DNA from: a bacterium
Lineage (GTDB): Bacteria > Patescibacteriota > Minisyncoccia > Sungbacterales > HO2-52-23
Direction: 5' to 3'
Length of the DNA stretch: 50,241 nt
Assembly: GCA_030697705.1 (NCBI GenBank)
Contig: JAUYPE010000018.1
Location: forward strand, 1 to 50,241
Below the pieces are notes generated by a model, which was given only the letters and a program-made list of their open reading frames with translations, had not been told where the DNA came from and searched no databases. Numbering within the stretch: position 1 is the first letter of the stretch; every line of letters starts with the position of its first letter. This document shows, piece after piece, positions 1 through 50,241 of the stretch. Both the position numbers and the translations under genes were made by a program.

Positions 1-969
1 CCGGCATACCGGATTTTTAATCTTGACGCGCTCACCTACGCGGGAAATCCCGATAATCTTGTAGATATAGAAGCGGCGGAGGCGTCTCTTCCTGCACAAG
101 ACCGGCGGTATTTTTTTGTCCATGGCGATGTGTGCGACGGCGTCCGGCTTGATGAGCTATTTTCAAAAAATCAATTTGAGCTGGTTATGCACTTCGCCGC
201 CGAAACACATGTGGATCGTTCGCTCATGAACGCGGCGCACTTTATCCGCACAAACATTGAGGGGACGCGCACCCTTATGGAGGCGGTACAGAAAAACAAG
301 ACGCCCCGCTTTGTTCATATCTCCACAGACGAAGTATACGGTTCTCTCGCCGACGGGTGGGCGAATGAAGAGGCGCCGTTCCGTCCTTCCAACCCTTACG
401 CGACCTCCAAGGCGGCAGCGGATTTGTTCGTGCAGTCCTATCGGAAGGCATACGGGATTCCAGCATTGATCGTCCGCGGATCAAATAATTACGGTCCGTA
501 CCAATACCCGGAAAAATTGATTCCCATGGCGGTGACGAATCTCATGGAAGGAAAAAAAATTCCCCTTCATGGTACGGGCGAACATGTGCGGAGCTGGCTG
601 CATGTCAATGATTTTAGCGCCGCCATAGACACCATAGCGCATCACGGTGCCGATGGCGCGGTTTATAATGTTGCGGGCGAGGAGCGGTCAAATCTGGAAA
701 TACTTCGGCTTATCGGCGGGCACATGGAGAAAAATACGGATGAGCATCGGGTGCATGTCGCGGACCGGCCGGGAGCGGATTTGCGCTATGCGCCGACTGC
801 GGTAAAATTGGAATGCGAGCTCGGGTGGCGGCGCACGCATACGATGGATGAGCATCTCGGCGGCGTGGTGGCGTGGTATCGCGATAACCGGCCATGGTGG
901 GAGAAGATCAAAGGTACGAGCGAGTTTCAGGAGTCCTACCAAAAGCAAGCAGCGGCACAGTGGTATTGA
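1..969 (+). CDS. rfbB: dTDP-glucose 4,6-dehydratase (5'-truncated by window edge)
   Basis: Frame 1 is open from base 1 (NLDALTYAGN), followed by HFAAETHVDRS, HISTDEVYG, YxxxK (PYATSKA), NNYGPYQYPEKLIP and DRPGxDxRY; all are RfbB motifs. Confidence 0.95.
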   Translation, partial: PAYRIFNLDALTYAGNPDNLVDIEAAEASLPAQDRRYFFVHGDVCDGVRLDELFSKNQFELVMHFAAETHVDRSLMNAAHFIRTNIEGTRTLMEAVQKNKTPRFVHISTDEVYGSLADGWANEEAPFRPSNPYATSKAAADLFVQSYRKAYGIPALIVRGSNNYGPYQYPEKLIPMAVTNLMEGKKIPLHGTGEHVRSWLHVNDFSAAIDTIAHHGADGAVYNVAGEERSNLEILRLIGGHMEKNTDEHRVHVADRPGADLRYAPTAVKLECELGWRRTHTMDEHLGGVVAWYRDNRPWWEKIKGTSEFQESYQKQAAAQWY

Positions 970-1008
970 GCGGGATGTTTGCATTACTTACTAATTTTTT
1001 TCTTCATC

Positions 1009-1950
1009 ATGATGAGGATTCCCTCCATCGACTACCGTGCACATCCGGCGTACCGTTATGCACCTACGATTCGCGGTCGCTACGAGGCAATGCGCATATT
1101 TCTGCCGATGTTTTTTGGGGCGCTCCGGCAGCGTATGCGCGTGCGGCCAAACATTTGTACCGATGGGTGTGAATTGGGGCGGAATGGAGTTGTTGCCTAC
1201 CGCATAGCTCCCGAAACCATAGCTACGCTACGCGGATATGCGGAGCCCTATATCAGCCAAATCCTCAAAAACAAGGATGAAAAAGGAGTAAGTATTTTTA
1301 AAGAGAAGGTTGTGCAGGTTCCAGCGCGCAAGTCCCCGGAGTTTTTTCAGGCAGTTGCCGGTTTGCTGGACGGGCTCGGTATCATCCGCCGCGCGGAGCA
1401 CTATCGCGGTTATCCATTGCGTCTGACAAACCTCGCTGTGCAGGTGGGAGATCCAGAGGATTCTGACTGGCGCAATCATTTTAAGGATGTCGGTGTCGCC
1501 GACCCGCCAACGGCTTACTATCATATTGATGGGAGTCTTGGCCATATGAAGGCGCTCATCTATTTGACCGAGGTTGGCGAGGAGAATGGGCCGTTTTGTT
1601 ATGTGCCGGGGAGTAACACCGTGCTTGGCGTGTGGGAGCATGCAATTCGCTATGCCAATGATAAGGCGAAGACGGACAGTTGTGACCCCGAGCGCCGCAA
1701 AATTTTTGCCGCACTGCCGCGCGCGTTCCAAAAAAAATCGGAATTCGGCAACGATATGCGAGAGGGGTTTAATGCTCTGCTCAAGAATGAGTATAAGATT
1801 CTTTCCGCGCGGGACGGCAATCTCTTTTTATTTGACAACAACATCTTGCACCGCGGCGGGATGGTCGCTCAAGGTCGGCGCATTATTCTCCAGATAAATT
1901 TCCGGCCGCTCAACGACGGCTATCGCAAGGGTTCCGATTTTCAAATGTAA
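1009..1950 (+). CDS. Fe(II)/2-oxoglutarate dioxygenase, PhyH-like (paralog 1, most divergent)
   Basis: YYHID...KALIYLTEV...NGPFCYVPGS...FDNNILHRGG...RIILQ give an HxD...H triad plus distal Arg; first in-frame ATG at 1009. Confidence 0.75.
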   Translation: MMRIPSIDYRAHPAYRYAPTIRGRYEAMRIFLPMFFGALRQRMRVRPNICTDGCELGRNGVVAYRIAPETIATLRGYAEPYISQILKNKDEKGVSIFKEKVVQVPARKSPEFFQAVAGLLDGLGIIRRAEHYRGYPLRLTNLAVQVGDPEDSDWRNHFKDVGVADPPTAYYHIDGSLGHMKALIYLTEVGEENGPFCYVPGSNTVLGVWEHAIRYANDKAKTDSCDPERRKIFAALPRAFQKKSEFGNDMREGFNALLKNEYKILSARDGNLFLFDNNILHRGGMVAQGRRIILQINFRPLNDGYRKGSDFQM

Positions 1951-1952
1951 TT

Positions 1953-2104
1953 ACTTATAGGACTTACGCACTCTATCGTTTTTTGCTGTCATTCCCCTGA
2001 AAAGGGGAATCCAGATGATGCGGTATGGCTCTGGATTCCCGCTTTTGCGGGAATGACAAGAGAAGAAACATGAGAATATGCTGAAGTGCGTAAGTCCTAA
2101 CTTA
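1953..2104. mobile_element. MITE-like element: 15-bp terminal inverted repeats, 5-bp flanking direct repeat, internal pair of ATTCCC-N-GGGAAT palindromes
   Basis: TAGGACTTACGCACT (1958-1972) and AGTGCGTAAGTCCTA (2085-2099) are a perfect inverted repeat; ACTTA at 1953-1957 and 2100-2104; inner inverted arms at 1987-2015 and 2030-2058. Confidence 0.8.
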
Positions 2105-2168
2105 ATTACTATTCCTCACCGGTGCGGATAGAGTATTATGTTGTGGGGGTACTCGATGCTGTTTGGTT

Positions 2169-3980
2169 ATGACACGACTGATCCGATATCATGCGGCGGC
2201 TCTTCTGCTCTGTCTGCTTGTGGGTGCCGTTTACGCAAGTCATCATTTTTTTATCCCGCGCTTTTTGGACGGATCGCGGGAGGTTTATGAGCCGCTGACG
2301 CGCACGGCGTATTTTGATGAGGCGGTTTTTTACGGGCCGCGGGCAAACGCCGCCTATCAAGGACCACTCGCGGTGGGGGATACCGGTGTGGCGGAGTATC
2401 GTACCGTGCCGACACCGTTCTCACTGGTGAATCCGGCACTGCTTGGCGTGCTTGGGCGTCTGCTCGGTTCAGTACGCCGTGCGTTTATCGCTTCTGATTT
2501 TATATTCCCTGCGGCAATTTTTTTGCTGGTTTATTTAATTTTCTGCAAATTGGCGGTGTCGCGAAGTGTTGCTCTGACAGGAAGCGCGATTTTTTTGTTC
2601 GTGCCGAAAATCGGCGTGTCGCTCCCGCCGCTTTCGCTTGCACATCTTGGAGAAATAAGCCATACGCTCTTTCCGTTTCTTCTACGCACCGATGTCCTTC
2701 CGTTTACGCAATTTGAGGAGCCAAAAATAACTTTTTTATTTTTTACGCTTGCCTTTTATTGTGTTTATCGCGCACTCAACCGCGAGGAGCCGCTCATGAT
2801 TGTCGCGGCGGGCGTAACTTTCGGTTTATTATTTTATACATATCTCTACGATTGGGCATTGTTTCTAGTGGCGCTGTCCCTGCTTGCCGTGTGGTTTATC
2901 GCGCGTAAAGAATATTCCCGCGCAAAAAAAATAGCCATCGTCATCGGTATCGGCCTGCTCGTTTCGGTGCCGTATTGGATTCATTTGGCGGAGGTGCGGC
3001 ACGCGGTACAGGCGCGTGACATCCTCGCGCGCGTGGGTGGGGAGTTTTCCCATCGTTTCCGATTTGCGACGGTTTGGAAGAGCTATCTCCGCACCGCCGT
3101 ACTGGCGGGACTTCTGTTTTCTACCCTGCGCAAAAAACATCTGCTCGCGGCGGCATTTATCTCTTCATTTCTCTTTGCTTATGTTGTCGCAGTAAACGCG
3201 CAGGTGGTGATAGGGTTTAATATACAACCCGACCATTGGTACCGGACGCAATTCTTCCCCATTACCGCCGCGCTTGTGATTCTTCTGTTTTTAGCTTGTC
3301 AACGATGGCGACACCGGGTGAGCGAATTGGTACGTGTTGGGGCGGCGGCGTGTTTTCTGGGATTTTTTCTTGTCACCGCGCTCATGGGGCAGTATGCCTA
3401 TAGTGTGGCGCGCGCCCGCGAGTACGCGCTTCCCCTTGCTCGTGCCAAAAGTTATGCGTGGCTGAATGAGTATACGCCACCGGGTTCCGTCGTGGGTTCA
3501 ATTTCGTTTGAGACGACAAACGATGTGGAACTCCTGACCCATAATCGCGTCTACTTGCCGATGTTCAATACAGCCGTCCCGTCAAAGGAGGTGTGGGAAC
3601 GGTTTTTATTTCTTGCAAAAATTTACCGTGTGCCGCCCGAACGGCTTGCCGATACTATCCGCAACGGTCCGACAGCATTCTTTCTTTTTATGGAAGAATA
3701 CGGAAGCCGCGGATTTGATAGCGCGTTTGGGAAGTATGAGCGCAAGGTTCCCGAAAGTATCGCGGCGGAAGAAATTCGTGTCTATAAAGAAATGGCTCGC
3801 CATCCGCTTACACTGCCGCCACCGCATCAATTGGATTATCTTTATGTGAGCGATCGCGAGCGCGTGATTGGCGAAGATCCTGCTGGTGTGTTTCCTCATC
3901 TCAAAAAAATATACGATCGCGGTGGGATCATCATCTATGAAATCATTCCACCCATTGCGGCGGGGGCGGAAAAGCTCTAG
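2169..3980 (+). CDS. Polytopic membrane protein, possibly a GT-C-type glycosyltransferase
   Basis: About 600 aa with more than 10 hydrophobic segments, an acidic FDE motif in the first loop and a soluble C-terminal domain (WLNEYTPPGSVV...LDYLYV...IYEI); glycan-locus context. Confidence 0.55.
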   Translation: MTRLIRYHAAALLLCLLVGAVYASHHFFIPRFLDGSREVYEPLTRTAYFDEAVFYGPRANAAYQGPLAVGDTGVAEYRTVPTPFSLVNPALLGVLGRLLGSVRRAFIASDFIFPAAIFLLVYLIFCKLAVSRSVALTGSAIFLFVPKIGVSLPPLSLAHLGEISHTLFPFLLRTDVLPFTQFEEPKITFLFFTLAFYCVYRALNREEPLMIVAAGVTFGLLFYTYLYDWALFLVALSLLAVWFIARKEYSRAKKIAIVIGIGLLVSVPYWIHLAEVRHAVQARDILARVGGEFSHRFRFATVWKSYLRTAVLAGLLFSTLRKKHLLAAAFISSFLFAYVVAVNAQVVIGFNIQPDHWYRTQFFPITAALVILLFLACQRWRHRVSELVRVGAAACFLGFFLVTALMGQYAYSVARAREYALPLARAKSYAWLNEYTPPGSVVGSISFETTNDVELLTHNRVYLPMFNTAVPSKEVWERFLFLAKIYRVPPERLADTIRNGPTAFFLFMEEYGSRGFDSAFGKYERKVPESIAAEEIRVYKEMARHPLTLPPPHQLDYLYVSDRERVIGEDPAGVFPHLKKIYDRGGIIIYEIIPPIAAGAEKL

Positions 3981-3994
3981 TATTGCCCTATCCT

Positions 3995-4387
3995 ATGCGT
4001 ATTATCCGCAATAAAAAATCGTTGTTTGTGGATGCGCGGGGGGCGATTACGAATCTCTTGGACGAGGGTGTCGTTATCAAGAGTATCTTGCTGACCTCAT
4101 CGGTCTCCGGTGCGATTCGAGCAAATCATTACCACAAGAAAGATGCCCATTATGTCTATCTTGTCTCCGGAAAAATGGAGTGGCGTGAACGGTCGGCTGG
4201 GGATATGGGTGAGGGGGTCACTGAAATCTTACAGCCGGGCGATATGGTGTTCACGCCGCCGATGACCGAGCATGCGTCGTGCGCGCTTGCACCCTCGGTC
4301 TTTCTCGCGTTTGCCACCGAGCCGCGGAGTCGTGAGGAGTACGAAGCGGATACCGTGCGCGTATCGCTTATTGAAGAAAAAGCATAA
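3995..4387 (+). CDS. Cupin-domain protein (sugar isomerase/epimerase-like)
   Basis: DARG, GAIRANHYHKK, YLVSG and PGDMVFTPPMTEHA cupin motifs. Confidence 0.75.
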   Translation: MRIIRNKKSLFVDARGAITNLLDEGVVIKSILLTSSVSGAIRANHYHKKDAHYVYLVSGKMEWRERSAGDMGEGVTEILQPGDMVFTPPMTEHASCALAPSVFLAFATEPRSREEYEADTVRVSLIEEKA

Positions 4388-4388
4388 A

Positions 4389-4547
4389 AGACCTACTGCA
4401 CAATAACCTTTCTGCTACGATGATGATTTTTCGGCTGCAAACAACTCATCGTTCGTCAATGAATACCACGTATTCACCTCCTCACGCTTCGTTGTTTTCG
4501 CACGAAAAATCATCATCTCGCTACGAAAATTATTGTGCAGTAGGTCT
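4389..4547. repeat. 159-bp palindromic intergenic element (ERIC/RPE-like), copy 1
   Basis: Perfect 18-bp terminal inverted repeat AGACCTACTGCACAATAA; inner 15-bp inverted repeat 4419-4433/4503-4517; central TGAATAC-cac-GTATTCA hairpin; second copy at 49255. Confidence 0.9.
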
Positions 4548-4565
4548 AACGAATTTTTCTTGACC

Positions 4566-5558
4566 ATGATGCGCCGTCTGCTTGCCCATGTCTATCATCT
4601 GGGAGTCGTGCATCCCTACTGCACGGTGCGGGCGTGTTTTCCCGTGTGGTATGGGGTGGCGAATAAAGAGGGAAGGATGCTCTTTGAAAAAAATAAGCCG
4701 AAACTCAATCCCGTGCAGGAGCGCATCGTTGCGGATCTCAATCACAGCGGCATCGCCGTCTCGTCGCTGGAAGATCTCTTTCCGGGAGATTCACCGTTGG
4801 TGATATTGCAGGAAGCGGCACGCCGTTATGAGCGCGACGGGGTAGTCAAAAGCGGCAAACAATTCTTGCAGTTTTTCTGGGATCTGAAGCCGACGCTTGA
4901 TCTTGAAAATCCCTTTATCAAAATGTCGCTTGACGCACGTGTTCTTGATACCGTTAACTCCTATCTTCATATGTGGGCGAAGTTTTATTTTTTTTCGCTC
5001 AACCGGACGGTGCCGATTGCCGCGGGTGCCAAGCCACAGCAATCCCAGCGCTGGCATCGCGATCCGGAAGATAAAAAACTGTGTAAAATATTTTTGTATT
5101 TGAATGATGTGGACGCGACAGCGGGGCCGTTTATGTATGTGAAAGGATCGCATTACGGCGGACGATGGCGGCATCTTTTCAGGCAACGGCCGCCGCACGG
5201 AAGCCGCGCGCCCTACGGCGAGGTGGAGCGGCGCGTTCCATCCGGTGATATTCTTGCGGCTACGGGTCGTGCGGGGACACTTATTTTTTGCGATACCAGC
5301 GGACTTCACAAGGGCGGGTATGCCACTGCCAATGAGCGTATCATGTATACCGGCGTGTTTGCCTCCGCGGCGTCGTACAAGTACACCGCCAATCCCGCGA
5401 TTGTCTATCCGGACGGCGATAAACAAAAAAACACCCGCGTTGATTTAAGCCCCGCGGCACGGTATGCGCTGGTGCCGTCCCGACAGAGTATGGTTCAGAA
5501 AATAGAAAAGCGCATCAAGGCGGGCGGAAAAGACGAGATGATGCCCGCCGAGGGATAA
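4566..5558 (+). CDS. Fe(II)/2-oxoglutarate dioxygenase, PhyH-like (paralog 2)
   Basis: SQRWHRDPED, KIFLYLNDVD, GPFMYVKGS, DTSGLHKGG, ERIM; the upstream TTG lies inside the repeat, so ATG 4566 is preferred. Confidence 0.8.
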   Translation: MMRRLLAHVYHLGVVHPYCTVRACFPVWYGVANKEGRMLFEKNKPKLNPVQERIVADLNHSGIAVSSLEDLFPGDSPLVILQEAARRYERDGVVKSGKQFLQFFWDLKPTLDLENPFIKMSLDARVLDTVNSYLHMWAKFYFFSLNRTVPIAAGAKPQQSQRWHRDPEDKKLCKIFLYLNDVDATAGPFMYVKGSHYGGRWRHLFRQRPPHGSRAPYGEVERRVPSGDILAATGRAGTLIFCDTSGLHKGGYATANERIMYTGVFASAASYKYTANPAIVYPDGDKQKNTRVDLSPAARYALVPSRQSMVQKIEKRIKAGGKDEMMPAEG

Positions 5559-5568
5559 TATTTTTTCT

Positions 5569-6558
5569 ATGATTCTTCGCTTCGGACTTATCGGTCTCGG
5601 CTATTTCGGTAAAAATTATCTTCGCCTTCTCCAACAGATGGAGGGAGTTGAGCTTGTCGCCGTCGCCAATCACGAACCAGAGGCGTTTGTCGCGCATGCC
5701 GCTCTTCTGCCGCCTGCTATCAAACGGTACCAAGATGCCGCAGAACTTATCGCCGATCCGGCAATTGATGCGATTGTTATTGCCACACCCGCATCAACGC
5801 ATGTGGCGCTTGCGCAACAGGCATTGGAAGCTGGCAAACATGCGCTCATTGAAAAACCGATGGTGCGTTCATCCGTTGAGGCGGAAGAACTGGCGCGTGC
5901 GGTGAAAGAGTCGGGCAAAATTCTTATGGTCGGACATCAATATATCTATCACGACTCCATTCGCCATTTAAAAAAAGAGCTAGAATCGGGACGGCTTGGC
6001 CGCGTGGCTTTCGTCTTTGCCGAGCATTTTTATTTCGGTCCCGTCCGGAATGATATCCCTCTCTTATGGGAGACGGCGACGCATGAACTCGCCTTACTGG
6101 ACTATGTTTTTGGATCGCGTGAGATAACAAGCGTAAGCGGCAAAAAGATCTCGGTTGTCGGTGGCGGACAGGATGACTTTATCCATACCGCGATTTCATT
6201 TGCCGACGAGATGGTTTTGAATGTGTCCGTCTCGTGGTTTATGCCACAAAAAATTCGGCGCATGGCGTTTATTGGAACGAAAGGGATCGCTCTTTTTGAT
6301 GACCAGCTTGCCAAACAAAAACTTAAATTCATCATGCAGAAGTACCCCGCGACATGTGAGGGAGATACCGCTTCAACGTGGTTTGGCGCGGCGGAGGAAA
6401 AAATAATTATCCCAGATGTCGCCGCTCACGAGCCACTCCGGAATGAAGTTGAGCATTTCATCTCGTGCATCCGCTCCGGTGCCGAGCCCCTCACCGGCAT
6501 CGCACACGGCATGCGCATTACGCACCTTCTAGAGGAGATTGATAGCCGTCTTGGATAG
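5569..6558 (+). CDS. Gfo/Idh/MocA-family oxidoreductase
   Basis: GLIGLGYFG, IATPASTH, GKHALIEKP, LMVGH, EPLRNEVEHF. Confidence 0.9.
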   Translation: MILRFGLIGLGYFGKNYLRLLQQMEGVELVAVANHEPEAFVAHAALLPPAIKRYQDAAELIADPAIDAIVIATPASTHVALAQQALEAGKHALIEKPMVRSSVEAEELARAVKESGKILMVGHQYIYHDSIRHLKKELESGRLGRVAFVFAEHFYFGPVRNDIPLLWETATHELALLDYVFGSREITSVSGKKISVVGGGQDDFIHTAISFADEMVLNVSVSWFMPQKIRRMAFIGTKGIALFDDQLAKQKLKFIMQKYPATCEGDTASTWFGAAEEKIIIPDVAAHEPLRNEVEHFISCIRSGAEPLTGIAHGMRITHLLEEIDSRLG

Positions 6559-6603
6559 TGAGTGAGACCATGATAAACTTTCCCCTGTTGTGTCTGTTAC
6601 GAT

Positions 6604-6633
6604 TTGGCGCGTTATCTCGTTCTATGCTATACT
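6604..6633 (+). promoter_or_regulatory. sigma70-type promoter, near-leaderless
   Basis: TTGGCG-18 nt-TATACT with TG extension; ATG follows at 6643. Confidence 0.5.
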
Positions 6634-6642
6634 GGCAATGCT

Positions 6643-7194
6643 ATGGAACCCATTAAAAAATCAAAAAACATCTCGCTCATCGTTGGTCTGGCAATTCCCG
6701 TCCTCATGATCGTGGCGGTTGCGGGGAGTATCTATATCCCGCAGTTTTTTGCGCCCAAACCGCAGTATGACTTTTTGTATACAAATGACTATTATGGGGG
6801 ACCTTATGGTGCCCAGCTCTATGAGGTGCGGAATGGAAGGGTTGTCAAAAATCCTCCGGTACTACCATTACAGGATTCTAGTGCGCCACCTTATGTCGCC
6901 AAGCCCGTTCCGGCTCCCGAGCCGCAGTTGTTTCGCTATGATGTAAAGAACGATATGAGCAAGGAAGTAGCGTTTGAAGAGGCGCAGAACTTTTCGCTCA
7001 CTACCGATCAAAAATCACCGGATGGTTTTGAGTTTCGCGATGGCTCGCGCGACGGCGACTTTTTTCCCTTTGGCAGAGGGTATGATTATAATGTGAAATA
7101 TCTCATTGGACACGGCATAAGCCGAAAGCTCAATATCTCCGTCAATCAATATCAGTATAATCCCGTTCGCTTTCTTGGGTGGATTAAGAACTAA
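6643..7194 (+). CDS. Hypothetical protein with N-terminal membrane anchor
   Basis: One TM segment (ISLIVGLAIPVLMIVAVAGSIYI) then a soluble domain ending FLGWI. Confidence 0.7.
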   Translation: MEPIKKSKNISLIVGLAIPVLMIVAVAGSIYIPQFFAPKPQYDFLYTNDYYGGPYGAQLYEVRNGRVVKNPPVLPLQDSSAPPYVAKPVPAPEPQLFRYDVKNDMSKEVAFEEAQNFSLTTDQKSPDGFEFRDGSRDGDFFPFGRGYDYNVKYLIGHGISRKLNISVNQYQYNPVRFLGWIKN

Positions 7195-7209
7195 GGCCCA
7201 CTCATAACA

Positions 7210-8241
7210 ATGGAAAAACAAGAACTCTTGCAGGAAATTCGTGCCGCCGCGGCGGATAAAAAAATATTACGCGACGAGATGATCGCGGCGTATGACGCGG
7301 GTGTGGGAGTGCCGACGGCACACCCTTCACTGCTCAAGCGGATGAACATTGCCGATGTTTTGTATTTCATCGGCGGGGCGATCGTATTTATCGGTATTGC
7401 TATACTCGTCGGTCAGCATTGGGACGAACTTGACATGCCAACGCGTATTCTCGCAACGCTGGGTTCGGGCATAGCGGCGTATATCGTTGGTGTGCTTCTC
7501 TCGCGCGACGAGCGGTTTGGTGTGGTGGGGACGGCGTTTTTCTTTCTTTCCGCATTGATCATGCCTGTCGGGCTTTCTGTGGTATTTGATGCGGCGGGCC
7601 TTGAAGTAGGGAGTGCGGGTATGCAGAGTGTTATTGCCGGTATCCTCCTCGTTGCATATCTTGCTTCATTTTTTGTTTTTCCCAGGACGCTTTTTATTGT
7701 TTTCAGCATCCTTTTCGGCACATGGCTTTTTTTCAGTTTTACAAGCTTTCTCATTCTCAATAATCCTCATCTTGCCACGGCTGAATTTTTTGAGTATCGG
7801 GTGCTCGCCGTCGGGCTCGCCTATGTGTTTCTAGGATATGCGCTGCGTGAAGCGGTTGCGACGACCGGTGAATCTCATGAAGAATACAGTGCGCTGGCGA
7901 GCTGGTTGTATGCGGGGGGTGTTGCGCTTTTTTTGGGTGCGGCGTTGGCGCTGGGCGGATGGTCGCCGAATCAGAATGCTTTTTGGGAAGTTATCTTTCC
8001 CGGATTGGTATTTGGCGTTATCTTTTTGAGCATCTATCTGCACGCCCGCTCGTTTCTCGCATTCGGTTCCGTGTACTTAATGGCGTATATTTTAAAAATT
8101 ACGGCCGAGTATTTCAGTGATACGCTCGGCTGGCCGCTCGCGCTTGTTCTCGCGGGATTGTGCCTTATCGCGATCGGTTACGGAGCGTTCCGTTTGAATC
8201 AAAACTATCTTGTGAAAGGGGTGGGGGAGGTACGTCCATAA
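7210..8241 (+). CDS. DUF2157-like multi-pass membrane protein
   Basis: N-terminal helical domain, LYFIGGAIVFIGIAILVGQHW, then about 9 TM segments. Confidence 0.65.
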   Translation: MEKQELLQEIRAAAADKKILRDEMIAAYDAGVGVPTAHPSLLKRMNIADVLYFIGGAIVFIGIAILVGQHWDELDMPTRILATLGSGIAAYIVGVLLSRDERFGVVGTAFFFLSALIMPVGLSVVFDAAGLEVGSAGMQSVIAGILLVAYLASFFVFPRTLFIVFSILFGTWLFFSFTSFLILNNPHLATAEFFEYRVLAVGLAYVFLGYALREAVATTGESHEEYSALASWLYAGGVALFLGAALALGGWSPNQNAFWEVIFPGLVFGVIFLSIYLHARSFLAFGSVYLMAYILKITAEYFSDTLGWPLALVLAGLCLIAIGYGAFRLNQNYLVKGVGEVRP

Positions 8242-8251
8242 TCCTAATATT

Positions 8252-9022
8252 ATGTACGCGAAGCTCTCGATTATTATTCCCGCATACAACGAGGAAAAGC
8301 GTCTGCCCCTCACACTGGCGCGGCTTTTTGCTGTTATGGGTGAGCACTATAAAGGCCATTATGAGGTGATCATTGCGGATGACGGCAGTACCGACGAAAC
8401 CGCGCGAGAAGCGGAGAAGGAGGCCGCCCGGCACTCCGAGCTTCGCTTGGTATCGTTTGCAAAGAATCGGGGACGCGGTGCAGTGGTGCGCGACAGTGTG
8501 CTCAAAGAGGTGTCGGGGGATTTTATTTTGCAGATGGACGCGGACGGCAGTACGGAGATGGAAGCGATTCCGCGCTTTGTTTCGTATCTTACGGAACACG
8601 CGGAGGTTGATATACTCACCGGGAGCCGGACGATTGCGGGAGCAAAGATTCTTACGCCCCAGCCGTTTCTGCGTGTCGCGCTGGGGAATTGTTTTCTTGG
8701 TGCCGCAAAAATCATGTTCGGCTGGCCGATGGTTGATCGGATTAATGGATTCAAAATGTTCCGTCGCGCCGCCGCATTAGATAGTTATGCCCATCAATTC
8801 AGCGACCATTACATTGCGGAGGCGGAGATTGTTTTTGTCGCCGAGCGGCGCGGCTGGCGGGTGTGGGAACTGCCGATTCTGTGGACGGATTACCGCGACT
8901 CGCGCATAAAACCTCTTCGCGATTCATGGCGTTCGGCGGCGGGCATGGTGCGGATTCTTATCAATAATCGGCGGGGGCTTTATTCGCAGAATCTGCCCAA
9001 CCATCATGCACCGGCACATTAA
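8252..9022 (+). CDS. GT2 glycosyltransferase, polyprenyl-phosphate glucose/mannose synthase-like
   Basis: LSIIIPAYNEE, DDGSTDET, NRGRG, MDADG, GSR, GFKMF, ELPILW. Confidence 0.9.
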   Translation: MYAKLSIIIPAYNEEKRLPLTLARLFAVMGEHYKGHYEVIIADDGSTDETAREAEKEAARHSELRLVSFAKNRGRGAVVRDSVLKEVSGDFILQMDADGSTEMEAIPRFVSYLTEHAEVDILTGSRTIAGAKILTPQPFLRVALGNCFLGAAKIMFGWPMVDRINGFKMFRRAAALDSYAHQFSDHYIAEAEIVFVAERRGWRVWELPILWTDYRDSRIKPLRDSWRSAAGMVRILINNRRGLYSQNLPNHHAPAH

Positions 9023-9452
9023 TAGAAAAAAACAGTCACCTATTCTCTCTATTCCAAAAAGCGAAATTGATGCTGCGTTGGCGCAAAGCCCCGCCGAGGG
9101 CAAGCGGATGCTGGAGCCGATTCGCACGCTGACGACCGCGGCGGGCATGCCACTTAATATTCTTGAGGACTCGCATACGAATAATCTCGCCGAAGTTCAC
9201 AGAACGATAAGCGATCTGTGGTTGTGCTTGGAAGGGGAAGCGACTTTTATCCACGGCGGTGCATTAGTGGAGCCGCGGGTAAAAGAAAAAAACGGCGTAC
9301 GCAATGAAAACGAACTTCTCGCCGCATCAATTCATGGCGGTACCGAAACCATCATGCATCCGGGCGACTGGCTGTGGATTCCCGCGGGTACGCCCCATCA
9401 GCATCAAGCGATCGGTACCGCTCGTCTTGCTATTATAAAAATACCCGCATGA
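9006..9452 (+). CDS. Cupin-domain protein
   Basis: EVH...DLWLCLEGEA...PGDWLWIPAGTPHQ. Confidence 0.7.
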   Translation: MHRHINRKKQSPILSIPKSEIDAALAQSPAEGKRMLEPIRTLTTAAGMPLNILEDSHTNNLAEVHRTISDLWLCLEGEATFIHGGALVEPRVKEKNGVRNENELLAASIHGGTETIMHPGDWLWIPAGTPHQHQAIGTARLAIIKIPA

Positions 9453-9778
9453 AAAAAAGAGCGCCGCATCCGGCTCTTCGTCTGCTCAAAAAAATACCAA
9501 GAGGAAAGGTGGTGACATATAAAGAAATAGCGCGCGCGTGTAAAACTTTCCCGCGGGTGGTCGGCAGAATTATGGCGGGCAACGCCGATCCAGTCGACTA
9601 TCCCTGCTACAAAGTCGTCGCCTCAAATGGTGCGCTTACCGGCTACAGCGCGCCGGGTGGATTAATAACAAAACGCCAACTTCTTGCCAGCGATGGCGTG
9701 CAGTTTTTGGGCGGGCGCGTTCATCCCGCATGCTTTCACCGCTTTAGCCGGATGGAGATTTCAGAAGCGCAAGAATAG
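9449..9778 (+). CDS. O6-alkylguanine-DNA alkyltransferase (MGMT/Ogt) C-terminal-domain protein
   Basis: KIPRGKVVTYKEIA, RVVG, PCYKVV, GYS, KRQLLASDG; ATGA overlap with the cupin stop. Confidence 0.85.
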   Translation: MKKRAPHPALRLLKKIPRGKVVTYKEIARACKTFPRVVGRIMAGNADPVDYPCYKVVASNGALTGYSAPGGLITKRQLLASDGVQFLGGRVHPACFHRFSRMEISEAQE

Positions 9779-9820
9779 CGCTTCACCTCGCCTCTTGGCA
9801 GACCTTCCGTACAGGCGGTC

Positions 9821-9849
9821 TTGCTTTCTTGTCGTGCGTGTAGTACTCT
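9821..9849 (+). promoter_or_regulatory. sigma70-type promoter
   Basis: TTGCTT-17 nt-TACTCT. Confidence 0.45.
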
Positions 9850-9913
9850 ATTTCAAGCTGTCGGACGGGATTTAAGTTATGTCCTTTGATATAAACGGTT
9901 GAGGAGGCGTGTG

Positions 9914-10657
9914 ATGGTGCTACCTTTCAGTTATTTCGGCAATGCGATACTTGATGCGCCATACGGCGCAAAAACAACACCCCATGATGGATGGTTTATC
10001 GGTTCTTTTTTCCCACGCGACGACCCGCGGTATGACCCTCGCGTGAGCTTGCGTTTCTCATTGCTTCCGCGCGGTGCTGGTCGGGAGGATATGACGCGCG
10101 AGTTGGACACGAGTGTCATGTGGTATGTTATTTTTTCAGGTGTGCTGGAAAATGTCTTCCAATTTTCCGGTCGTGATGAAGAGCGCGTCGTGCTCTACCA
10201 GCCCATGGACTGTGCATTGATTCAGCCCGGCCACTGTCACCGCTGGATGGTGAGGGAGGAGTGCTTGGTTTTTATGGTGCGTTGGGAAACGAGTGAGCCA
10301 AAAGACCAACTCATTTGGACGGGCAATGTGGATACTATTGCTCGCGACGGGGTGAGTTCTCTTATGGTCGGCAAGAGTGTTTTTCCGTCAAGGCATCCTT
10401 CTTGTACGGATGCTATCCAGATCAATGCGGAAAAGTTCAGGAAAGGCGCAGAGTTTTCCCTGGCGGCGAATGAAGGGCAGAGCCGGAAAGTTGTTTTACT
10501 GGTGTCCGGTGGTGTGGAGGTAATACTATCCGCAACGGAGGGGCGGTGTATCTATGTTCTGTCGCGCGAAGCGGATTATCATCTACTTTCGGATGTGGGA
10601 ACGGCGCGTACGGTGAAGGTGTTAGAGGACGCCTGCTTTATTACGGTAGCGTGGTAA
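9914..10657 (+). CDS. Hypothetical protein, probable tandem cupin
   Basis: GAGGAGG SD before ATG 9914; two similar halves (GN...GWFIGSFFP...IQPGHCHRW and GN...LMVGKSVFP...LLVSG...EDACFITVAW). Confidence 0.6.
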   Translation: MVLPFSYFGNAILDAPYGAKTTPHDGWFIGSFFPRDDPRYDPRVSLRFSLLPRGAGREDMTRELDTSVMWYVIFSGVLENVFQFSGRDEERVVLYQPMDCALIQPGHCHRWMVREECLVFMVRWETSEPKDQLIWTGNVDTIARDGVSSLMVGKSVFPSRHPSCTDAIQINAEKFRKGAEFSLAANEGQSRKVVLLVSGGVEVILSATEGRCIYVLSREADYHLLSDVGTARTVKVLEDACFITVAW

Positions 10658-10680
10658 AAAAGTCGGTAAGAATACATCTG

Positions 10681-10722
10681 CCGCATCTCGTTCTCGGTGT
10701 TGAACGAAGATGTGGTTTTTTT
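10681..10722 (+). terminator. Intrinsic terminator
   Basis: CCGCATCTCGTTC...GAACGAAGATGTGG stem followed by T7. Confidence 0.75.
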
Positions 10723-10813
10723 ATTGTCCGATATTCCGGGTGGCAAAGAAACTAAAGTGGATAGAGAATAGTTTTACCCGTTATTGATTACCGTCGGATA
10801 ATGCTCATCATGT

Positions 10814-11233
10814 ATGAACGAAAAAAAGATAGAGATTTTTAAGCCGGAGGCGTGGGAGCGGGATTGGGGTCAGGAGATTCTCCTGGGGCACTCAAAAGGT
10901 AAGTACACACTCAAGATGCTGGTAAGGAAAGCTGGTGCCAAGGGGGGGCTTCAATATCACCGGGTAAAAGACGAGATTGGTTATCTTTTCTCCGGAGAAA
11001 TTTTACTTCGCTATGATAAGGGCGACGGAAAACTCACCGAAGTCAAAATGACGCCGGGTCAGAGCGTGCATATTCCGGCGGGATGCGTGCATCAGGAGGA
11101 GGCGATTACGGACTCTATTATGTTTGAGGCATCCAATCCGGTTTTTGACGACCGCGTGCGGATGGAGGAGAAGTATGGCTTGAAAATTGAAGGAGGAGGG
11201 CTTCCCACGACGACGGAGCCGAGAATTGAATAG
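10814..11233 (+). CDS. Cupin-domain protein (type II mannose-6-phosphate isomerase cupin-like)
   Basis: ERDWGQE, LQYHRVKDE, GQSVHIPAGCVH, EASNP..DDRVR. Confidence 0.8.
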   Translation: MNEKKIEIFKPEAWERDWGQEILLGHSKGKYTLKMLVRKAGAKGGLQYHRVKDEIGYLFSGEILLRYDKGDGKLTEVKMTPGQSVHIPAGCVHQEEAITDSIMFEASNPVFDDRVRMEEKYGLKIEGGGLPTTTEPRIE

Positions 11234-11267
11234 CGAAGCGAGGATGACATCAGAGAGAGGAGGATAA

Positions 11268-11636
11268 ATGGTAGGCATAAAAATAGCAGGCACGCCGATA
11301 CTCGTCATTCGCCGGTTGGAGGAGCTTGGCGAGGCGCTGACGATTTCTCCCGTTGTGATTTACGATCCGCCGAGAGCGAGAACGAGGCGGAGAAGCTCGT
11401 TGCTCCCTGCGGTCATTGTAAAACCGTCGCGTCGGCTTGCTCCTTTGGTCTCTTTTGTTTATACGGCGGATGCGGTGTGGAGCACGGTTCTTGCGGCGAC
11501 GGAAGGATGGATAGGGATGCACCGGTTCGAATCCGCCCACTGTTTCTGTATGTGGGGAGACGCCGATGCCGCCGTTCGCGCGCTGCAAGAGATGTTTCCG
11601 GAACTTTGCCAGCAGGTTGATGTCATTATGCTTTGA
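11268..11636 (+). CDS. Hypothetical protein
   Basis: 122-aa ORF with GAGGAGG SD; no recognised motif. Confidence 0.55.
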   Translation: MVGIKIAGTPILVIRRLEELGEALTISPVVIYDPPRARTRRRSSLLPAVIVKPSRRLAPLVSFVYTADAVWSTVLAATEGWIGMHRFESAHCFCMWGDADAAVRALQEMFPELCQQVDVIML

Positions 11637-11669
11637 AATAATATCGACTGTTTTAGGCGGCTGGCATGC

Positions 11670-11707
11670 AAAAAAATGCGGAGGAGACGAGTTCGTCCCT
11701 CCGCGTT
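11670..11707 (-). terminator. Intrinsic terminator between convergent genes
   Basis: AATGCGGAGG/CCTCCGCGTT stem preceded by A7 on the + strand. Confidence 0.65.
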
Positions 11708-11744
11708 GCTGTTTTAGAGGAGTATTATATCGGATTGTAATCAA

Positions 11745-12119
11745 TCAGAGTTCAAGTTTTTGAAGTTCTGCTGTGACTACGTAGACTGCAATTGCAGTGC
11801 CTGCCCATAGTACGGGTGGAAAAAAAGTTGATCTACAATCTTCAACAAACCGTATGATAAACAGATTGCCGCAAATTGCGTATACCGACCAGAAGAACGC
11901 GCCGAGGATCAGATTTGTCCAAAAGCTCTCCTTGTTGGTAGTGCTCAAGGTCTGAACAATGCTGTTATAGGCAAACAATCCGGCGATTATGACACCAAAG
12001 ATGGTGCCCGAAATCGCGTATCCACAGACGTGATAGATGTGCTGGCAGAAGATGAATGATCCTGCGGCATACGGGACGGCAATACTAGCCGTGATTGCAA
12101 ATCTTCGTGAGTGGGTCAT
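11745..12119 (-). CDS. Hypothetical membrane protein (about 4 TM)
   Basis: AAAGGA SD before ATG at 12119 (MTHSRR); four hydrophobic segments. Confidence 0.6.
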   Translation of the reverse strand: MTHSRRFAITASIAVPYAAGSFIFCQHIYHVCGYAISGTIFGVIIAGLFAYNSIVQTLSTTNKESFWTNLILGAFFWSVYAICGNLFIIRFVEDCRSTFFPPVLWAGTAIAVYVVTAELQKLEL

Positions 12120-12225
12120 GGCAGTTCCTTTCGTGAGATTGTGGTAAGAACGAGATGACAATTGTAGCATATATGATTGTATGCGTCAAGTATTCCGGCT
12201 TATAAAAATAAGGTATGCTCGTGAT

Positions 12226-13011
12226 ATGGAAAACAAGGGATTGCGAACATTTTATGATAAGGTCTATACCAAAGGCGAGTGGAAGCACTACACCTCGCTT
12301 ATGTTTTCGGGTGACAAGGTGCCGCTGGCGAAGGATGCGGTGTTGAAGCTCGTCTCATGGAAAGGTAAAGAGGTGTTAGACGCCGGATGTGGGACGGGAG
12401 AGATGCCGTACCTTATAGCTCAAAAAGGAGCGAAACGCGTGGTGGGGATTGATTATGCCTCTTCCGCCATTAAAGAAGCGGAGAAGAATTATCATCTGCC
12501 GAACTTATCGTTCCTCTGCGCCGATCTGCAAAAAGTTAAGGGTACCTTTGACATTATCGTTTCATTAGGAACGATTGAGCATATTGACGATCCGCTTACA
12601 GCGTTGCGGCGGCTGAAAAAACTTCTCAAGCCGGGCGGTTCGCTTGTTGTTACCTGTCCTAACTGGACGAATCCGCGCGGATATGTTTTGATGGCGTTAC
12701 GCATTTTATTTGACGCAAAAATCACGCTCGCCGATTTGCATTATCTTACACCGGTTGAGATGGAGGCGTGGGCGAAAAAATTGGGTATGTCGCTACAATG
12801 GAAAACGGTTGAGCAGGAGTGGGGGCACGGCGAGAAGATGATTCGCGATCTGGCGCGCCGTCTACCCAATGTGGTGCGAGATTCTAAGTTGCTGACGGAC
12901 GTACGGCGCGTTAAGGAATTCGTAAAATGGCTGGAGAAGCACGCGCTTCCCTTTGAGCGGGAAACGCGCCACGGGGGCGCGGTGGGGGTGTATCATTTCC
13001 GACTGCAGTAG
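12226..13011 (+). CDS. Class I SAM-dependent methyltransferase
   Basis: VLDAGCGTG, VVGIDY, FDIIVSLGTIEH, LKPGGSL. Confidence 0.9.
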   Translation: MENKGLRTFYDKVYTKGEWKHYTSLMFSGDKVPLAKDAVLKLVSWKGKEVLDAGCGTGEMPYLIAQKGAKRVVGIDYASSAIKEAEKNYHLPNLSFLCADLQKVKGTFDIIVSLGTIEHIDDPLTALRRLKKLLKPGGSLVVTCPNWTNPRGYVLMALRILFDAKITLADLHYLTPVEMEAWAKKLGMSLQWKTVEQEWGHGEKMIRDLARRLPNVVRDSKLLTDVRRVKEFVKWLEKHALPFERETRHGGAVGVYHFRLQ

Positions 13012-13013
13012 TT

Positions 13014-13042
13014 TTGCCTTTTGTTTGTGCTTATGGTATGAT
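13014..13042 (+). promoter_or_regulatory. sigma70-type promoter
   Basis: TTGCCT-17 nt-TATGAT with TG extension. Confidence 0.6.
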
Positions 13043-13104
13043 ACTAGCGTTGATCATGTTCTTTTCCATAGAGTGATTGTTTTTTCTGAAAAAAGGGAGG
13101 CGGT

Positions 13105-13668
13105 ATGAGTGCTGATGCCGAGAGTGTCTTCCGGGAAAATCTATCCCTATTTCTTAAAATGGCGGAGGGATACGGTGCTTTATCCCGTGAATATGAAGCG
13201 TTGGAGGATGCATTCTTAGCGTGGCGCGAGCGGTATCTAAGTATCTCCGCAAAAGTAAATGATTTTAGTTTTCGATTCCATGAAGGGGTTATGTCGTTCA
13301 TCGCGCGGAAAGTGGAAAGGGAGGGATACGCCCTTGATGAATATTTAGACGAACCGGGCGATACGGCGTTTGTTGAGTTAGCGAAGGAGGCGAGGGACGA
13401 TTTTCTACGGGTGCCTGATAATAACCATGAGTTTAAGGTCATGAGCTTGGATCTATCCGCGATGCTTGATGAGACCATCCGCCCAGTTTTAGAGCGTTGT
13501 CCCGCTGGTACTCAAGCGATCTCGAGAATCTATTCCGTTGATCTTGCGGCAAATCGTTTCCTAATTCCAGAAATTGAAACACAAGAATCAAATGATTCTT
13601 TTGGTTTTTTTATAACAGCCCTCCTTCAGCGAGAGAATGCAGGCGATGTTACGGAGCATCATGGTTAA
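13105..13668 (+). CDS. Hypothetical acidic protein
   Basis: AAAGGGAGG SD; has its own promoter and terminator; no recognised motif. Confidence 0.65.
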   Translation: MSADAESVFRENLSLFLKMAEGYGALSREYEALEDAFLAWRERYLSISAKVNDFSFRFHEGVMSFIARKVEREGYALDEYLDEPGDTAFVELAKEARDDFLRVPDNNHEFKVMSLDLSAMLDETIRPVLERCPAGTQAISRIYSVDLAANRFLIPEIETQESNDSFGFFITALLQRENAGDVTEHHG

Positions 13669-13694
13669 TCGTACCCCGCCGCAGTAAGTTGTAC

Positions 13695-13727
13695 CGCTCC
13701 GAGCCATGATGGTTCGGAGCGTTTTTT
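13695..13727 (+). terminator. Intrinsic terminator
   Basis: CGCTCCGAGCC-atgat-GGTTCGGAGCG followed by T6. Confidence 0.8.
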
Positions 13728-13762
13728 GAAACCGTAAGTTTATTCCACTTGTTCTATCCTTC

Positions 13763-14434
13763 ATGAAGGTGCTGATTCTGGCAGGTGGATTCGGAACACG
13801 GCTGGCGAATATTGCTGGGAGCCGTCCTAAGCCCTTGGTTGAGGTGGCGGGGCGGTCTATTTTGGAGCGGCAAATTTCTCTGCTCCGTGAACATGGTTTT
13901 GGCGATATCCGTTTGAGTTTGCACCACAAGGCGGATCAGATTATCTCCTTCTGTGATGCGCGCTGGCCGGGAAGTATTGAGTATATCGTGGAGCCGGAAC
14001 CGCTGGGAACGGGCGGAGGAATCAAGTACGCGAGCCGCGATTGGTGCGAGTCGTTTATGGTTTTGAACGGTGATATTTTGAGCGATCTTGATGTGGCGAT
14101 GTTTGCGGCATCGCATCCCAATGCGATCGGATGCGCGTATCAGGAAGATGCGCGCGGTTTCGGACTGGTGGACATTGGGGAGGGAGTAGTGCGCGCATTT
14201 CACGAGAAGCCGACGGAGCCGGTCTCAGGCTATATCAATGCGGGTTATTATTTGCTGACCCCCGAAGCGATACACAGTGTCGCCGCGGATCGGTTTATGA
14301 TTGAGACCGAAGTTTTCCCCCGCCTCGCGGCAGCAGGCAAGCTTTCCGCATTTGTCCATACTGGCTACTGGATTGACGTGGGTACGGAAGACCGTTTCTG
14401 GAAGGCGAACCGCGATCATGAAAAGGTTATATAA
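13763..14434 (+). CDS. Sugar-1-phosphate nucleotidyltransferase (NTP_transferase; HddC/PtmE/ManC-like)
   Basis: ILAGGFGTRL, PKPL, EPEPLGTGGG, VLNGD, EKP, INAGYY, YWIDVGT. Confidence 0.9.
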   Translation: MKVLILAGGFGTRLANIAGSRPKPLVEVAGRSILERQISLLREHGFGDIRLSLHHKADQIISFCDARWPGSIEYIVEPEPLGTGGGIKYASRDWCESFMVLNGDILSDLDVAMFAASHPNAIGCAYQEDARGFGLVDIGEGVVRAFHEKPTEPVSGYINAGYYLLTPEAIHSVAADRFMIETEVFPRLAAAGKLSAFVHTGYWIDVGTEDRFWKANRDHEKVI

Positions 14435-14482
14435 CAGGAACTTTGTACGCTCTCGCGGAAGAGTAGGGACACTCACCTTTCT

Positions 14483-15445
14483 ATGCCTATCATACGAACA
14501 ATGAAAGACAATATATTTCGCACCTTTTGCCGTGCCCGGAATTTCCATCCGGTCTGGTATCATGTGCTCAACCGCGAGGCGAAAAAAAAATGGCGCGCGC
14601 ATCAGTCCGATACCCCCGGTGTACCTATCCAAGAGCTCATCTCATCACTTCACCGCGATGGTGTTGCCGTTACCGATGTAGCAACTCTTTTTTCCGAAGA
14701 GCTGTTTGATGCAGCGCGGCGGTTTGCCACGGAATCTTTGGCGCGTCCGGAAATACAGGAGGAGATAAAACGGCATGAGCGCATGATCATTGAGCGTGTC
14801 AAGAGTGGGGGACAGCGCAAGGGGGCAAAAAAATATCTCAAGGATTTTATCGTTGAACCGTACGGGTCAACGACCGATGAAAGAATACCTGATATCAAAA
14901 ATCCCTTTATCCGGATGAATCTTGACGAGCGTGTTATTCGTATCGCTGGTTCGTATATGGGGATTGCGCCCAAGTTGCGGGGGTTTTCCCTCCGTCAGAC
15001 GCTTCCGGTTCCTGCGGGTGCCGCGGAATATTTTTCTCAACGCTGGCACCGCGATCCGGAAGACAGAAAGATGCTCAAAATGTTTATTTATATGACGGAT
15101 GTCTTGGACGAGCAGTCAGGTCCTTTTATTTATATTAAGGGATCCCAACCCGGCGGGGTGCGCGGGAATCTGTTTCCCCAGCATCCACCAGCCGCAACAT
15201 ACCCGGAAGCGGGAGCGGTGGAGAAGGTAGTTCCACGGGAGTTGATGAAGGTGTGTCTGGGGCGCGCTGGCACCGTTGTTTTTGCTGATACCAGTGGGTT
15301 GCATAAGGGGGGATACACGATCTCTGCGCCGCGTCTTATGTATACGGGAACATTTTATTCCCTTGCCTCGCTTACGCGTCATCATCTTGCCGTGCGGGAC
15401 GACGTATCTGCCTTGTCCCCACTTGCGCGCTATGCGCTGGAATAG
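14483..15445 (+). CDS. Fe(II)/2-oxoglutarate dioxygenase, PhyH-like (paralog 3)
   Basis: SQRWHRDPED, KMFIYMTDV, GPFIYIKGS, DTSGLHKGG, RLM; the start could be 14501. Confidence 0.8.
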   Translation: MPIIRTMKDNIFRTFCRARNFHPVWYHVLNREAKKKWRAHQSDTPGVPIQELISSLHRDGVAVTDVATLFSEELFDAARRFATESLARPEIQEEIKRHERMIIERVKSGGQRKGAKKYLKDFIVEPYGSTTDERIPDIKNPFIRMNLDERVIRIAGSYMGIAPKLRGFSLRQTLPVPAGAAEYFSQRWHRDPEDRKMLKMFIYMTDVLDEQSGPFIYIKGSQPGGVRGNLFPQHPPAATYPEAGAVEKVVPRELMKVCLGRAGTVVFADTSGLHKGGYTISAPRLMYTGTFYSLASLTRHHLAVRDDVSALSPLARYALE

Positions 15446-15489
15446 CGAAGAGCGCGGTGGAAGAGGCGCGGCGGGAACCGCACCGGACG

Positions 15490-16872
15490 ATGAAAACAAT
15501 TCTCATAAAATTTGACAACAGTTTTTTTGTGCGCAATTTTTTGCGTACTGATGCTTTTCGGATGCTTGCCGAGGTGGAGGATACGAGAATTGTCTTTCTT
15601 GCCCCTGCGGAAAAAATAACCCACTATCGCCGTGAATTTTCATCCCCGCGCGTTTTTTTTGAAACGCTTCCCGAAACCAAACATTTCTTGAGTGAGCGTT
15701 TTTTTAAATTTATTGAGACGGCGAGCATTCATTCCCATACGGTCTCCATGATGCATCGTACCGAATACGCGCGGACCGCGGGGCAGAAGCTCTGGATCCG
15801 GCGCGCGGTGTTGTATGCTATTCGCCGCGGTCTGTGGCGATTGGGACGGTACCGGCTCTGGCGCGCATGCATTCGCAGGGTATATTTTTTGTTGCCGAGC
15901 CGTACATTCAGTTGTTTTTTTGATGCGTACCAGCCGGATCTCGTCTTTTCTCCTTCTATGGCGTATACGGACGGTCGTATGCTGAAAGAAGCGCGGCATC
16001 GCGGGGTTAAGACTATCGGTATGGTCTTAAGCTGGGACAATCTCTACAGCAAAACGATGCTTCGCGTGTTTTCCGATATACTGGTGGTGCATACCGACGA
16101 GGTCAGGGATCAGGCGGTGAAATTAGGGGACTATCCCCGCGAGCGTGTTGTCGTTTCCGGTATTCCTCAATACGACTGTTATTTCAGGAGAACCGATATC
16201 ATACCGCGCGAGCAATTTATCCAGTCAATCGGTGGTGACCCCCGCAAAAAACTTATCGTCTATGCGGTTTCCGGAAAAGCGGGATTACACATTGATTATG
16301 CTATCGTAAAACTTCTGCAAGAAGCTATTCGGCGTGGAGAGATTAAAACGCCCGCCCAACTCCTCTTGCGCGCCCATCCGCGGTATGATTTCTCGCCAGT
16401 AAAAATAAAGCAGATGCGAGAGGAGTATGGTTGTCTGGTACAGCCAGCGATGGGACATGTGGGAGAAAGCAGGGATAATTGGGAGTTTGATGCGGAGGCG
16501 GTCTCGTTTCTTGCCAATACACTCGCGCATGCGGATGTCGTGGTCGCCCTGTACACGACATTTTTTATTGAAGCGGCGCTCTTCAACAAGCCGCTGATCG
16601 CCGTCGGTTTTGATGCCGAGGAGATGGATTATTGGAATTCCGCCCGCCATTTTTTTGAGTGGGATCATCTGCGCGAGCTTGACAGATTGGGGGGTATTTG
16701 GCGCGTTGAGAGCCGTGAAGAATTGATCCGCGCGGTTAACACAGGTCTTGAAAATCCAAAGCATCTTGAAGAAGGGCGGCGGCGGATCACTCTCCACCAA
16801 AGCCAGTTTACCGACGGGAAGTCGGGCGAGCGTCTCGGTCGCATCATTCTCGCGGTGCTTTCTTCCTCATAA
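15490..16872 (+). CDS. GT-B protein, CDP-glycerol glycerophosphotransferase/sialyltransferase-like (paralog A)
   Basis: LSWDNLYSK, SGIPQYD, LLRAHP, ADVVV..TT..IEAALFNKP, DGKSGER; paralogous to 26033-27409. Confidence 0.6.
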   Translation: MKTILIKFDNSFFVRNFLRTDAFRMLAEVEDTRIVFLAPAEKITHYRREFSSPRVFFETLPETKHFLSERFFKFIETASIHSHTVSMMHRTEYARTAGQKLWIRRAVLYAIRRGLWRLGRYRLWRACIRRVYFLLPSRTFSCFFDAYQPDLVFSPSMAYTDGRMLKEARHRGVKTIGMVLSWDNLYSKTMLRVFSDILVVHTDEVRDQAVKLGDYPRERVVVSGIPQYDCYFRRTDIIPREQFIQSIGGDPRKKLIVYAVSGKAGLHIDYAIVKLLQEAIRRGEIKTPAQLLLRAHPRYDFSPVKIKQMREEYGCLVQPAMGHVGESRDNWEFDAEAVSFLANTLAHADVVVALYTTFFIEAALFNKPLIAVGFDAEEMDYWNSARHFFEWDHLRELDRLGGIWRVESREELIRAVNTGLENPKHLEEGRRRITLHQSQFTDGKSGERLGRIILAVLSSS

Positions 16873-16950
16873 GGCAGGATGAAACCCTTGCCCTGCCGCG
16901 TTCGTTGAAAAAGTGCGAGTATATGGTCAGTTTATCAAGATACTACGAAT

Positions 16951-17916
16951 ATGTTTTCTCGTATCACGACCAGTGTATCCATGCGCAGTGCGCACCTCTT
17001 TTTTTGGGTTCGCTCAAGAAAACCCGTGTGGTTATATGCGGTGAACGGAAAAAGCAGGCGCGCAAAGAAAAAAAACCCGACTGCGCTCTCCGTCGTGCAA
17101 CAGCGCATCGTGACGGATCTTGGGCGCGACGGCATTGCCGTAGCGCATCTGGACGAATTTTTCCCCGCACGCGGGCTTCTGGAAAATTTTCAACAATACG
17201 TCGCGGATGGCAGGGCGCGCGCGGAGACACGAACGCATAAATCGTTTCTTAAAAATCTGTGGGATGCGGTGCCGCTTGTTGACTTCGGGAATCCCTTTTT
17301 CGTGCTGGCACTGGACGATGCTATTCTTGCGACCGTCAACGAGTATATGGGACTGTGGTCGTATTTTTTTTATCTGACGCTCAATGTGACCACACCCGTG
17401 TTGGAGGGGAGCGAGGCGGTTCAGTCCCAGCGGTGGCATGGAGATCCGGAGGATAGAAAGATGTGCAAGGTGTTTTTGTATCTGACGGATGTGGATGAGG
17501 GATCGGGACCCTTTACGTATGTGCGGGGAAGCCAGTCCGGCGGGCGCTGGCGGCATCTGTTTCGGGAGCAGTCGCCGCGCGGTATCATGCCGCCGGAGCG
17601 TCCTATTAAGGAGATCGTGCCTTCCACCGATATTATGACCTGCACAGGTAAGGCGGGAACCATTATCTTTTGCGATACGAGTGGTTATCATAGGGGAGGA
17701 TATGCCACGAAAAAAGAACGGATTATGCTCACGATGGGATACTGCTCGGGCGCAAGTCCCTATCCCATGCGCGTTCGTTTCTCCGAACTTTTGCGGGAGC
17801 AGAGAGAATACCGGGCATTAAGTCCTGCGGCGCGCCATGCCCTTACCTTTGCGCCCGGACATACCACTTCTTATTTTTTTAGAAAAATAAAGCCCCGCTT
17901 CAAATACGGTGCCTAG
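16951..17916 (+). CDS. Fe(II)/2-oxoglutarate dioxygenase, PhyH-like (paralog 4)
   Basis: SQRWHGDPED, KVFLYLTDVD, GPFTYVRGS, DTSGYHRGG, ERIM. Confidence 0.8.
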   Translation: MFSRITTSVSMRSAHLFFWVRSRKPVWLYAVNGKSRRAKKKNPTALSVVQQRIVTDLGRDGIAVAHLDEFFPARGLLENFQQYVADGRARAETRTHKSFLKNLWDAVPLVDFGNPFFVLALDDAILATVNEYMGLWSYFFYLTLNVTTPVLEGSEAVQSQRWHGDPEDRKMCKVFLYLTDVDEGSGPFTYVRGSQSGGRWRHLFREQSPRGIMPPERPIKEIVPSTDIMTCTGKAGTIIFCDTSGYHRGGYATKKERIMLTMGYCSGASPYPMRVRFSELLREQREYRALSPAARHALTFAPGHTTSYFFRKIKPRFKYGA

Positions 17917-17964
17917 AGACGAGAGCATGCTCATCCGACAAAAACTATCTCGCGCATATTACGC

Positions 17965-18696
17965 ATGACGCTTACCAAAAAAGAACTCAAAAAAGAATTC
18001 TTCCGCCGCGTGCCCAAAGCCCGCCCGTGGAGCCCCGTCCACCAGTCGTGGTTTGAATTCATGTACGCCGCGCATCTTCTAGCAAAACCCGGGACGCGTC
18101 TGCTCAATATCTACGCATCATGGGATTTTTCGGGCAACCGCGAAGAGGTATATCGCGAAAAGTTTTTTTCCGCGTGCGACTATGAATCGCTTGATTTTGG
18201 GGAAGATAAATTCATCTATCCCGCGAAAAAAGAGGGTGATGGTCGGCATGTGATTCCTTTTCCGGACAAGCACTTTGATGTGATCGTGACGACGAAGTAT
18301 ATTATGGAGCATATTTCCGAGCCGGAGCGAGTGGTGCAGGAGTTGTACCGTGTGCTTAAACCGGGCGGAGAGGTGTTTGTCGTCGCCGCGCATGTGCGGC
18401 GCCAGCACCAGAAACCATACGACTTCTTTCGCTTTACGGAGTTCGGATTGGAGCACCTTTTTAAAAAAGCGGGATTCAGGGAGTTGGCAATTACGGCGAG
18501 CAACGGATGGGCGGTTACCCTGACCTCGTATGCGTATTTTTTTGAACGGAGCATTCCCATGCCGCGTTTTTTGGAGCGTTTTTTTGATGGGGTATATTAT
18601 TATCTTGTTGAACCAATCGGTTTTTTTCTTGACCAGTTTGATAACGGGTATGGTCGCGATTTGTCGCTTTACTATCTCATACGGGCAAAACGATAA
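17965..18696 (+). CDS. Class I SAM-methyltransferase-like protein (Methyltransf_11) with atypical motif I
   Basis: IPFPDKHFDVIV..IMEHI..P...ELYRVLKPGG, H..PYDFFRFT..GL; motif I reads LLNIYAS. Confidence 0.75.
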   Translation: MTLTKKELKKEFFRRVPKARPWSPVHQSWFEFMYAAHLLAKPGTRLLNIYASWDFSGNREEVYREKFFSACDYESLDFGEDKFIYPAKKEGDGRHVIPFPDKHFDVIVTTKYIMEHISEPERVVQELYRVLKPGGEVFVVAAHVRRQHQKPYDFFRFTEFGLEHLFKKAGFRELAITASNGWAVTLTSYAYFFERSIPMPRFLERFFDGVYYYLVEPIGFFLDQFDNGYGRDLSLYYLIRAKR

Positions 18697-18717
18697 ACAT
18701 TACTCCCTCACATCATC

Positions 18718-20427
18718 ATGGCGCATCACTTGGAAAATATATTCGTCTCGCGCGGACACTCCCTCAAGGAGGTGCTTGCGATCATGGCGGTGAATAAAAA
18801 AGATTCGAGCATTCCGCCCGGTATCGCGCTGGTGGTTGAGAATGATAAAAAACTGTGTGGCATTATCACGAACGGCGATATCCGGCGGGCGTTTGCGGCG
18901 GGTATGGCGGTGACGGATCCGGTGTCGCGGGTGATGAATCCGGCGCCGTCGGTCATCGTTCGTCCGGACGGGGGCGAGATTCTGCCGCGCGTTATTGCGG
19001 AAATAAAATCAGGCCGCTGGCCCAAAGATCGGCTGGAAAAAATCATTATCACCGATCCCAAGGGTCATGTGCTGGATCTGGTGTCTTTTTATGATCTTGT
19101 CCAAAAAAGCGATACGCGCTTCAAGCATATCGGTGTGGTGGGACTCGGGTATGTCGGGCTGACGCTCGGGATCACGCTTGCTGATCTCGGTTTTATGGTG
19201 AAGGGATATGAGATTAATAAAGAGGTCGCCGAGGCGATTCGGTGCGGCAAGCCGCATTTTTATGAGGCGGGACTGGATCGGCTTCTGTCCGACCATTTGG
19301 GGAAAAATTTTGTCGTGGCGTCAGATTTTTCCAAAGAAAACAATTGCGATGTTTATTTTATCGCCGTGGGCACGCCGTTGGACGGCAATCATATTCCCAA
19401 CCTCGGACACCTTGAGGCGGCGGCGCGCCGTGTCGGTGCCGTTCTGAAATATGGCGATGCGGTGGTGCTCCGCTCAACCGTGCCGCTCGGTACGACGCGC
19501 GAAGTCGTTCTCCCCATTTTGGAAAAAGAATCGGGTTTGACGGCGGGGGAGGGATTCTTGCTTGCTTTCGCTCCGGAGCGGACGATTGAGGGCCGCGCGC
19601 TGGAGGAGCTCCGCGTACTACCCCAGGTTATCGGGGGAATTAATCACGCCTCCAGCGATCTGGTCGCCAGCATTTTTAATGTACTGTCGCACTCCACGGT
19701 TATCGTCGAGTCGCTTGAGGCGGCCGAGATGGTGAAGCTGGTGAACAATACCTATCGCGATGTTTCTTTCGGTTTTGCCAATGAGGTTTCGCTCGTGGCG
19801 CATGCGTGGGGTATTGATGCCAAGGAGGTTATTGATGCCGCAAATTACGGCTATGAGCGAAGCCGTGTGCCGAGTCCCAGTCCCGGCGTGGGCGGGTATT
19901 GTCTTGAGAAGGATCCTTATATTTTTATAGAAAGCGCGCGAAAACGCGGGTATGCCCTCCGCATGCCGGCCGATGCACGCGCAGTGAGCACTTTAATGGT
20001 AGAACGGGTTGCCATAACCATTGCTGATTTTTTGCAGGATAATAAAAAAGGTGCGAATGCCAAAATCGCTATCCTCGGTTTCGCATTTAAAGGTCGGCCG
20101 GTTACCTCCGACGTACGCGGCTCTACGACGCTCGGCGTGCTGGAGCATATCCGCGCGGCGGGTTTTAAAAACATCAATGGTTTTGATCCGGCGGTGCGAC
20201 CCGAAGATATCAAGGCGACCGGTGTGAAGCTCGCGCATTCCGCGACCGATGCCTTCCGCAATGCGGATGTGGTGCTCGTCATGACGGACCACCCTGATTT
20301 TCAAGCACTGCCCGTGCGCGATCTGCTCGCCACAACCAAAAAACCATCATTGCTTTTTGATACATGGTCGCTCTACCATCCCGATGAGGTAAAGAAAGTA
20401 AAGGGAGTGGTGTACCGGCGACTGTAA
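18718..20427 (+). CDS. NDP-sugar (UDP-HexNAc-type) dehydrogenase fused to N-terminal CBS domains
   Basis: N-terminal LCGIITNGDIRR...VMN CBS motif, then GLGYVG, IAVGTP, LRSTVP, APER, KLVNN, GVGGYCLEKD, LGFAFK..DVRGS. Confidence 0.85.
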   Translation: MAHHLENIFVSRGHSLKEVLAIMAVNKKDSSIPPGIALVVENDKKLCGIITNGDIRRAFAAGMAVTDPVSRVMNPAPSVIVRPDGGEILPRVIAEIKSGRWPKDRLEKIIITDPKGHVLDLVSFYDLVQKSDTRFKHIGVVGLGYVGLTLGITLADLGFMVKGYEINKEVAEAIRCGKPHFYEAGLDRLLSDHLGKNFVVASDFSKENNCDVYFIAVGTPLDGNHIPNLGHLEAAARRVGAVLKYGDAVVLRSTVPLGTTREVVLPILEKESGLTAGEGFLLAFAPERTIEGRALEELRVLPQVIGGINHASSDLVASIFNVLSHSTVIVESLEAAEMVKLVNNTYRDVSFGFANEVSLVAHAWGIDAKEVIDAANYGYERSRVPSPSPGVGGYCLEKDPYIFIESARKRGYALRMPADARAVSTLMVERVAITIADFLQDNKKGANAKIAILGFAFKGRPVTSDVRGSTTLGVLEHIRAAGFKNINGFDPAVRPEDIKATGVKLAHSATDAFRNADVVLVMTDHPDFQALPVRDLLATTKKPSLLFDTWSLYHPDEVKKVKGVVYRRL

Positions 20428-20432
20428 GTAAC

Positions 20433-21149
20433 ATGTATAATCATCTCACCATTCTCGCTCTCATTCCCGCGCGCGGCGGGTCAAAGGGAATACCGAAAAA
20501 AAATATCAAACCGCTTGCGGGGCGGCCGCTCATCGCGCACAGTATTGTGGTGGCATTGGCATCGCGCGTGATTGACCGCACCATTGTCTCCACCGACAGC
20601 GAGGAGATTGTCGCGGTGGCGCGCGAGTGGGGCGCGGAGGTGCCTTTTATTCGACCGGCGGAGCTTGCCGAGGATCTCACGCCCGACATGCCGGTGTTTG
20701 AGCATTGTCTCTGGTGGCTCAAAGAAAACGAAGGATACGAACCTGATGTAATCGTGCATCTCCGCCCCACGGGGCCGTTACGCACCGCGGAGGAGATCGA
20801 TGAGGCGATTGAGTTGCTTGCCGCGTGTCCCGATGCAGACAGTATCCGTTCGGTGGAGCCGCCGCCGAAATCCCCCTATAAAATGTGGATGCCGGACGGG
20901 AAGTATATCAGGCCGTTTACCGAGATCGCGGGGCTTAAAGATGCCCACACGATGCCGCGCCAAATACTCCCTAAAGTATATCAGACGACGGCGGATATCG
21001 GCGTTCTGCGCCGCACGACGGTAACGGAAAAAAAGTCCGTCATCGGCGACCGCGTTTTGCCCTATGTTTTGCGCCGTCCGACGGTTGACATTGATACGCC
21101 TTTTGACTTTGTCGTCGCCGAGCTCCTTCTTGCACAAGAACATTCTTAA
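20433..21149 (+). CDS. neuA: CMP-nonulosonate synthetase (acylneuraminate cytidylyltransferase), copy 1
   Basis: IPARGGSKGIPKKN, VSTD, RPAELA.D, LRPTGPLR, PRQ, DIDT. Confidence 0.9.
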   Translation: MYNHLTILALIPARGGSKGIPKKNIKPLAGRPLIAHSIVVALASRVIDRTIVSTDSEEIVAVAREWGAEVPFIRPAELAEDLTPDMPVFEHCLWWLKENEGYEPDVIVHLRPTGPLRTAEEIDEAIELLAACPDADSIRSVEPPPKSPYKMWMPDGKYIRPFTEIAGLKDAHTMPRQILPKVYQTTADIGVLRRTTVTEKKSVIGDRVLPYVLRRPTVDIDTPFDFVVAELLLAQEHS

Positions 21150-21168
21150 AACTTAATGAGCTTTTTTC

Positions 21169-21351
21169 ATGGGTAGGGAAAAATTTATTTTGGTGCAGAG
21201 CGGTACGAATCAGATTGATCTGCTGCTCGCCAAAGGCAAGCTTGAGGAGGCGAATATTTCCGTGCGCGTAGCGTCCGACGCGGTGCAGTGGAAAATTCAT
21301 GTCGCCGCCGCTGATGTGCTGGAGGCGAAGCGCTTGATGAAGAAAACATGA
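21169..21351 (+). CDS. Small DUF2007-like protein
   Basis: LLAKGKLEEANI...IHV...DVLEAKRLM pattern; ATGA-coupled to the next gene. Confidence 0.5.
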   Translation: MGREKFILVQSGTNQIDLLLAKGKLEEANISVRVASDAVQWKIHVAAADVLEAKRLMKKT

Positions 21352-22505
21352 GAACGCCTATACTCGTTACCAACTTCGCCTACGGGACGGGGCCGTATTT
21401 GCGGACGACCGATTTAGCAGTTGCGTTGAATAACGAGCTTGAAAAATCCGGACGCGAGCGGTGCCGTATTCTTGTGCCGTGGGTGTATGGCGACCGCCAA
21501 AAAACCGTGATGCTTGAGGAATTTGCCGCGCATAACGAAAAATATCCGAATGAGATTTTACTTGATTCTGCATTAGGCGGACTTCTGCACAGTATTTTTT
21601 ATACCGGTACGCGAAGCTATGAAGACGCGCTCTGGCAGTGGGTCGCTACCTATCGTGATGTCTCGCAGGCGGCTCATGATTATCTTTCCGGTACACTCAA
21701 GGTCGAGACGCTTCATGGAGAGCGGATAAAGCTTAGCGGTAAAGATATTATTGCCGAACTTTCGCGTTCGCCGCGCATTCGCTATGATATCGCTCCCTCG
21801 TACTTCACTTCATTCGCCTATGTCGGGGAGATTCTTGAACGGGCGCAGGAAGAAGAAGGGATCGCAGTTGATCGCGCATTATTACAAAAAGGCGCAGAGG
21901 CGGCACATTGGGTGGAGAGTAATCATCGCTTTCACTGCATCGCCTGGCCGGCGACATTTGCGTATCTGGGAGATGAACGACATCAGCGTTATCCCACTGA
22001 AATTATCGTCCCGCCCATCGCTCCACCGCCGATTGCCAATGATGAGGAACTTGAGCCGGGGATTTTTGTGACGATTACCGGCATTCCCGGGCTTGAGCGG
22101 CTGTACGCCGATGCCGCGCGACTGGGACTGAAACTTTACAGTAACAACACTGACGTGGTGTCCGGGAGCGTCCATCTGTCTCCACATGTCATTCCGAACA
22201 AAAACATCTCATTCCAATTTGCCCGCGCGGGGTGGAGTTCCATTTGGTTGTCAATGATCAGCGGGACGCCGTTGGTTGTACCCGACTTTGACCTACACGA
22301 TGACCCGGAGATATTTTTCAATAACCGCTCGGTTGAAAAACTGGGACTCGGCATGATCTACCGCGGCGAGTCGCTTGAGGAGATTCTTAAACGTTCCGAC
22401 GATCTCAAAAAATCCATGGCGCGCATGAAGGACGAAGTGCTCCACCGCTTCGGCACATTTGACGGCAATCGCGCCTGCGCTGAATTGTTTGCGAAAGATT
22501 TTTAA
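21348..22505 (+). CDS. Hypothetical protein, probable GT-B fold (GT28/PseG-like)
   Basis: N-terminal VTNFAYGTGPYLR; C-terminal FARAGWSS...GTPLVVP...E..NN..VEKLGLG resembles the MurG/PseG C-domain. Confidence 0.5.
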   Translation: MRTPILVTNFAYGTGPYLRTTDLAVALNNELEKSGRERCRILVPWVYGDRQKTVMLEEFAAHNEKYPNEILLDSALGGLLHSIFYTGTRSYEDALWQWVATYRDVSQAAHDYLSGTLKVETLHGERIKLSGKDIIAELSRSPRIRYDIAPSYFTSFAYVGEILERAQEEEGIAVDRALLQKGAEAAHWVESNHRFHCIAWPATFAYLGDERHQRYPTEIIVPPIAPPPIANDEELEPGIFVTITGIPGLERLYADAARLGLKLYSNNTDVVSGSVHLSPHVIPNKNISFQFARAGWSSIWLSMISGTPLVVPDFDLHDDPEIFFNNRSVEKLGLGMIYRGESLEEILKRSDDLKKSMARMKDEVLHRFGTFDGNRACAELFAKDF

Positions 22506-22547
22506 GAAATTAAAAACGATGGCGCATGCCATCGTTTTTAATTTCTT
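22504..22547. terminator. Bidirectional intrinsic terminator
   Basis: Perfect 20-bp inverted repeat AAGAAATTAAAAACGATGGC-gcat-GCCATCGTTTTTAATTTCTT between convergent genes. Confidence 0.85.
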
Positions 22548-22570
22548 GTCTTCAATTTCCTGCCATTCTG

Positions 22571-23776
22571 CTACTGTACTGCTTTTGCGGCGTTGACGCG
22601 TCCCCAGCCGTAGGTCGTGTCTTTGCCAAACGCGCCGAGGTCTTTGGCGGTGCTAAAAAGCTTGGTCTGAATTTGCGCGGTTGTCAGAGAGCTGTGAGCG
22701 GACTTCATAAGTGCGATGACGCCACTGACCATGGGCGTTGCCATACTTGTGCCGTTCCATGATGCGTAGCCGCTTCCCAGAACGGTTGAGTAAATACCGA
22801 CACCGGGTGCGGTAATGTCGAGCGTCTTGCCCCTGCCGGAAAAACTGGCAATCTTGTCTCTACTGTCAACTGCGCCGACAGTTGTGGAGTAGCTGATACA
22901 TCCCGGGAGAGAAACGCCCGCTCCGCCGCTGTTGCCTGCCGCGACCACGACCGTGATATTATGCTGGGTTGCATATTTGACGGCGTTGGTAAGATCGGGC
23001 AGGACGCCGTCGCACGATCCTTTGTAGGTATACGGTGCGGCGGTGCCTAAGCTCAAACTGATCGCATCCGCGCCGAAGTCGTCCACTGTGTCGTAGACGC
23101 CGTCTTGACCATTAACCGCCCAGTAAATTGCGGCGACGACATCGCTGAAGTAGCCACTGCCGTTCAGATCCAGTACCTTTCCCGCGATAACGCTGGCGCT
23201 CGGCGCTACGCCTTTCGCATTCGGATCAATGCCGTCGGCGGTGATGATGCCGGCGACATGACTGCCGTGGCCGTTGTCGTCCGCCGGATCCGCGTCGTTA
23301 TTGACGAAATCTTTTCCGCCAAGATAGCTAGAGATCAGCTCCGGGTGAGCGTAATTATAGCCAGTATCCAAAACGACGATCTTTCTTCCGACACCCGTAT
23401 TGCCGGATGCTTGCACAACGGACGCACCGATTTGCTGGTTGGCGCTGGCGCTCGCTGTGCCAATACGGAGACGACCTGCGGTTGCGCGAACCTCCCCTTC
23501 TTTCTCATCGTCCAGAGCAAAAACACGCACATCATCCGCGAGCGAGAGTGATGCCGCCGCCTCATCCGGACAGTAGAGTGCTTTGATGGTTTGCGTCTCT
23601 CGTACAATCGTGCAACCGCGCGCCAGAGCTCCATCAACCTCCTTTTGGGTGTGGGCGATAACGCGCCGGTGTCCGCCGGTTTTTTCCGGACTCTTCCTCG
23701 CCTGCGCGGTATTAAAGAGAAAAAATGCGAGCACGAGCATGCCCAATCCCGCAAGGTACTTCTTGGCGTGAATCAT
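22571..23776 (-). CDS. Secreted subtilisin-like serine protease (S8)
   Basis: Signal peptide, propeptide, catalytic VLDTG / HGSHVAG / GTSMATP and oxyanion AAGN. Confidence 0.95.
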   Translation of the reverse strand: MIHAKKYLAGLGMLVLAFFLFNTAQARKSPEKTGGHRRVIAHTQKEVDGALARGCTIVRETQTIKALYCPDEAAASLSLADDVRVFALDDEKEGEVRATAGRLRIGTASASANQQIGASVVQASGNTGVGRKIVVLDTGYNYAHPELISSYLGGKDFVNNDADPADDNGHGSHVAGIITADGIDPNAKGVAPSASVIAGKVLDLNGSGYFSDVVAAIYWAVNGQDGVYDTVDDFGADAISLSLGTAAPYTYKGSCDGVLPDLTNAVKYATQHNITVVVAAGNSGGAGVSLPGCISYSTTVGAVDSRDKIASFSGRGKTLDITAPGVGIYSTVLGSGYASWNGTSMATPMVSGVIALMKSAHSSLTTAQIQTKLFSTAKDLGAFGKDTTYGWGRVNAAKAVQ

Positions 23777-23826
23777 AGAGGTAGAAAAAATAATAAATAA
23801 TAATAACGCAACCCTTTATTTCTCCC

Positions 23827-23855
23827 AGTGTAGATTTTTTGCCGATACTCCGCAA
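23827..23855 (-). promoter_or_regulatory. sigma70-type promoter for the subtilase
   Basis: Minus strand TTGCGG-17 nt-TACACT. Confidence 0.5.
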
Positions 23856-23984
23856 GGGTGTGCAGAGTATCATGCAGAGCCACCGGCGCGATTTCTCTAG
23901 CGTGCCGAACCGCTCTAGTGGCCGATTCCGAGCGCTGGTTTTTTTATAAGAGATTAAACTTTACTAAAAGTCAACGAATGGCAC

Positions 23985-23993
23985 TTATCCACA
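23985..23993 (+). promoter_or_regulatory. DnaA-box consensus
   Basis: TTATCCACA exact match. Confidence 0.4.
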
Positions 23994-24001
23994 GTATTTT
24001 T

Positions 24002-24030
24002 TTGCTCCATATGTGGTGTAGTGTTATTCT
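24002..24030 (+). promoter_or_regulatory. sigma70-type promoter upstream of the tRNA
   Basis: TTGCTC-17 nt-TATTCT with TG extension. Confidence 0.55.
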
Positions 24031-24101
24031 ACAAACGGCCACCTATAAGCAAGGTGGTTTTTGATTAAAGCAAAAACAGACGATTATTCGTCTGTTCCTG
24101 C

Positions 24102-24175
24102 GGGCCCGTAGTGTTTAACGGTTAGCACGCCTTCCTTCTAAGATCGAAGTGCCAGTTCAACTCTGGTCGGGTCCA
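24102..24175 (+). tRNA. tRNA-Arg(UCU), atypical or possibly pseudo
   Basis: Acceptor GGGCCCG/CGGGTCC+A; D stem GTGT/GCAC; loop CT-TCT-AA; T arm GCCAG-TTCAACT-CTGGT; anticodon stem CCTTC/GATCG has two mismatches; CCA not encoded. Confidence 0.75.
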
Positions 24176-24177
24176 TT

Positions 24178-24207
24178 CACAGAAGTCGCCTTTCGGCGGC
24201 TTTTGTG
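24178..24207 (+). terminator. Intrinsic terminator after the tRNA
   Basis: CACAGAAGTCGCC-tttc-GGCGGCTTTTGTG. Confidence 0.7.
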
Positions 24208-24275
24208 TTGATGATGCCATGTGGAGACATCTATCAACACCGTAGCATAGCGAGCCGCTCGCTGTCTCTAAAATG

Positions 24276-24284
24276 TTATCCACA
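24276..24284 (+). promoter_or_regulatory. DnaA-box consensus
   Basis: TTATCCACA exact match, followed by an inverted GGATAA. Confidence 0.4.
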
Positions 24285-24393
24285 GGGGATAATGAGATTA
24301 GAGAACTTGTAGATTCGTAGGGCAATTCGCGTATAGTGTCAATAGCCGATCCGTGCAACCTTATTGCCTGAAAAGCAGTTTTACTTAGCATCT

Positions 24394-25365
24394 ATGCCAA
24401 AAATCATTGTTGAGGTGTGCCAAAATCATAACGGGGACAAGGGAGTGCTGAAAGAGATGATCCATGCGGCGAAGGAGAATGGGGCGGATATCGTGAAGGG
24501 GCAGATCATCTTCTCGGATGACTTAACGCCGCGCGAGCGATTTGACGAAGGCGAAGAGGAGCATAATGGCGTGAAGAAGACGATCAAGCGGCCGTACGCG
24601 GTAGAATACGAGCGGATGAAGTCGCTTGATCTTGCGGAAGAGGATTATCATTTTTTTGTTGACGCCGCGAATCGCGCTGGCATCACACCCATGATGACGG
24701 TATTTTCGCGTAATCGCATCCCGTTTGTCGCGGGACTTCCGTGGCAGGGGGAAAAATTCGTCAAAGTGGCAAGCTACGACTGCGCGAGCACGCCGCTTGT
24801 GCGCGAGCTCGCTGGAAAATTTGATACACTCATCGTCTCTACCGGTGCGACATTTGATGATGAGATAAAGCAAACGGCGGAGCTATTAAAAGACCGTGCG
24901 CGACCGTTCGCGTTACTCCATTGTGTGACGAGCTATCCGAATTCGTTGCAAATGGCGAACCTTGCGCGCATGGAGTGGTTGCGGCAGTTTACGCCGCTGG
25001 TCGGCTGGTCGGATCATACGCTTGTTGCCCGCGACGGAATCAAAGCCGCCAAGACGGCACTCATGCTCGGGGCGGACTTTATTGAGCGGCATTTTACCGT
25101 CTTGCCGCCGGATAAAACAAGAGACGGCCCGGTGTCCATTAATCCTGTGCAGTTAAAAAAACTCGCGGCATTTGCCAAACTGGCAAAAGACGAGCAGAAG
25201 GAAATCATTGAGCGCGAAATTCCGGAGTGGCGCGTCATGGTGGGGCACCGCGAGCGCGAGATGACGCACACCGAGATGCTTAATCGCGACTACTACCGTG
25301 GTCGCTTCGCAAGTTTCGTCAACGGCGCGTGGGTGTATAATTGGGAAGAAAGTACTATTCTGTGA
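24394..25365 (+). CDS. neuB: Nonulosonic acid synthase (NeuB family), copy 1, with no recognisable SAF domain
   Basis: IIVEVCQNHNGD, GADIVKGQ, KVASYD, VSTG, LHCVTSYP, GWSDHT, IERHFT, RDGPVS. Confidence 0.85.
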   Translation: MPKIIVEVCQNHNGDKGVLKEMIHAAKENGADIVKGQIIFSDDLTPRERFDEGEEEHNGVKKTIKRPYAVEYERMKSLDLAEEDYHFFVDAANRAGITPMMTVFSRNRIPFVAGLPWQGEKFVKVASYDCASTPLVRELAGKFDTLIVSTGATFDDEIKQTAELLKDRARPFALLHCVTSYPNSLQMANLARMEWLRQFTPLVGWSDHTLVARDGIKAAKTALMLGADFIERHFTVLPPDKTRDGPVSINPVQLKKLAAFAKLAKDEQKEIIEREIPEWRVMVGHREREMTHTEMLNRDYYRGRFASFVNGAWVYNWEESTIL

Positions 25366-26033
25366 TCAAAGCAGTCATTTTTGATTTTGACGGGGTGCTC
25401 GTGGATTCCAACCGCTTCAAACGCGATGCGTGGTTTGAGGTGTTTCTCGAGAGTGAAGGAATCACGCGCGGGATGATTGAAGAGGTGCTCGGGCGGGTTA
25501 CGCAGACGCGCTATGATATTTTGCGCGAGATATTTCGCGTACGGGGAGGTGCGGCTGGCGGTGCGGATGCATTTGTTGAAAAATACGCAAAACGGTACGA
25601 CGAACTTGTCCAGAAAGGAATGGCGGGGGGCATACTCGTACCCGAGGCGCGCGGCGTGTTGGAGTTTCTCGCTCCCCGTTACCGGCTCTATATCAACTCC
25701 GCGACGCCGGAGGCGGCTTTGCAGGACTCGGTAAAAATGCTCGGTATTGTCGGTTATTTTGACGGTGTGTTCGGCTATCACGCGGCATATGGCGATGCGG
25801 TGACAGGCAAGTTGGAGAATGGAAAAAAAGTGCTGGCGCTTGAAAAAATAAGCGGCAAAGAAGCCGCGTTTGTCGGGGACGGCGAGGCCGACCGTGTCGC
25901 GGCCATGGAGCTCGGTTGTTTTTTTATCGGTATACCAAATAGCTTTAACGGATGGTGCGCAGGGGTATTTCCCTTGGCGCGTGATTTACGAGATGTCCGC
26001 GATGTGATTGAAGGGAAAAATCGCGAAAAATAA
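25362..26033 (+). CDS. HAD-superfamily phosphatase
   Basis: IFDFDGVLVDS, INS, K, FVGDGEAD; GTGA overlap with the neuB stop. Confidence 0.9.
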   Translation: MIKAVIFDFDGVLVDSNRFKRDAWFEVFLESEGITRGMIEEVLGRVTQTRYDILREIFRVRGGAAGGADAFVEKYAKRYDELVQKGMAGGILVPEARGVLEFLAPRYRLYINSATPEAALQDSVKMLGIVGYFDGVFGYHAAYGDAVTGKLENGKKVLALEKISGKEAAFVGDGEADRVAAMELGCFFIGIPNSFNGWCAGVFPLARDLRDVRDVIEGKNREK

Positions 26034-27409
26034 TGAAAACCGTTTTTCTTACCAGTTTTGAAGGAATGGAGGTAAAAAATATTCTCCGCACCTCAATCCT
26101 TACCACGCTTCTCAAGGAGCGTGATATTTGTTTGGTCATTTTTACCCACACGCCCGAGCGCATGGCGTATCACCAGCGGGAGTTTCATGATCCGCGGATT
26201 CTCTATGAGATAGTGGAAAACCCTCCCGTTCAAGGCATGAACCTTTTTTTACAGCGGATGAAATTCCTGCTCCTCAAAACCGAGACGACAGATCTGCGCC
26301 GCCGCATGCGTTATCAAGAGGACGGCAATTTCTTCACGTATGCGAGCGGCTTGACACTCAATAGACTACTGGCGCGAAAGACCATGCGGCGCGCGATGCG
26401 TTTTCTGGATTATCACTTCGTTAATAACCGTCAATATGACGGCTATTTTGAAAAGTATCACCCCGCGCTCGTGGTGCTCGGCAATCTCTTTACCGAGCCG
26501 GAAACGGATTTTTTGCGGGCGGCGAAAAAATGGGGTGTGCGCACGGTCGGCTTTATCAATTCATGGGATAAGACGACCGCGCGCTCCGTCCTGCGCGGAC
26601 TGCCGGATAAGATCATCGTTTTTAACGATATTGTTAAGGGAGAGGTTGTGGCGTACAATGACGCGGATGCGCGTGATATTTTTGTTGGCGGCATGCCGCA
26701 TTTTGACCATTATTTTTCGGGAATCGTTACGCCGCGTGATCAATTCTTGGCGAGTATGCGACTGCCGCCAAACTGTCGCTATATCGTCTACGCTCCCATC
26801 GGCAATGCTTGGAACAATTCCGACTGGGAGATTATTGATTTGCTCTATCGGCTGAATGAGGAGGGGAAGTTCGGCAAGGACATCGCGATTCTGGTTCGCT
26901 TCCCGCCCAACGACTTCATTGACCCGCACGAACTTGAACAGAGGCCTCACCTCCTTTATGAATATCCCGGTTTCCGTTTTTCCACGAAGCGCGGGACTGA
27001 CTGGGATATGGGAGAACAAGAAATGCGGCATCTTGCCGATACGCTCGCGCATATGGCGCTTCTCATCGGCTATACCTCAAGTATCGCGGTGGATGCGGCC
27101 GTTTTTGACAAGCCCGTCGTCAATATCTTTTTTGAAATAAGCGCAAAAAAATCGCTCCTCGTGTCTCCGATGCATTACTATTCCATGACGCACTACAAAA
27201 AAGCTTTTGCGGCCGGTGGCGTACGGCGCGCGGACAGTGCGGATGCGCTGGTGGCATGGGTACGGCGTTATCTGGAGAACCCCGCGCTTGACCGTGAGGG
27301 ACGGCGGCGTATTGTGCGGGAGCAGTGCGCTATCACGGACGGCACATCCGGCGCGCAGATCGCCGCATTTATTCTTGATATTCTGAAAAAATCTGCCCGT
27401 AGCGCCTAA
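26033..27409 (+). CDS. GT-B protein, CDP-glycerol glycerophosphotransferase/sialyltransferase-like (paralog B)
   Basis: INSWDK, GGMPHFD, LVRFPP, SSIAVDAAVFDKP, DGTSG; paralogous to 15490-16872. Confidence 0.6.
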   Translation: MKTVFLTSFEGMEVKNILRTSILTTLLKERDICLVIFTHTPERMAYHQREFHDPRILYEIVENPPVQGMNLFLQRMKFLLLKTETTDLRRRMRYQEDGNFFTYASGLTLNRLLARKTMRRAMRFLDYHFVNNRQYDGYFEKYHPALVVLGNLFTEPETDFLRAAKKWGVRTVGFINSWDKTTARSVLRGLPDKIIVFNDIVKGEVVAYNDADARDIFVGGMPHFDHYFSGIVTPRDQFLASMRLPPNCRYIVYAPIGNAWNNSDWEIIDLLYRLNEEGKFGKDIAILVRFPPNDFIDPHELEQRPHLLYEYPGFRFSTKRGTDWDMGEQEMRHLADTLAHMALLIGYTSSIAVDAAVFDKPVVNIFFEISAKKSLLVSPMHYYSMTHYKKAFAAGGVRRADSADALVAWVRRYLENPALDREGRRRIVREQCAITDGTSGAQIAAFILDILKKSARSA

Positions 27410-27415
27410 CCGTCC

Positions 27416-28363
27416 ATGCCACTTTCCTCCGCTTCCCAATTCATAATCGTCAATTATCACTACGTTGAAGATCCGCGACCGGATTTTTCCGGTATCCATC
27501 CATGCTCGGTTTCAGAATTTGAACGACAGGTGCGCTATCTGGTTGAAAACTATACCGTTACCTCCGTGCCCGAATTGTTTCGAGCCGTACAGGAGGGGAG
27601 GAGCGGTACCCATGCCGCGATCACGTTTGACGACGGACTGCGGGATCAACTTGAGTACGCGGTTCCCATTCTCCGGAACCATGGCGCTCCGGCTATGTTT
27701 TTTTTCATTACCGGTACACTTGAGGGATTCGTGCCGCTCGCGCATAGGATCCATCTCTTGAGTTCGCGGATGAGCATGGCGGAAATTGCGTACGCGTTCA
27801 ATGCCTTTCTTAAAGAATCATTTCCGGATGTCAGCGAGCGCTATTATATTTCCAGCGATCGGCGTCTCACTGACCGACGGCTCCATGAAGATGTTATGTC
27901 CGCTAATGTGAAAGAAACGCTCATTTTGATACCAAAAGAGATTCGTGACGCTTTTTTCCGTACCGTCGCATCGCATGTGCTTGGCGAGGACGAAGGTGTA
28001 ATTACACGGCGGCTTTTTATGAACGGGGATGAGATGTGGGAGCTGGAGCGGGCGGGATTTGCGATTGGCAGTCACACGCACTATCATGAATCGCTTGAGC
28101 ATCGGGACGAAGCGGCATTTCGGGAAGATACGGCGAAAGCACAGAAAGTATTTTCTCGCTCTCTTGGTAAAACGCCGACGGTCATCTCCTATCCGCACGG
28201 CAGATCAAGTGAGGCGACCAAGAAGGTACTTGAGGAGTTTGATTTTACGCACGGTGTGACGATTGAGCGGCGTAGCGTTACCGCGGAAGATGATCCGTTC
28301 GCCATCCCGCGGTTTGATACGACGGATCTGAAAGTTTTTTTGAATAGTGCGCATGTGTCGTAA
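27416..28363 (+). CDS. Polysaccharide deacetylase (CE4)
   Basis: NYHYV, ITFDDG, IGSHTHYH, SYPHG, IPR. Confidence 0.9.
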   Translation: MPLSSASQFIIVNYHYVEDPRPDFSGIHPCSVSEFERQVRYLVENYTVTSVPELFRAVQEGRSGTHAAITFDDGLRDQLEYAVPILRNHGAPAMFFFITGTLEGFVPLAHRIHLLSSRMSMAEIAYAFNAFLKESFPDVSERYYISSDRRLTDRRLHEDVMSANVKETLILIPKEIRDAFFRTVASHVLGEDEGVITRRLFMNGDEMWELERAGFAIGSHTHYHESLEHRDEAAFREDTAKAQKVFSRSLGKTPTVISYPHGRSSEATKKVLEEFDFTHGVTIERRSVTAEDDPFAIPRFDTTDLKVFLNSAHVS

Positions 28364-28392
28364 ATGCTGAACATCGTCATCCGGTTGGCTCA

Positions 28393-28421
28393 TTGCAAAG
28401 CGGTGAATCGCGTGGTATCAT
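28393..28421 (+). promoter_or_regulatory. sigma70-type promoter
   Basis: TTGCAA-17 nt-TATCAT with TG extension. Confidence 0.55.
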
Positions 28422-28529
28422 CCGACAAAAGAAATAAAAGGATTTACTGTATAGTACCCGGGCATTATGCGCGCGAAAGCAATCAAAATTTTTGTTGAGT
28501 TATAAACTTATCCACTTTTCACAAGAATT

Positions 28530-29429
28530 ATGAAACCTCAAATCACTATTTGTTCAGTTTATCATTCTCCGGCAACCAAAGCATTGCTTGACTTCAATTA
28601 TGAATTTGTGAAAGAACAGAATCCAGACGTCGTGATTAGAACACTTGTAGCCGATAATTCTCCAATCCCCCTGAATAATAATAAACCCTATACTGTCATA
28701 AAAGGGGTGGAATTTCCGACAGATGTTCACCCTTTTTACGGTGCTCCCTATCATCACGGACGGGCGATAAACAATCTTTTACCACACATTAACACGAGAT
28801 TTGTTCTTTTCCTTGATCCCGATGTATTTCTCGTATCACCTCACCCGCTACGCACCATTATAGACCTGATGAAAAAAAAGAATTTAGCATTTTTTGGTAT
28901 TCCTTGGCATCCCATAATACACAGTAGTAAGATTCGCTATTTTCCTGCAACTCATGCTTTTTTTGTGGACAGGGAGAAAATAAAAGATGGACTTGATTTT
29001 GAGCCGCAGTATCATCGTTTTCCCCAAAAGAAACCCAGCATATTACCTCTAAAAATGCAAAAAGCATGGAATCTTTTATCTTTAAAAAAGAGACGATCAA
29101 TAGGAAAATCAAAAGAGACGGGTTATAAGGTCTACGAACAATACCGTCATCTTCCCTATGCAACAGCAGTTTCCGTGATTGATTATACTCCTACGCTTCT
29201 TGATAAAGTGCTTCCCGATTCGTTGTGCTTTATGCCTAAACGAAAAGGCAGTACCACTCCAATAGGATTCAAAGAAACGGGGCATTACGATGCGCGGGGA
29301 AGAGAGTGGCAGGAATTCATGCTAGACGGCGCTCCTTTCTGTTTTCATGTGCGCGGTGGTTCCAAGAAGTTTTTTGAGGATACCGAGAAAAAAATAAGTG
29401 AGCTTGAGCTTATTCTAAAAACTTTTTAG
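28530..29429 (+). CDS. Probable GT-A-fold glycosyltransferase (AT-rich)
   Basis: ITICSV, VADNS, HGRAIN...TRFVLFLDPDVF (DxD), FHVRGG. Confidence 0.6.
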   Translation: MKPQITICSVYHSPATKALLDFNYEFVKEQNPDVVIRTLVADNSPIPLNNNKPYTVIKGVEFPTDVHPFYGAPYHHGRAINNLLPHINTRFVLFLDPDVFLVSPHPLRTIIDLMKKKNLAFFGIPWHPIIHSSKIRYFPATHAFFVDREKIKDGLDFEPQYHRFPQKKPSILPLKMQKAWNLLSLKKRRSIGKSKETGYKVYEQYRHLPYATAVSVIDYTPTLLDKVLPDSLCFMPKRKGSTTPIGFKETGHYDARGREWQEFMLDGAPFCFHVRGGSKKFFEDTEKKISELELILKTF

Positions 29430-29434
29430 TTACT

Positions 29435-30268
29435 ATGCGCGTACTTCTTTTTGGCGGCACGGGACAACTTGGTTCTGAACTTTTAGCGCAAGGAACATCA
29501 AAGGGATGGACTATTCATGCGCCATCAGTGGATGAGGTAGATATTCAAAATGTGGAAGCGATAAAAAGGATTATTGCGGGAGCGCCTCCTGATTTGATTA
29601 TCAATGCGGCGGGATATCACGGACTGGCTTCGGCGGAGCGAGAACCCCAAAAAGCTCTCGCAATAAATTTCATTGCCGTGGCAAATATAGCCATCCTTGC
29701 TCAAACCTACCAAATACCATTCATAACTTATTCAACTGGTTATGTCTTTGCTGGTGATAAGGGAGATTGTTATGAAGAAGATGATGTCCCTTGTCCCATT
29801 AACGCTTACGGACGATCAAAATACATGGGAGAATTACTTGCACGGCGCAGCGCTCCCCAACTCGCAACCGTCATACGCACGAGTGTTTTATTCGGAGGAG
29901 AAAGTTTTTTGCTGAAAATTTTAAAGAAGAATAAGAATAAGGTTAAGGTGAGCGACGAGCAAATAATAAGTCCTACTTATGCTAAACATTTGGCGGCTGG
30001 CACAATACAACTTATTGAAAAAAAAGCCCCCGCCGCCATCTATCATCTCGTAAGTGAGGGCGCCTGCTCATTGGCTTATCTTGCCATGGAAACAATTAAA
30101 TTATCAGGATCATCCACTAAGATAATTCCAGTTAATTCGCGCGGATACAGAAAGGGAGTGCATCGTCCCCTTAACTCCTCGTTGCGGAATGTTCGCGCTC
30201 GGTCCCTCGGAGTAATGTTTCCCTCTTGGCAAGGAGCATTAAAAGAATATCTAAAATCTTTATCATGA
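29435..30268 (+). CDS. rfbD: dTDP-4-dehydrorhamnose reductase
   Basis: GGTGQLG, INAAGY, STGYVF.G, P.NAYGRSK, DEQIISPTY, RPLNSSL. Confidence 0.85.
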   Translation: MRVLLFGGTGQLGSELLAQGTSKGWTIHAPSVDEVDIQNVEAIKRIIAGAPPDLIINAAGYHGLASAEREPQKALAINFIAVANIAILAQTYQIPFITYSTGYVFAGDKGDCYEEDDVPCPINAYGRSKYMGELLARRSAPQLATVIRTSVLFGGESFLLKILKKNKNKVKVSDEQIISPTYAKHLAAGTIQLIEKKAPAAIYHLVSEGACSLAYLAMETIKLSGSSTKIIPVNSRGYRKGVHRPLNSSLRNVRARSLGVMFPSWQGALKEYLKSLS

Positions 30269-30290
30269 TTATTCTCCATTTTTCTTCTAT

Positions 30291-30338
30291 CTTAGATTCA
30301 AGCTTCTAACGCAACAGCGTCAGAAGCTTGAATCTAAG
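30291..30338. repeat. Long perfect palindrome
   Basis: 17-bp inverted repeat CTTAGATTCAAGCTTCT / AGAAGCTTGAATCTAAG around a 14-nt spacer that itself pairs (ACGC/GCGT). Confidence 0.8.
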
Positions 30339-30429
30339 CAATTTAAGAATACTGAATGAAGAACAAGAAGAGAGATTCTCTTTTTTCCTGATGTTCCTTA
30401 TTCTTAATGTATCATTTATCATTTTTCTC

Positions 30430-30750
30430 ATGCGCGTAGGCATTGATCTTGTCGCGGTGAAAAAATTTCTGAAGGTTAAAAAAACGGACTACTGGCGGTG
30501 GAGTCATGTCTTTACCGTCAACGAGTGGGCGTATGCCTTTCGGGATGTTCACAGAGCGGAACATTTGGCTGGGATGTTTGCGGCGAAAGAAGCGGCGATG
30601 AAGGCGTCGGGTCGCATGGGCGTGGAGTATTTGAAATTTTTTGAAGTGCGCCATACCGCTCGGGGGGCTCCTTCTCTGCGTCGTGCGGGTTATCGGGTGA
30701 GTATCAGTCATGACCGAACTTATGCGATTGCCGTTGTACTCGTAGAATAA
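30430..30750 (+). CDS. acpS: Holo-ACP synthase (4'-phosphopantetheinyl transferase)
   Basis: VGIDLV, FT..E, LAGMFAAKEAAMKA, G.P, VSISHD..YAIAVV. Confidence 0.9.
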   Translation: MRVGIDLVAVKKFLKVKKTDYWRWSHVFTVNEWAYAFRDVHRAEHLAGMFAAKEAAMKASGRMGVEYLKFFEVRHTARGAPSLRRAGYRVSISHDRTYAIAVVLVE

Positions 30751-30767
30751 GTGACGGGGCGGAATGT

Positions 30768-32411
30768 ATGAAATTTTCGGATCTCCAACAGGAAGTCAGC
30801 GCTCTGGTGGACAAAGGCGAGTCGTCGTCCGCGCCGTATCTTTTGTGCGCCAAAAATATGGATGTGTTTGAGGACGGCACACCCTCCTATGTCCGTACCG
30901 TGCGCGCAGCGTTCCTTGGAAGCTACACCTTGCAAGGACTCGCCGAGGTGTACCGTGCGCGCGGAATTTTTCATAACATTCTCGTACAGGTCTATACGGC
31001 GCCGTACAACCAATTCAGCCAAGAGATCCTCGCGAGTGAAAGCGGACTTCACACATTCAATCCTGATCTCGTGTATCTTTTACTGGATGCCCCCGATCTC
31101 TTAAGCACTACCCACCTGGCGGATCTCATTGCCGCGTTATTAGAGCGGACGCGCGCACAAATTATTATTTTTAATTTCGTCTCCGGTCCGCGCATCGATG
31201 AAACTGCGGTTGTGGAGCGTAATCGGCAATTGGCGGCGTTGTGCGGTGAGAACACGCGGACGCATCTTTTTGATTTTCACTCGTTTCTTGAGCGTATCGG
31301 CAAAGACGCGCATTGGTATACCAAGTATGCCGACTTGGGCGATCTGCGCCTCTCGCCCGCGGCTTTTCCCGCACTCGCCGAATCTTTGCTCGGTTATGCG
31401 GTCGCCCATGCGGGGAATACGAAAAAATGCGCCGTGCTTGATTTGGACAATACCTTATGGCAGGGGATAGTGGGGGAGGACGGTCCGGAAAATATCGTGC
31501 CCGACCGGAAGCTCCAGACGCACCTACTCTCGCTTTTTGAAAAAGGCATCATCCTTGCGCTTGACAGTAAAAATAACGAGGAGGATGCCCTGCCTATTTT
31601 TGAAAATTGTCCCGACATGGTCTTGCGAAAAAATCATATCGCCGCGTGGCGAGTGAATTGGGAGAGCAAGGAAAAAAATATCGCCGAGCTTGCCGAGGAG
31701 CTGAATCTTGGCACTGAAAGTTTTGTTTTTGTGGACGACGATCCGTTTCAGCGAGGTGCGGTACGGACGGCGTTTCCCGAAATCGCCGTCCTATCTCCCG
31801 AACAGATCTATGACTACGCGGGGTTCTGTTCTTTTGCGATTACCGACGAAGACCGTCGGCGCGGCTCCATGTACGCGGAAGAACGCCAACGGCGCGAACT
31901 GAAGGGCTCGCTCCGTACCGAGGAGGATTTTCTCAAAGAGCTTGATTTGCATGTCGTCATGAACGAGGTGTCCGATGAGACGATGGCGCGCGTGAGCCAG
32001 CTTACGCAAAAAACCAACCAATTCAATCTCACGACGCGCCGCTACGGAGAGGATGATATCAGGCGACTTTTGGGAAAGGGGTGGCGGGTGTGGACGATCG
32101 GCGTAACCGACCGTTTCGGCGACTACGGAACGACGGGCGTGGTCATGATTGAACCGCAGAGCGCTGATGAATGGCGCGTTGATAACTTTCTTTTGAGTTG
32201 CCGCGTCCTCGGAAGAAAAGTGGAAGACCGTCTCGTCGCCCATCTCATTGATGCGGCCGGGCGCGCCGGGGTGCGGACGATCCACGCGGAGTATCGCGCT
32301 TCGTCAAAAAATCGGCAGACCGAGTCGTTTTGGGACCGGATGGCATTCACGCGCATAAAAGAAGATAATGAACACACTCTTTACCGCCATGAACTCACCG
32401 TTGCCACATAA
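30768..32411 (+). CDS. fkbH: FkbH-like HAD-IIIC glyceryl-ACP synthase
   Basis: PYNQF.QE, VLDLDNTLWQG, SKNN, NW..K, FVDD, QLTQKTNQFNLTTRRY, DRFGDYG, LLSCRVLGR. Confidence 0.9.
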   Translation: MKFSDLQQEVSALVDKGESSSAPYLLCAKNMDVFEDGTPSYVRTVRAAFLGSYTLQGLAEVYRARGIFHNILVQVYTAPYNQFSQEILASESGLHTFNPDLVYLLLDAPDLLSTTHLADLIAALLERTRAQIIIFNFVSGPRIDETAVVERNRQLAALCGENTRTHLFDFHSFLERIGKDAHWYTKYADLGDLRLSPAAFPALAESLLGYAVAHAGNTKKCAVLDLDNTLWQGIVGEDGPENIVPDRKLQTHLLSLFEKGIILALDSKNNEEDALPIFENCPDMVLRKNHIAAWRVNWESKEKNIAELAEELNLGTESFVFVDDDPFQRGAVRTAFPEIAVLSPEQIYDYAGFCSFAITDEDRRRGSMYAEERQRRELKGSLRTEEDFLKELDLHVVMNEVSDETMARVSQLTQKTNQFNLTTRRYGEDDIRRLLGKGWRVWTIGVTDRFGDYGTTGVVMIEPQSADEWRVDNFLLSCRVLGRKVEDRLVAHLIDAAGRAGVRTIHAEYRASSKNRQTESFWDRMAFTRIKEDNEHTLYRHELTVAT

Positions 32412-32649
32412 TGCTCCGCTTGATATCCGCCGCGTACTGGGTGAGATGTTTGGCGTACCTGCCGAATCGTTGAAAGATGAGGATTCACCCGAGACGATTC
32501 CGGCGTGGGATTCGTTCCAGACGCTTATCATGTTTCAGGAGGTGGAGCGGGCGGCGGGTATCTCCTTCACGCTGGACGATATCAAGCGGGTTCGCACGGT
32601 AGGGGATCTGAAAAAAATATTACGCGCTTATCAGGTGCCCCTTCTGTGA
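32389..32649 (+). CDS. Acyl carrier protein
   Basis: IPAWDSF (phosphopantetheine Ser), E...GI.F, RTVGDL; overlaps the end of fkbH; start 32368 or 32389. Confidence 0.85.
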   Translation: MNSPLPHNAPLDIRRVLGEMFGVPAESLKDEDSPETIPAWDSFQTLIMFQEVERAAGISFTLDDIKRVRTVGDLKKILRAYQVPLL

Positions 32650-33335
32650 TTCAAATGATTCAAAATATGATTCAAAAAACGGAGTGGGAGAATTTTTTCT
32701 CAAACAATAAAGCAACCGAGTGGTACCCGAGCGAGGCGGTGGTGCGGTTTTTGTGCTCATATAGGAAAGAACACGGCTCGTCGGGCGCGAAATTTCTTGA
32801 CCTCGGATGTGGAAACGGCCGTCATGTGTGGCTCGCGGCGAAAGAAGGATTTACTCCCTACGGCATAGATCTCTCCGAGCAGGCGATCAAACTGGCGAAA
32901 GAATGGATGGCGCGAGATGGACTCTCCTACGCGGATCTGCGGCATGGTAGTATCGCCGACCCGCTTCCGTACGCTGATAATTTTTTTGATATCGCGGTGA
33001 GTTACGGCGTGCTTGACCATATGGTCATCGCCGAGGCGCGGCGCGCACTTCAAGAGCTTCTGCGCGTATTGAAACCCGGGGGCGCCATTCTTCTGAAGCT
33101 TGAATCAAACACATCGTTTACGTTTGATTCGTCGCGACAATTCGCAAAAAACGAAATTATTCTTGAGAAGAAAGTGGAAAAAGGCATGGTACAGCATTTT
33201 TTTGATCGAGATGAAGTGGTGGCATTGGTGCGCGATTTCGTCCTCGTCCGGGCATTTCGCGAAGACCTTCGGCGATTTGATGATTTGGAAAAAAACGATC
33301 AGTCGCGCTGGATTTTCATCGGTAAAAAGCCCTAG
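32646..33335 (+). CDS. Class I SAM-dependent methyltransferase
   Basis: YPSEAVVRF, LDLGCGNGRH, GIDLS, LPYADNFFD, VLKPGG; start is GTG 32646, ATG 32655 or ATG 32667. Confidence 0.9.
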   Translation: MIQMIQNMIQKTEWENFFSNNKATEWYPSEAVVRFLCSYRKEHGSSGAKFLDLGCGNGRHVWLAAKEGFTPYGIDLSEQAIKLAKEWMARDGLSYADLRHGSIADPLPYADNFFDIAVSYGVLDHMVIAEARRALQELLRVLKPGGAILLKLESNTSFTFDSSRQFAKNEIILEKKVEKGMVQHFFDRDEVVALVRDFVLVRAFREDLRRFDDLEKNDQSRWIFIGKKP

Positions 33336-33442
33336 ACCCCCCTGCATTATAACCATTTCTCCTCTCATTAATGGTCTGACAAAGTTAGATGTTGGAAATC
33401 TCAAAGAGGAGTATGAGGTTTATGCGATAAAATAAAAGCGTT

Positions 33443-35371
33443 ATGAATAACGAGCAGCTCCATCGCAAAAAGGACTCGGCGCGGATTGTGTGGGATTCAA
33501 AACCGCGCCGCGCGCCCAATCCTAAAGACATTGAGTTTCAAACCGCCGAGGTCGTGATTCCGAATCCGGAAGCCGCCGGGCAGCTGCCAGTGTCTTTTCA
33601 AGACAAGCTCCTTGGCGAAGAAGAACTGGACAAGCAGAAAATGAATCGCCTTATCTGGGGCGACAATCTGCTCGCTATGCAGGCGCTTTTGAATCAGGGC
33701 TATGAAGGCAAAATCAATCTCATTTATATTGACCCGCCGTTTGATTCCAAAGCGGACTATTCGCATAAAATTAAACTTGGCGAAACCGAATTTACCAAAG
33801 AGCCCTCGGTGATTGAGCGGCTCGCCTACAAAGACACGTGGGTCGGCGGCACGGACAGCTATTTGGATATGCTCTATCCGCGCCTGCAATTGATGAAACG
33901 TTTACTCGCTCCAAATGGCTCAATTTATGTCCACTTGGATTGGCATGTCGGACATTATGTAAAAGTGATGATGGATGAGATTTTTGGAAAAGATAATTTT
34001 GTGAATGAAATTGTATGGAATTATGTGAGTGGTGGTATTTCAAATCAATTTTTCGCTCGGAAACATGATAATGTTTATTTTTATGCAAAAGATATAGAGC
34101 ACCACATTTTCAATGTGCAGAAAGAGCGTGATGAGGAAAAAATCGCAAAAATAAATAAATCGAAAATCTTCTCGGACGAAAAAGGTGAATACACCTGGTA
34201 TATCCGTCCAGATACAAATCCAAAAGTACCGCTAGGAGTGAAATCTTATCTTGATAAGTTTATGCAAGATGTATGGGATATACCAATTGTGAATCCCCAA
34301 GCGTATGAGCGACTTGATTATGACACTCAAAAACCATTAGCACTGTTGGAAAGAATCTTAAAGGCATCATCAAATGAAAATGATCTCGTTGCAGACTTTT
34401 TCTCTGGTTCCGGTACAACTCTTGCTGTTGCTGAAAAACTCAATCGGCGGTGGATTGGGTGCGAGCTCGGGAAAGTCGGTATACAAGTCGCGCGCGGGCG
34501 TCTGGTGGAGCAAAAATCAAAGCTGTTTCTTATTGAAAACATCGGCAACTACCAGCGCGAGATGATTTATCTTGGCGGAGCGCGGATTTACGAGATGCAG
34601 AAAATTATTTTGAAGCTCTATGGAGCAGAACCAATGGCGAACCGTAAGGATTTGGGCGTGCGGAAAACCGAGGACGGCGCGCTGGAACTCGTCTATTGCG
34701 GTTATCCCGACCGTGCGGTTGCGGCGCATAAGGTGGAGGATTTGGCGATTGAGGCGGCTACGCTTGACGGCGCGGGCTACAAACGACTCGTGATTTTGGC
34801 GTGGGATTATGAATACAATTATGACGAACTATTGCAGACGCGGATAAAAGCCGCCGGAAAGGATTTGAAAACGGAAATTATCAGCCGACAGATTCCGCCG
34901 GACATTTACGAGTATTTGAAACAGGCAAAATCAGAGGAAGATATTGAGCGGCTTTCGGATAAGGTAAAGTTTTTGGAAAAGCCGTATTTGAAATTGCTGA
35001 AACCGAAGGTGGATGACAACTCGGTTACCATCGGCATTGAAAAGTATGTGCTATATGACTTCCCGCTCGGAAATGGCAAGAAAGCGGACGAAGACCGCGA
35101 GGCATTGTTGCATCTCGTCAAGGACAATTTCGCTATCTTGATTGACTATTGGGCGGTGGATTGGGATTACGATGGACTGACGTTCAAAAGCCAGTGGCAG
35201 GATTTGCGCGGTTTGGGACGGAAGACAAAAGTAGTAACAACGGAGAAAGAACATTCTTATCCCTCGACTGTGCTCGGGACAGGCGAAAAAACGGGAAAAC
35301 ATACCATTGCCGTCCGCGTGGTAGATATTTTCGGCAACGATGCGACCGCAACAATTGATATAAAGGCATAA
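33443..35371 (+). CDS. mod: Type III R-M DNA methyltransferase (N6-adenine, beta class)
   Basis: LIWGDNL, IYIDPPF (motif IV), TQKP, DFFSGSGTT (motif I), IDYWAVDW, VRVVDIFGND. Confidence 0.9.
   Translation: MNNEQLHRKKDSARIVWDSKPRRAPNPKDIEFQTAEVVIPNPEAAGQLPVSFQDKLLGEEELDKQKMNRLIWGDNLLAMQALLNQGYEGKINLIYIDPPFDSKADYSHKIKLGETEFTKEPSVIERLAYKDTWVGGTDSYLDMLYPRLQLMKRLLAPNGSIYVHLDWHVGHYVKVMMDEIFGKDNFVNEIVWNYVSGGISNQFFARKHDNVYFYAKDIEHHIFNVQKERDEEKIAKINKSKIFSDEKGEYTWYIRPDTNPKVPLGVKSYLDKFMQDVWDIPIVNPQAYERLDYDTQKPLALLERILKASSNENDLVADFFSGSGTTLAVAEKLNRRWIGCELGKVGIQVARGRLVEQKSKLFLIENIGNYQREMIYLGGARIYEMQKIILKLYGAEPMANRKDLGVRKTEDGALELVYCGYPDRAVAAHKVEDLAIEAATLDGAGYKRLVILAWDYEYNYDELLQTRIKAAGKDLKTEIISRQIPPDIYEYLKQAKSEEDIERLSDKVKFLEKPYLKLLKPKVDDNSVTIGIEKYVLYDFPLGNGKKADEDREALLHLVKDNFAILIDYWAVDWDYDGLTFKSQWQDLRGLGRKTKVVTTEKEHSYPSTVLGTGEKTGKHTIAVRVVDIFGNDATATIDIKA
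35261..35284. repeat. 24-bp bulged-hairpin element read in frame within mod (PSTVLGTG)
   Basis: CCCTCGACTGTGCTCGGGACAGGC; TCCC(T)CGA/TCGGGA stem; exactly 8 codons between HSY and EKTGKHTIAV. Confidence 0.55.
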
Positions 35372-35375
35372 TTTT

Positions 35376-37004
35376 ATGTATATCCCAGAAGACATTGATG
35401 ATATTTTGCGAAATAGAGAAAATGAGGTCTTGGAATTTAAAGAAGCCAAGGGTAATTTTGATTCAGGAGATCGATCAGATTGTTGCGCTGCAATCGCAAA
35501 CACAGGCGGAGGGAGATTATTATTGGGAGTTACGGATGCTGGAGATATAGTCGGTACCAAAGTATATATGGGTACTCTTAACAAAATCCCCCATGATGTG
35601 TATCAAAGAATCAGCGTCACAATTCTGGCAGAGGATGTTCTTCATCCGAAAGGAAGAGTGGTGGTTTTTGACATACCGTCACGACCGGTTGGTCGACGTG
35701 TAAAATCAGATGGCCATTATCGCTATCCAATTCGGAAAGGGGAATCCATCGTAGAAATGGACGATGAGGATACAAAAGCAATACTTAATGAAGTGCAGCC
35801 GGATTTTTCTTCCGGCATTATCGAGAGTTTGACCATCGGTGATATTGATGAACGAGCGGTTGATGATTTTAAAAAAAGAATGGCCGAAAAAACAGGCAAC
35901 CACGCGCTTATTAATTCCTCTACGGAGCGGATATTGCAGGACGCAGAGCTTATACGGGGCGGTAAACTCACTCTCGCGTGTCTGGTTTTGCTTGGGAAGA
36001 AAGAGAAGATTGCGGAGTTATTGCCACAGGCAGAGATTATTTACGAATGGCGCAATTCATCAGAACAAATTCACCATGACTCTCGCGTGTCTTGGAGAGC
36101 GCCGTATTTTATTGTTTACGACGATATTTGGCAAACGATTCATGCACGCAATCTCCGCACACCGTACCAGGAGGGATTTATACAGCAAGAGGTGCTGGCG
36201 TTTGACGAGAAGTCGTGTCGTGAAGCTGTTAATAACGCAGTCGCCCATCGCGACTATTCAATTAGCGGGCGTTCAGTTTTTATCTATGCGTCTCCCGAAT
36301 CATTTGCAGTAGTTAGTCCCGGAGGTTTTCCAGAACATATTACGCCAGAAAATATTTTAAAAGCCCCTCCGCACTGGCGGAATCGGCTGATTGCTGAAGC
36401 GCTTGAGCGTACAAAATTGGTAGAAAAATCTGGACAGGGAATAGATATAATTTTTGATGCGACTATCCGGCACGGAAAAGGGCTCCCTGATTTTAGAGGC
36501 ACAGATGCTTATACGGTGCGAATAAACATTCCGTCAAAAGTGAAAGACGCTGAATTCATAAGATTTTTGGAGAAAATTGTCAACGAAAAACAGATTAGCT
36601 TTTCTTTTGATGAAATTTATGAATTAGAGTTGCTTCGTGAGCAAAAAGTTGTCGCAAATCCGCAACACAAAGAAAAATTTTTGAAACTTGGGATTGTGGA
36701 AAAAATAGGCAAAACAAGCGGAACAAAATATATGCTTTCGCATAGGTATTATTCCTATGAGGAAAAGCCCGGTGCATATACAAGAATAAGAGGGCTTACT
36801 CGTGAGCATAAAAAACAGTTAATACTTGCGCATATTAAACGTGAAAGCCACGGTCAGATACGGGATTTTATAGATGCATTTCCTGAATTGAAGCGATCTG
36901 ATATCAATAATCTTCTTCAAGAATTAAAGCATGATAATCTGATCTATCTCGAGGGGAAGACACGGACAGGTGTTTGGAAGTTAGTTAAAAGAGAGATAGA
37001 TTAG
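35376..37004 (+). CDS. Schlafen/AlbA_2-domain protein with RecG-C/HATPase_c_4-like domain and C-terminal HTH
   Basis: ENEVLEFKE, AIANTGGG.LLLGV.D; REAVNNAVAHRDY, SPGGF, RNRLIA, VEKSGQGI; winged-HTH-like tail. Confidence 0.85.
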   Translation: MYIPEDIDDILRNRENEVLEFKEAKGNFDSGDRSDCCAAIANTGGGRLLLGVTDAGDIVGTKVYMGTLNKIPHDVYQRISVTILAEDVLHPKGRVVVFDIPSRPVGRRVKSDGHYRYPIRKGESIVEMDDEDTKAILNEVQPDFSSGIIESLTIGDIDERAVDDFKKRMAEKTGNHALINSSTERILQDAELIRGGKLTLACLVLLGKKEKIAELLPQAEIIYEWRNSSEQIHHDSRVSWRAPYFIVYDDIWQTIHARNLRTPYQEGFIQQEVLAFDEKSCREAVNNAVAHRDYSISGRSVFIYASPESFAVVSPGGFPEHITPENILKAPPHWRNRLIAEALERTKLVEKSGQGIDIIFDATIRHGKGLPDFRGTDAYTVRINIPSKVKDAEFIRFLEKIVNEKQISFSFDEIYELELLREQKVVANPQHKEKFLKLGIVEKIGKTSGTKYMLSHRYYSYEEKPGAYTRIRGLTREHKKQLILAHIKRESHGQIRDFIDAFPELKRSDINNLLQELKHDNLIYLEGKTRTGVWKLVKREID

Positions 37005-37070
37005 TTAAAGAATGATGAAAATATGGCTTAAAATAAGGGTGTGAATAAGTTGAAAGTTTAAATAGTTTTT

Positions 37071-39932
37071 ATGCCAAAGAAAGTTAAAAACAATTTACTC
37101 AATGAACTGCCGCTTGCCGCCACGCTTGCGCCGGAAGTGAAGGCGTGGGCGGATCAGGGCTGGCAGGGGGTAACCCAGACGACCTACGAACTTTTGGCGT
37201 ATTGGTTTAATCGCGACGAGGAAACGGACGAGAAATTTCATGACTGCCAGCGACGCGCGGTGGAAACGATTATTTACTGCCACGAGGTTTTGGGGATTGA
37301 AACTTTGAAGCAAGCATTTGAAAGATTCGCTCCGGAAGCACTTACGGCAAGTGCCGCGCTTTCGGAAGAAGTGCAGAATTTACCATTTGCGAAATATTGT
37401 CTTAAAATGGCAACCGGTACCGGCAAGACATGGGTTTTGGCCGCGCTTTTGGTTTGGCAGTATTTCAACGCTTTGAATGGTGAACGGCCGGGCAAGTACT
37501 CTACGCACTTTTTGCTTGTTGCGCCCGGACATGAAGTATTGAACCGCCTGCTGGATATGTTTTTGGGAAAGCATGATGTCATGACTGGCAATCGCGACAA
37601 ATCCAAATCAGATTTTGAACGAGCACTTTTTATGCCGGAGGGCGAGCGGTTTCGTAATCATTTTCATCTGCGAATACTGGAGCCGTCCGACATTCGACCT
37701 AATCTTACACCACCGGATGAGCCGTTTGTGTATATCACCAACTGGCAACAGTTTCGTTTGAAAGAATCCACCAATTTATGGGACCAACTGACGGGCGCTG
37801 ATGTTGAGGAACAACCACGCGGTGAGATTATTGCTGATTTTATGAGCGAGTATTCGGATTTGATTATTTTCAACGACGAGGCGCACCATGTCCACGACGC
37901 CAAAACCGCCAAAGGCGAGGAATTGGTCTGGCGGAAATTCTTGGTGGTACTTTATAACCGAATGGCGGAAAAGCGCGGCAGTGAAAGGGGCGTATTTTTG
38001 CAAATTGATTTTTCCGCCACGCCTTTCTATGGAAGTGCTACAAAGAAAGAGTATTTTCCCCATATCGTTTATGACTTTGACCTTGTAGAAGCGATGAGGG
38101 CTATGCTTGTGAAGCAGATATTTTTGGAAGAACGGCAAGGAATGATGGGCGAGAGAATGGAAGACCTTGAGCCCCTAGCCGAACGAGCCGAGGCGGACGA
38201 TGAACGTCGTCGTGGACAGGTTATCAGTGTTTCCGTAAGTCAAAAACTGCTTTTGGACATCGGCAGAAAAAAGATGGAGCAGATAGCCGTGGAATTTCGC
38301 GAAAAAGGAATGGATAAAAAGCCGGTGCTTTTTGTGCTTGCGGAAAATACCGAAGTGGCAGATTTGGTTGCTGAACATTTGGCTAATTTGACCGACGAGT
38401 GCGGGAGGAATTATCGCAATCAGATTCTCGTGATTCATTCTGATAAAAAGGGTGAGATGAGCGAAAAAGATTGGGAAAAGTATCGTCAGCAACTGGAAAC
38501 ACTGGATGAGTCGGAAGAAATAAACCCGATTCGCGTTGTGGTGAGCGTCTTGATGTTGCGCGAGGGCTTTGATACGCAAAATGTGGCGGTAGTCGTAGTT
38601 TTGCGAAGCGCGAAAGCCGATCTCCTCTTGGAGCAGATTGTTGGGCGTGGCGTTCGGCTGATGTTTCCAGAATATAAATATCCCGAACTTATGGACTTGA
38701 AGCGGGAGGCGCGAGAGGATGTGATGAGAAAGCGTGCGCCTAAAAACTCTTTGGACTTTCTGTTTGTCGTTGAACATCCGAAATTCAGGGGTTTTTATGA
38801 AGAATTACAGAGGCAGGGATACGCCATTGGCATGGGAGATTCTTCCGGCACGGAAACGACCGGCGACTTGGCTTTATCGGAAGCCACGCCCGAAAGAATT
38901 AAAAAATATGATCTTTTATGGCCGATACAGGTGTACGAACAGTCGCCAAAGTTTGATTTTTCCGCCATAGGTATTTCGGGGTTACCGAAGTACTCCATTC
39001 CATTTGAGGTGCTCAAAAAACAGCTTTCCAGAATCTCCATCACAGAAACACATGCCGAGACGGGCGGGAAAATAAAAACATGGAAACTGGACAATCAGTA
39101 TTTTGACTATGGCCATTTCTTGCGCCAAGCGACAATGGCAGTGGCTTCCGAGCGGGAAAAACATATTTTCACCGGTAATATGGCAGAAATTACGGCTATC
39201 ATTGATGAGTATGCCAGCAATTACTTATTCGGCGGCGAGATTGATTGGCAAAAGGCAGAAAATTATACGGTTCTTAACTACGCGCCGCTTTTTGATGATG
39301 TTGTGCGGAATGTAAGGAATGCACTATTGGCGGGTTTGGGCGCGATTCAATATGAAGTGAAAGCAGGGAAAATTGGCAGATTGAGCGATGTGAAAAAAAT
39401 TTTCGTGCGCAAATCGTTTTCCGTGCCGGTAGAGCGGTGTATTTATCCGCTTTCTGCATATTCACGCCGTGGAGAGGGTTTTGAGAAAAAATTTATGGAG
39501 GAAACTCTGGATAAATCCGCCGAGGTTGAGGCGTTTGGAAAAATCCAACAGAGAAAACACTTGCTCAATATTTCTTATCGGGACAAAGACGAAATCAAAC
39601 GGGATTATTTTCCCGACTTTATTATCAAGACAAGAGATAAAATGTATATCGTGGAGACCAAAGCCGAGGGCGAGATGCAAAATGCGGAAGGCAACGAAAA
39701 GAATTTGATCGTTTTGAAGGCGCGTGCGGCGATAAGCTGGTGCAAAACGGCAAGCCAAGTGTCGCTACCAAGCCAACCGCAGGAATGGGAGTATTTTATG
39801 CTCTCCGAAAAAACATTCAACGAAAATCGGCAGTTGGGCTTTGATGCGGTAGCGACTTTGGGCAGATTGGATTTAGAGCGACTCTTGGCGGCTGGAGCGG
39901 GTAAATTGTTTCTTATGCAAGAGGTCTTATGA
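37071..39932 (+). CDS. res: Type III restriction endonuclease/helicase subunit
   Basis: MATGTGKT, NDEAHH, FSATP, MLREGFD, EQIVGRGVR; C-terminal YFPDF..VETK PD-(D/E)xK motif. Confidence 0.9.
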   Translation: MPKKVKNNLLNELPLAATLAPEVKAWADQGWQGVTQTTYELLAYWFNRDEETDEKFHDCQRRAVETIIYCHEVLGIETLKQAFERFAPEALTASAALSEEVQNLPFAKYCLKMATGTGKTWVLAALLVWQYFNALNGERPGKYSTHFLLVAPGHEVLNRLLDMFLGKHDVMTGNRDKSKSDFERALFMPEGERFRNHFHLRILEPSDIRPNLTPPDEPFVYITNWQQFRLKESTNLWDQLTGADVEEQPRGEIIADFMSEYSDLIIFNDEAHHVHDAKTAKGEELVWRKFLVVLYNRMAEKRGSERGVFLQIDFSATPFYGSATKKEYFPHIVYDFDLVEAMRAMLVKQIFLEERQGMMGERMEDLEPLAERAEADDERRRGQVISVSVSQKLLLDIGRKKMEQIAVEFREKGMDKKPVLFVLAENTEVADLVAEHLANLTDECGRNYRNQILVIHSDKKGEMSEKDWEKYRQQLETLDESEEINPIRVVVSVLMLREGFDTQNVAVVVVLRSAKADLLLEQIVGRGVRLMFPEYKYPELMDLKREAREDVMRKRAPKNSLDFLFVVEHPKFRGFYEELQRQGYAIGMGDSSGTETTGDLALSEATPERIKKYDLLWPIQVYEQSPKFDFSAIGISGLPKYSIPFEVLKKQLSRISITETHAETGGKIKTWKLDNQYFDYGHFLRQATMAVASEREKHIFTGNMAEITAIIDEYASNYLFGGEIDWQKAENYTVLNYAPLFDDVVRNVRNALLAGLGAIQYEVKAGKIGRLSDVKKIFVRKSFSVPVERCIYPLSAYSRRGEGFEKKFMEETLDKSAEVEAFGKIQQRKHLLNISYRDKDEIKRDYFPDFIIKTRDKMYIVETKAEGEMQNAEGNEKNLIVLKARAAISWCKTASQVSLPSQPQEWEYFMLSEKTFNENRQLGFDAVATLGRLDLERLLAAGAGKLFLMQEVL

Positions 39933-40954
39933 AGGCACTTACGATTTGTCCCCTAGCGCCTGACGACCACGAGGCGTTCGGGTTTTATATAGCCAAGGCG
40001 TACCACGAGAAATATATTCTGCGCGACCGGCGCTATCGCGAGTGGCAATATGGCGAAAGTTTACTGCTTGCGAAACACGACGGTGTCGTCGTCGGCCATT
40101 TCGGATTCCGCGACATGCGATATAAAGTATATGATCGCACCCTATTGGTACGCGTGCTCATGAATTTGTTTGTGAACCCCGACTACCGGCTGACGGGTGT
40201 CGGCGCGATTTTAGGGCGGGAAGTATTCGGAGAAGACCATCCCGTGCTCGTCTCTGGCTATACCTCTTTGGCTGAAAAACTTTTCTCGCATCTGCGTCCT
40301 CAATGGAAAAATACGGGAGTCCTTACGCGTTTTTTTGCGGTGTTGAATCCGGCGGCTCCTTTATTTGAAAGGTACGCAATTCCTCAAACGACGCTCTCCC
40401 ATACCGAGAGTGGGGCGATAACCGTCGATGAGCGTGTGCCTTCCGGGCCGTTTATTGATGCGTGCTGGCGCTTAGCAAAAGACCGTTTTCTAGTGACGGT
40501 TGAGCGGACCGCTTCGTATGTAACTTGGCGCTTTATCCGCCATCCGTTCTTCTCGTATCTTTACCTCACCGCGCGACAAAAATCCTCTCCGGCGGGTTAT
40601 CTTGTAGGCAGGATAGAGGAGGATAAGGGCTTCCGCATCGCTCGTATCATAGACCTCATAGCCACCCCCGCGGTTGAGGGGGCGCTTTTGGGAGCTTTTA
40701 TTGAACGCGCCAAACGCGAGGGTGCGGACGGGGCTGATATGTTTTTTTCGGGTTCCGTCTATCGCGAGGCGTTGCATGGGGCGGGTTTCTTTGATGTCGC
40801 GGGTACGGATTTTGAAAAATTTCCTATCCTGTTCAGTCCGCTGTCATTCAAAAAGGCCTCAATAAATATCGGGTATGACATGAACGCACCGCTGGAGGAT
40901 TGTTTTTTTACCAAGGCGGACGGAGATCAAGATCGTCCGAATCCGTACCAGTAG
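39929..40954 (+). CDS. GNAT-family acyltransferase (double GNAT fold)
   Basis: WQY, VVGH, LFVNPDYRLTGVG, R...Y..WRF..HP, KADGDQDRP. Confidence 0.75.
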   Translation: MKALTICPLAPDDHEAFGFYIAKAYHEKYILRDRRYREWQYGESLLLAKHDGVVVGHFGFRDMRYKVYDRTLLVRVLMNLFVNPDYRLTGVGAILGREVFGEDHPVLVSGYTSLAEKLFSHLRPQWKNTGVLTRFFAVLNPAAPLFERYAIPQTTLSHTESGAITVDERVPSGPFIDACWRLAKDRFLVTVERTASYVTWRFIRHPFFSYLYLTARQKSSPAGYLVGRIEEDKGFRIARIIDLIATPAVEGALLGAFIERAKREGADGADMFFSGSVYREALHGAGFFDVAGTDFEKFPILFSPLSFKKASINIGYDMNAPLEDCFFTKADGDQDRPNPYQ

Positions 40955-40964
40955 GAATAATATC

Positions 40965-42176
40965 ATGGTTTCTGTGCAAAAAAAGAGAAAAATCTGCTTT
41001 CCCATCATGAACCGGGTACACTACGCCCGGCAAAAATATCTGCTTGATTTACTGCAGGCCGACTCGCGCATCCAACTGCAAGTCGTCGTGGGAGGGTCCG
41101 CACTGCTGGAAAAATACGGCGAGCGCTTCGTACCCGCACTGGAGCAGTCGGGATTCCATGTTGACGATGCGCTCTATAATGTCATAGAGGGAGGCAACCA
41201 TATCGCGATGGCGAAAACCGCGGCGCTCACGGCGCTTGAGTTTTCCAATTCGCTCTATAAACTCAATCCAGATATTGTGCTGGTGCGCGGCGACCGGTTT
41301 GAACAGCTCGCCGTTGCGATGGTGGCGGCGTATGTGAACAAGACCGTTGCCCATATTGAGGGAGGAGATGTGTCGGGTACGATTGACGAGAGCGTCCGGC
41401 ATGCCATTACCAAGTTGGCGCATATCCACATGGTAACCAATGAAGACGCGCGCCGGCGGGTCATCCAGATGGGGGAGCGTCCCGCGAGCGTCTTTAATAT
41501 CGGATCGCCCGATGTGGAGTTCGCCGCGCGGGAGAAGAAAAAAATTGACGCCGCGCTCTGGCGCTCCATCGGTACGGGTCACGACATTGATTTTACCAAA
41601 CCCTACCTGATGGTCATGTATCATCCGGTCACCACGGAGGTGGACAATAAAGGTCCGGCGGAGGCGCTTCTTTCCGCCGTAGATGCGCTTAACATGCAGA
41701 CCGTATGGTTCTGGCCCAACAGCGATGCTGGTACCAATGAAATTGCCAAGGCGATCAGAGTGTGGCGGGAGGGAAAGAAGATAAAAAACAAGAAAATCAA
41801 ATTCGTCACCGATGTGCTCCCCGAGGATTTCATCGCACTCCTGCGCGGAGCAAGCGTATTAGTGGGCAACTCGTCCTCCGGCATTAAAGAGGCGTCGTAT
41901 CTCGGGGTTCCCGTGGTGAATATCGGTACGCGGCAAGGGGGTCGCCTGCGCGGTCCTCATGTGCGCGATGCGGGGTACGACACGAATGCCATACACGCCG
42001 CGATCCGCGCCCAGCTCAAACACGGACCGTACCATTCCTCTCATCTCTATTACCAGCCAAACACAAGCGAACGGATAGTGGACATTCTTGCCGGCGCCGA
42101 ACTCTCCATACAGAAAAAATTTATTGATGCGGAGGTTCCGCCGCTTCCGTCAACCATGAACGCGGTGGGGGTGTGA
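40965..42176 (+). CDS. neuC: Hydrolysing UDP-GlcNAc 2-epimerase (NeuC/LegG family)
   Basis: RGDRFE, HIEGGDVSGTIDESVRHAITKLAH, YHPVT, PNSDAG, VGNSSSG, NIGTRQ. Confidence 0.92.
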   Translation: MVSVQKKRKICFPIMNRVHYARQKYLLDLLQADSRIQLQVVVGGSALLEKYGERFVPALEQSGFHVDDALYNVIEGGNHIAMAKTAALTALEFSNSLYKLNPDIVLVRGDRFEQLAVAMVAAYVNKTVAHIEGGDVSGTIDESVRHAITKLAHIHMVTNEDARRRVIQMGERPASVFNIGSPDVEFAAREKKKIDAALWRSIGTGHDIDFTKPYLMVMYHPVTTEVDNKGPAEALLSAVDALNMQTVWFWPNSDAGTNEIAKAIRVWREGKKIKNKKIKFVTDVLPEDFIALLRGASVLVGNSSSGIKEASYLGVPVVNIGTRQGGRLRGPHVRDAGYDTNAIHAAIRAQLKHGPYHSSHLYYQPNTSERIVDILAGAELSIQKKFIDAEVPPLPSTMNAVGV

Positions 42177-42212
42177 CACTGAAAGATGGCGGGTACACGC
42201 GAGAGAACGCTT

Positions 42213-42914
42213 ATGAAAATTCTTGGTATCATAACGGCGCGAGGCGGTTCTAAAGGAATCCCTGGCAAAAATATTAAGCCGCTTGCGGGCACGCCACTAA
42301 TCGTTTACACGATTGAAGCGGCGCGGCAGTCCGGTGTTTTTGATCGCGTCATTCTTTCTACGGATGATGCGGAAATTGCCGAGATAGCTCGCGCGCACGG
42401 ATGCGAAGTGCCGTTCATGCGTCCTGCCGAGTTGGCGCAGGATACGACGCCGCATCTGCCCGTTTTACAGCATGCCGTTACGCATCTCCGAGAGCATGAA
42501 AACTATGCGCCCGACGCGGTCATGATTCTCCAGCCGACCGCGCCTTTACGCACGGCGGAGCATATTCACGAAGCGGTTAAACTTTTTGAAAAAAGTAATG
42601 CCGACTCGGTCGTGAGCGTATGCGAGGTACCGGGCCACTACAATCCGCATTGGCAATTTACCATTGATAATAAAAGTCATTTAGCAATTTTTACCGGCGA
42701 ACCATTTTCTCAAATTGTACCGCGGAGACAGGATTTATTGAAAACATATGCGCGCAATGGTGCTATTTATATATGTAAAACAATTTCTTTGTTTGATGTA
42801 GCTCTACCTTTGTATGGCAATCATGTCTTGGCGTATGTAATGAAATCGGAGGAAAGTGTAAATCTTGATACGATAGAGGACTGGAAAGAGGCGGAGAGGA
42901 TATTGATGAAATAG
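42213..42914 (+). CDS. neuA: CMP-nonulosonate synthetase, copy 2
   Basis: ITARGGSKGIPGKN, LSTD, LQPTAPLR, RRQDL, NGAIY, NLDT. Confidence 0.92.
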   Translation: MKILGIITARGGSKGIPGKNIKPLAGTPLIVYTIEAARQSGVFDRVILSTDDAEIAEIARAHGCEVPFMRPAELAQDTTPHLPVLQHAVTHLREHENYAPDAVMILQPTAPLRTAEHIHEAVKLFEKSNADSVVSVCEVPGHYNPHWQFTIDNKSHLAIFTGEPFSQIVPRRQDLLKTYARNGAIYICKTISLFDVALPLYGNHVLAYVMKSEESVNLDTIEDWKEAERILMK

Positions 42915-42929
42915 TAGTGTTTAAGAAGC

Positions 42930-43568
42930 ATGGAAGAAAATCTACAAAAAAAGCTAGAAAATGAACTAGAAACCTCTCTTAAAAATTATAGTGAGGGTGC
43001 CTTTCCTCAAGTTGAGCGAATGCATAAACTTTTGGATCAAGAATATGAAAAGGAAATTGACGATCAGATTAATTTTTTAAGAAATATTACCGTTATGGCA
43101 GGCGTTGTTGCTCCCTTTTCATTAACATTATTATCAGATCAATCATTGGGTGTACAAAAGCCCTTCTTACTAATAGGCTTCATCCTGTTGCTTAGTACTG
43201 TTCTTGTGACACTTCTTTCTTCCAAGAAGTTTCTATTAAACAGAAAGTATAAAGATACTCCCAACTTAGCTCGTAATCATATTATTGCAAGATGTTCGGT
43301 TGATGATCTTTTAAATATAAATAAATCTTTAAGCGACAGGGTTATTTCACTCAATGAAGTTCAAAAAAGCATTGACACTGTTTACCATAAATTTAGTAAT
43401 CTTGGCTATACAAACAAACTTACAGATTTAAGAAATAGACTTTCGGCAAGTAATCGATGGTCAATTTTTCTTTTTTCATTCGGATTAATTTCTATAATGA
43501 TGTCAGTTGTGTATACTTATTCAGTGATTTTTTTTGACTCCTTTATCAGTCTTATTATAAATTCTTAG
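42930..43568 (+). CDS. AT-rich hypothetical membrane protein (about 3 TM)
   Basis: 212-aa ORF with three hydrophobic segments; 18/60 GC in line 43261. Confidence 0.7.
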   Translation: MEENLQKKLENELETSLKNYSEGAFPQVERMHKLLDQEYEKEIDDQINFLRNITVMAGVVAPFSLTLLSDQSLGVQKPFLLIGFILLLSTVLVTLLSSKKFLLNRKYKDTPNLARNHIIARCSVDDLLNINKSLSDRVISLNEVQKSIDTVYHKFSNLGYTNKLTDLRNRLSASNRWSIFLFSFGLISIMMSVVYTYSVIFFDSFISLIINS

Positions 43569-43580
43569 AATAAAACTACC

Positions 43581-44693
43581 GTGGAAAAATTCTCGTTTCA
43601 TAGAAAAAATGTCTTTATCATCGCCGAGGTTGGGAAGAATTTTATTCAGACGGAAGAGGAGCGGCCCGTCGCTGAGTATCTTGAAAATGCAAAAGTGCTC
43701 GCGCGCGCGGCAAAGCTGGCGGGAGCGGATGCGGTGAAATTTCAGACGCATACGGTTGAGGACGAACAGCTCAATATCAATGTGATCTCGCCGCATTTTA
43801 AAGGGGCTGACCGTTATTCATGGGTGACGCGCAACACGAACGCAACGCCGTTTGACGGTTTTTGGAAGCCGTTAAAAACATATTGCGATGAGGTCGGGAT
43901 CATCTTTTTTTCAACGCCCATGTCGCGCGGGGCGGCGCAAAAATTGCTCCTCCTTGACCAGCCGATCTGGAAGGTTGGTTCGGGCGATATTTTGGATTTT
44001 GTCATGTTGGACTATCTCGTGGCAACCAAAAAACCGATTATCATGTCGGCGGGCATGTCCACCTTGGAAGAGCTGGACATGTCCATACACTTTCTTAAAA
44101 AACGAAACGCCGAAATCATTCTTCTTCACTGCGTGTCAAAATACCCTTGTCCGCCGGAGGAGTTGCGCTTGGCGACGATCGGGTTTTTTCAAAAACGCTA
44201 TCCGGAGCTGACCATTGGATTTTCCGACCATTCTATCGGCATTGATTCGTCGCTTGCCGCCGTGGCGCTCGGCGCAAAAGTAATTGAGAAGCACTTCTCG
44301 CTCCGCCGCGATTTATACGGCGCAGATCATAAAGTATCCATGACGCCGAGCGAAATGGCGGAATTGGTCGCCGGCATTCGTGAGTTTGAAAAAAATCCAG
44401 CGGTTGCGGAAGCGTATCTCGCTAAAGATATTGTAAAAAAAGGAATGGGAACCGCGGAGAAGGTATTGCAAGAGGACGAGGCGGTATTCCGACCTTTTTT
44501 CCGCAAGTCGCTCATGGCGGGACGCGCACTGCCAATCGGTACCGTGCTTCGTGCGGATGATATCTACGCCATGCGTCCCCAACAATTCGCCGGCGGTTTG
44601 CCCTCCGAACACTATGAAGCAGTGCTCGGTAAAAAACTTTCCCGTCCGCTCAAAAAATTTGATCCGATTACCGCGGATGTTTTTGTTGTATAG
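43581..44693 (+). CDS. neuB: Nonulosonic acid synthase (NeuB family) with SAF domain, copy 2
   Basis: IIAEVG.N, GADAVKFQT, STP, KVGSGD, LHCVSKYP, GFSDHS, IEKHF, DH..S, RKSL...MRP SAF domain. Confidence 0.9.
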   Translation: MEKFSFHRKNVFIIAEVGKNFIQTEEERPVAEYLENAKVLARAAKLAGADAVKFQTHTVEDEQLNINVISPHFKGADRYSWVTRNTNATPFDGFWKPLKTYCDEVGIIFFSTPMSRGAAQKLLLLDQPIWKVGSGDILDFVMLDYLVATKKPIIMSAGMSTLEELDMSIHFLKKRNAEIILLHCVSKYPCPPEELRLATIGFFQKRYPELTIGFSDHSIGIDSSLAAVALGAKVIEKHFSLRRDLYGADHKVSMTPSEMAELVAGIREFEKNPAVAEAYLAKDIVKKGMGTAEKVLQEDEAVFRPFFRKSLMAGRALPIGTVLRADDIYAMRPQQFAGGLPSEHYEAVLGKKLSRPLKKFDPITADVFVV

Positions 44694-44787
44694 CGAGAAA
44701 CTTTGTGGCATGAGGGGGTGCTCTACTCTCCGTATCCAACCTGCGGTGGGTTGGGACAGAGCACCTTTAGTATAATGAATTGTCCAT

Positions 44788-44821
44788 ACCCGACTTGTCA
44801 TGTGATGAGTCGGGTTTTTTT
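44788..44821 (+). terminator. Intrinsic terminator
   Basis: ACCCGACTTGTCA...TGATGAGTCGGGT followed by a T-run. Confidence 0.8.
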
Positions 44822-44827
44822 ATTCCG

Positions 44828-44856
44828 TTGACGGCGCGTGCGGGATTCGGTACCAT
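44828..44856 (+). promoter_or_regulatory. sigma70 promoter, near-leaderless
   Basis: TTGACG-17 nt-TACCAT; ATG at 44865. Confidence 0.65.
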
Positions 44857-44864
44857 GGCTCCAT

Positions 44865-47210
44865 ATGAAGACATTTGAAAAAGCTCTCTTGTGGACGATA
44901 AAGATAGCGCTCTGGATCATTCCCGTTCTGCCGTTCTATGTGACGCCCTCGCTTCTCTTTCCGTTTATTACCGGTAAGAATTTTGCGTTCCGTATTCTCG
45001 TTGAGCTTGCTTTTGCGGCGTGGATTGGGCTCGTTGCCGCATGGCCACAGTATCGCCCAAAGCCGACGCTGCTTTTTAAAGCGATTACGGTATTCGTGGG
45101 GATCGTATTCTTGGCTGATATTTTTTCACCCAATCCTCTGCGCTCGCTTTTTTCAAACTATGAACGGATGGAAGGATTCATGATGATCGGACACTTGTAC
45201 CTATACTATCTCATGCTCTCTACCATCTTTAAAACAAAACGCGACTGGCTAGTTTTTTTCCATGTATCGCTCGGCGCGAGTTTGGCGGTTTCGTCCGTCG
45301 GTGCCTTGCAGAAATACTGTCAGAATATCGCGGAACATCTTGCATCGTGCAAGCAGTGGGCGAGTGCTCTCCAGTCCATCAATGTACCGCTAACCTCCAC
45401 CCAAGGAGGGTTTCGTATTGATGCGACCATCGGGAATCCAACCTACTTCGCTGCGTATCTTCTCTTCCATCTTTGGATAGCGCTCTTGCTCGTACGGGAG
45501 TATTGGAAAAAAACATGGCGCGCCGCTTTGTACGGTGCGGTTTTCCTTTTTGAACTCTTTATAACGTACCTTACCGCAACCCGCGGCGTGACCCTTGCAC
45601 TCGTTGCCGTGGTTCCCTTTCTGTTTCTTGTTGTCGTGCTCAACATGCGGCGTGCGCTTCCCCGTGCGTCCGCCGCGGTGAGGAAAAGTATCATTGGTGT
45701 ATTGATTTTTGTCGTGGTAGTGCCCCTGTTTCTGTGGGCGATGCGCGGTACGGGAGTCGTGCAGGGCAGTCCGGTATTGCGTCGCCTTACCGACTTTTCT
45801 CTTACCCAAGGGACTATCCAGGACCGCTTTCTTATCTGGGGTATGTCCATGCGGGGAGCGCTGGAGCGTCCATTTTTAGGTTGGGGGCAGGAGAACTATT
45901 ATCTTGTCTTTCAGAAATACTATAATCCAGGTCTGTATAGTGCCGAGCCGTGGTTTGACCGTTCGCATAATATTATCTTTGACTGGCTGGTGCATGCCGG
46001 CATACTCGGTCTCGCCGCCTATCTCGGCATTTTTGTCGTTATTTTTCTGGGTATCATCAAAGGCATGCGGCGTGGGAGTATGCCATTCTTACTGGGGCTC
46101 ATCCTGCTCGGTATGTTTATCACATACTTTCTGCAGAATCTCTTCGTCTTTGATAATTTGAACACCTACCTGCTCTTCTTCGCTTTTCTCGCGTATACGG
46201 GAATGAACATGCCGGGTGGTACACGTGAAGATGCACATGCGGGTGGAAAGAGTGGCCGGTCCGCCTCACCTGCTGTCACTATGGGGGTGACTTTTGCCGC
46301 ACTGATTATCTTTCTTCCATGGATGTACTTCGCACATGTCAAGCCCATTCGCGAGGGCTACGCGCTTATTAACGCCTTGCAGGTGAACGCGGCAAAAAAT
46401 ACCTCAAGCAATATCCTGATTGGTGTATTCCAGAGCGCACTTGCCTATCGCACTTTCGGGGATACCGAGGTGCGCGAGCAGTTAGCCAATATGGCGCGGG
46501 ATATACCGGGGGATAATCGTTATACGCCGGATGACCAAAAGAAAATAGCTGACTTTGCCGTTGATGAGCTGAAAAAACAGACTGCCGGTGACGCCAAAGA
46601 CATTAAGCATCTTCTTTTCTTAGGCTCTCTTATTGACCATCTTCTTGCCGTGACCCTCCAAAAAGATGCGCCGCTTCAAAAAATCATCGGCAACAATGAA
46701 CAGCGCCAGTACGCGCAGATGGCCGAAGACACCCTGCGTGAGGCCATACGCCTCGGACCGAATAAGCAATTTACCTATGTGGAGCTTTCGCAACTGTATG
46801 CCATTACCGGTAACGGCGACCGCGCGGTAGAGACGCTGAAGAAAGGATGGGATTTTGACCGACGCTTCAAGGCGATTGCGGAAAATCTAATCGTCCTTGC
46901 GGTGTTGACGGGCAAAAAGGATATTGTTGCGGAGATTCAAAAAGAGTATCCCCTTGAGACCTTGAATGAAACCGCTCTGGCACGGCTTGGACTTGCCTAC
47001 CGGCAAATTTCCGACTTTCCCAATGCGGTGCTGGTTTATGCGGCACTGGTAAAATCGTCCCCCAACGATGCGAAGATTCGGGCGATCTATGCGGGATTGC
47101 TCGCCCAGACGGGGCACATAGAGGAGGCGCGAGCAGAGGCGATCGAAACCGGTCGATTAGATCCTTCACTAAAAGATCAGGTTGATCATTTTCTCCAAGT
47201 ATTGCCGTAG
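44865..47210 (+). CDS. O-antigen-ligase-family (Wzy_C) membrane protein with C-terminal TPR repeats
   Basis: FPFITGK, SNYERMEG, ATIGNP.YFA, TATRG, R..IW, RPFLGWG.ENY, FDRSHN..FD.L...GILG; TPR-like tail. Confidence 0.85.
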   Translation: MKTFEKALLWTIKIALWIIPVLPFYVTPSLLFPFITGKNFAFRILVELAFAAWIGLVAAWPQYRPKPTLLFKAITVFVGIVFLADIFSPNPLRSLFSNYERMEGFMMIGHLYLYYLMLSTIFKTKRDWLVFFHVSLGASLAVSSVGALQKYCQNIAEHLASCKQWASALQSINVPLTSTQGGFRIDATIGNPTYFAAYLLFHLWIALLLVREYWKKTWRAALYGAVFLFELFITYLTATRGVTLALVAVVPFLFLVVVLNMRRALPRASAAVRKSIIGVLIFVVVVPLFLWAMRGTGVVQGSPVLRRLTDFSLTQGTIQDRFLIWGMSMRGALERPFLGWGQENYYLVFQKYYNPGLYSAEPWFDRSHNIIFDWLVHAGILGLAAYLGIFVVIFLGIIKGMRRGSMPFLLGLILLGMFITYFLQNLFVFDNLNTYLLFFAFLAYTGMNMPGGTREDAHAGGKSGRSASPAVTMGVTFAALIIFLPWMYFAHVKPIREGYALINALQVNAAKNTSSNILIGVFQSALAYRTFGDTEVREQLANMARDIPGDNRYTPDDQKKIADFAVDELKKQTAGDAKDIKHLLFLGSLIDHLLAVTLQKDAPLQKIIGNNEQRQYAQMAEDTLREAIRLGPNKQFTYVELSQLYAITGNGDRAVETLKKGWDFDRRFKAIAENLIVLAVLTGKKDIVAEIQKEYPLETLNETALARLGLAYRQISDFPNAVLVYAALVKSSPNDAKIRAIYAGLLAQTGHIEEARAEAIETGRLDPSLKDQVDHFLQVLP

Positions 47211-47311
47211 GGCGGGCATTAGTAATAATAAGGAATAATAAAGGATATTGTCACACGGCGCGGCGGGGCATGACCTCGCCCGCGCCGTACGTGTTCTAGT
47301 TCTTAGCGCTT

Positions 47312-48202
47312 ATGAATCAACGATTAAAAGTCGGCATCATCGGTGTCGGGATGGTGGGAACACCCCTGCGTCGTTATTTTGAAGAAGTGCAGGGATACCG
47401 GCGCGGCGAAGAGCTGTTTCTTTTTGATACGAATCCGGAAAAAAAATGCGCGGATGAGGTGAACTGTGCTGATGTTATTTTTGTGTGCGTTCCCACGCCG
47501 CGTGCGCCGACCGGATCGGCAAGTTTGGAGGCGGTGAAAAGCGCATTTGTCGGTATTGCTGACGGCAAGATTGTCGTGCTGAAATCAACGGTTCCGCCCG
47601 GCACGACCGAGGCGCTGCAGAAAAAATATCCCGCGCTCAAAATTCTTTTCAATCCGGAATTTTTGACGGAAAAACGCGCATGGGAAGATTTCTTGAAACC
47701 CGACCGCCAGATTGTCGGGTTTACCGCCTCCAGTTTGGACGCAGCGCATGCCGTTCTGTCCCTCTTGCCAAAAGCGCCCTTCATGTCGCCATGGGGGATG
47801 AATACCTACCGACCGGTCAAAATCACGGCAACGGAAGCAGAGATAATTAAGTATGGCGGTAATATCTATTTTGCGCGCAAGATCAATTTTGCCAATGCGC
47901 TTTTTGACTTGGCAGCTTCCCACGGCGTTGACTACGAACATATCCGTCTTGGAATGGCGGCTGACTTTCGCATCGGCGACTCGCACCTGGATGTCAGGCA
48001 CGGCGGCTACCGCGGATTCGGCGGCTACTGTTTTCCCAAGGATTTAGACGCGCTTCTTGCGCACTTTAAAGAGCGAGGACTTATTGAGGATGTCAAGCTT
48101 TTGCAAAGCGATCGGGATTTTAACGAGAAATTACTTATCAAGCAAGGGCTTACCTGGGAGGAAGTCAGCGTGCACGATTCTGAGGCGGAAGAAGATGAAT
48201 AG
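47312..48202 (+). CDS. UDP-glucose/GDP-mannose dehydrogenase family, short form
   Basis: GVGMVG, CVPTP, KSTVPPG, NPEFL, AEIIKY..N, GFGGYCFPKD; lacks the C-terminal UDP-binding domain. Confidence 0.85.
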   Translation: MNQRLKVGIIGVGMVGTPLRRYFEEVQGYRRGEELFLFDTNPEKKCADEVNCADVIFVCVPTPRAPTGSASLEAVKSAFVGIADGKIVVLKSTVPPGTTEALQKKYPALKILFNPEFLTEKRAWEDFLKPDRQIVGFTASSLDAAHAVLSLLPKAPFMSPWGMNTYRPVKITATEAEIIKYGGNIYFARKINFANALFDLAASHGVDYEHIRLGMAADFRIGDSHLDVRHGGYRGFGGYCFPKDLDALLAHFKERGLIEDVKLLQSDRDFNEKLLIKQGLTWEEVSVHDSEAEEDE

Positions 48203-48223
48203 TAAAGAATCATCAAAATCTTT

Positions 48224-49135
48224 ATGAAATATATCGTAACGGGCGGGGCGGGATTTATCGGCTCGCATATCGTTGATCAACTTGCGGCGGGAGGTCACGA
48301 GGTACATGTCGTGGATAATTTTTTGACGGGCAAGCGCGAACGTGTAGAAGGGAAGGCGACGATTCATGAAGAAGACATTCGCAATTTTGATGCGCTCGCG
48401 CCGCTTTTTAAAGGAATGGTGGGTATCTTTCATACCGCCGCCCAGCCGCGGATGCAGTACTCCATCAAGGAGCCGCGTCTGACGAACGACATCAACATCA
48501 CCGGCACGCTCAATGTGCTTCTTGCCGCGCGGGATGCCGGCGTGCCGCGCGTCGTATATTCGGCCTCATCCTCCGCCTACGGTCCGCGCCATCCCATGCC
48601 GCTCCGCGAGGATATGGCGCCCGAGCCCGTTATTCCCTATGCCATTCAGAAGCGTGTGGGGGAGCAGTACTGCGTCATGGCGTCGCGCTTTTATGGTTTA
48701 AAAACAGTCGCGCTTCGTTATTTTAATGTCTACGGTCCGCGCCAAACGACGACAAAAGACGGTCCCTACGCCACCGTCATCGGTATTTTTCTTGAACAAC
48801 GCAAAAACAACCACCCGATGACGATCGTGCCGGACGGTACCCAGCGGCGCGATTTTACCCATGTAGGTGACATCGCGCGGGCGAATCTTCTCGCGATGGT
48901 ATCGGACAAGGTAGGAGTAGGCGAGATTATCAATATAGGCACAGCGACGAACTACAGTGTCCTGCAAGTTGCCGATATGATCGGGGGTGCGCAGGAATTT
49001 GCCGAGCCGCGACAAGGAGAGGTACGCGAGACGCTCGCAGACAACACGCGTGCGCGCGAGCTCATCGGTTGGGAGCCGAAGATTTCATTTGAAGAAGGGA
49101 TCAATGAACTAAAAAAAATGATGGGGATCGCGTAA
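48224..49135 (+). CDS. NAD-dependent NDP-sugar epimerase/dehydratase (WbpP/GalE-like)
   Basis: TGGAGFIGS, ASSSAYG, PYAIQK, LRYFNVYGP, RDFTHV. Confidence 0.92.
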   Translation: MKYIVTGGAGFIGSHIVDQLAAGGHEVHVVDNFLTGKRERVEGKATIHEEDIRNFDALAPLFKGMVGIFHTAAQPRMQYSIKEPRLTNDINITGTLNVLLAARDAGVPRVVYSASSSAYGPRHPMPLREDMAPEPVIPYAIQKRVGEQYCVMASRFYGLKTVALRYFNVYGPRQTTTKDGPYATVIGIFLEQRKNNHPMTIVPDGTQRRDFTHVGDIARANLLAMVSDKVGVGEIINIGTATNYSVLQVADMIGGAQEFAEPRQGEVRETLADNTRARELIGWEPKISFEEGINELKKMMGIA

Positions 49136-49254
49136 TATCAAAGATAAAAAAGTTGTCTGCAGAGGATGATCGGTCACGTTATTTACCAATAGTTCATAGA
49201 CAAAGGTCGCTGCGATACAGAGTAGCTTGCATTATTATTCAATCAGATAATTTT

Positions 49255-49413
49255 AGACCTACTGCGCAATAACCTTTCTACTGCACTTATGCTTTTTCGG
49301 CTGCAAACAACTCACCGCTCGTCAATGAATACGCTGTATTCATCTCCTCGCACTTCATTGTTTTCGCACGAAAAAGCATAAGTTCGTAACGAAAATTATC
49401 ACGCAGTAGGTCT
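49255..49413. repeat. 159-bp palindromic intergenic element (ERIC/RPE-like), copy 2
   Basis: TAGACCTACTGCG / CGCAGTAGGTCTA ends; colinear with and the same length as 4389-4547. Confidence 0.9.
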
Positions 49414-49476
49414 ATTCTATTTTTTGTGTCGCTTGAATCTATCCCGCACAATACAAACAAGGAGGGTGGTTCCGAT

Positions 49477-49845
49477 ATGCCGGAGACCCGTGAAGTAAAA
49501 AAAGAGCGCGAACTGATGCTCATTCAAGAATACTCCCTGCCGCTCACGGCACTTCATTTGCAGGGAGGGGAGACCTCGGTGGATCGGGCTATCAATGTGG
49601 CGCCCAATACGTGGAATGAGAACGACGGCGTCATCGTGTGGCTTGACCGCAACGGACGCATATACGCGACCCCCGGTTCGGACCATACGCGTGAGATAAT
49701 GTTTGAACATCTTACCAAAGATGAGAGCATCGGCGTTCCACACCTAAACAGTAAGGAGGTATGGGGTGACAAGGCCGAGGGGGGCGGCACTAACGATTTC
49801 CGCGAATGGGAAAGATTGCGTGCGCGTGCTTCCGGTGACCGATAA
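49477..49845 (+). CDS. Hypothetical protein
   Basis: AAGGAGGG SD; 122 aa; no recognised motif. Confidence 0.6.
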   Translation: MPETREVKKERELMLIQEYSLPLTALHLQGGETSVDRAINVAPNTWNENDGVIVWLDRNGRIYATPGSDHTREIMFEHLTKDESIGVPHLNSKEVWGDKAEGGGTNDFREWERLRARASGDR

Positions 49846-49951
49846 GCATGGAGAAATAGTGGGGATTGTGTAGTGTGAAAAATGTAATAAAAACAGAGCG
49901 ATATATTTCAATCGCTCTGTTGGCTAGGGAAGGGAACCGAGTTGGGCGTTA

Positions 49952-50241
49952 TCACAAAGAGTCGCCGTCTCGAGCAAAGCACTTTTCGCAGAGTGGTCTC
50001 AAGTGCAACTGCTCCGTCCCCATCTTGCGGATGAACCAAAGAGGAACTGTTTCAATGGGAACAGGGATACTACCGCTTTCCTCGAGCTCCTCTAGGGTAG
50101 CCACATACTCTCTAATAACGCTATAATCCTTCTTTGCGCAGTCGGCGCAAGGATCATTGGCCCCCGCATAGGCCATTCTTACCCTAGCCGTGTACATTTT
50201 ACCCTTGTACTTGAACTCGTCTAGCTCTGTGAGTCCGTAAC
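49952..50241 (-). CDS. Hypothetical protein with two CxxC motifs (5'-truncated by window edge)
   Basis: Frame stays open to the window end (YGLTELDEFKYKGKMYTAR...); CADC and CEKC. Confidence 0.55.
   Translation of the reverse strand, partial: YGLTELDEFKYKGKMYTARVRMAYAGANDPCADCAKKDYSVIREYVATLEELEESGSIPVPIETVPLWFIRKMGTEQLHLRPLCEKCFARDGDSL

Follow-up and report, generated by a model that had tools for sequence, protein, structure and literature searches.

PhyH-type oxygenases as probable tailoring enzymes of a nonulosonic-acid surface glycan in a groundwater CPR bacterium

Introduction

Two functional analogues of the enzymes described here hydroxylate ulosonic acids in an O2-dependent manner: KdoO (Burkholderia, Yersinia LPS), a Kdo 3-hydroxylase acting on a 2-keto-3-deoxy-ulosonic acid residue, and animal CMAH, a Rieske-type CMP-Neu5Ac hydroxylase. 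The Pfam archetypes of the PhyH family (PF05721), EctD ectoine hydroxylase and human PhyH, act on small non-sugar molecules. Sugar moieties are the substrates of KanJ (kanamycin B dioxygenase) and SnoK/SnoN (nogalamycin sugar carbocyclase/epimerase), and the orthosomycin oxygenases HygX, EvdO1, EvdO2 and AviO1 (PDB 4XC9, 4XCA, 4XCB, 4ZPI), likewise PhyH-type Fe(II)/2-oxoglutarate (2OG) enzymes, oxidise a C-H or O-H of a glycoside. As described in PMC13374393, HygX oxidises the glycoside hygromycin C, carries a HxG...E variant of the triad and has a flexible N-terminal insert that shuts over the substrate.

In Tannerella forsythia, the transferases for Pse/Leg derivatives (Tanf_01245, TFUB4_00887, BFO_1060; NF046086) are TagB-like GT-B enzymes, encoded near the nonulosonate pathway and required to add the terminal nonulosonic acid, as demonstrated by knock-out for members of the BFO_1060 family (PMC5420450).

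Here, we analysed a window of 50,241 nucleotides, the whole stretch under study, from a groundwater CPR bacterium with a genome of 858,288 bases (96% complete). Pfam assigns two genes of the window to NeuB, two to CTP_transf_3 and one to a NeuC-type epimerase, which makes it a nonulosonic-acid (NulO) glycan locus, in agreement with a first-pass annotation made from the sequence alone. It also contains all of the PhyH-type oxygenase matches in the genome, exactly four. A restriction/defence island is inserted in the same window.

Results

The four oxygenase genes are the following:

1009..1950, + strand: PhyH-D (P0001), divergent PhyH-like Fe(II)/2OG oxygenase; separate rare subfamily
4566..5558, + strand: PhyH-A (P0002), Fe(II)/2OG oxygenase; main subfamily
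14483..15445, + strand: PhyH-B (P0003), main subfamily; its clade is usually on the same strand as the GT-B
16951..17916, + strand: PhyH-C (P0004), main subfamily; its group has a methyltransferase 3'

All four lie where the first-pass annotation had placed them, and a 4-way alignment confirmed an intact HxD...H triad with a distal Arg (H164, D166, H248 and R258 in P0002 numbering), invariant in all four proteins. Triad, Arg and many motif residues are also invariant in a 33-sequence alignment of the family. Against Pfam PhyH (cut-off 22 bits), P0002 (27.2 bits), P0004 (24.5 bits) and P0001 (22.5 bits) scored above the cut-off and P0003 (12.4 bits) under it; the latter is 40% identical to P0002 and keeps all catalytic residues. 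P0002-P0004 form one subfamily (43% identity) and share exactly the motifs that had been claimed for them, SQRWHxDPED, K..K.F.Y..DV, GPF.Y..GS, DTSG.H.GG and LSPxARxAL. The description as four paralogs held for the PhyH-type triad, which is present in all, but P0001 is only 21% identical to P0002, is without the motifs common to the other three and falls into a rare subfamily of its own. This comprises 21 proteins including P0001 (E<=1e-3), with relatives on 89 metagenome stretches, and all 20 sequences of its alignment keep H172/D174/H281/R291. As proposed, P0001-P0004 are Fe(II)/2OG oxygenases of the PhyH superfamily, and they are not halogenase-like because the triad contains Asp. A sequence relationship to KdoO or CMAH was not detected, PhyH being the only Pfam family that P0001-P0004 match at E<=1, and the names given to family members in the sources do not go beyond 'phytanoyl-CoA dioxygenase family protein'.

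Structure prediction and a Foldseek search, both suggested by the first-pass annotation, gave a model of P0002 (AF2; pLDDT 91.3, pTM 0.91) with the PhyH jelly-roll fold. Foldseek (E 1e-11) and VIA placed it among PhyH-type oxygenases, with ColD as the best match (Z 18.5), followed by SnoN, KanJ, FtmOx1, PrhA and others (Z ~16). Family, triad with Arg, and fold are shared with EctD and human PhyH, whereas a basic helical N-terminal extension of 46 residues lies outside the match and had zero matches among solved structures (covered range 47-313). The fold is also common to KanJ and SnoK/SnoN (VIA Z 16.0 and 16.5), but identity is 13-18%, and these enzymes have secondary-metabolite substrates and no NeuB or GT-B link. 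By sequence, the top solved-structure match was HygX (E 1.2e-5, 28 bits, over ~105 profile positions only); this nearest solved relative by sequence acts on a glycoside, in line with the sugar substrate proposed earlier. In contrast to the present oxygenases from cell-surface glycan loci, HygX comes from actinomycete antibiotic pathways, has HxG...E instead of HxD and is without the SQRWHxDPED and LSPxAR motifs. The N-terminal insert of HygX may be a counterpart of the extension seen here at the N-terminus. The extensions had been called basic or hydrophobic: they are basic (net charge +6 to +11 in the four proteins) and also rich in aromatics (6-7 in the first 46 residues), but they are not hydrophobic anchors, as in each protein the top Kyte-Doolittle mean over 19 residues stays under 1.4, and transmembrane segments were not found in any of P0001-P0004.

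The oxygenases are surrounded by the following genes:

1..969, + strand: RmlB-like NDP-sugar 4,6-dehydratase (SDR; Pfam GDP_Man_Dehyd/Epimerase), truncated by the window edge
2163..3980, + strand: PMT_2-like (GT-C type) membrane glycosyltransferase (Pfam PMT_2 20 bits, under the cut-off of 26.1)
5569..6558, + strand: GFO/IDH/MocA oxidoreductase (Pfam), immediately 3' of PhyH-A
12181-13011: methyltransferase (Pfam)
13763..14434, + strand: sugar-phosphate nucleotidyltransferase (Pfam NTP_transferase 109.7 bits), immediately 5' of PhyH-B
15457..16872, + strand: TagB/TagF-like GT-B with RSWDN motif, candidate CMP-nonulosonate transferase (Pfam Glyphos_transf 33.4 bits, cut-off 22.1)
17965..18696, + strand: class I SAM methyltransferase (Pfam Methyltransf_11 and related families), immediately 3' of PhyH-C
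18718..20427, + strand: CBS domain fused to a UDP-glucose/GDP-mannose dehydrogenase-family protein (Pfam)
20433..21149, + strand: CMP-nonulosonate synthetase-like protein (Pfam CTP_transf_3, 77 bits)
21348..22505, + strand: conserved 385-aa protein that travels with the oxygenase module
24364..25365, + strand: NeuB1, divergent NeuB-family synthase (Pfam NeuB 154 bits)
25341..26033, + strand: HAD phosphatase (Pfam Hydrolase/HAD_2), adjoining NeuB1
26033..27409, + strand: another GT-B of the family, paralogous to 15457-16872 (27% identity, E 4e-55)
40965..44693, + strand: second NulO set of NeuC-type epimerase, CMP synthetase, 212-aa ORF and NeuB+SAF (Pfam Epimerase_2, CTP_transf_3, NeuB, SAF)

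The RmlB-like SDR, MocA oxidoreductase, NTP_transferase and both methyltransferases were located as claimed, and PhyH-B and PhyH-C indeed bracket the GT-B at 15457-16872, with the PhyH-B stop 11 bases 5' of the GT-B start. Homologs of the PMT_2-like gene adjoin oxygenases in loci L036 and L083, the CBS-dehydrogenase fusion gene also follows the oxygenase in L010, L018, L050 and L067, and the 385-aa protein, with zero matches in Pfam or NCBIfam, has homologs in 6 of the 78 best-scoring related loci. Scores against more specific profiles stayed under the cut-off both for the CTP_transf_3 protein at 20433..21149 (TIGR03584 PseF, 149.5 bits, cut-off 205.7) and for NeuB1 (NeuB_NnaB, 142.6 bits, cut-off 399.65).

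The GT-Bs of the window are TagB-like, as are the T. forsythia transferases, and both match NF046086, but at 48.4 bits (15457..16872) and 24.9 bits they fall so far under the cut-off of 200 that they are distant relatives of the BFO_1060 family at best. The second GT-B scored 487 bits against the GT-B profile. In the first one, W193/D194 are invariant, and its model (AF2 pLDDT 90.6) has a GT-B fold; ranked by Z, UDP-GlcNAc 2-epimerases and NeuC come closest (20.6-22.4, NeuC 22.4), before TarL (20.4) and TagF (19.1). When 300 other genomes from the phylum were sampled, 25 of the 27 with the GT-B also had NeuB, as did 20 of the 273 without it. Taken together, the TagF type, the weak BFO_1060 match and this co-occurrence make 'putative NulO transferase' a fair label, and the GT-B is a candidate CMP-nonulosonate transferase.

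To place the locus among its relatives, we surveyed the 78 best-scoring loci of 469 genomic matches, 31 of them with full 10-kb flanks. The homologs are 37-51% identical to P0002 and come from many lineages. The GT-B family was the most constant neighbour (62/78 best-scoring loci, 30/31 with full flanks), followed by NeuB within 10 kb (38/78 and 23/31) and the CMP synthetase (36/78 and 22/31), and any NeuB, CMP-synthetase or NeuC gene was found in 46/78 and 26/31. As a search of the 10 kb on each side found no NeuB for 8 of the 31 full-flank loci, the linkage may concern the glycan of the GT-B generally and not the ulosonic acid. Within the best-scoring 78 loci, the GT-B is at most 3 kb from the oxygenase in 47 and at most 500 bp in 22; for a methyltransferase, the numbers are 20 and 10. 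A recurrent gene order is NeuB, CMP synthetase, GT-B and then the oxygenase, divergently transcribed. The 141 other neighbours within two genes include 24 methyltransferases, 21 GT4, 13 Wzx-type flippases, 7 TylF, 6 GT9 and 5 FkbM. Of the neighbours, the GT-B is the tightest partner, and not rfbB or the nucleotidyltransferase, which the first-pass annotation had noted next to the oxygenases: an NTP_transferase homolog occurs in 1 of these 78 loci. Fused oxygenase-GT or oxygenase-methyltransferase proteins were not found, which is weak evidence against the tailoring reading.

In the 300-genome sample, 45 genomes have NeuB, 27 have the GT-B and a single one has the oxygenase family (E<=1e-10); in this genome (G095), GT-B and NeuB lie 2 kb and 4.4 kb from the oxygenase gene. 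In five oxygenase-bearing genomes, the single NeuB gene of each sits in the oxygenase locus. The proposed association with NulO loci is therefore general, with NeuB in 23/31 full-flank loci in comparison to 45/300 genomes of the phylum anywhere.

In the family tree, P0002-P0004 fall in separate branches with differing gene arrangements, indicating that the set is not a recent expansion. In an 18-row clade (SH-aLRT 99), the nearest GT-B is on the opposite strand within ~3 kb in 17 rows, while a 28-row clade including P0003 (SH-aLRT 99) has it on the same strand in 21. P0004 is sister to L006 (support 100), and in its group (SH-aLRT 84) a methyltransferase is directly adjacent (0-7 bp) in 6 of the 9 other rows. 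With three similar paralogs scattered in the tree and the fourth in another subfamily, the earlier term 'expansion' is misleading.

Discussion

With moderate confidence, we read the four genes as coding for soluble cytoplasmic PhyH oxygenases, dependent on Fe(II), 2-oxoglutarate and O2, with an accessory role in tailoring a nonulosonic-acid surface glycan. On gene context, the glycan-tailoring role is well supported, and the oxygenases probably modify the sugar coat oxidatively, since their relatives adjoin the same GT gene in dozens of other genomes. Oxygenases of a glycan locus are what the first interpretation had proposed, and this part stands; the label of an expansion is misleading, the tightest partner is another gene than those named there, and O2/2OG dependence is less of a surprise. 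The observations are the fold, the intact catalytic residues and the genomic linkage, from which substrate, reaction outcome, order of steps and N-terminal role are inferred.

In the proposed mechanism, NeuB-type synthases and CMP-sugar synthetases would make the activated ulosonic acid, and the TagB/TagF-like GT-B would move it onto the growing glycan at the inner membrane face. The oxygenases would then oxidise a C-H of the sugar or glycan intermediate handled by the GT-B, most probably by hydroxylation, although this is an assumption, given that PhyH-type enzymes also carry out epimerisation, deamination and cyclisation. The hydroxyl so formed would be capped by the neighbouring SAM methyltransferase in one or more branches of the family. 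The basic, aromatic-rich helical N-terminus probably closes over the substrate as a lid or makes contact with the membrane surface or an anionic substrate. As the main-subfamily paralogs have diverged into three types that differ in gene arrangement, they probably act at differing positions or on differing intermediates.

Candidate substrates are a CMP-nonulosonate, an N-acetyl group, which might become N-glycolyl as the first-pass annotation had proposed, or the acceptor, and gene context does not separate donor sugar, transferred residue and acceptor. It is possible, if unlikely, that the oxygenases belong to the acceptor side, oxidising a non-ulosonic sugar, a lipid-linked intermediate or the glycan backbone and so making or altering the site for the GT-B or a methyltransferase, with the nonulosonic acid and its N-acyl group left as they are. 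The greater constancy of the GT-B than of NeuB or CMP synthetase in full-flank loci would fit this, together with the abundance of GT4, GT9, Wzx and methyltransferase genes among the neighbours and a basic N-terminus without transmembrane segment, which would suit a lipid-linked substrate at the membrane surface. Furthermore, P0001 and P0002 are not adjacent to the GT-B or NeuB but surrounded by dTDP-sugar-type genes (RmlB-like, cupin, MocA, GT-C). However, many members are linked to the donor pathway by the recurrent order of NeuB, CMP synthetase, GT-B and divergent oxygenase, and no feature tells acceptor from donor.

Sugar chemistry other than hydroxylation appears improbable; it could be epimerisation after C-H abstraction, on the model of SnoN, oxidative deamination giving a keto sugar, on that of KanJ, or, on that of HygX, oxidative cyclisation or the formation of an orthoester or acetal. 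All three enzymes are among the top structural matches (Z ~16 or Foldseek E 1e-8 to 1e-10), HygX is also the best match by sequence, and their substrates are sugar moieties according to the entry titles and PMC13374393. In contrast to the HygX variant triad, the one here is canonical, and the frequent adjacent O-methyltransferases are better fitted by a new hydroxyl. A DegT-type aminotransferase was not found in the genome itself or in five other oxygenase-bearing genomes, which argues against a role in amino-sugar deamination.

We consider it very improbable that the oxygenases are unrelated to the glycan and act on a small metabolite, a lipid or a protein from within a variable, horizontally exchanged region. 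Solved PhyH relatives do act mostly on non-sugar small molecules (ectoine, proline, leucine, meroterpenoids), the window also holds the inserted island, and distant relatives (26-30% identical) lie on rhizobial plasmids outside glycan loci, one of them adjoining nodD2. Nevertheless, the GT-B/NeuB linkage recurs over the best-scoring 78 loci, in many lineages and two clade-specific arrangements, against a baseline of NeuB in just 15% of phylum genomes, and adjacency would not survive hitch-hiking across a divergence of 37-51% identity. That the four proteins are inactive paralogs with a scaffold or regulatory role, as the score of P0003 under the Pfam cut-off might suggest, is hardly credible with the His/Asp/His triad and the 2OG-binding Arg invariant in every alignment, P0003 and P0001 included.

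Glycan tailoring by Fe(II)/2OG oxygenases, the reading that we prefer, needs O2 and 2OG. As neither a terminal oxidase nor an isocitrate dehydrogenase was found in the genome, support for O2-linked chemistry and 2OG supply comes from two matches, an Fe/Mn SOD and a GDH-family gene, the latter offering the 2OG source that the first-pass annotation had suggested looking for. With these genes, and with O2-using enzymes of groundwater CPR bacteria already in print (described in PMC12577380), the O2/2OG dependence is less striking than had been claimed.

Four PhyH-type oxygenases lie in a large glycan locus

The window carries a large glycan locus. In order, it encodes an RmlB-like dehydratase, a GT-C-like membrane protein, three small cupins, a MocA oxidoreductase, a GT2, methyltransferases and an NTP_transferase. 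Next come two TagF-like GT-B paralogs, a fusion of a CBS domain with a UDP-sugar dehydrogenase, two CTP_transf_3 cytidylyltransferases and two NeuB, followed by a HAD phosphatase, a NeuC-type epimerase, RmlD, a polysaccharide deacetylase and a Wzy_C-TPR protein. The first-pass annotation had described four dioxygenase paralogs in this locus, and we located all of them, on the forward strand, together with two TagB/TagF-like glycosyltransferases (GT-B):

Oxygenases and GT-B genes of the window
1009-1950, +, oxygenase P0001 (PhyH-D)
4566-5558, +, oxygenase P0002 (PhyH-A)
14483-15445, +, oxygenase P0003 (PhyH-B)
15457-16872, +, GT-B glycosyltransferase
16951-17916, +, oxygenase P0004 (PhyH-C)
26033-27409, +, second GT-B paralog

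Alignment of the four oxygenases bore out the HxD...H triad and the distal Arg read from the sequence alone: H164, D166, H248 and R258 (P0002 numbering) are invariant. The motifs described as shared (SQRWHxDPED, K..K.F.Y..DV, GPF.Y..GS, DTSG.H.GG and LSPxARxAL) are all present in P0002-P0004 and absent from P0001 in the four-way alignment. Sequence identity to P0002 is 43% for P0004, 40-43% for P0003 and 21% for P0001; P0002-P0004 and their relatives are referred to here as the main subfamily, and P0001 belongs to a separate, divergent one. With a gathering threshold of 22 bits, Pfam PhyH (PF05721) recognized P0002 (27.2 bits), P0004 (24.5) and P0001 (22.5); P0003 scored 12.4 bits, under the threshold, yet is 40% identical to P0002. 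No Pfam family except PhyH was found for the four proteins (hmmscan against Pfam-A, E<=1), no NCBIfam model matched any of them, and the ESM Atlas returned PhyH-labelled or nameless clusters only.

The facial triad is invariant both in the four-protein alignment and in a 33-sequence alignment of the main subfamily (H164/D166/H248), as it is in the alignment of the P0001 subfamily (H172/D174/H281). In the PhyH family, an Arg about 10 residues past the distal His binds the C5 carboxylate of 2OG, and an Arg at exactly +10 is invariant in both subfamilies (R258, R291). Besides triad and Arg, about 25 further positions are invariant in the 33-sequence alignment, including W28 and N33 of the N-terminal extension. 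By threshold (three of the four), triad and Arg, the proteins are PhyH-superfamily Fe(II)/2OG oxygenases with predicted 2OG/O2-coupled activity. The invariant Asp in the 4- and 33-sequence alignments rules out a halogenase of the SyrB2/WelO5 type (HxA/G), as the first-pass annotation had argued. Kdo hydroxylases have a Pfam family of their own, and since the Pfam-A search gave PhyH alone, the proteins do not fall into the KdoO/Kdo hydroxylase family.

Predicted fold and N-terminal extension

An AlphaFold2 model of P0002, built from the 33-sequence alignment (pLDDT 91.3, pTM 0.91), showed a PhyH-type double-stranded beta-helix fold (Foldseek E 1e-11, VIA-align Z up to 18.5), with three predicted N-terminal helices (residues 2-42) ahead of the jelly-roll. 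It thus falls among the PhyH-type 2OG oxygenases in the Foldseek comparison that had been proposed. ColD was the top structural match (Foldseek E 1e-11; VIA Z 18.5, rmsd 3.7, 232 residues aligned), followed by a plateau at a Z of about 16 with PrhA, AndA, FtmOx1, SnoN, AsqJ, GriE and KanJ; EctD and HygX also appeared in the Foldseek list (E 1e-10 to 3e-9). These matches span residues 47-313 of P0002 only. In all four oxygenases the first 46 residues are basic (net charge between +6 and +11) and include 6-7 aromatics, and none of the four has a transmembrane segment. Among 5,632 candidates no fused or longer form of P0002 was found, which is weak evidence.

Of the solved structures, HygX is closest in sequence (E 1.2e-5), with EctD next (E 1.5e-3). 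According to a 2026 review, the structures 4XC9, 4XCA, 4XCB and 4ZPI are HygX, the oxygenase that forms hygromycin B, an orthoester, from hygromycin C; its triad is an HxG...E variant, and a mobile insert near its N-terminus closes over the substrate (PMC13374393). Whereas HygX has the triad HxG...E-x3-H, the window oxygenases have the canonical HxD, and the similarity is confined to profile positions 125-230 (28 bits), which places them outside the HygX-type orthosomycin oxygenases.

The oxygenase family is sporadic in the phylum

Within its own genome (858,288 bases, 30 contigs, 96% complete), the family profile matched exactly four proteins, all inside the window. A word-indexed search yielded 525 main-subfamily proteins at E<=1e-3, named either 'phytanoyl-CoA dioxygenase family protein' or 'hypothetical' only and assigned to Sungbacteria, Harrisonbacteria and unclassified bacteria. 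The representative clusters numbered 626, 3,377 and 7,252 at E<=1e-30, 1e-10 and 1e-3, respectively, and 469 main-subfamily stretches were confirmed on one-genome-per-species contigs. The best 78 of these 469 loci are overwhelmingly labelled as Patescibacteria/CPR MAGs, with seven 'uncultured Gammaproteobacteria' and three Acidobacteriota. Among 300 other genomes drawn evenly from the same phylum, a single one encodes a main-subfamily oxygenase. Together with the distribution counts, this shows that the family is sporadic and that three copies in one locus are unusual. The P0001 subfamily is rarer still, with 21 proteins including P0001 and 89 metagenome stretches. DNA of the window was found in groundwater metagenomes, namely in two DNA runs from a single study, which may be its source; among the matches listed in the sequencing-run search there was no RNA run with this stretch.

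Plasmids of Rhizobium, Sinorhizobium, Azospirillum, Agrobacterium and Methylobacterium (37 records) carry distant homologs with 26-30% identity. One of these homologs, on pSfreNXT3b of Sinorhizobium fredii NXT3 (8698-9663 of locus L163), has a hypothetical annotation and stands beside nodD2 in divergent orientation. Such organisms can be cultured, and a related enzyme could be investigated in them.

Oxygenase genes are linked to GT-B and NeuB

To characterize the gene neighbourhoods, we used the best 78 of the 469 main-subfamily stretches, 31 of which have full 10-kb flanks. Two counts were made: BLAST labelling with the window proteins on 1,090 called genes (greedy longest-ORF calls, which miss some genes, e.g. 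NeuB in locus L039) and, because of these misses, profile HMMs on all stop-to-stop ORFs. BLAST labelling found the TagF-like GT-B in 38 of the 78 loci, its paralog type in 27, NeuB in 33, CMP synthetase in 23-24 and methyltransferases in 27. The profile counts were as follows:

Profile HMM matches around the oxygenase gene (best 78 of 469 loci)
GT-B: 62/78 loci; 30/31 with full flanks
NeuB: 38/78 loci; 23/31 with full flanks
CMP synthetase: 36/78 loci; 22/31 with full flanks
NeuC: 11/78 loci; 8/31 with full flanks
Any of NeuB, CMP synthetase or NeuC: 46/78 loci; 26/31 with full flanks

The full-flank values for GT-B, NeuB and CMP synthetase agree with the neighbourhood association anticipated from the sequence. 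In 47 of the 78 loci the GT-B gene lies within 3 kb of the oxygenase, and in 22 within 500 bp. Pfam was also used to sort the remaining unlabelled genes at most two positions away, 141 in number (158 neighbours minus 15 ORFs shorter than 130 aa and the 2 longest); among them were class-I methyltransferases (24), GT4 (21), Wzx-type flippases (13), TylF (7), GT9 (6), FkbM (5) and PMT_2 (4).

As a control, we examined the 300-genome sample, in which 45 genomes encode NeuB and 27 the GT-B family. NeuB was present in 25 of the 27 GT-B genomes versus 20 of the 273 others, a cross-reading in which related genomes are not independent and several families are involved. Three genomes with full-length GT-B matches and no oxygenase (G270, G125 and G138) keep NeuB 0.2-20 kb from the GT-B gene, so GT-B and NeuB form the core pair and the oxygenase is accessory. 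In the sole oxygenase-positive genome of the sample (G095), GT-B and NeuB lie 2 kb and 4.4 kb from the oxygenase. Each of five other oxygenase-bearing genomes (0.6-1.1 Mb) has one NeuB, within the oxygenase locus; four of the five were picked knowing that the locus held NeuB, so this shows the sole genomic copy and not an independent frequency.

The partner GT-B is a plausible nonulosonate transferase

The GT-B at 15457-16872 belongs to the TagB/TagF type (Pfam Glyphos_transf, PF04464; 33.4 bits, cut-off 22.1). Its AlphaFold2 model (pLDDT 90.6) has a GT-B fold, nearest to UDP-GlcNAc 2-epimerases and NeuC (Z 20.6-22.4), then TarL (20.4) and TagF (19.1); a bacterial polysialyltransferase reached a Z of 14.8. 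The 'SWD motif' noted in the first-pass annotation corresponds to an invariant W-D within RSWDN in the family alignment. The two window paralogs (27% identical, E 4e-55) are distant relatives only of the BFO_1060 family (NF046086), scoring 48.4 (15457-16872) and 24.9 bits (26033-27409) against a cut-off of 200. In a study of the Tannerella forsythia O-glycan, the terminal Pse or Leg derivative was lost on deletion of the TagB-like transferases BFO_1060, Tanf_01245 and TFUB4_00887 (PMC5420450). Taken together, the Glyphos_transf membership, the weak BFO_1060 match, the fold and the W-D motif make the label 'nonulosonate transferase' plausible. Use of a CMP-nonulosonate donor has indirect support from the NeuB co-occurrence across genomes (25/27 versus 20/273) and from loci, many in number, in which the GT-B adjoins NeuB and CMP synthetase. 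A predicted complex of GT-B and P0003 (score 0.00, mark 0.32) speaks neither for nor against binding. Three further full-length GT-B paralogs lie in tandem elsewhere in the genome (G000:C16:327-5891), which brings the number to five copies in 858 kb.

The window combines diverged oxygenase types

A maximum-likelihood tree (quick search, SH-aLRT support) was calculated from 86 of the 88 HMM hits (at least 230 profile positions) and the three main-subfamily proteins of the window. P0003 belongs to a clade of 28 rows (support 99); in 21 of these the closest GT-B gene shares the strand of the oxygenase and often adjoins it directly. P0004 has a protein of locus L006 as its sister (support 100) within a group (support 84) with directly adjacent methyltransferases, and P0002 is unresolved in the backbone. 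Because the window proteins fall apart in the tree, the set is an assembly of diverged types and not a recent expansion. A further clade of 18 rows (support 99) holds no window protein; 17 of these rows have oxygenase and GT-B on opposite strands, and NeuB, CMP synthetase, GT-B and a divergently oriented oxygenase recur in this order.

Around the P0001 subfamily, 135 neighbours (138 minus the 3 longest) included SDR epimerases (9), AT3+SGNH acyltransferases (9), FkbM (4) and Capsule_synth (3), and at least 8 of the longer loci have NeuB and NeuC nearby. A conserved neighbour of about 441 aa was ruled out as a GT-B relative (hhalign probability 0.1). A metagenome contig (L083) with a P0001 homolog of 92% identity carries RmlB, a methyltransferase, a main-subfamily oxygenase, a P0001-type oxygenase and a PMT_2-like protein; this order differs from that of the window, and the locus is rearranged between near relatives.

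Co-substrates and sugar type

The genome carries a Glu/Leu/Phe/Val dehydrogenase-family gene as a possible source of 2OG, a point raised from the sequence, and an Fe/Mn SOD. Isocitrate dehydrogenase, haem-copper oxidase and cytochrome bd oxidase were not found in this 96%-complete genome. Dependence on O2 and 2OG had been called striking should the host be a fermentative CPR organism. Use of O2 in biosynthesis is notable, but not unprecedented: O2-using enzymes of groundwater CPR have been published, a 2025 study reporting that groundwater CPR grew in the presence of oxygen and that 25 CPR genomes encode enzymes with direct use of O2 (PMC12577380).

A DegT/PseC/LegC-type aminotransferase (PF01041) was found neither in this genome nor in the five other oxygenase-bearing genomes, and all 14 control genomes were positive. 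The canonical Leg and Pse routes therefore seem to be missing despite NeuB and CMP synthetase. We set these pathways aside; the result argues for ulosonic acids of the Neu or Kdn type.

Proposed role of the oxygenases

Altogether, the four proteins are probably Fe(II)/2OG oxygenases of the cytoplasm. They would act in a nonulosonate pathway and tailor the glycan intermediate on which its TagB-like GT-B works. The oxidised site may be the nonulosonic acid itself, its N-acetyl group included, or else the acceptor or a different sugar. Their default chemistry would be hydroxylation, with O-methylation following the oxidation in some lineages. Known bacterial sialic-acid-like sugars are varied through N-acylation, O-acetylation and O-methylation, and we know of no 2OG-dependent oxidative step in the described Neu, Leg or Pse pathways. 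A more specific and tentative proposal is that these may be the first bacterial Fe(II)/2OG nonulosonic-acid hydroxylases, with a Neu/Kdn-type sugar as substrate, either CMP-activated or just transferred. The reaction would be backbone C-H hydroxylation or N-acetyl to N-glycolyl conversion, with O-methylation next in some lineages, and TagB-like GT-B and oxygenase would together make up a conserved 'transfer and oxidise' module of two genes. If true, non-respiring CPR bacteria would have an O2-dependent means to vary a sialic-acid-like surface coat. For the N-glycolyl variant, T. forsythia UB4 is described as carrying a 'possibly N-glycolyl' Leg derivative (PMC5378307), and in the parts of this literature at hand (PMC5378307, PMC5420450) no enzyme is named for the modification; a link between a bacterial N-glycolyl route and this oxygenase family did not emerge among the present results.

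An action on the acceptor side in place of the nonulosonic acid is rather unlikely. Less likely again is a non-hydroxylating chemistry on the sugar, to be weighed beside the invariant HxD triad. A role unrelated to the glycan is very improbable when set against the GT-B and NeuB neighbourhoods, and catalytically dead paralogs, with triad and Arg invariant throughout, can hardly be entertained.

The PhyH enzyme class and sugar-acting PhyH-type oxygenases in antibiotic pathways are already known. New are the distinct subfamily, its conserved N-terminal extension and its consistent linkage to NeuB and the TagB-like GT-B in CPR surface-glycan loci. In the literature search, which had subscription journals and supplementary files outside its range, no paper joining phytanoyl-CoA dioxygenase with nonulosonic acids was found; among the papers listed for nonulosonic acids in CPR none contained the word 'nonulosonic', and those for 2-oxoglutarate dioxygenases and glycosylation in Patescibacteria were on plants and animals only. 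A conserved module of oxygenase and GT-B would bring a new tailoring chemistry, predict new sugar structures and mark an O2-requiring biosynthetic step in organisms without respiratory oxidases. The enzymes are defined, clonable and soluble (about 320 residues; 626 representative clusters at E<=1e-30), and testable on commercial CMP-sialic acids.

Further features of the locus

The three Cupin_2 proteins (3983-4387, 9006-9452 and 10814-11233; 134-148 aa), two of them with weak JmjC_2 matches, were not counted as extra oxygenases, since PDB searches gave generic metal-cupin matches (oxalate decarboxylase, quercetinase; E 7.6e-5 to 0.06). Candidate roles are sugar isomerase, epimerase or another metal enzyme.

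The genes at 18718-22505 and 24364-27409 are part of a gene order of oxygenase, methyltransferase, CBS-UDP-sugar dehydrogenase, CMP synthetase, an unnamed 385-aa protein, a divergent NeuB and GT-B; this order repeats, whole or in part, in six homolog loci (L010, L018, L050, L053, L063 and L067). The divergent NeuB (NeuB_NnaB 142.6 bits, cut-off 399.65) may, with the adjoining HAD phosphatase, be the source of an unusual ulosonic acid. The interval 30328-32411 encodes a 4'-phosphopantetheinyl transferase and, after it, a protein of 547 aa whose weak FkbH_N match stays below the cut-off (21.4 bits); FkbH-like homologs occur in 3 of the best 78 of 469 oxygenase loci. The pair could provide a carrier-protein route to an unusual acyl group, e.g. 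glyceroyl, on the sugar.

The glycan locus is split at 33443-39932 by a stretch with a GC content of 43-46% versus about 51% elsewhere. It encodes an N6_N4 DNA methylase, a Schlafen/AlbA_2 protein with HATPase_c_4 and a ResIII helicase of 953 aa that includes a TnsA-like endonuclease domain, and has the appearance of a restriction or defence island that was inserted here. A tRNA-Arg(TCT) gene lies at 24102-24175, in the middle of the glycan locus, and a subtilase gene (22571-23776) is on the reverse strand inside the otherwise co-directional locus.

Follow-up and report, generated by a model that had tools for sequence, protein, structure and literature searches.

A candidate carrier-protein cassette for N-acyl exchange on a sialic acid-like sugar in a small-genome bacterium

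Related systems

FkbH and OzmB-type loaders supply glyceryl-ACP in polyketide pathways (methoxymalonyl-ACP, tetronates). In the NodB/NodA/NodF and LpxC/LpxD systems an amino sugar first loses its N-acetyl group and then receives an N-acyl group carried by an ACP; NodB belongs to the CE4 family. In Campylobacter jejuni, the gene cj1302 is neighboured by what we take to be acpP and methyltransferase genes. None of the literature that we searched says what cj1302 and its neighbours do.

A passage of PMC7099621 places cj1302, a gene with an fkbH domain, in the flagellin glycosylation locus of C. jejuni NCTC 11168. The same strain contains pseudaminic acid with a 2,3-di-O-methylglyceroyl group, an O-methylated glyceroyl amide, and the aminopeptidase-like protein Cj1295 has been proposed to act in deacylation (passages of PMC3068675). 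In Tannerella forsythia, Pse5Am7Gra is a natural N-glyceroyl nonulosonic acid, and a passage of a 2017 source terms the genetic basis of its glyceroyl group 'a major challenge' (PMC5378307). No paper describing a cassette of the type considered here was found in our literature search.

Structure of the locus

The window, that is, the whole analysed stretch of 50,241 nucleotides, belongs to a genome of 858 kb (96% complete). The relevant features are as follows.

26033..27409, + strand: TagF/Glyphos_transf-like protein, 458 aa, candidate nonulosonic-acid transferase
27416..28363, + strand: cytoplasmic CE4 deacetylase of the NodB type, putatively freeing the amine
28364..30429, + strand: low-GC block between the deacetylase and acpS (299-aa unknown protein, RmlD-like reductase, strong hairpin)
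30430..30750, + strand: acpS, group I phosphopantetheinyl transferase, 106 aa
30768..32411, + strand: fkbH-like loader (N-terminal domain, HAD-IIIC phosphatase, C-terminal acyl-enzyme domain)
32389..32649 (alternative start 32368), + strand: acp, dedicated carrier protein
32655..33335, + strand: class I SAM methyltransferase in the tailoring slot between acp and GNAT
33333..39928, + strand: type III restriction-modification (R-M) insert
39929..40954, + strand: tandem-GNAT acyltransferase, 341 aa, proposed acyl-ACP-dependent N-acyltransferase
40965..42176, + strand: neuC, hydrolysing UDP-GlcNAc 2-epimerase
42186..42914, + strand: neuA2, CMP-nonulosonate cytidylyltransferase
43581..44693, + strand: neuB2, nonulosonate synthase with SAF domain
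44788..44815, + strand: terminator-like hairpin 3' of neuB2, with a T run behind its 12-bp stem

The acpS, fkbH, acp and methyltransferase genes are close-packed, with the order and coordinates given by the earlier, sequence-only reading (ORF calls, Pfam, NCBIfam), and the R-M block parts them from GNAT-neuC-neuA2-neuB2. The 5' end of acp overlaps the 3' end of fkbH, and the methyltransferase gene begins 5 nt past the acp stop. The hairpin downstream of neuB2 is the sole strong terminator-like site from 28 to 45 kb; terminator-like sites in total are not in excess (21 versus 20.0 in shuffles). Many further sugar genes lie in the window, a large glycan island. No PKS, NRPS or FAS gene occurs among its 49 ORFs in the Pfam scan, as had been claimed.

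It is reasonably likely, judging from gene content and comparison, that the cassette performs N-acyl exchange, in which a Neu-type nonulosonic acid would be deacetylated and then re-acylated from O-methylglyceroyl-ACP. AcpS would prime the ACP, FkbH would dephosphorylate 1,3-bisphosphoglycerate and load the glyceryl group onto it, and the methyltransferase would O-methylate the ACP-bound glyceryl. The cytoplasmic CE4 enzyme would strip the N-acetyl group from a soluble NeuC/NeuB/NeuA intermediate (UDP-GlcNAc, ManNAc, Neu5Ac or the CMP form), and the tandem GNAT would move the acyl group from ACP to the freed amine. NeuA would activate the sugar, with the TagF-like protein as the candidate transferase. 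The glyceroyl and methylglyceroyl chemistry is what we infer from the gene set. The sequence-only reading had arrived at much the same interpretation, which is supported as a whole: all tests of it that could be run in silico were favourable.

The proposed order of de-N-acetylation and N-acylation from a carrier protein is analogous to the Nod and Lpx systems. However, the acyltransferase is a tandem GNAT and not NodA or the left-handed beta-helix LpxD, the acyl group would be a glycolysis-derived C3 hydroxy acid and not a fatty acid, and the sugar would be a nonulosonic-acid precursor. With the polyketide loaders the window FkbH shares the TIGR01686 domain, the HAD residues and the conserved Cys, and like them it has a small ACP of its own encoded alongside. 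Unlike them, it has an extra N-terminal domain, as in the uncharacterised BF1531; the window lacks a PKS, an FkbK/FkbI-type dehydrogenase and an FkbG-type methyltransferase, and the product would pass to the GNAT of a sugar operon and not to a synthase. The C. jejuni locus, set side by side with the window by description, is similar in having an fkbH-domain gene and an O-methylglyceroylated sugar, whereas the sugar there is pseudaminic acid and the deacylase, in the passages cited above, is aminopeptidase-like and not CE4. As for T. forsythia, the TagF-like protein faintly matches the BFO_1060 glycosyltransferase family of that species (NCBIfam, 1e-05, 24.9 bits, cut-off 200), but the pathway there is of the Pse type with an aminotransferase, for which the window genome has no match.

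The carrier protein and its loader

A single AcpS and a single ACP are encoded in the genome, which has no fatty-acid synthase. The window acpS (PF01648, 45.8 bits, cut-off 25; TIGR00556, 55, cut-off 45.35) is the single ACPS match in the whole genome, acp is the single PP-binding match, and no ketoacyl synthase (PF00109) was found in this 96% complete genome. The suggestion that a dedicated AcpS would suit a host lacking fatty-acid synthesis is in line with this check for fab genes. On the other hand, the route had been called self-sufficient, which is too strong. Neither CoaE nor SAM synthetase had a match in the genome, and so CoA for priming and SAM for methylation come from elsewhere or the genes were missed. 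Of eight FkbH loci that stem from the window's own order, from Patescibacteria MAGs or from unnamed MAGs, seven have an AcpS gene travelling with the cassette; none of the 16 FkbH loci of other phyla does.

The acp product scores 14.1 bits against Pfam PP-binding, under the cut-off of 20.8, which counts against the favoured reading. Its orthologues in relatives exceed this cut-off, and the motif W40-D41-S42 is invariant in all 16 aligned orthologues.

The fkbH product matches TIGR01686 (4e-90) at 302.2 bits, twice the cut-off of 146.65, and has the full set of HAD phosphatase residues as well as the conserved Cys: D225, D227, S267, K301, D323, D324 and C478 do not vary in any of the 24 homologues. 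Both GAPDH and PGK are encoded in the genome. The loaded acid could be other than glycerate, in which case the acyl group would not be derived from glyceroyl. Indeed, FkbH proteins of the polysaccharide type have an extra N-terminal domain and share just 27-54% identity; no biochemistry is available for any of them, and the sole PDB relative of the window protein is the uncharacterised BF1531 (3slr). We regard this as quite unlikely, given the TIGR01686 score and the retention of all HAD and Cys positions. Moreover, the dehydratase and ketoreductase-type SDR of relatives fit a 2,3-dihydroxy acid, and N-glyceroyl and di-O-methylglyceroyl nonulosonic acids occur naturally (passages of PMC5378307, PMC3068675).

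The methyltransferase (Methyltransf_11, 78.4 bits) has orthologues in the identical slot in contigs L102 (94% identity) and L103 (75%), where acp, MT and GNAT are linked by overlapping stop and start codons. Its target could be the sugar and not the ACP-bound acyl group. In other relatives the slot is occupied by a MaoC dehydratase and an SDR, which would yield a lactyl group.

Relatives and the R-M insert

The gene order in L103/L104 is HAD, TagF-like, deacetylase, AcpS, FkbH, ACP, MT, GNAT, NeuC, NeuA, with no insert. In G032 it is AcpS-FkbH-ACP-MaoC-SDR-GNAT-NeuC-...-NeuB. The predicted synteny of fkbH-acp-GNAT-neuC in the absence of the R-M genes is therefore found, uninterrupted in L103/L104, with MT and GNAT joined in L102, and in G032; fkbH and acp neighbour GNAT and neu genes in both L103/L104 and G032. 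In the window and in all these relatives GNAT lies directly upstream of neuC.

The sequence-only reading had deleted positions 33336-39928 on paper, joining the methyltransferase to GNAT-neuC-neuA2-neuB2. The joined form exists in nature. The metagenome contig L102, 84-89% identical to the window in DNA, has an empty site at the predicted borders: its positions 3349-4014 align with window 32666-33331 and 4021-6864 with 39929-42790. The aligned blocks are just 6 nt apart, the stop codon of MT overlapping the ATG of GNAT, which sets the insert at 33333-39928 (6,596 nt). It contains mod (33443-35371), a Schlafen/AlbA_2-HATPase_c_4 gene (35376-37004) and res (37071-39932, ResIII); PADLOC reports MTase_III (4.2e-85) and REase_III (1.6e-17). 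The GC content is 0.448, compared with 0.525 and 0.522 in the flanks. No direct repeats flanking the insert were found. Relatives of the R-M block with at least 85% identity occur without the cassette flanks in metagenomes of two other studies. By sequence comparison, the block is an insertion into a once-contiguous, translationally coupled acpS-fkbH-acp-MT-GNAT-neuC-neuA-neuB operon.

Polar effects of the 6.6-kb insert are possible, and 6.6 kb of foreign DNA within a formerly coupled gene pair might have shut off the operon's downstream half, leaving a decaying cassette. This is very improbable, however, as the ORFs on both sides are intact, all genes are co-directional, res overlaps the ATG of GNAT with its stop codon, and there is no strong terminator-like site from 30 to 44.7 kb. 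The insert-bearing form was also assembled, with zero differences, from two samples of one study that are dated 2022 and 2023. Since the R-M genes are co-directional and the start of GNAT is coupled to res, the cassette is probably still functional.

The second low-GC block (28364..30429, GC 0.408) is missing in L103, where AcpS directly follows the deacetylase. Its RmlD-like reductase scores 217.4 bits with TIGR01214, under the cut-off of 224.05, and its hairpin at 30291-30338 (-31.7 kcal/mol) has one copy in the genome.

The tandem GNAT

The GNAT (Acetyltransf_1, 28.1 bits, cut-off 20.7) has no matching NCBIfam model; its family has no name but is large, and at E<=1e-10 it comprises 4,533 cluster representatives. 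Carriers of the cassette include cultured strains of Flavobacterium, Pedobacter and Paenibacillus. Its neighbourhood was counted in 80 mutually related loci, with the GNAT ORF called in 73 and at least 8 kb of flank on each side in 39 (fully flanked). An ACP-like ORF, by a profile built from these same loci, lies at most five genes from GNAT in 40/73, and FkbH, AMP-binding or ACP genes are present anywhere in the locus in 59/73. Among the fully flanked loci, carrier-related genes (FkbH, AMP-binding or ACP) are present in 36/39, ACP in 32, deacetylase in 26 and NeuA/B/C in 20. The FkbH and AMP-binding loaders are mutually exclusive (15 versus 38 loci). ACP and GNAT share the strand in 37/38 cases, and ACP-like ORFs make up 39/608 genes within five genes of GNAT versus 10/550 farther off. 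Natural fusions are ACP-GNAT (L024) and FkbH-ACP-GNAT (L022); among the best 150 representatives, all six longer than 420 aa are fusions, with ACP (3), FkbH-ACP (2) or an AMP-binding domain (1). On the strength of the fusions and neighbours we propose that the GNAT depends on ACP.

Could the GNAT be an ordinary acetyl- or acyl-CoA N-acetyltransferase belonging to the sugar pathway, the FkbH-ACP-MT product going to another acceptor? The protein retains R-x-x-G-x-G/A (R87, G90), a motif typical of CoA-binding GNATs, so that acyl-CoA is a possible donor. The best structural matches of its AF2 model (pLDDT 93), N-myristoyltransferase (NMT) and Eis at TMq 0.52-0.61, are all acyl-CoA users, and the family has no characterised member. 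Nevertheless, we consider this unlikely in view of the fusions to all three carrier-related partners, the carrier-related genes in nearly all fully flanked loci, the overlapping acp-MT-GNAT codons in L102 and L103, and the lack of any further acyltransferase among the window ORFs (Pfam). One route to another acceptor would be FkbH's own GNAT-like C-terminal domain.

In the relatives G040 and G013 a DltB-like MBOAT (TIGR04091, 4.9e-41) comes after the AcpS-FkbH-ACP-MaoC module, and this GNAT is absent. There the cassette again ends in an acyltransferase, which fits the proposed role of GNAT as an acyl-ACP user. A carrier protein feeding a DltB-like membrane acyltransferase resembles Dlt D-alanylation (DltA, DltC, DltB, DltD), whereas the window has no MBOAT and a cytoplasmic GNAT route instead.

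The sugar acceptor

NeuC matches TIGR03568 (4e-105) at 351.7 bits, over the cut-off of 235.9. NeuA2 matches CTP_transf_3 (92.7 bits), its best equivalog, PseF, scoring 192.3 bits, under the cut-off of 205.7; NeuB2 matches NeuB (224.9 bits) and SAF, both equivalogs being under their cut-offs. A search of the genome for DegT aminotransferases gave no match, which makes Pse or Leg unlikely. With neuC present, the sugar is probably Neu-type by gene content, and not pseudaminic acid.

The deacetylase (Polysacc_deac_1, 76.2 bits, cut-off 23.1) has no signal- or TM-like segment in its sequence, and D72, D73, H220 and H224 are conserved in 44/44 homologues. A Flavobacterium orthologue faintly matches NodB (0.0011). 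The TagF-like gene is kept beside it in L103 (70% identity), L010, L011 and L012; its orthologues in relatives match Pfam Glyphos_transf, and the window protein has no hydrophobic segment.

The acceptor may differ from the nonulosonic-acid nitrogen: a hydroxyl could be esterified, or the amine could belong to a different amino sugar of the island. The window has numerous other sugar genes, in two relatives this loader is found together with a DltB-like O-acyltransferase, and NeuA/B/C are within reach in only about half of the fully flanked loci, so part of the family may target other amino sugars. For the window this is rather unlikely: throughout its own lineage neuC directly follows GNAT, the gene found most often right beside GNAT is that of a CE4 N-deacetylase (28/73 loci), and the fold relatives are N-acyltransferases.

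Thus a small-genome bacterium has its own carrier-protein kit, most likely for replacing acetyl with methylated glycerate on a sialic acid-like surface sugar, and a mobile R-M element has settled in the middle of the kit, leaving every gene unbroken.

Organisation of the cassette

The window is one entire contig of 50,241 bases from a genome of 858,288 bases in 30 contigs (96.17% complete). A plus-strand glycan island fills almost all of it. Re-annotation of the window returned the same coordinates and gene calls as the sequence-only reading.

Genes of the cassette and adjacent region (position, strand, product)
25341-26033, HAD hydrolase
26033-27409, +, TagF-like protein, 458 aa
27416-28363, +, CE4 deacetylase
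28530-30268, +, 299-aa protein without family match and RmlD-like reductase
30430-30750, +, acpS, 106 aa (PF01648, TIGR00556)
30768-32411, +, fkbH (TIGR01686)
32389-32649, +, acp (Asp-Ser motif)
32655-33335, +, class I SAM methyltransferase (Methyltransf_11/25/31 type)
33443-35371, +, DNA methylase, mod (N6_N4_Mtase; MTase_III)
35376-37004, +, Schlafen/AlbA_2-HATPase_c_4 protein
37071-39932, +, ResIII enzyme, res (ResIII; REase_III)
39929-40954, +, GNAT, 341 aa (Acetyltransf_1)
40965-42176, +, neuC (TIGR03568)
42186-42914, +, neuA2 (CTP_transf_3)
42930-43568, between neuA2 and neuB2, 212-aa protein without family match
43581-44693, +, neuB2 (NeuB Pfam)

The genes are tightly packed. The end of fkbH is overlapped by acp, five nucleotides separate the acp stop from the methyltransferase start, and the GNAT start codon ATG is overlapped by the res stop. 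Promoter and terminator scans of the window were overall not above shuffles. The 212-aa and 299-aa proteins have no Pfam or NCBIfam match, and the Atlas matches of the former are hypothetical clusters only. The ORF of the 212-aa protein (42930-43568) has a very low GC content, 0.309, and a close relative, metagenome contig L102, has a 392-aa GFO/IDH/MocA-like gene in this slot.

Another low-GC block (28364-30429, GC 0.408), encoding the 299-aa protein without family match and the RmlD-like reductase, lies between the deacetylase gene and acpS. Since these two genes are directly adjacent in the related metagenome contig L103, the block looks like another insertion into the cassette operon. The spacer before acpS contains a near-perfect hairpin (30291-30338) with a stem of approximately 21 bp and a folding energy of -31.7 kcal/mol. 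The hairpin occurs only once in the genome and could serve as a terminator of the inserted block or as a regulatory element. A second nonulosonate set at 20433-26033, split by a subtilase gene on the minus strand (22571-23776), consists of neuA1, neuB1 lacking the SAF domain and, overlapping its end, a HAD phosphatase gene. Three PhyH-like dioxygenases and three small cupins are encoded in the window as well.

Restriction-modification insert and its empty site

The cassette is interrupted between the methyltransferase and GNAT genes. A methyltransferase scan of metagenome contigs identified L102 as a close relative (94% protein and 84-89% DNA identity). Positions 3349-4014 of L102 align to 32666-33331 of the window, and positions 4021-6864 align to 39929-42790. 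Only six bases lie between the aligned blocks in L102, where the methyltransferase stop overlaps the GNAT start, so that the window has 6,596 extra bases (33333-39928). An uninterrupted operon was found in the record pair L103/L104, whose methyltransferase is 75% identical to that of the window. The gene order there is HAD, TagF-like, deacetylase, AcpS, FkbH, ACP, methyltransferase, GNAT, NeuC, NeuA, with overlapping stops and starts, no restriction-modification genes, and no genes between deacetylase and AcpS. Thus the layout seen by the sequence-only reading, a cassette split by a restriction-modification insert, is confirmed by the gene calls and the empty site; the predicted direct joint of methyltransferase and GNAT exists in exactly this form in L102, and the predicted insert-free synteny, from AcpS to NeuA, exists in L103/L104. 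Also, L102 6200-7030 aligns to the neuA2 DNA, and no intact neuA2 frame was called there; this could be a frameshift in the metagenome contig or a pseudogene.

The GC content of the insert is 0.448, compared with 0.525 and 0.522 in the flanks. At its ends PADLOC detected type III Mod (MTase_III, 4.2e-85) and Res (REase_III, 1.6e-17), the two components of a type III system; the unrelated Schlafen/AlbA_2 gene separates them. A domain scan of the insert found no integrase, transposase or recombinase, and its borders carry no convincing direct or inverted repeats. In a single study, contigs from two samples bridge both junctions with zero differences, and one of these samples may be the source of the window. 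No contig joining 33332 to 39929 was found among the four runs examined; contigs drop rare variants, and thus this has no bearing on polymorphism. In metagenomes of two other studies, contigs with at least 85% identity cover only the restriction-modification part and not the flanks, and therefore relatives of this system occur in other contexts. In run X1, a single contig of low depth (2.2) connects 35372 and 37070 through two intervening letters, which suggests that relatives lacking the middle Schlafen/AlbA_2-HATPase_c_4 gene exist.

Judging by these alignments, the restriction-modification block was inserted into the operon, and L102 represents the natural empty site. The locus is a clean example of a mobile restriction-modification element entering an operon without breaking it.

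Carrier protein and loader

The single PP-binding match in the genome is acp, the single ACPS match is acpS, and no ketoacyl synthase was found in this 96.17% complete genome; the suggested search for fab genes thus agrees with a host without fatty acid synthesis. AcpS is a single-domain protein of 106 aa that exceeds the cut-offs of PF01648 (45.8 bits vs 25) and TIGR00556 (55 vs 45.35) and falls below that of the equivalog TIGR00516 (47.1 vs 59.8). The ACP of the window is under the Pfam PP-binding cut-off (14.1 bits vs 20.8). Its orthologues in loci L010, L011, L012, L013 and L083 pass it with 24.8-39.2 bits, and the attachment motif W40-D41-S42 at the start of helix 2 is invariant in all 16 aligned sequences.

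We screened 24 FkbH-bearing loci with a profile built from the AcpS proteins of the cassettes. Of the eight loci that belong to the order of the window or to unnamed or Patescibacteria MAGs, seven have an acpS gene together with fkbH; of the 16 loci from other phyla, none has. This distribution fits the earlier suggestion of a dedicated AcpS in a host that does not synthesise fatty acids.

FkbH is above the cut-offs of TIGR01686 (302.2 bits vs 146.65) and HAD-SF-IIIC (57.5 vs 35.75). All 24 homologues retain the residues of HAD motifs I-IV (DxD, S/T, K, DD), namely D225, D227, S267, K301, D323 and D324, and the presumably catalytic cysteine of the C-terminal domain, C478. The genome encodes GAPDH and PGK, and therefore 1,3-bisphosphoglycerate is available. 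FkbH is predicted to convert it to glyceryl-S-ACP, and this substrate supply supports the prediction.

Neither CoaE nor SAM synthetase was matched in the genome (96% complete), although the AcpS that it encodes depends on CoA, and several of its methyltransferases, the inserted DNA methylase among them, use SAM. Presumably CoA and SAM are scavenged by the cell. Since these two enzymes were not found, the route is, on present evidence, not fully self-sufficient, contrary to the proposal.

Tailoring enzymes

FkbH homologues were found in five of the 60 nearest genomes. In four of the five (G012, G032, G039, G040), a MaoC dehydratase comes after ACP, in most cases accompanied by an SDR. A precedent is the FR901464 loading module, where dehydration turns the glyceryl group into pyruvoyl and reduction then yields lactyl. 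In the window, L102 and L103, the slot occupied by MaoC and SDR in these relatives holds one methyltransferase. This occupancy suggests that the methyltransferase may produce O-methylglyceroyl-ACP. BioC is a precedent for a class I methyltransferase acting on an ACP-bound substrate, and the methyltransferase of the window has a faint BioC match (8.8e-08).

In genomes G040 and G013, a DltB-like MBOAT takes the place of the GNAT as the last enzyme of the module. Thus the loader module is portable, and the last enzyme sets the destination of the acyl group. The corresponding loci (L013 of G040, 8912-14039; L014 of G013, 5452-10920) encode AcpS-FkbH-ACP-MaoC(-SDR), the DltB-like MBOAT, and a 315-367-aa protein without an assigned function. 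By gene content, this set looks like a Dlt-like route that would add a glycerate-derived acyl group to an extracellular polymer.

Deacetylase and identity of the sugar

The CE4 (NodB-type) deacetylase scores 76.2 bits (cut-off 23.1), and its metal-binding and catalytic motifs, Asp-Asp (D72, D73) and His-x3-His (H220, H224), are kept by all 44 homologues. No export signal was found in its sequence. Intact catalytic residues without an export signal fit a soluble precursor as the substrate.

NeuC is a good match to the hydrolysing 2-epimerase model TIGR03568 (351.7 bits vs 235.9). NeuB and CTP_transf_3 pass their Pfam cut-offs; the scores of the NeuB and PseF equivalogs stay under theirs. No DegT-type aminotransferase (PF01041; PseC/LegC) was found in the genome (96.17% complete), and a control search with PF01041 matched all 14 reference genomes. 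A Pse or Leg pathway was rejected on this ground. Given the missing aminotransferase and the good 2-epimerase, the simplest candidate product would be a Neu-type acid with one nitrogen.

A large family of tandem GNAT proteins

The GNAT of the window matches Acetyltransf_1 with 28.1 bits (cut-off 20.7). Its AlphaFold model (pLDDT 93, pTM 0.90) has a tandem, two-domain GNAT fold, nearest by Foldseek to N-myristoyltransferases, Eis and 2ozg (E about 1e-11, TMq 0.52-0.61). A PDB search with the GNAT profile gave weak matches, the best being 0.0023. Complex prediction from the GNAT and ACP alignments gave a score of 0.02, which speaks neither for nor against an interaction.

With a word-based search, only 51 relatives of nearly full length came up, most of them unnamed Patescibacteria proteins. 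The GNAT profile matched 11,133 of 1.84 billion representatives at E≤0.001, 4,533 at E≤1e-10 and 236 at E≤1e-30. Paenibacillus and Flavobacterium members align over 318 columns and have a common KADGDQDRPN tail (hhalign probability 98.9%). No match was found in the viral contigs scanned. NCBIfam has no model for the GNAT of the window or for five diverse family members; thus, a family with 4,533 cluster representatives at E≤1e-10 is large, yet has no curated model.

One genome per species was scanned with the GNAT, yielding 295 relatives, of which 80 loci were kept. These span Bacillota, Bacteroidota, Chloroflexota, Gemmatimonadota, Planctomycetota, Pseudomonadota, Cyanobacteria, Actinomycetota and Patescibacteria. 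Strains in culture that have the orthologous cassette include Flavobacterium succinicans DD5b, Pedobacter steynii DSM 19110, Paenibacillus azoreducens KCTC 3829 and Lacrimispora species. Neighbours were labelled by BLAST with the proteins of the window and a home-made ACP profile; Pfam confirmed the labels in five loci. The GNAT ORF was called in 73 loci, and the other seven were dropped from the counts. A deacetylase homologue adjoins the GNAT in 28 of the 73 loci, an ACP-like ORF lies at most five genes away in 40, and some carrier-related gene is present in 59. FkbH (15 loci) and AMP-binding enzymes (38 loci) never occur together. Of the 39 loci flanked by 8 kb or more on each side, 36 have carrier-related genes, 32 ACP, 26 a deacetylase and 20 NeuA/B/C. 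ACP and GNAT are on a common strand in 37 of 38 loci. ACP-like ORFs make up 39 of 608 ORFs within five genes of the GNAT and 10 of 550 farther off; as the loci are interrelated and the ACP profile was derived from them, all these neighbour counts are a pattern rather than a statistical test.

The Paenibacillus locus contains legionaminic-type genes followed by deacetylase, GNAT, oxidoreductase, an AMP-binding enzyme and an 82-aa carrier. In Flavobacterium, NeuB, NeuC and other genes are followed by FkbH, ACP, MaoC, SDR, GNAT and deacetylase. In Roseburia zhanii (L049, 10432-18659), a different, larger acyl-building set lies beside the deacetylase-GNAT pair: two split transketolase pairs, a FabA-like protein, a radical SAM/SPASM protein, an 80-aa carrier, a metallo-beta-lactamase-fold protein and an AMP-binding enzyme. 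Its composition points to more exotic acyl groups.

Finally, in some loci the partners are fused. In a Chloroflexia MAG (L024), one 453-aa ORF encodes ACP followed by GNAT. The C-terminal part of FkbH, ACP and GNAT are encoded together in one ORF of a Pirellulaceae MAG (L022), which the contig start truncates. Among the best 150 GNAT representatives, all six exceeding 420 aa are fusions: three ACP-GNAT, one complete (1,068 aa) and one truncated FkbH-ACP-GNAT, and one AMP-binding-GNAT (866 aa). These fusions are the strongest in-silico argument that the GNAT may draw its acyl group from a carrier protein.

Comparison with known systems

The FkbG-K methoxymalonyl-ACP pathway differs from the cassette in having FkbK/FkbI-type dehydrogenases and an FkbG-type O-methyltransferase, which the window lacks. 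No acyl-CoA or 3-hydroxyacyl-CoA dehydrogenase domain was found among the 49 window ORFs scanned. In the absence of dehydrogenases and of a synthase, a role in methoxymalonyl-ACP or polyketide synthesis was rejected. The loader is of the type used in polyketide pathways, whereas the target here would be a sialic-acid-like sugar. NodB/NodA/NodF and LpxC/LpxD resemble the cassette in logic only, and no NodA or left-handed beta-helix acyltransferase domain was found in the window.

Tannerella makes Pse5Am7Gra, whose genetic basis was unknown in 2017 according to the available text of PMC5378307. C. jejuni 11168 makes di-O-methylglyceroyl Pse (available text of PMC3068675), and cj1302 is an fkbH-domain gene of its glycosylation locus (excerpt of PMC7099621). 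Aeromonas glycosylation islands contain deacetylases, ACP and an AMP-dependent synthetase; these go under the name of 'fatty acid synthesis' proteins, with no mechanism in the accessible part of PMC7874193. Our search, which did not extend to subscription-only papers and supplements, found no paper on the cassette itself, no literature linking FkbH to a nucleotide sugar or sialic acid and, in the text available to it, no mechanism connecting nonulosonic acids with an acyl carrier protein.

Implications

Overall, comparative genomics supports the sequence-only interpretation of the cassette as a candidate route to (methyl)glyceroyl-nonulosonic acid, with the GNAT as a putative ACP-dependent N-acyltransferase and the deacetylase freeing the amine. 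As far as genomic comparison goes, the cassette is a new variant built from known parts, with predicted chemistry. We tentatively suggest, at somewhat less than even odds, that the tandem GNAT works with the CE4 deacetylase as a general, loader-independent N-acyl exchange machine for nonulosonic acids. It would replace the N-acetyl group with an acid put on the carrier protein by a neighbouring loader, which could be FkbH with a methyltransferase, FkbH with a dehydratase and reductase, or an adenylating enzyme.

The genes installing groups such as glyceroyl are described as still unknown in the available text of PMC5378307, and the cassette and its relatives provide candidates.

An ultra-small genome without lipid synthesis would here keep a complete carrier-protein system purely for the decoration of a surface sugar. 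Bacterial sialic-acid-like sugars carry many N-acyl groups, which shape recognition by phages, immune systems and lectins. If the exchange machine is real, it would supply the genetic basis that has been missing for the glyceroyl, methylglyceroyl and lactyl groups and other exotic N-acyl substituents of these sugars. The product of the window would then be an N-(O-methylglyceroyl) neuraminic-type sugar, made by a cell unable to make fatty acids; among bacteria, this sugar would correspond to what the N-glycolyl/N-acetyl difference is in animals.
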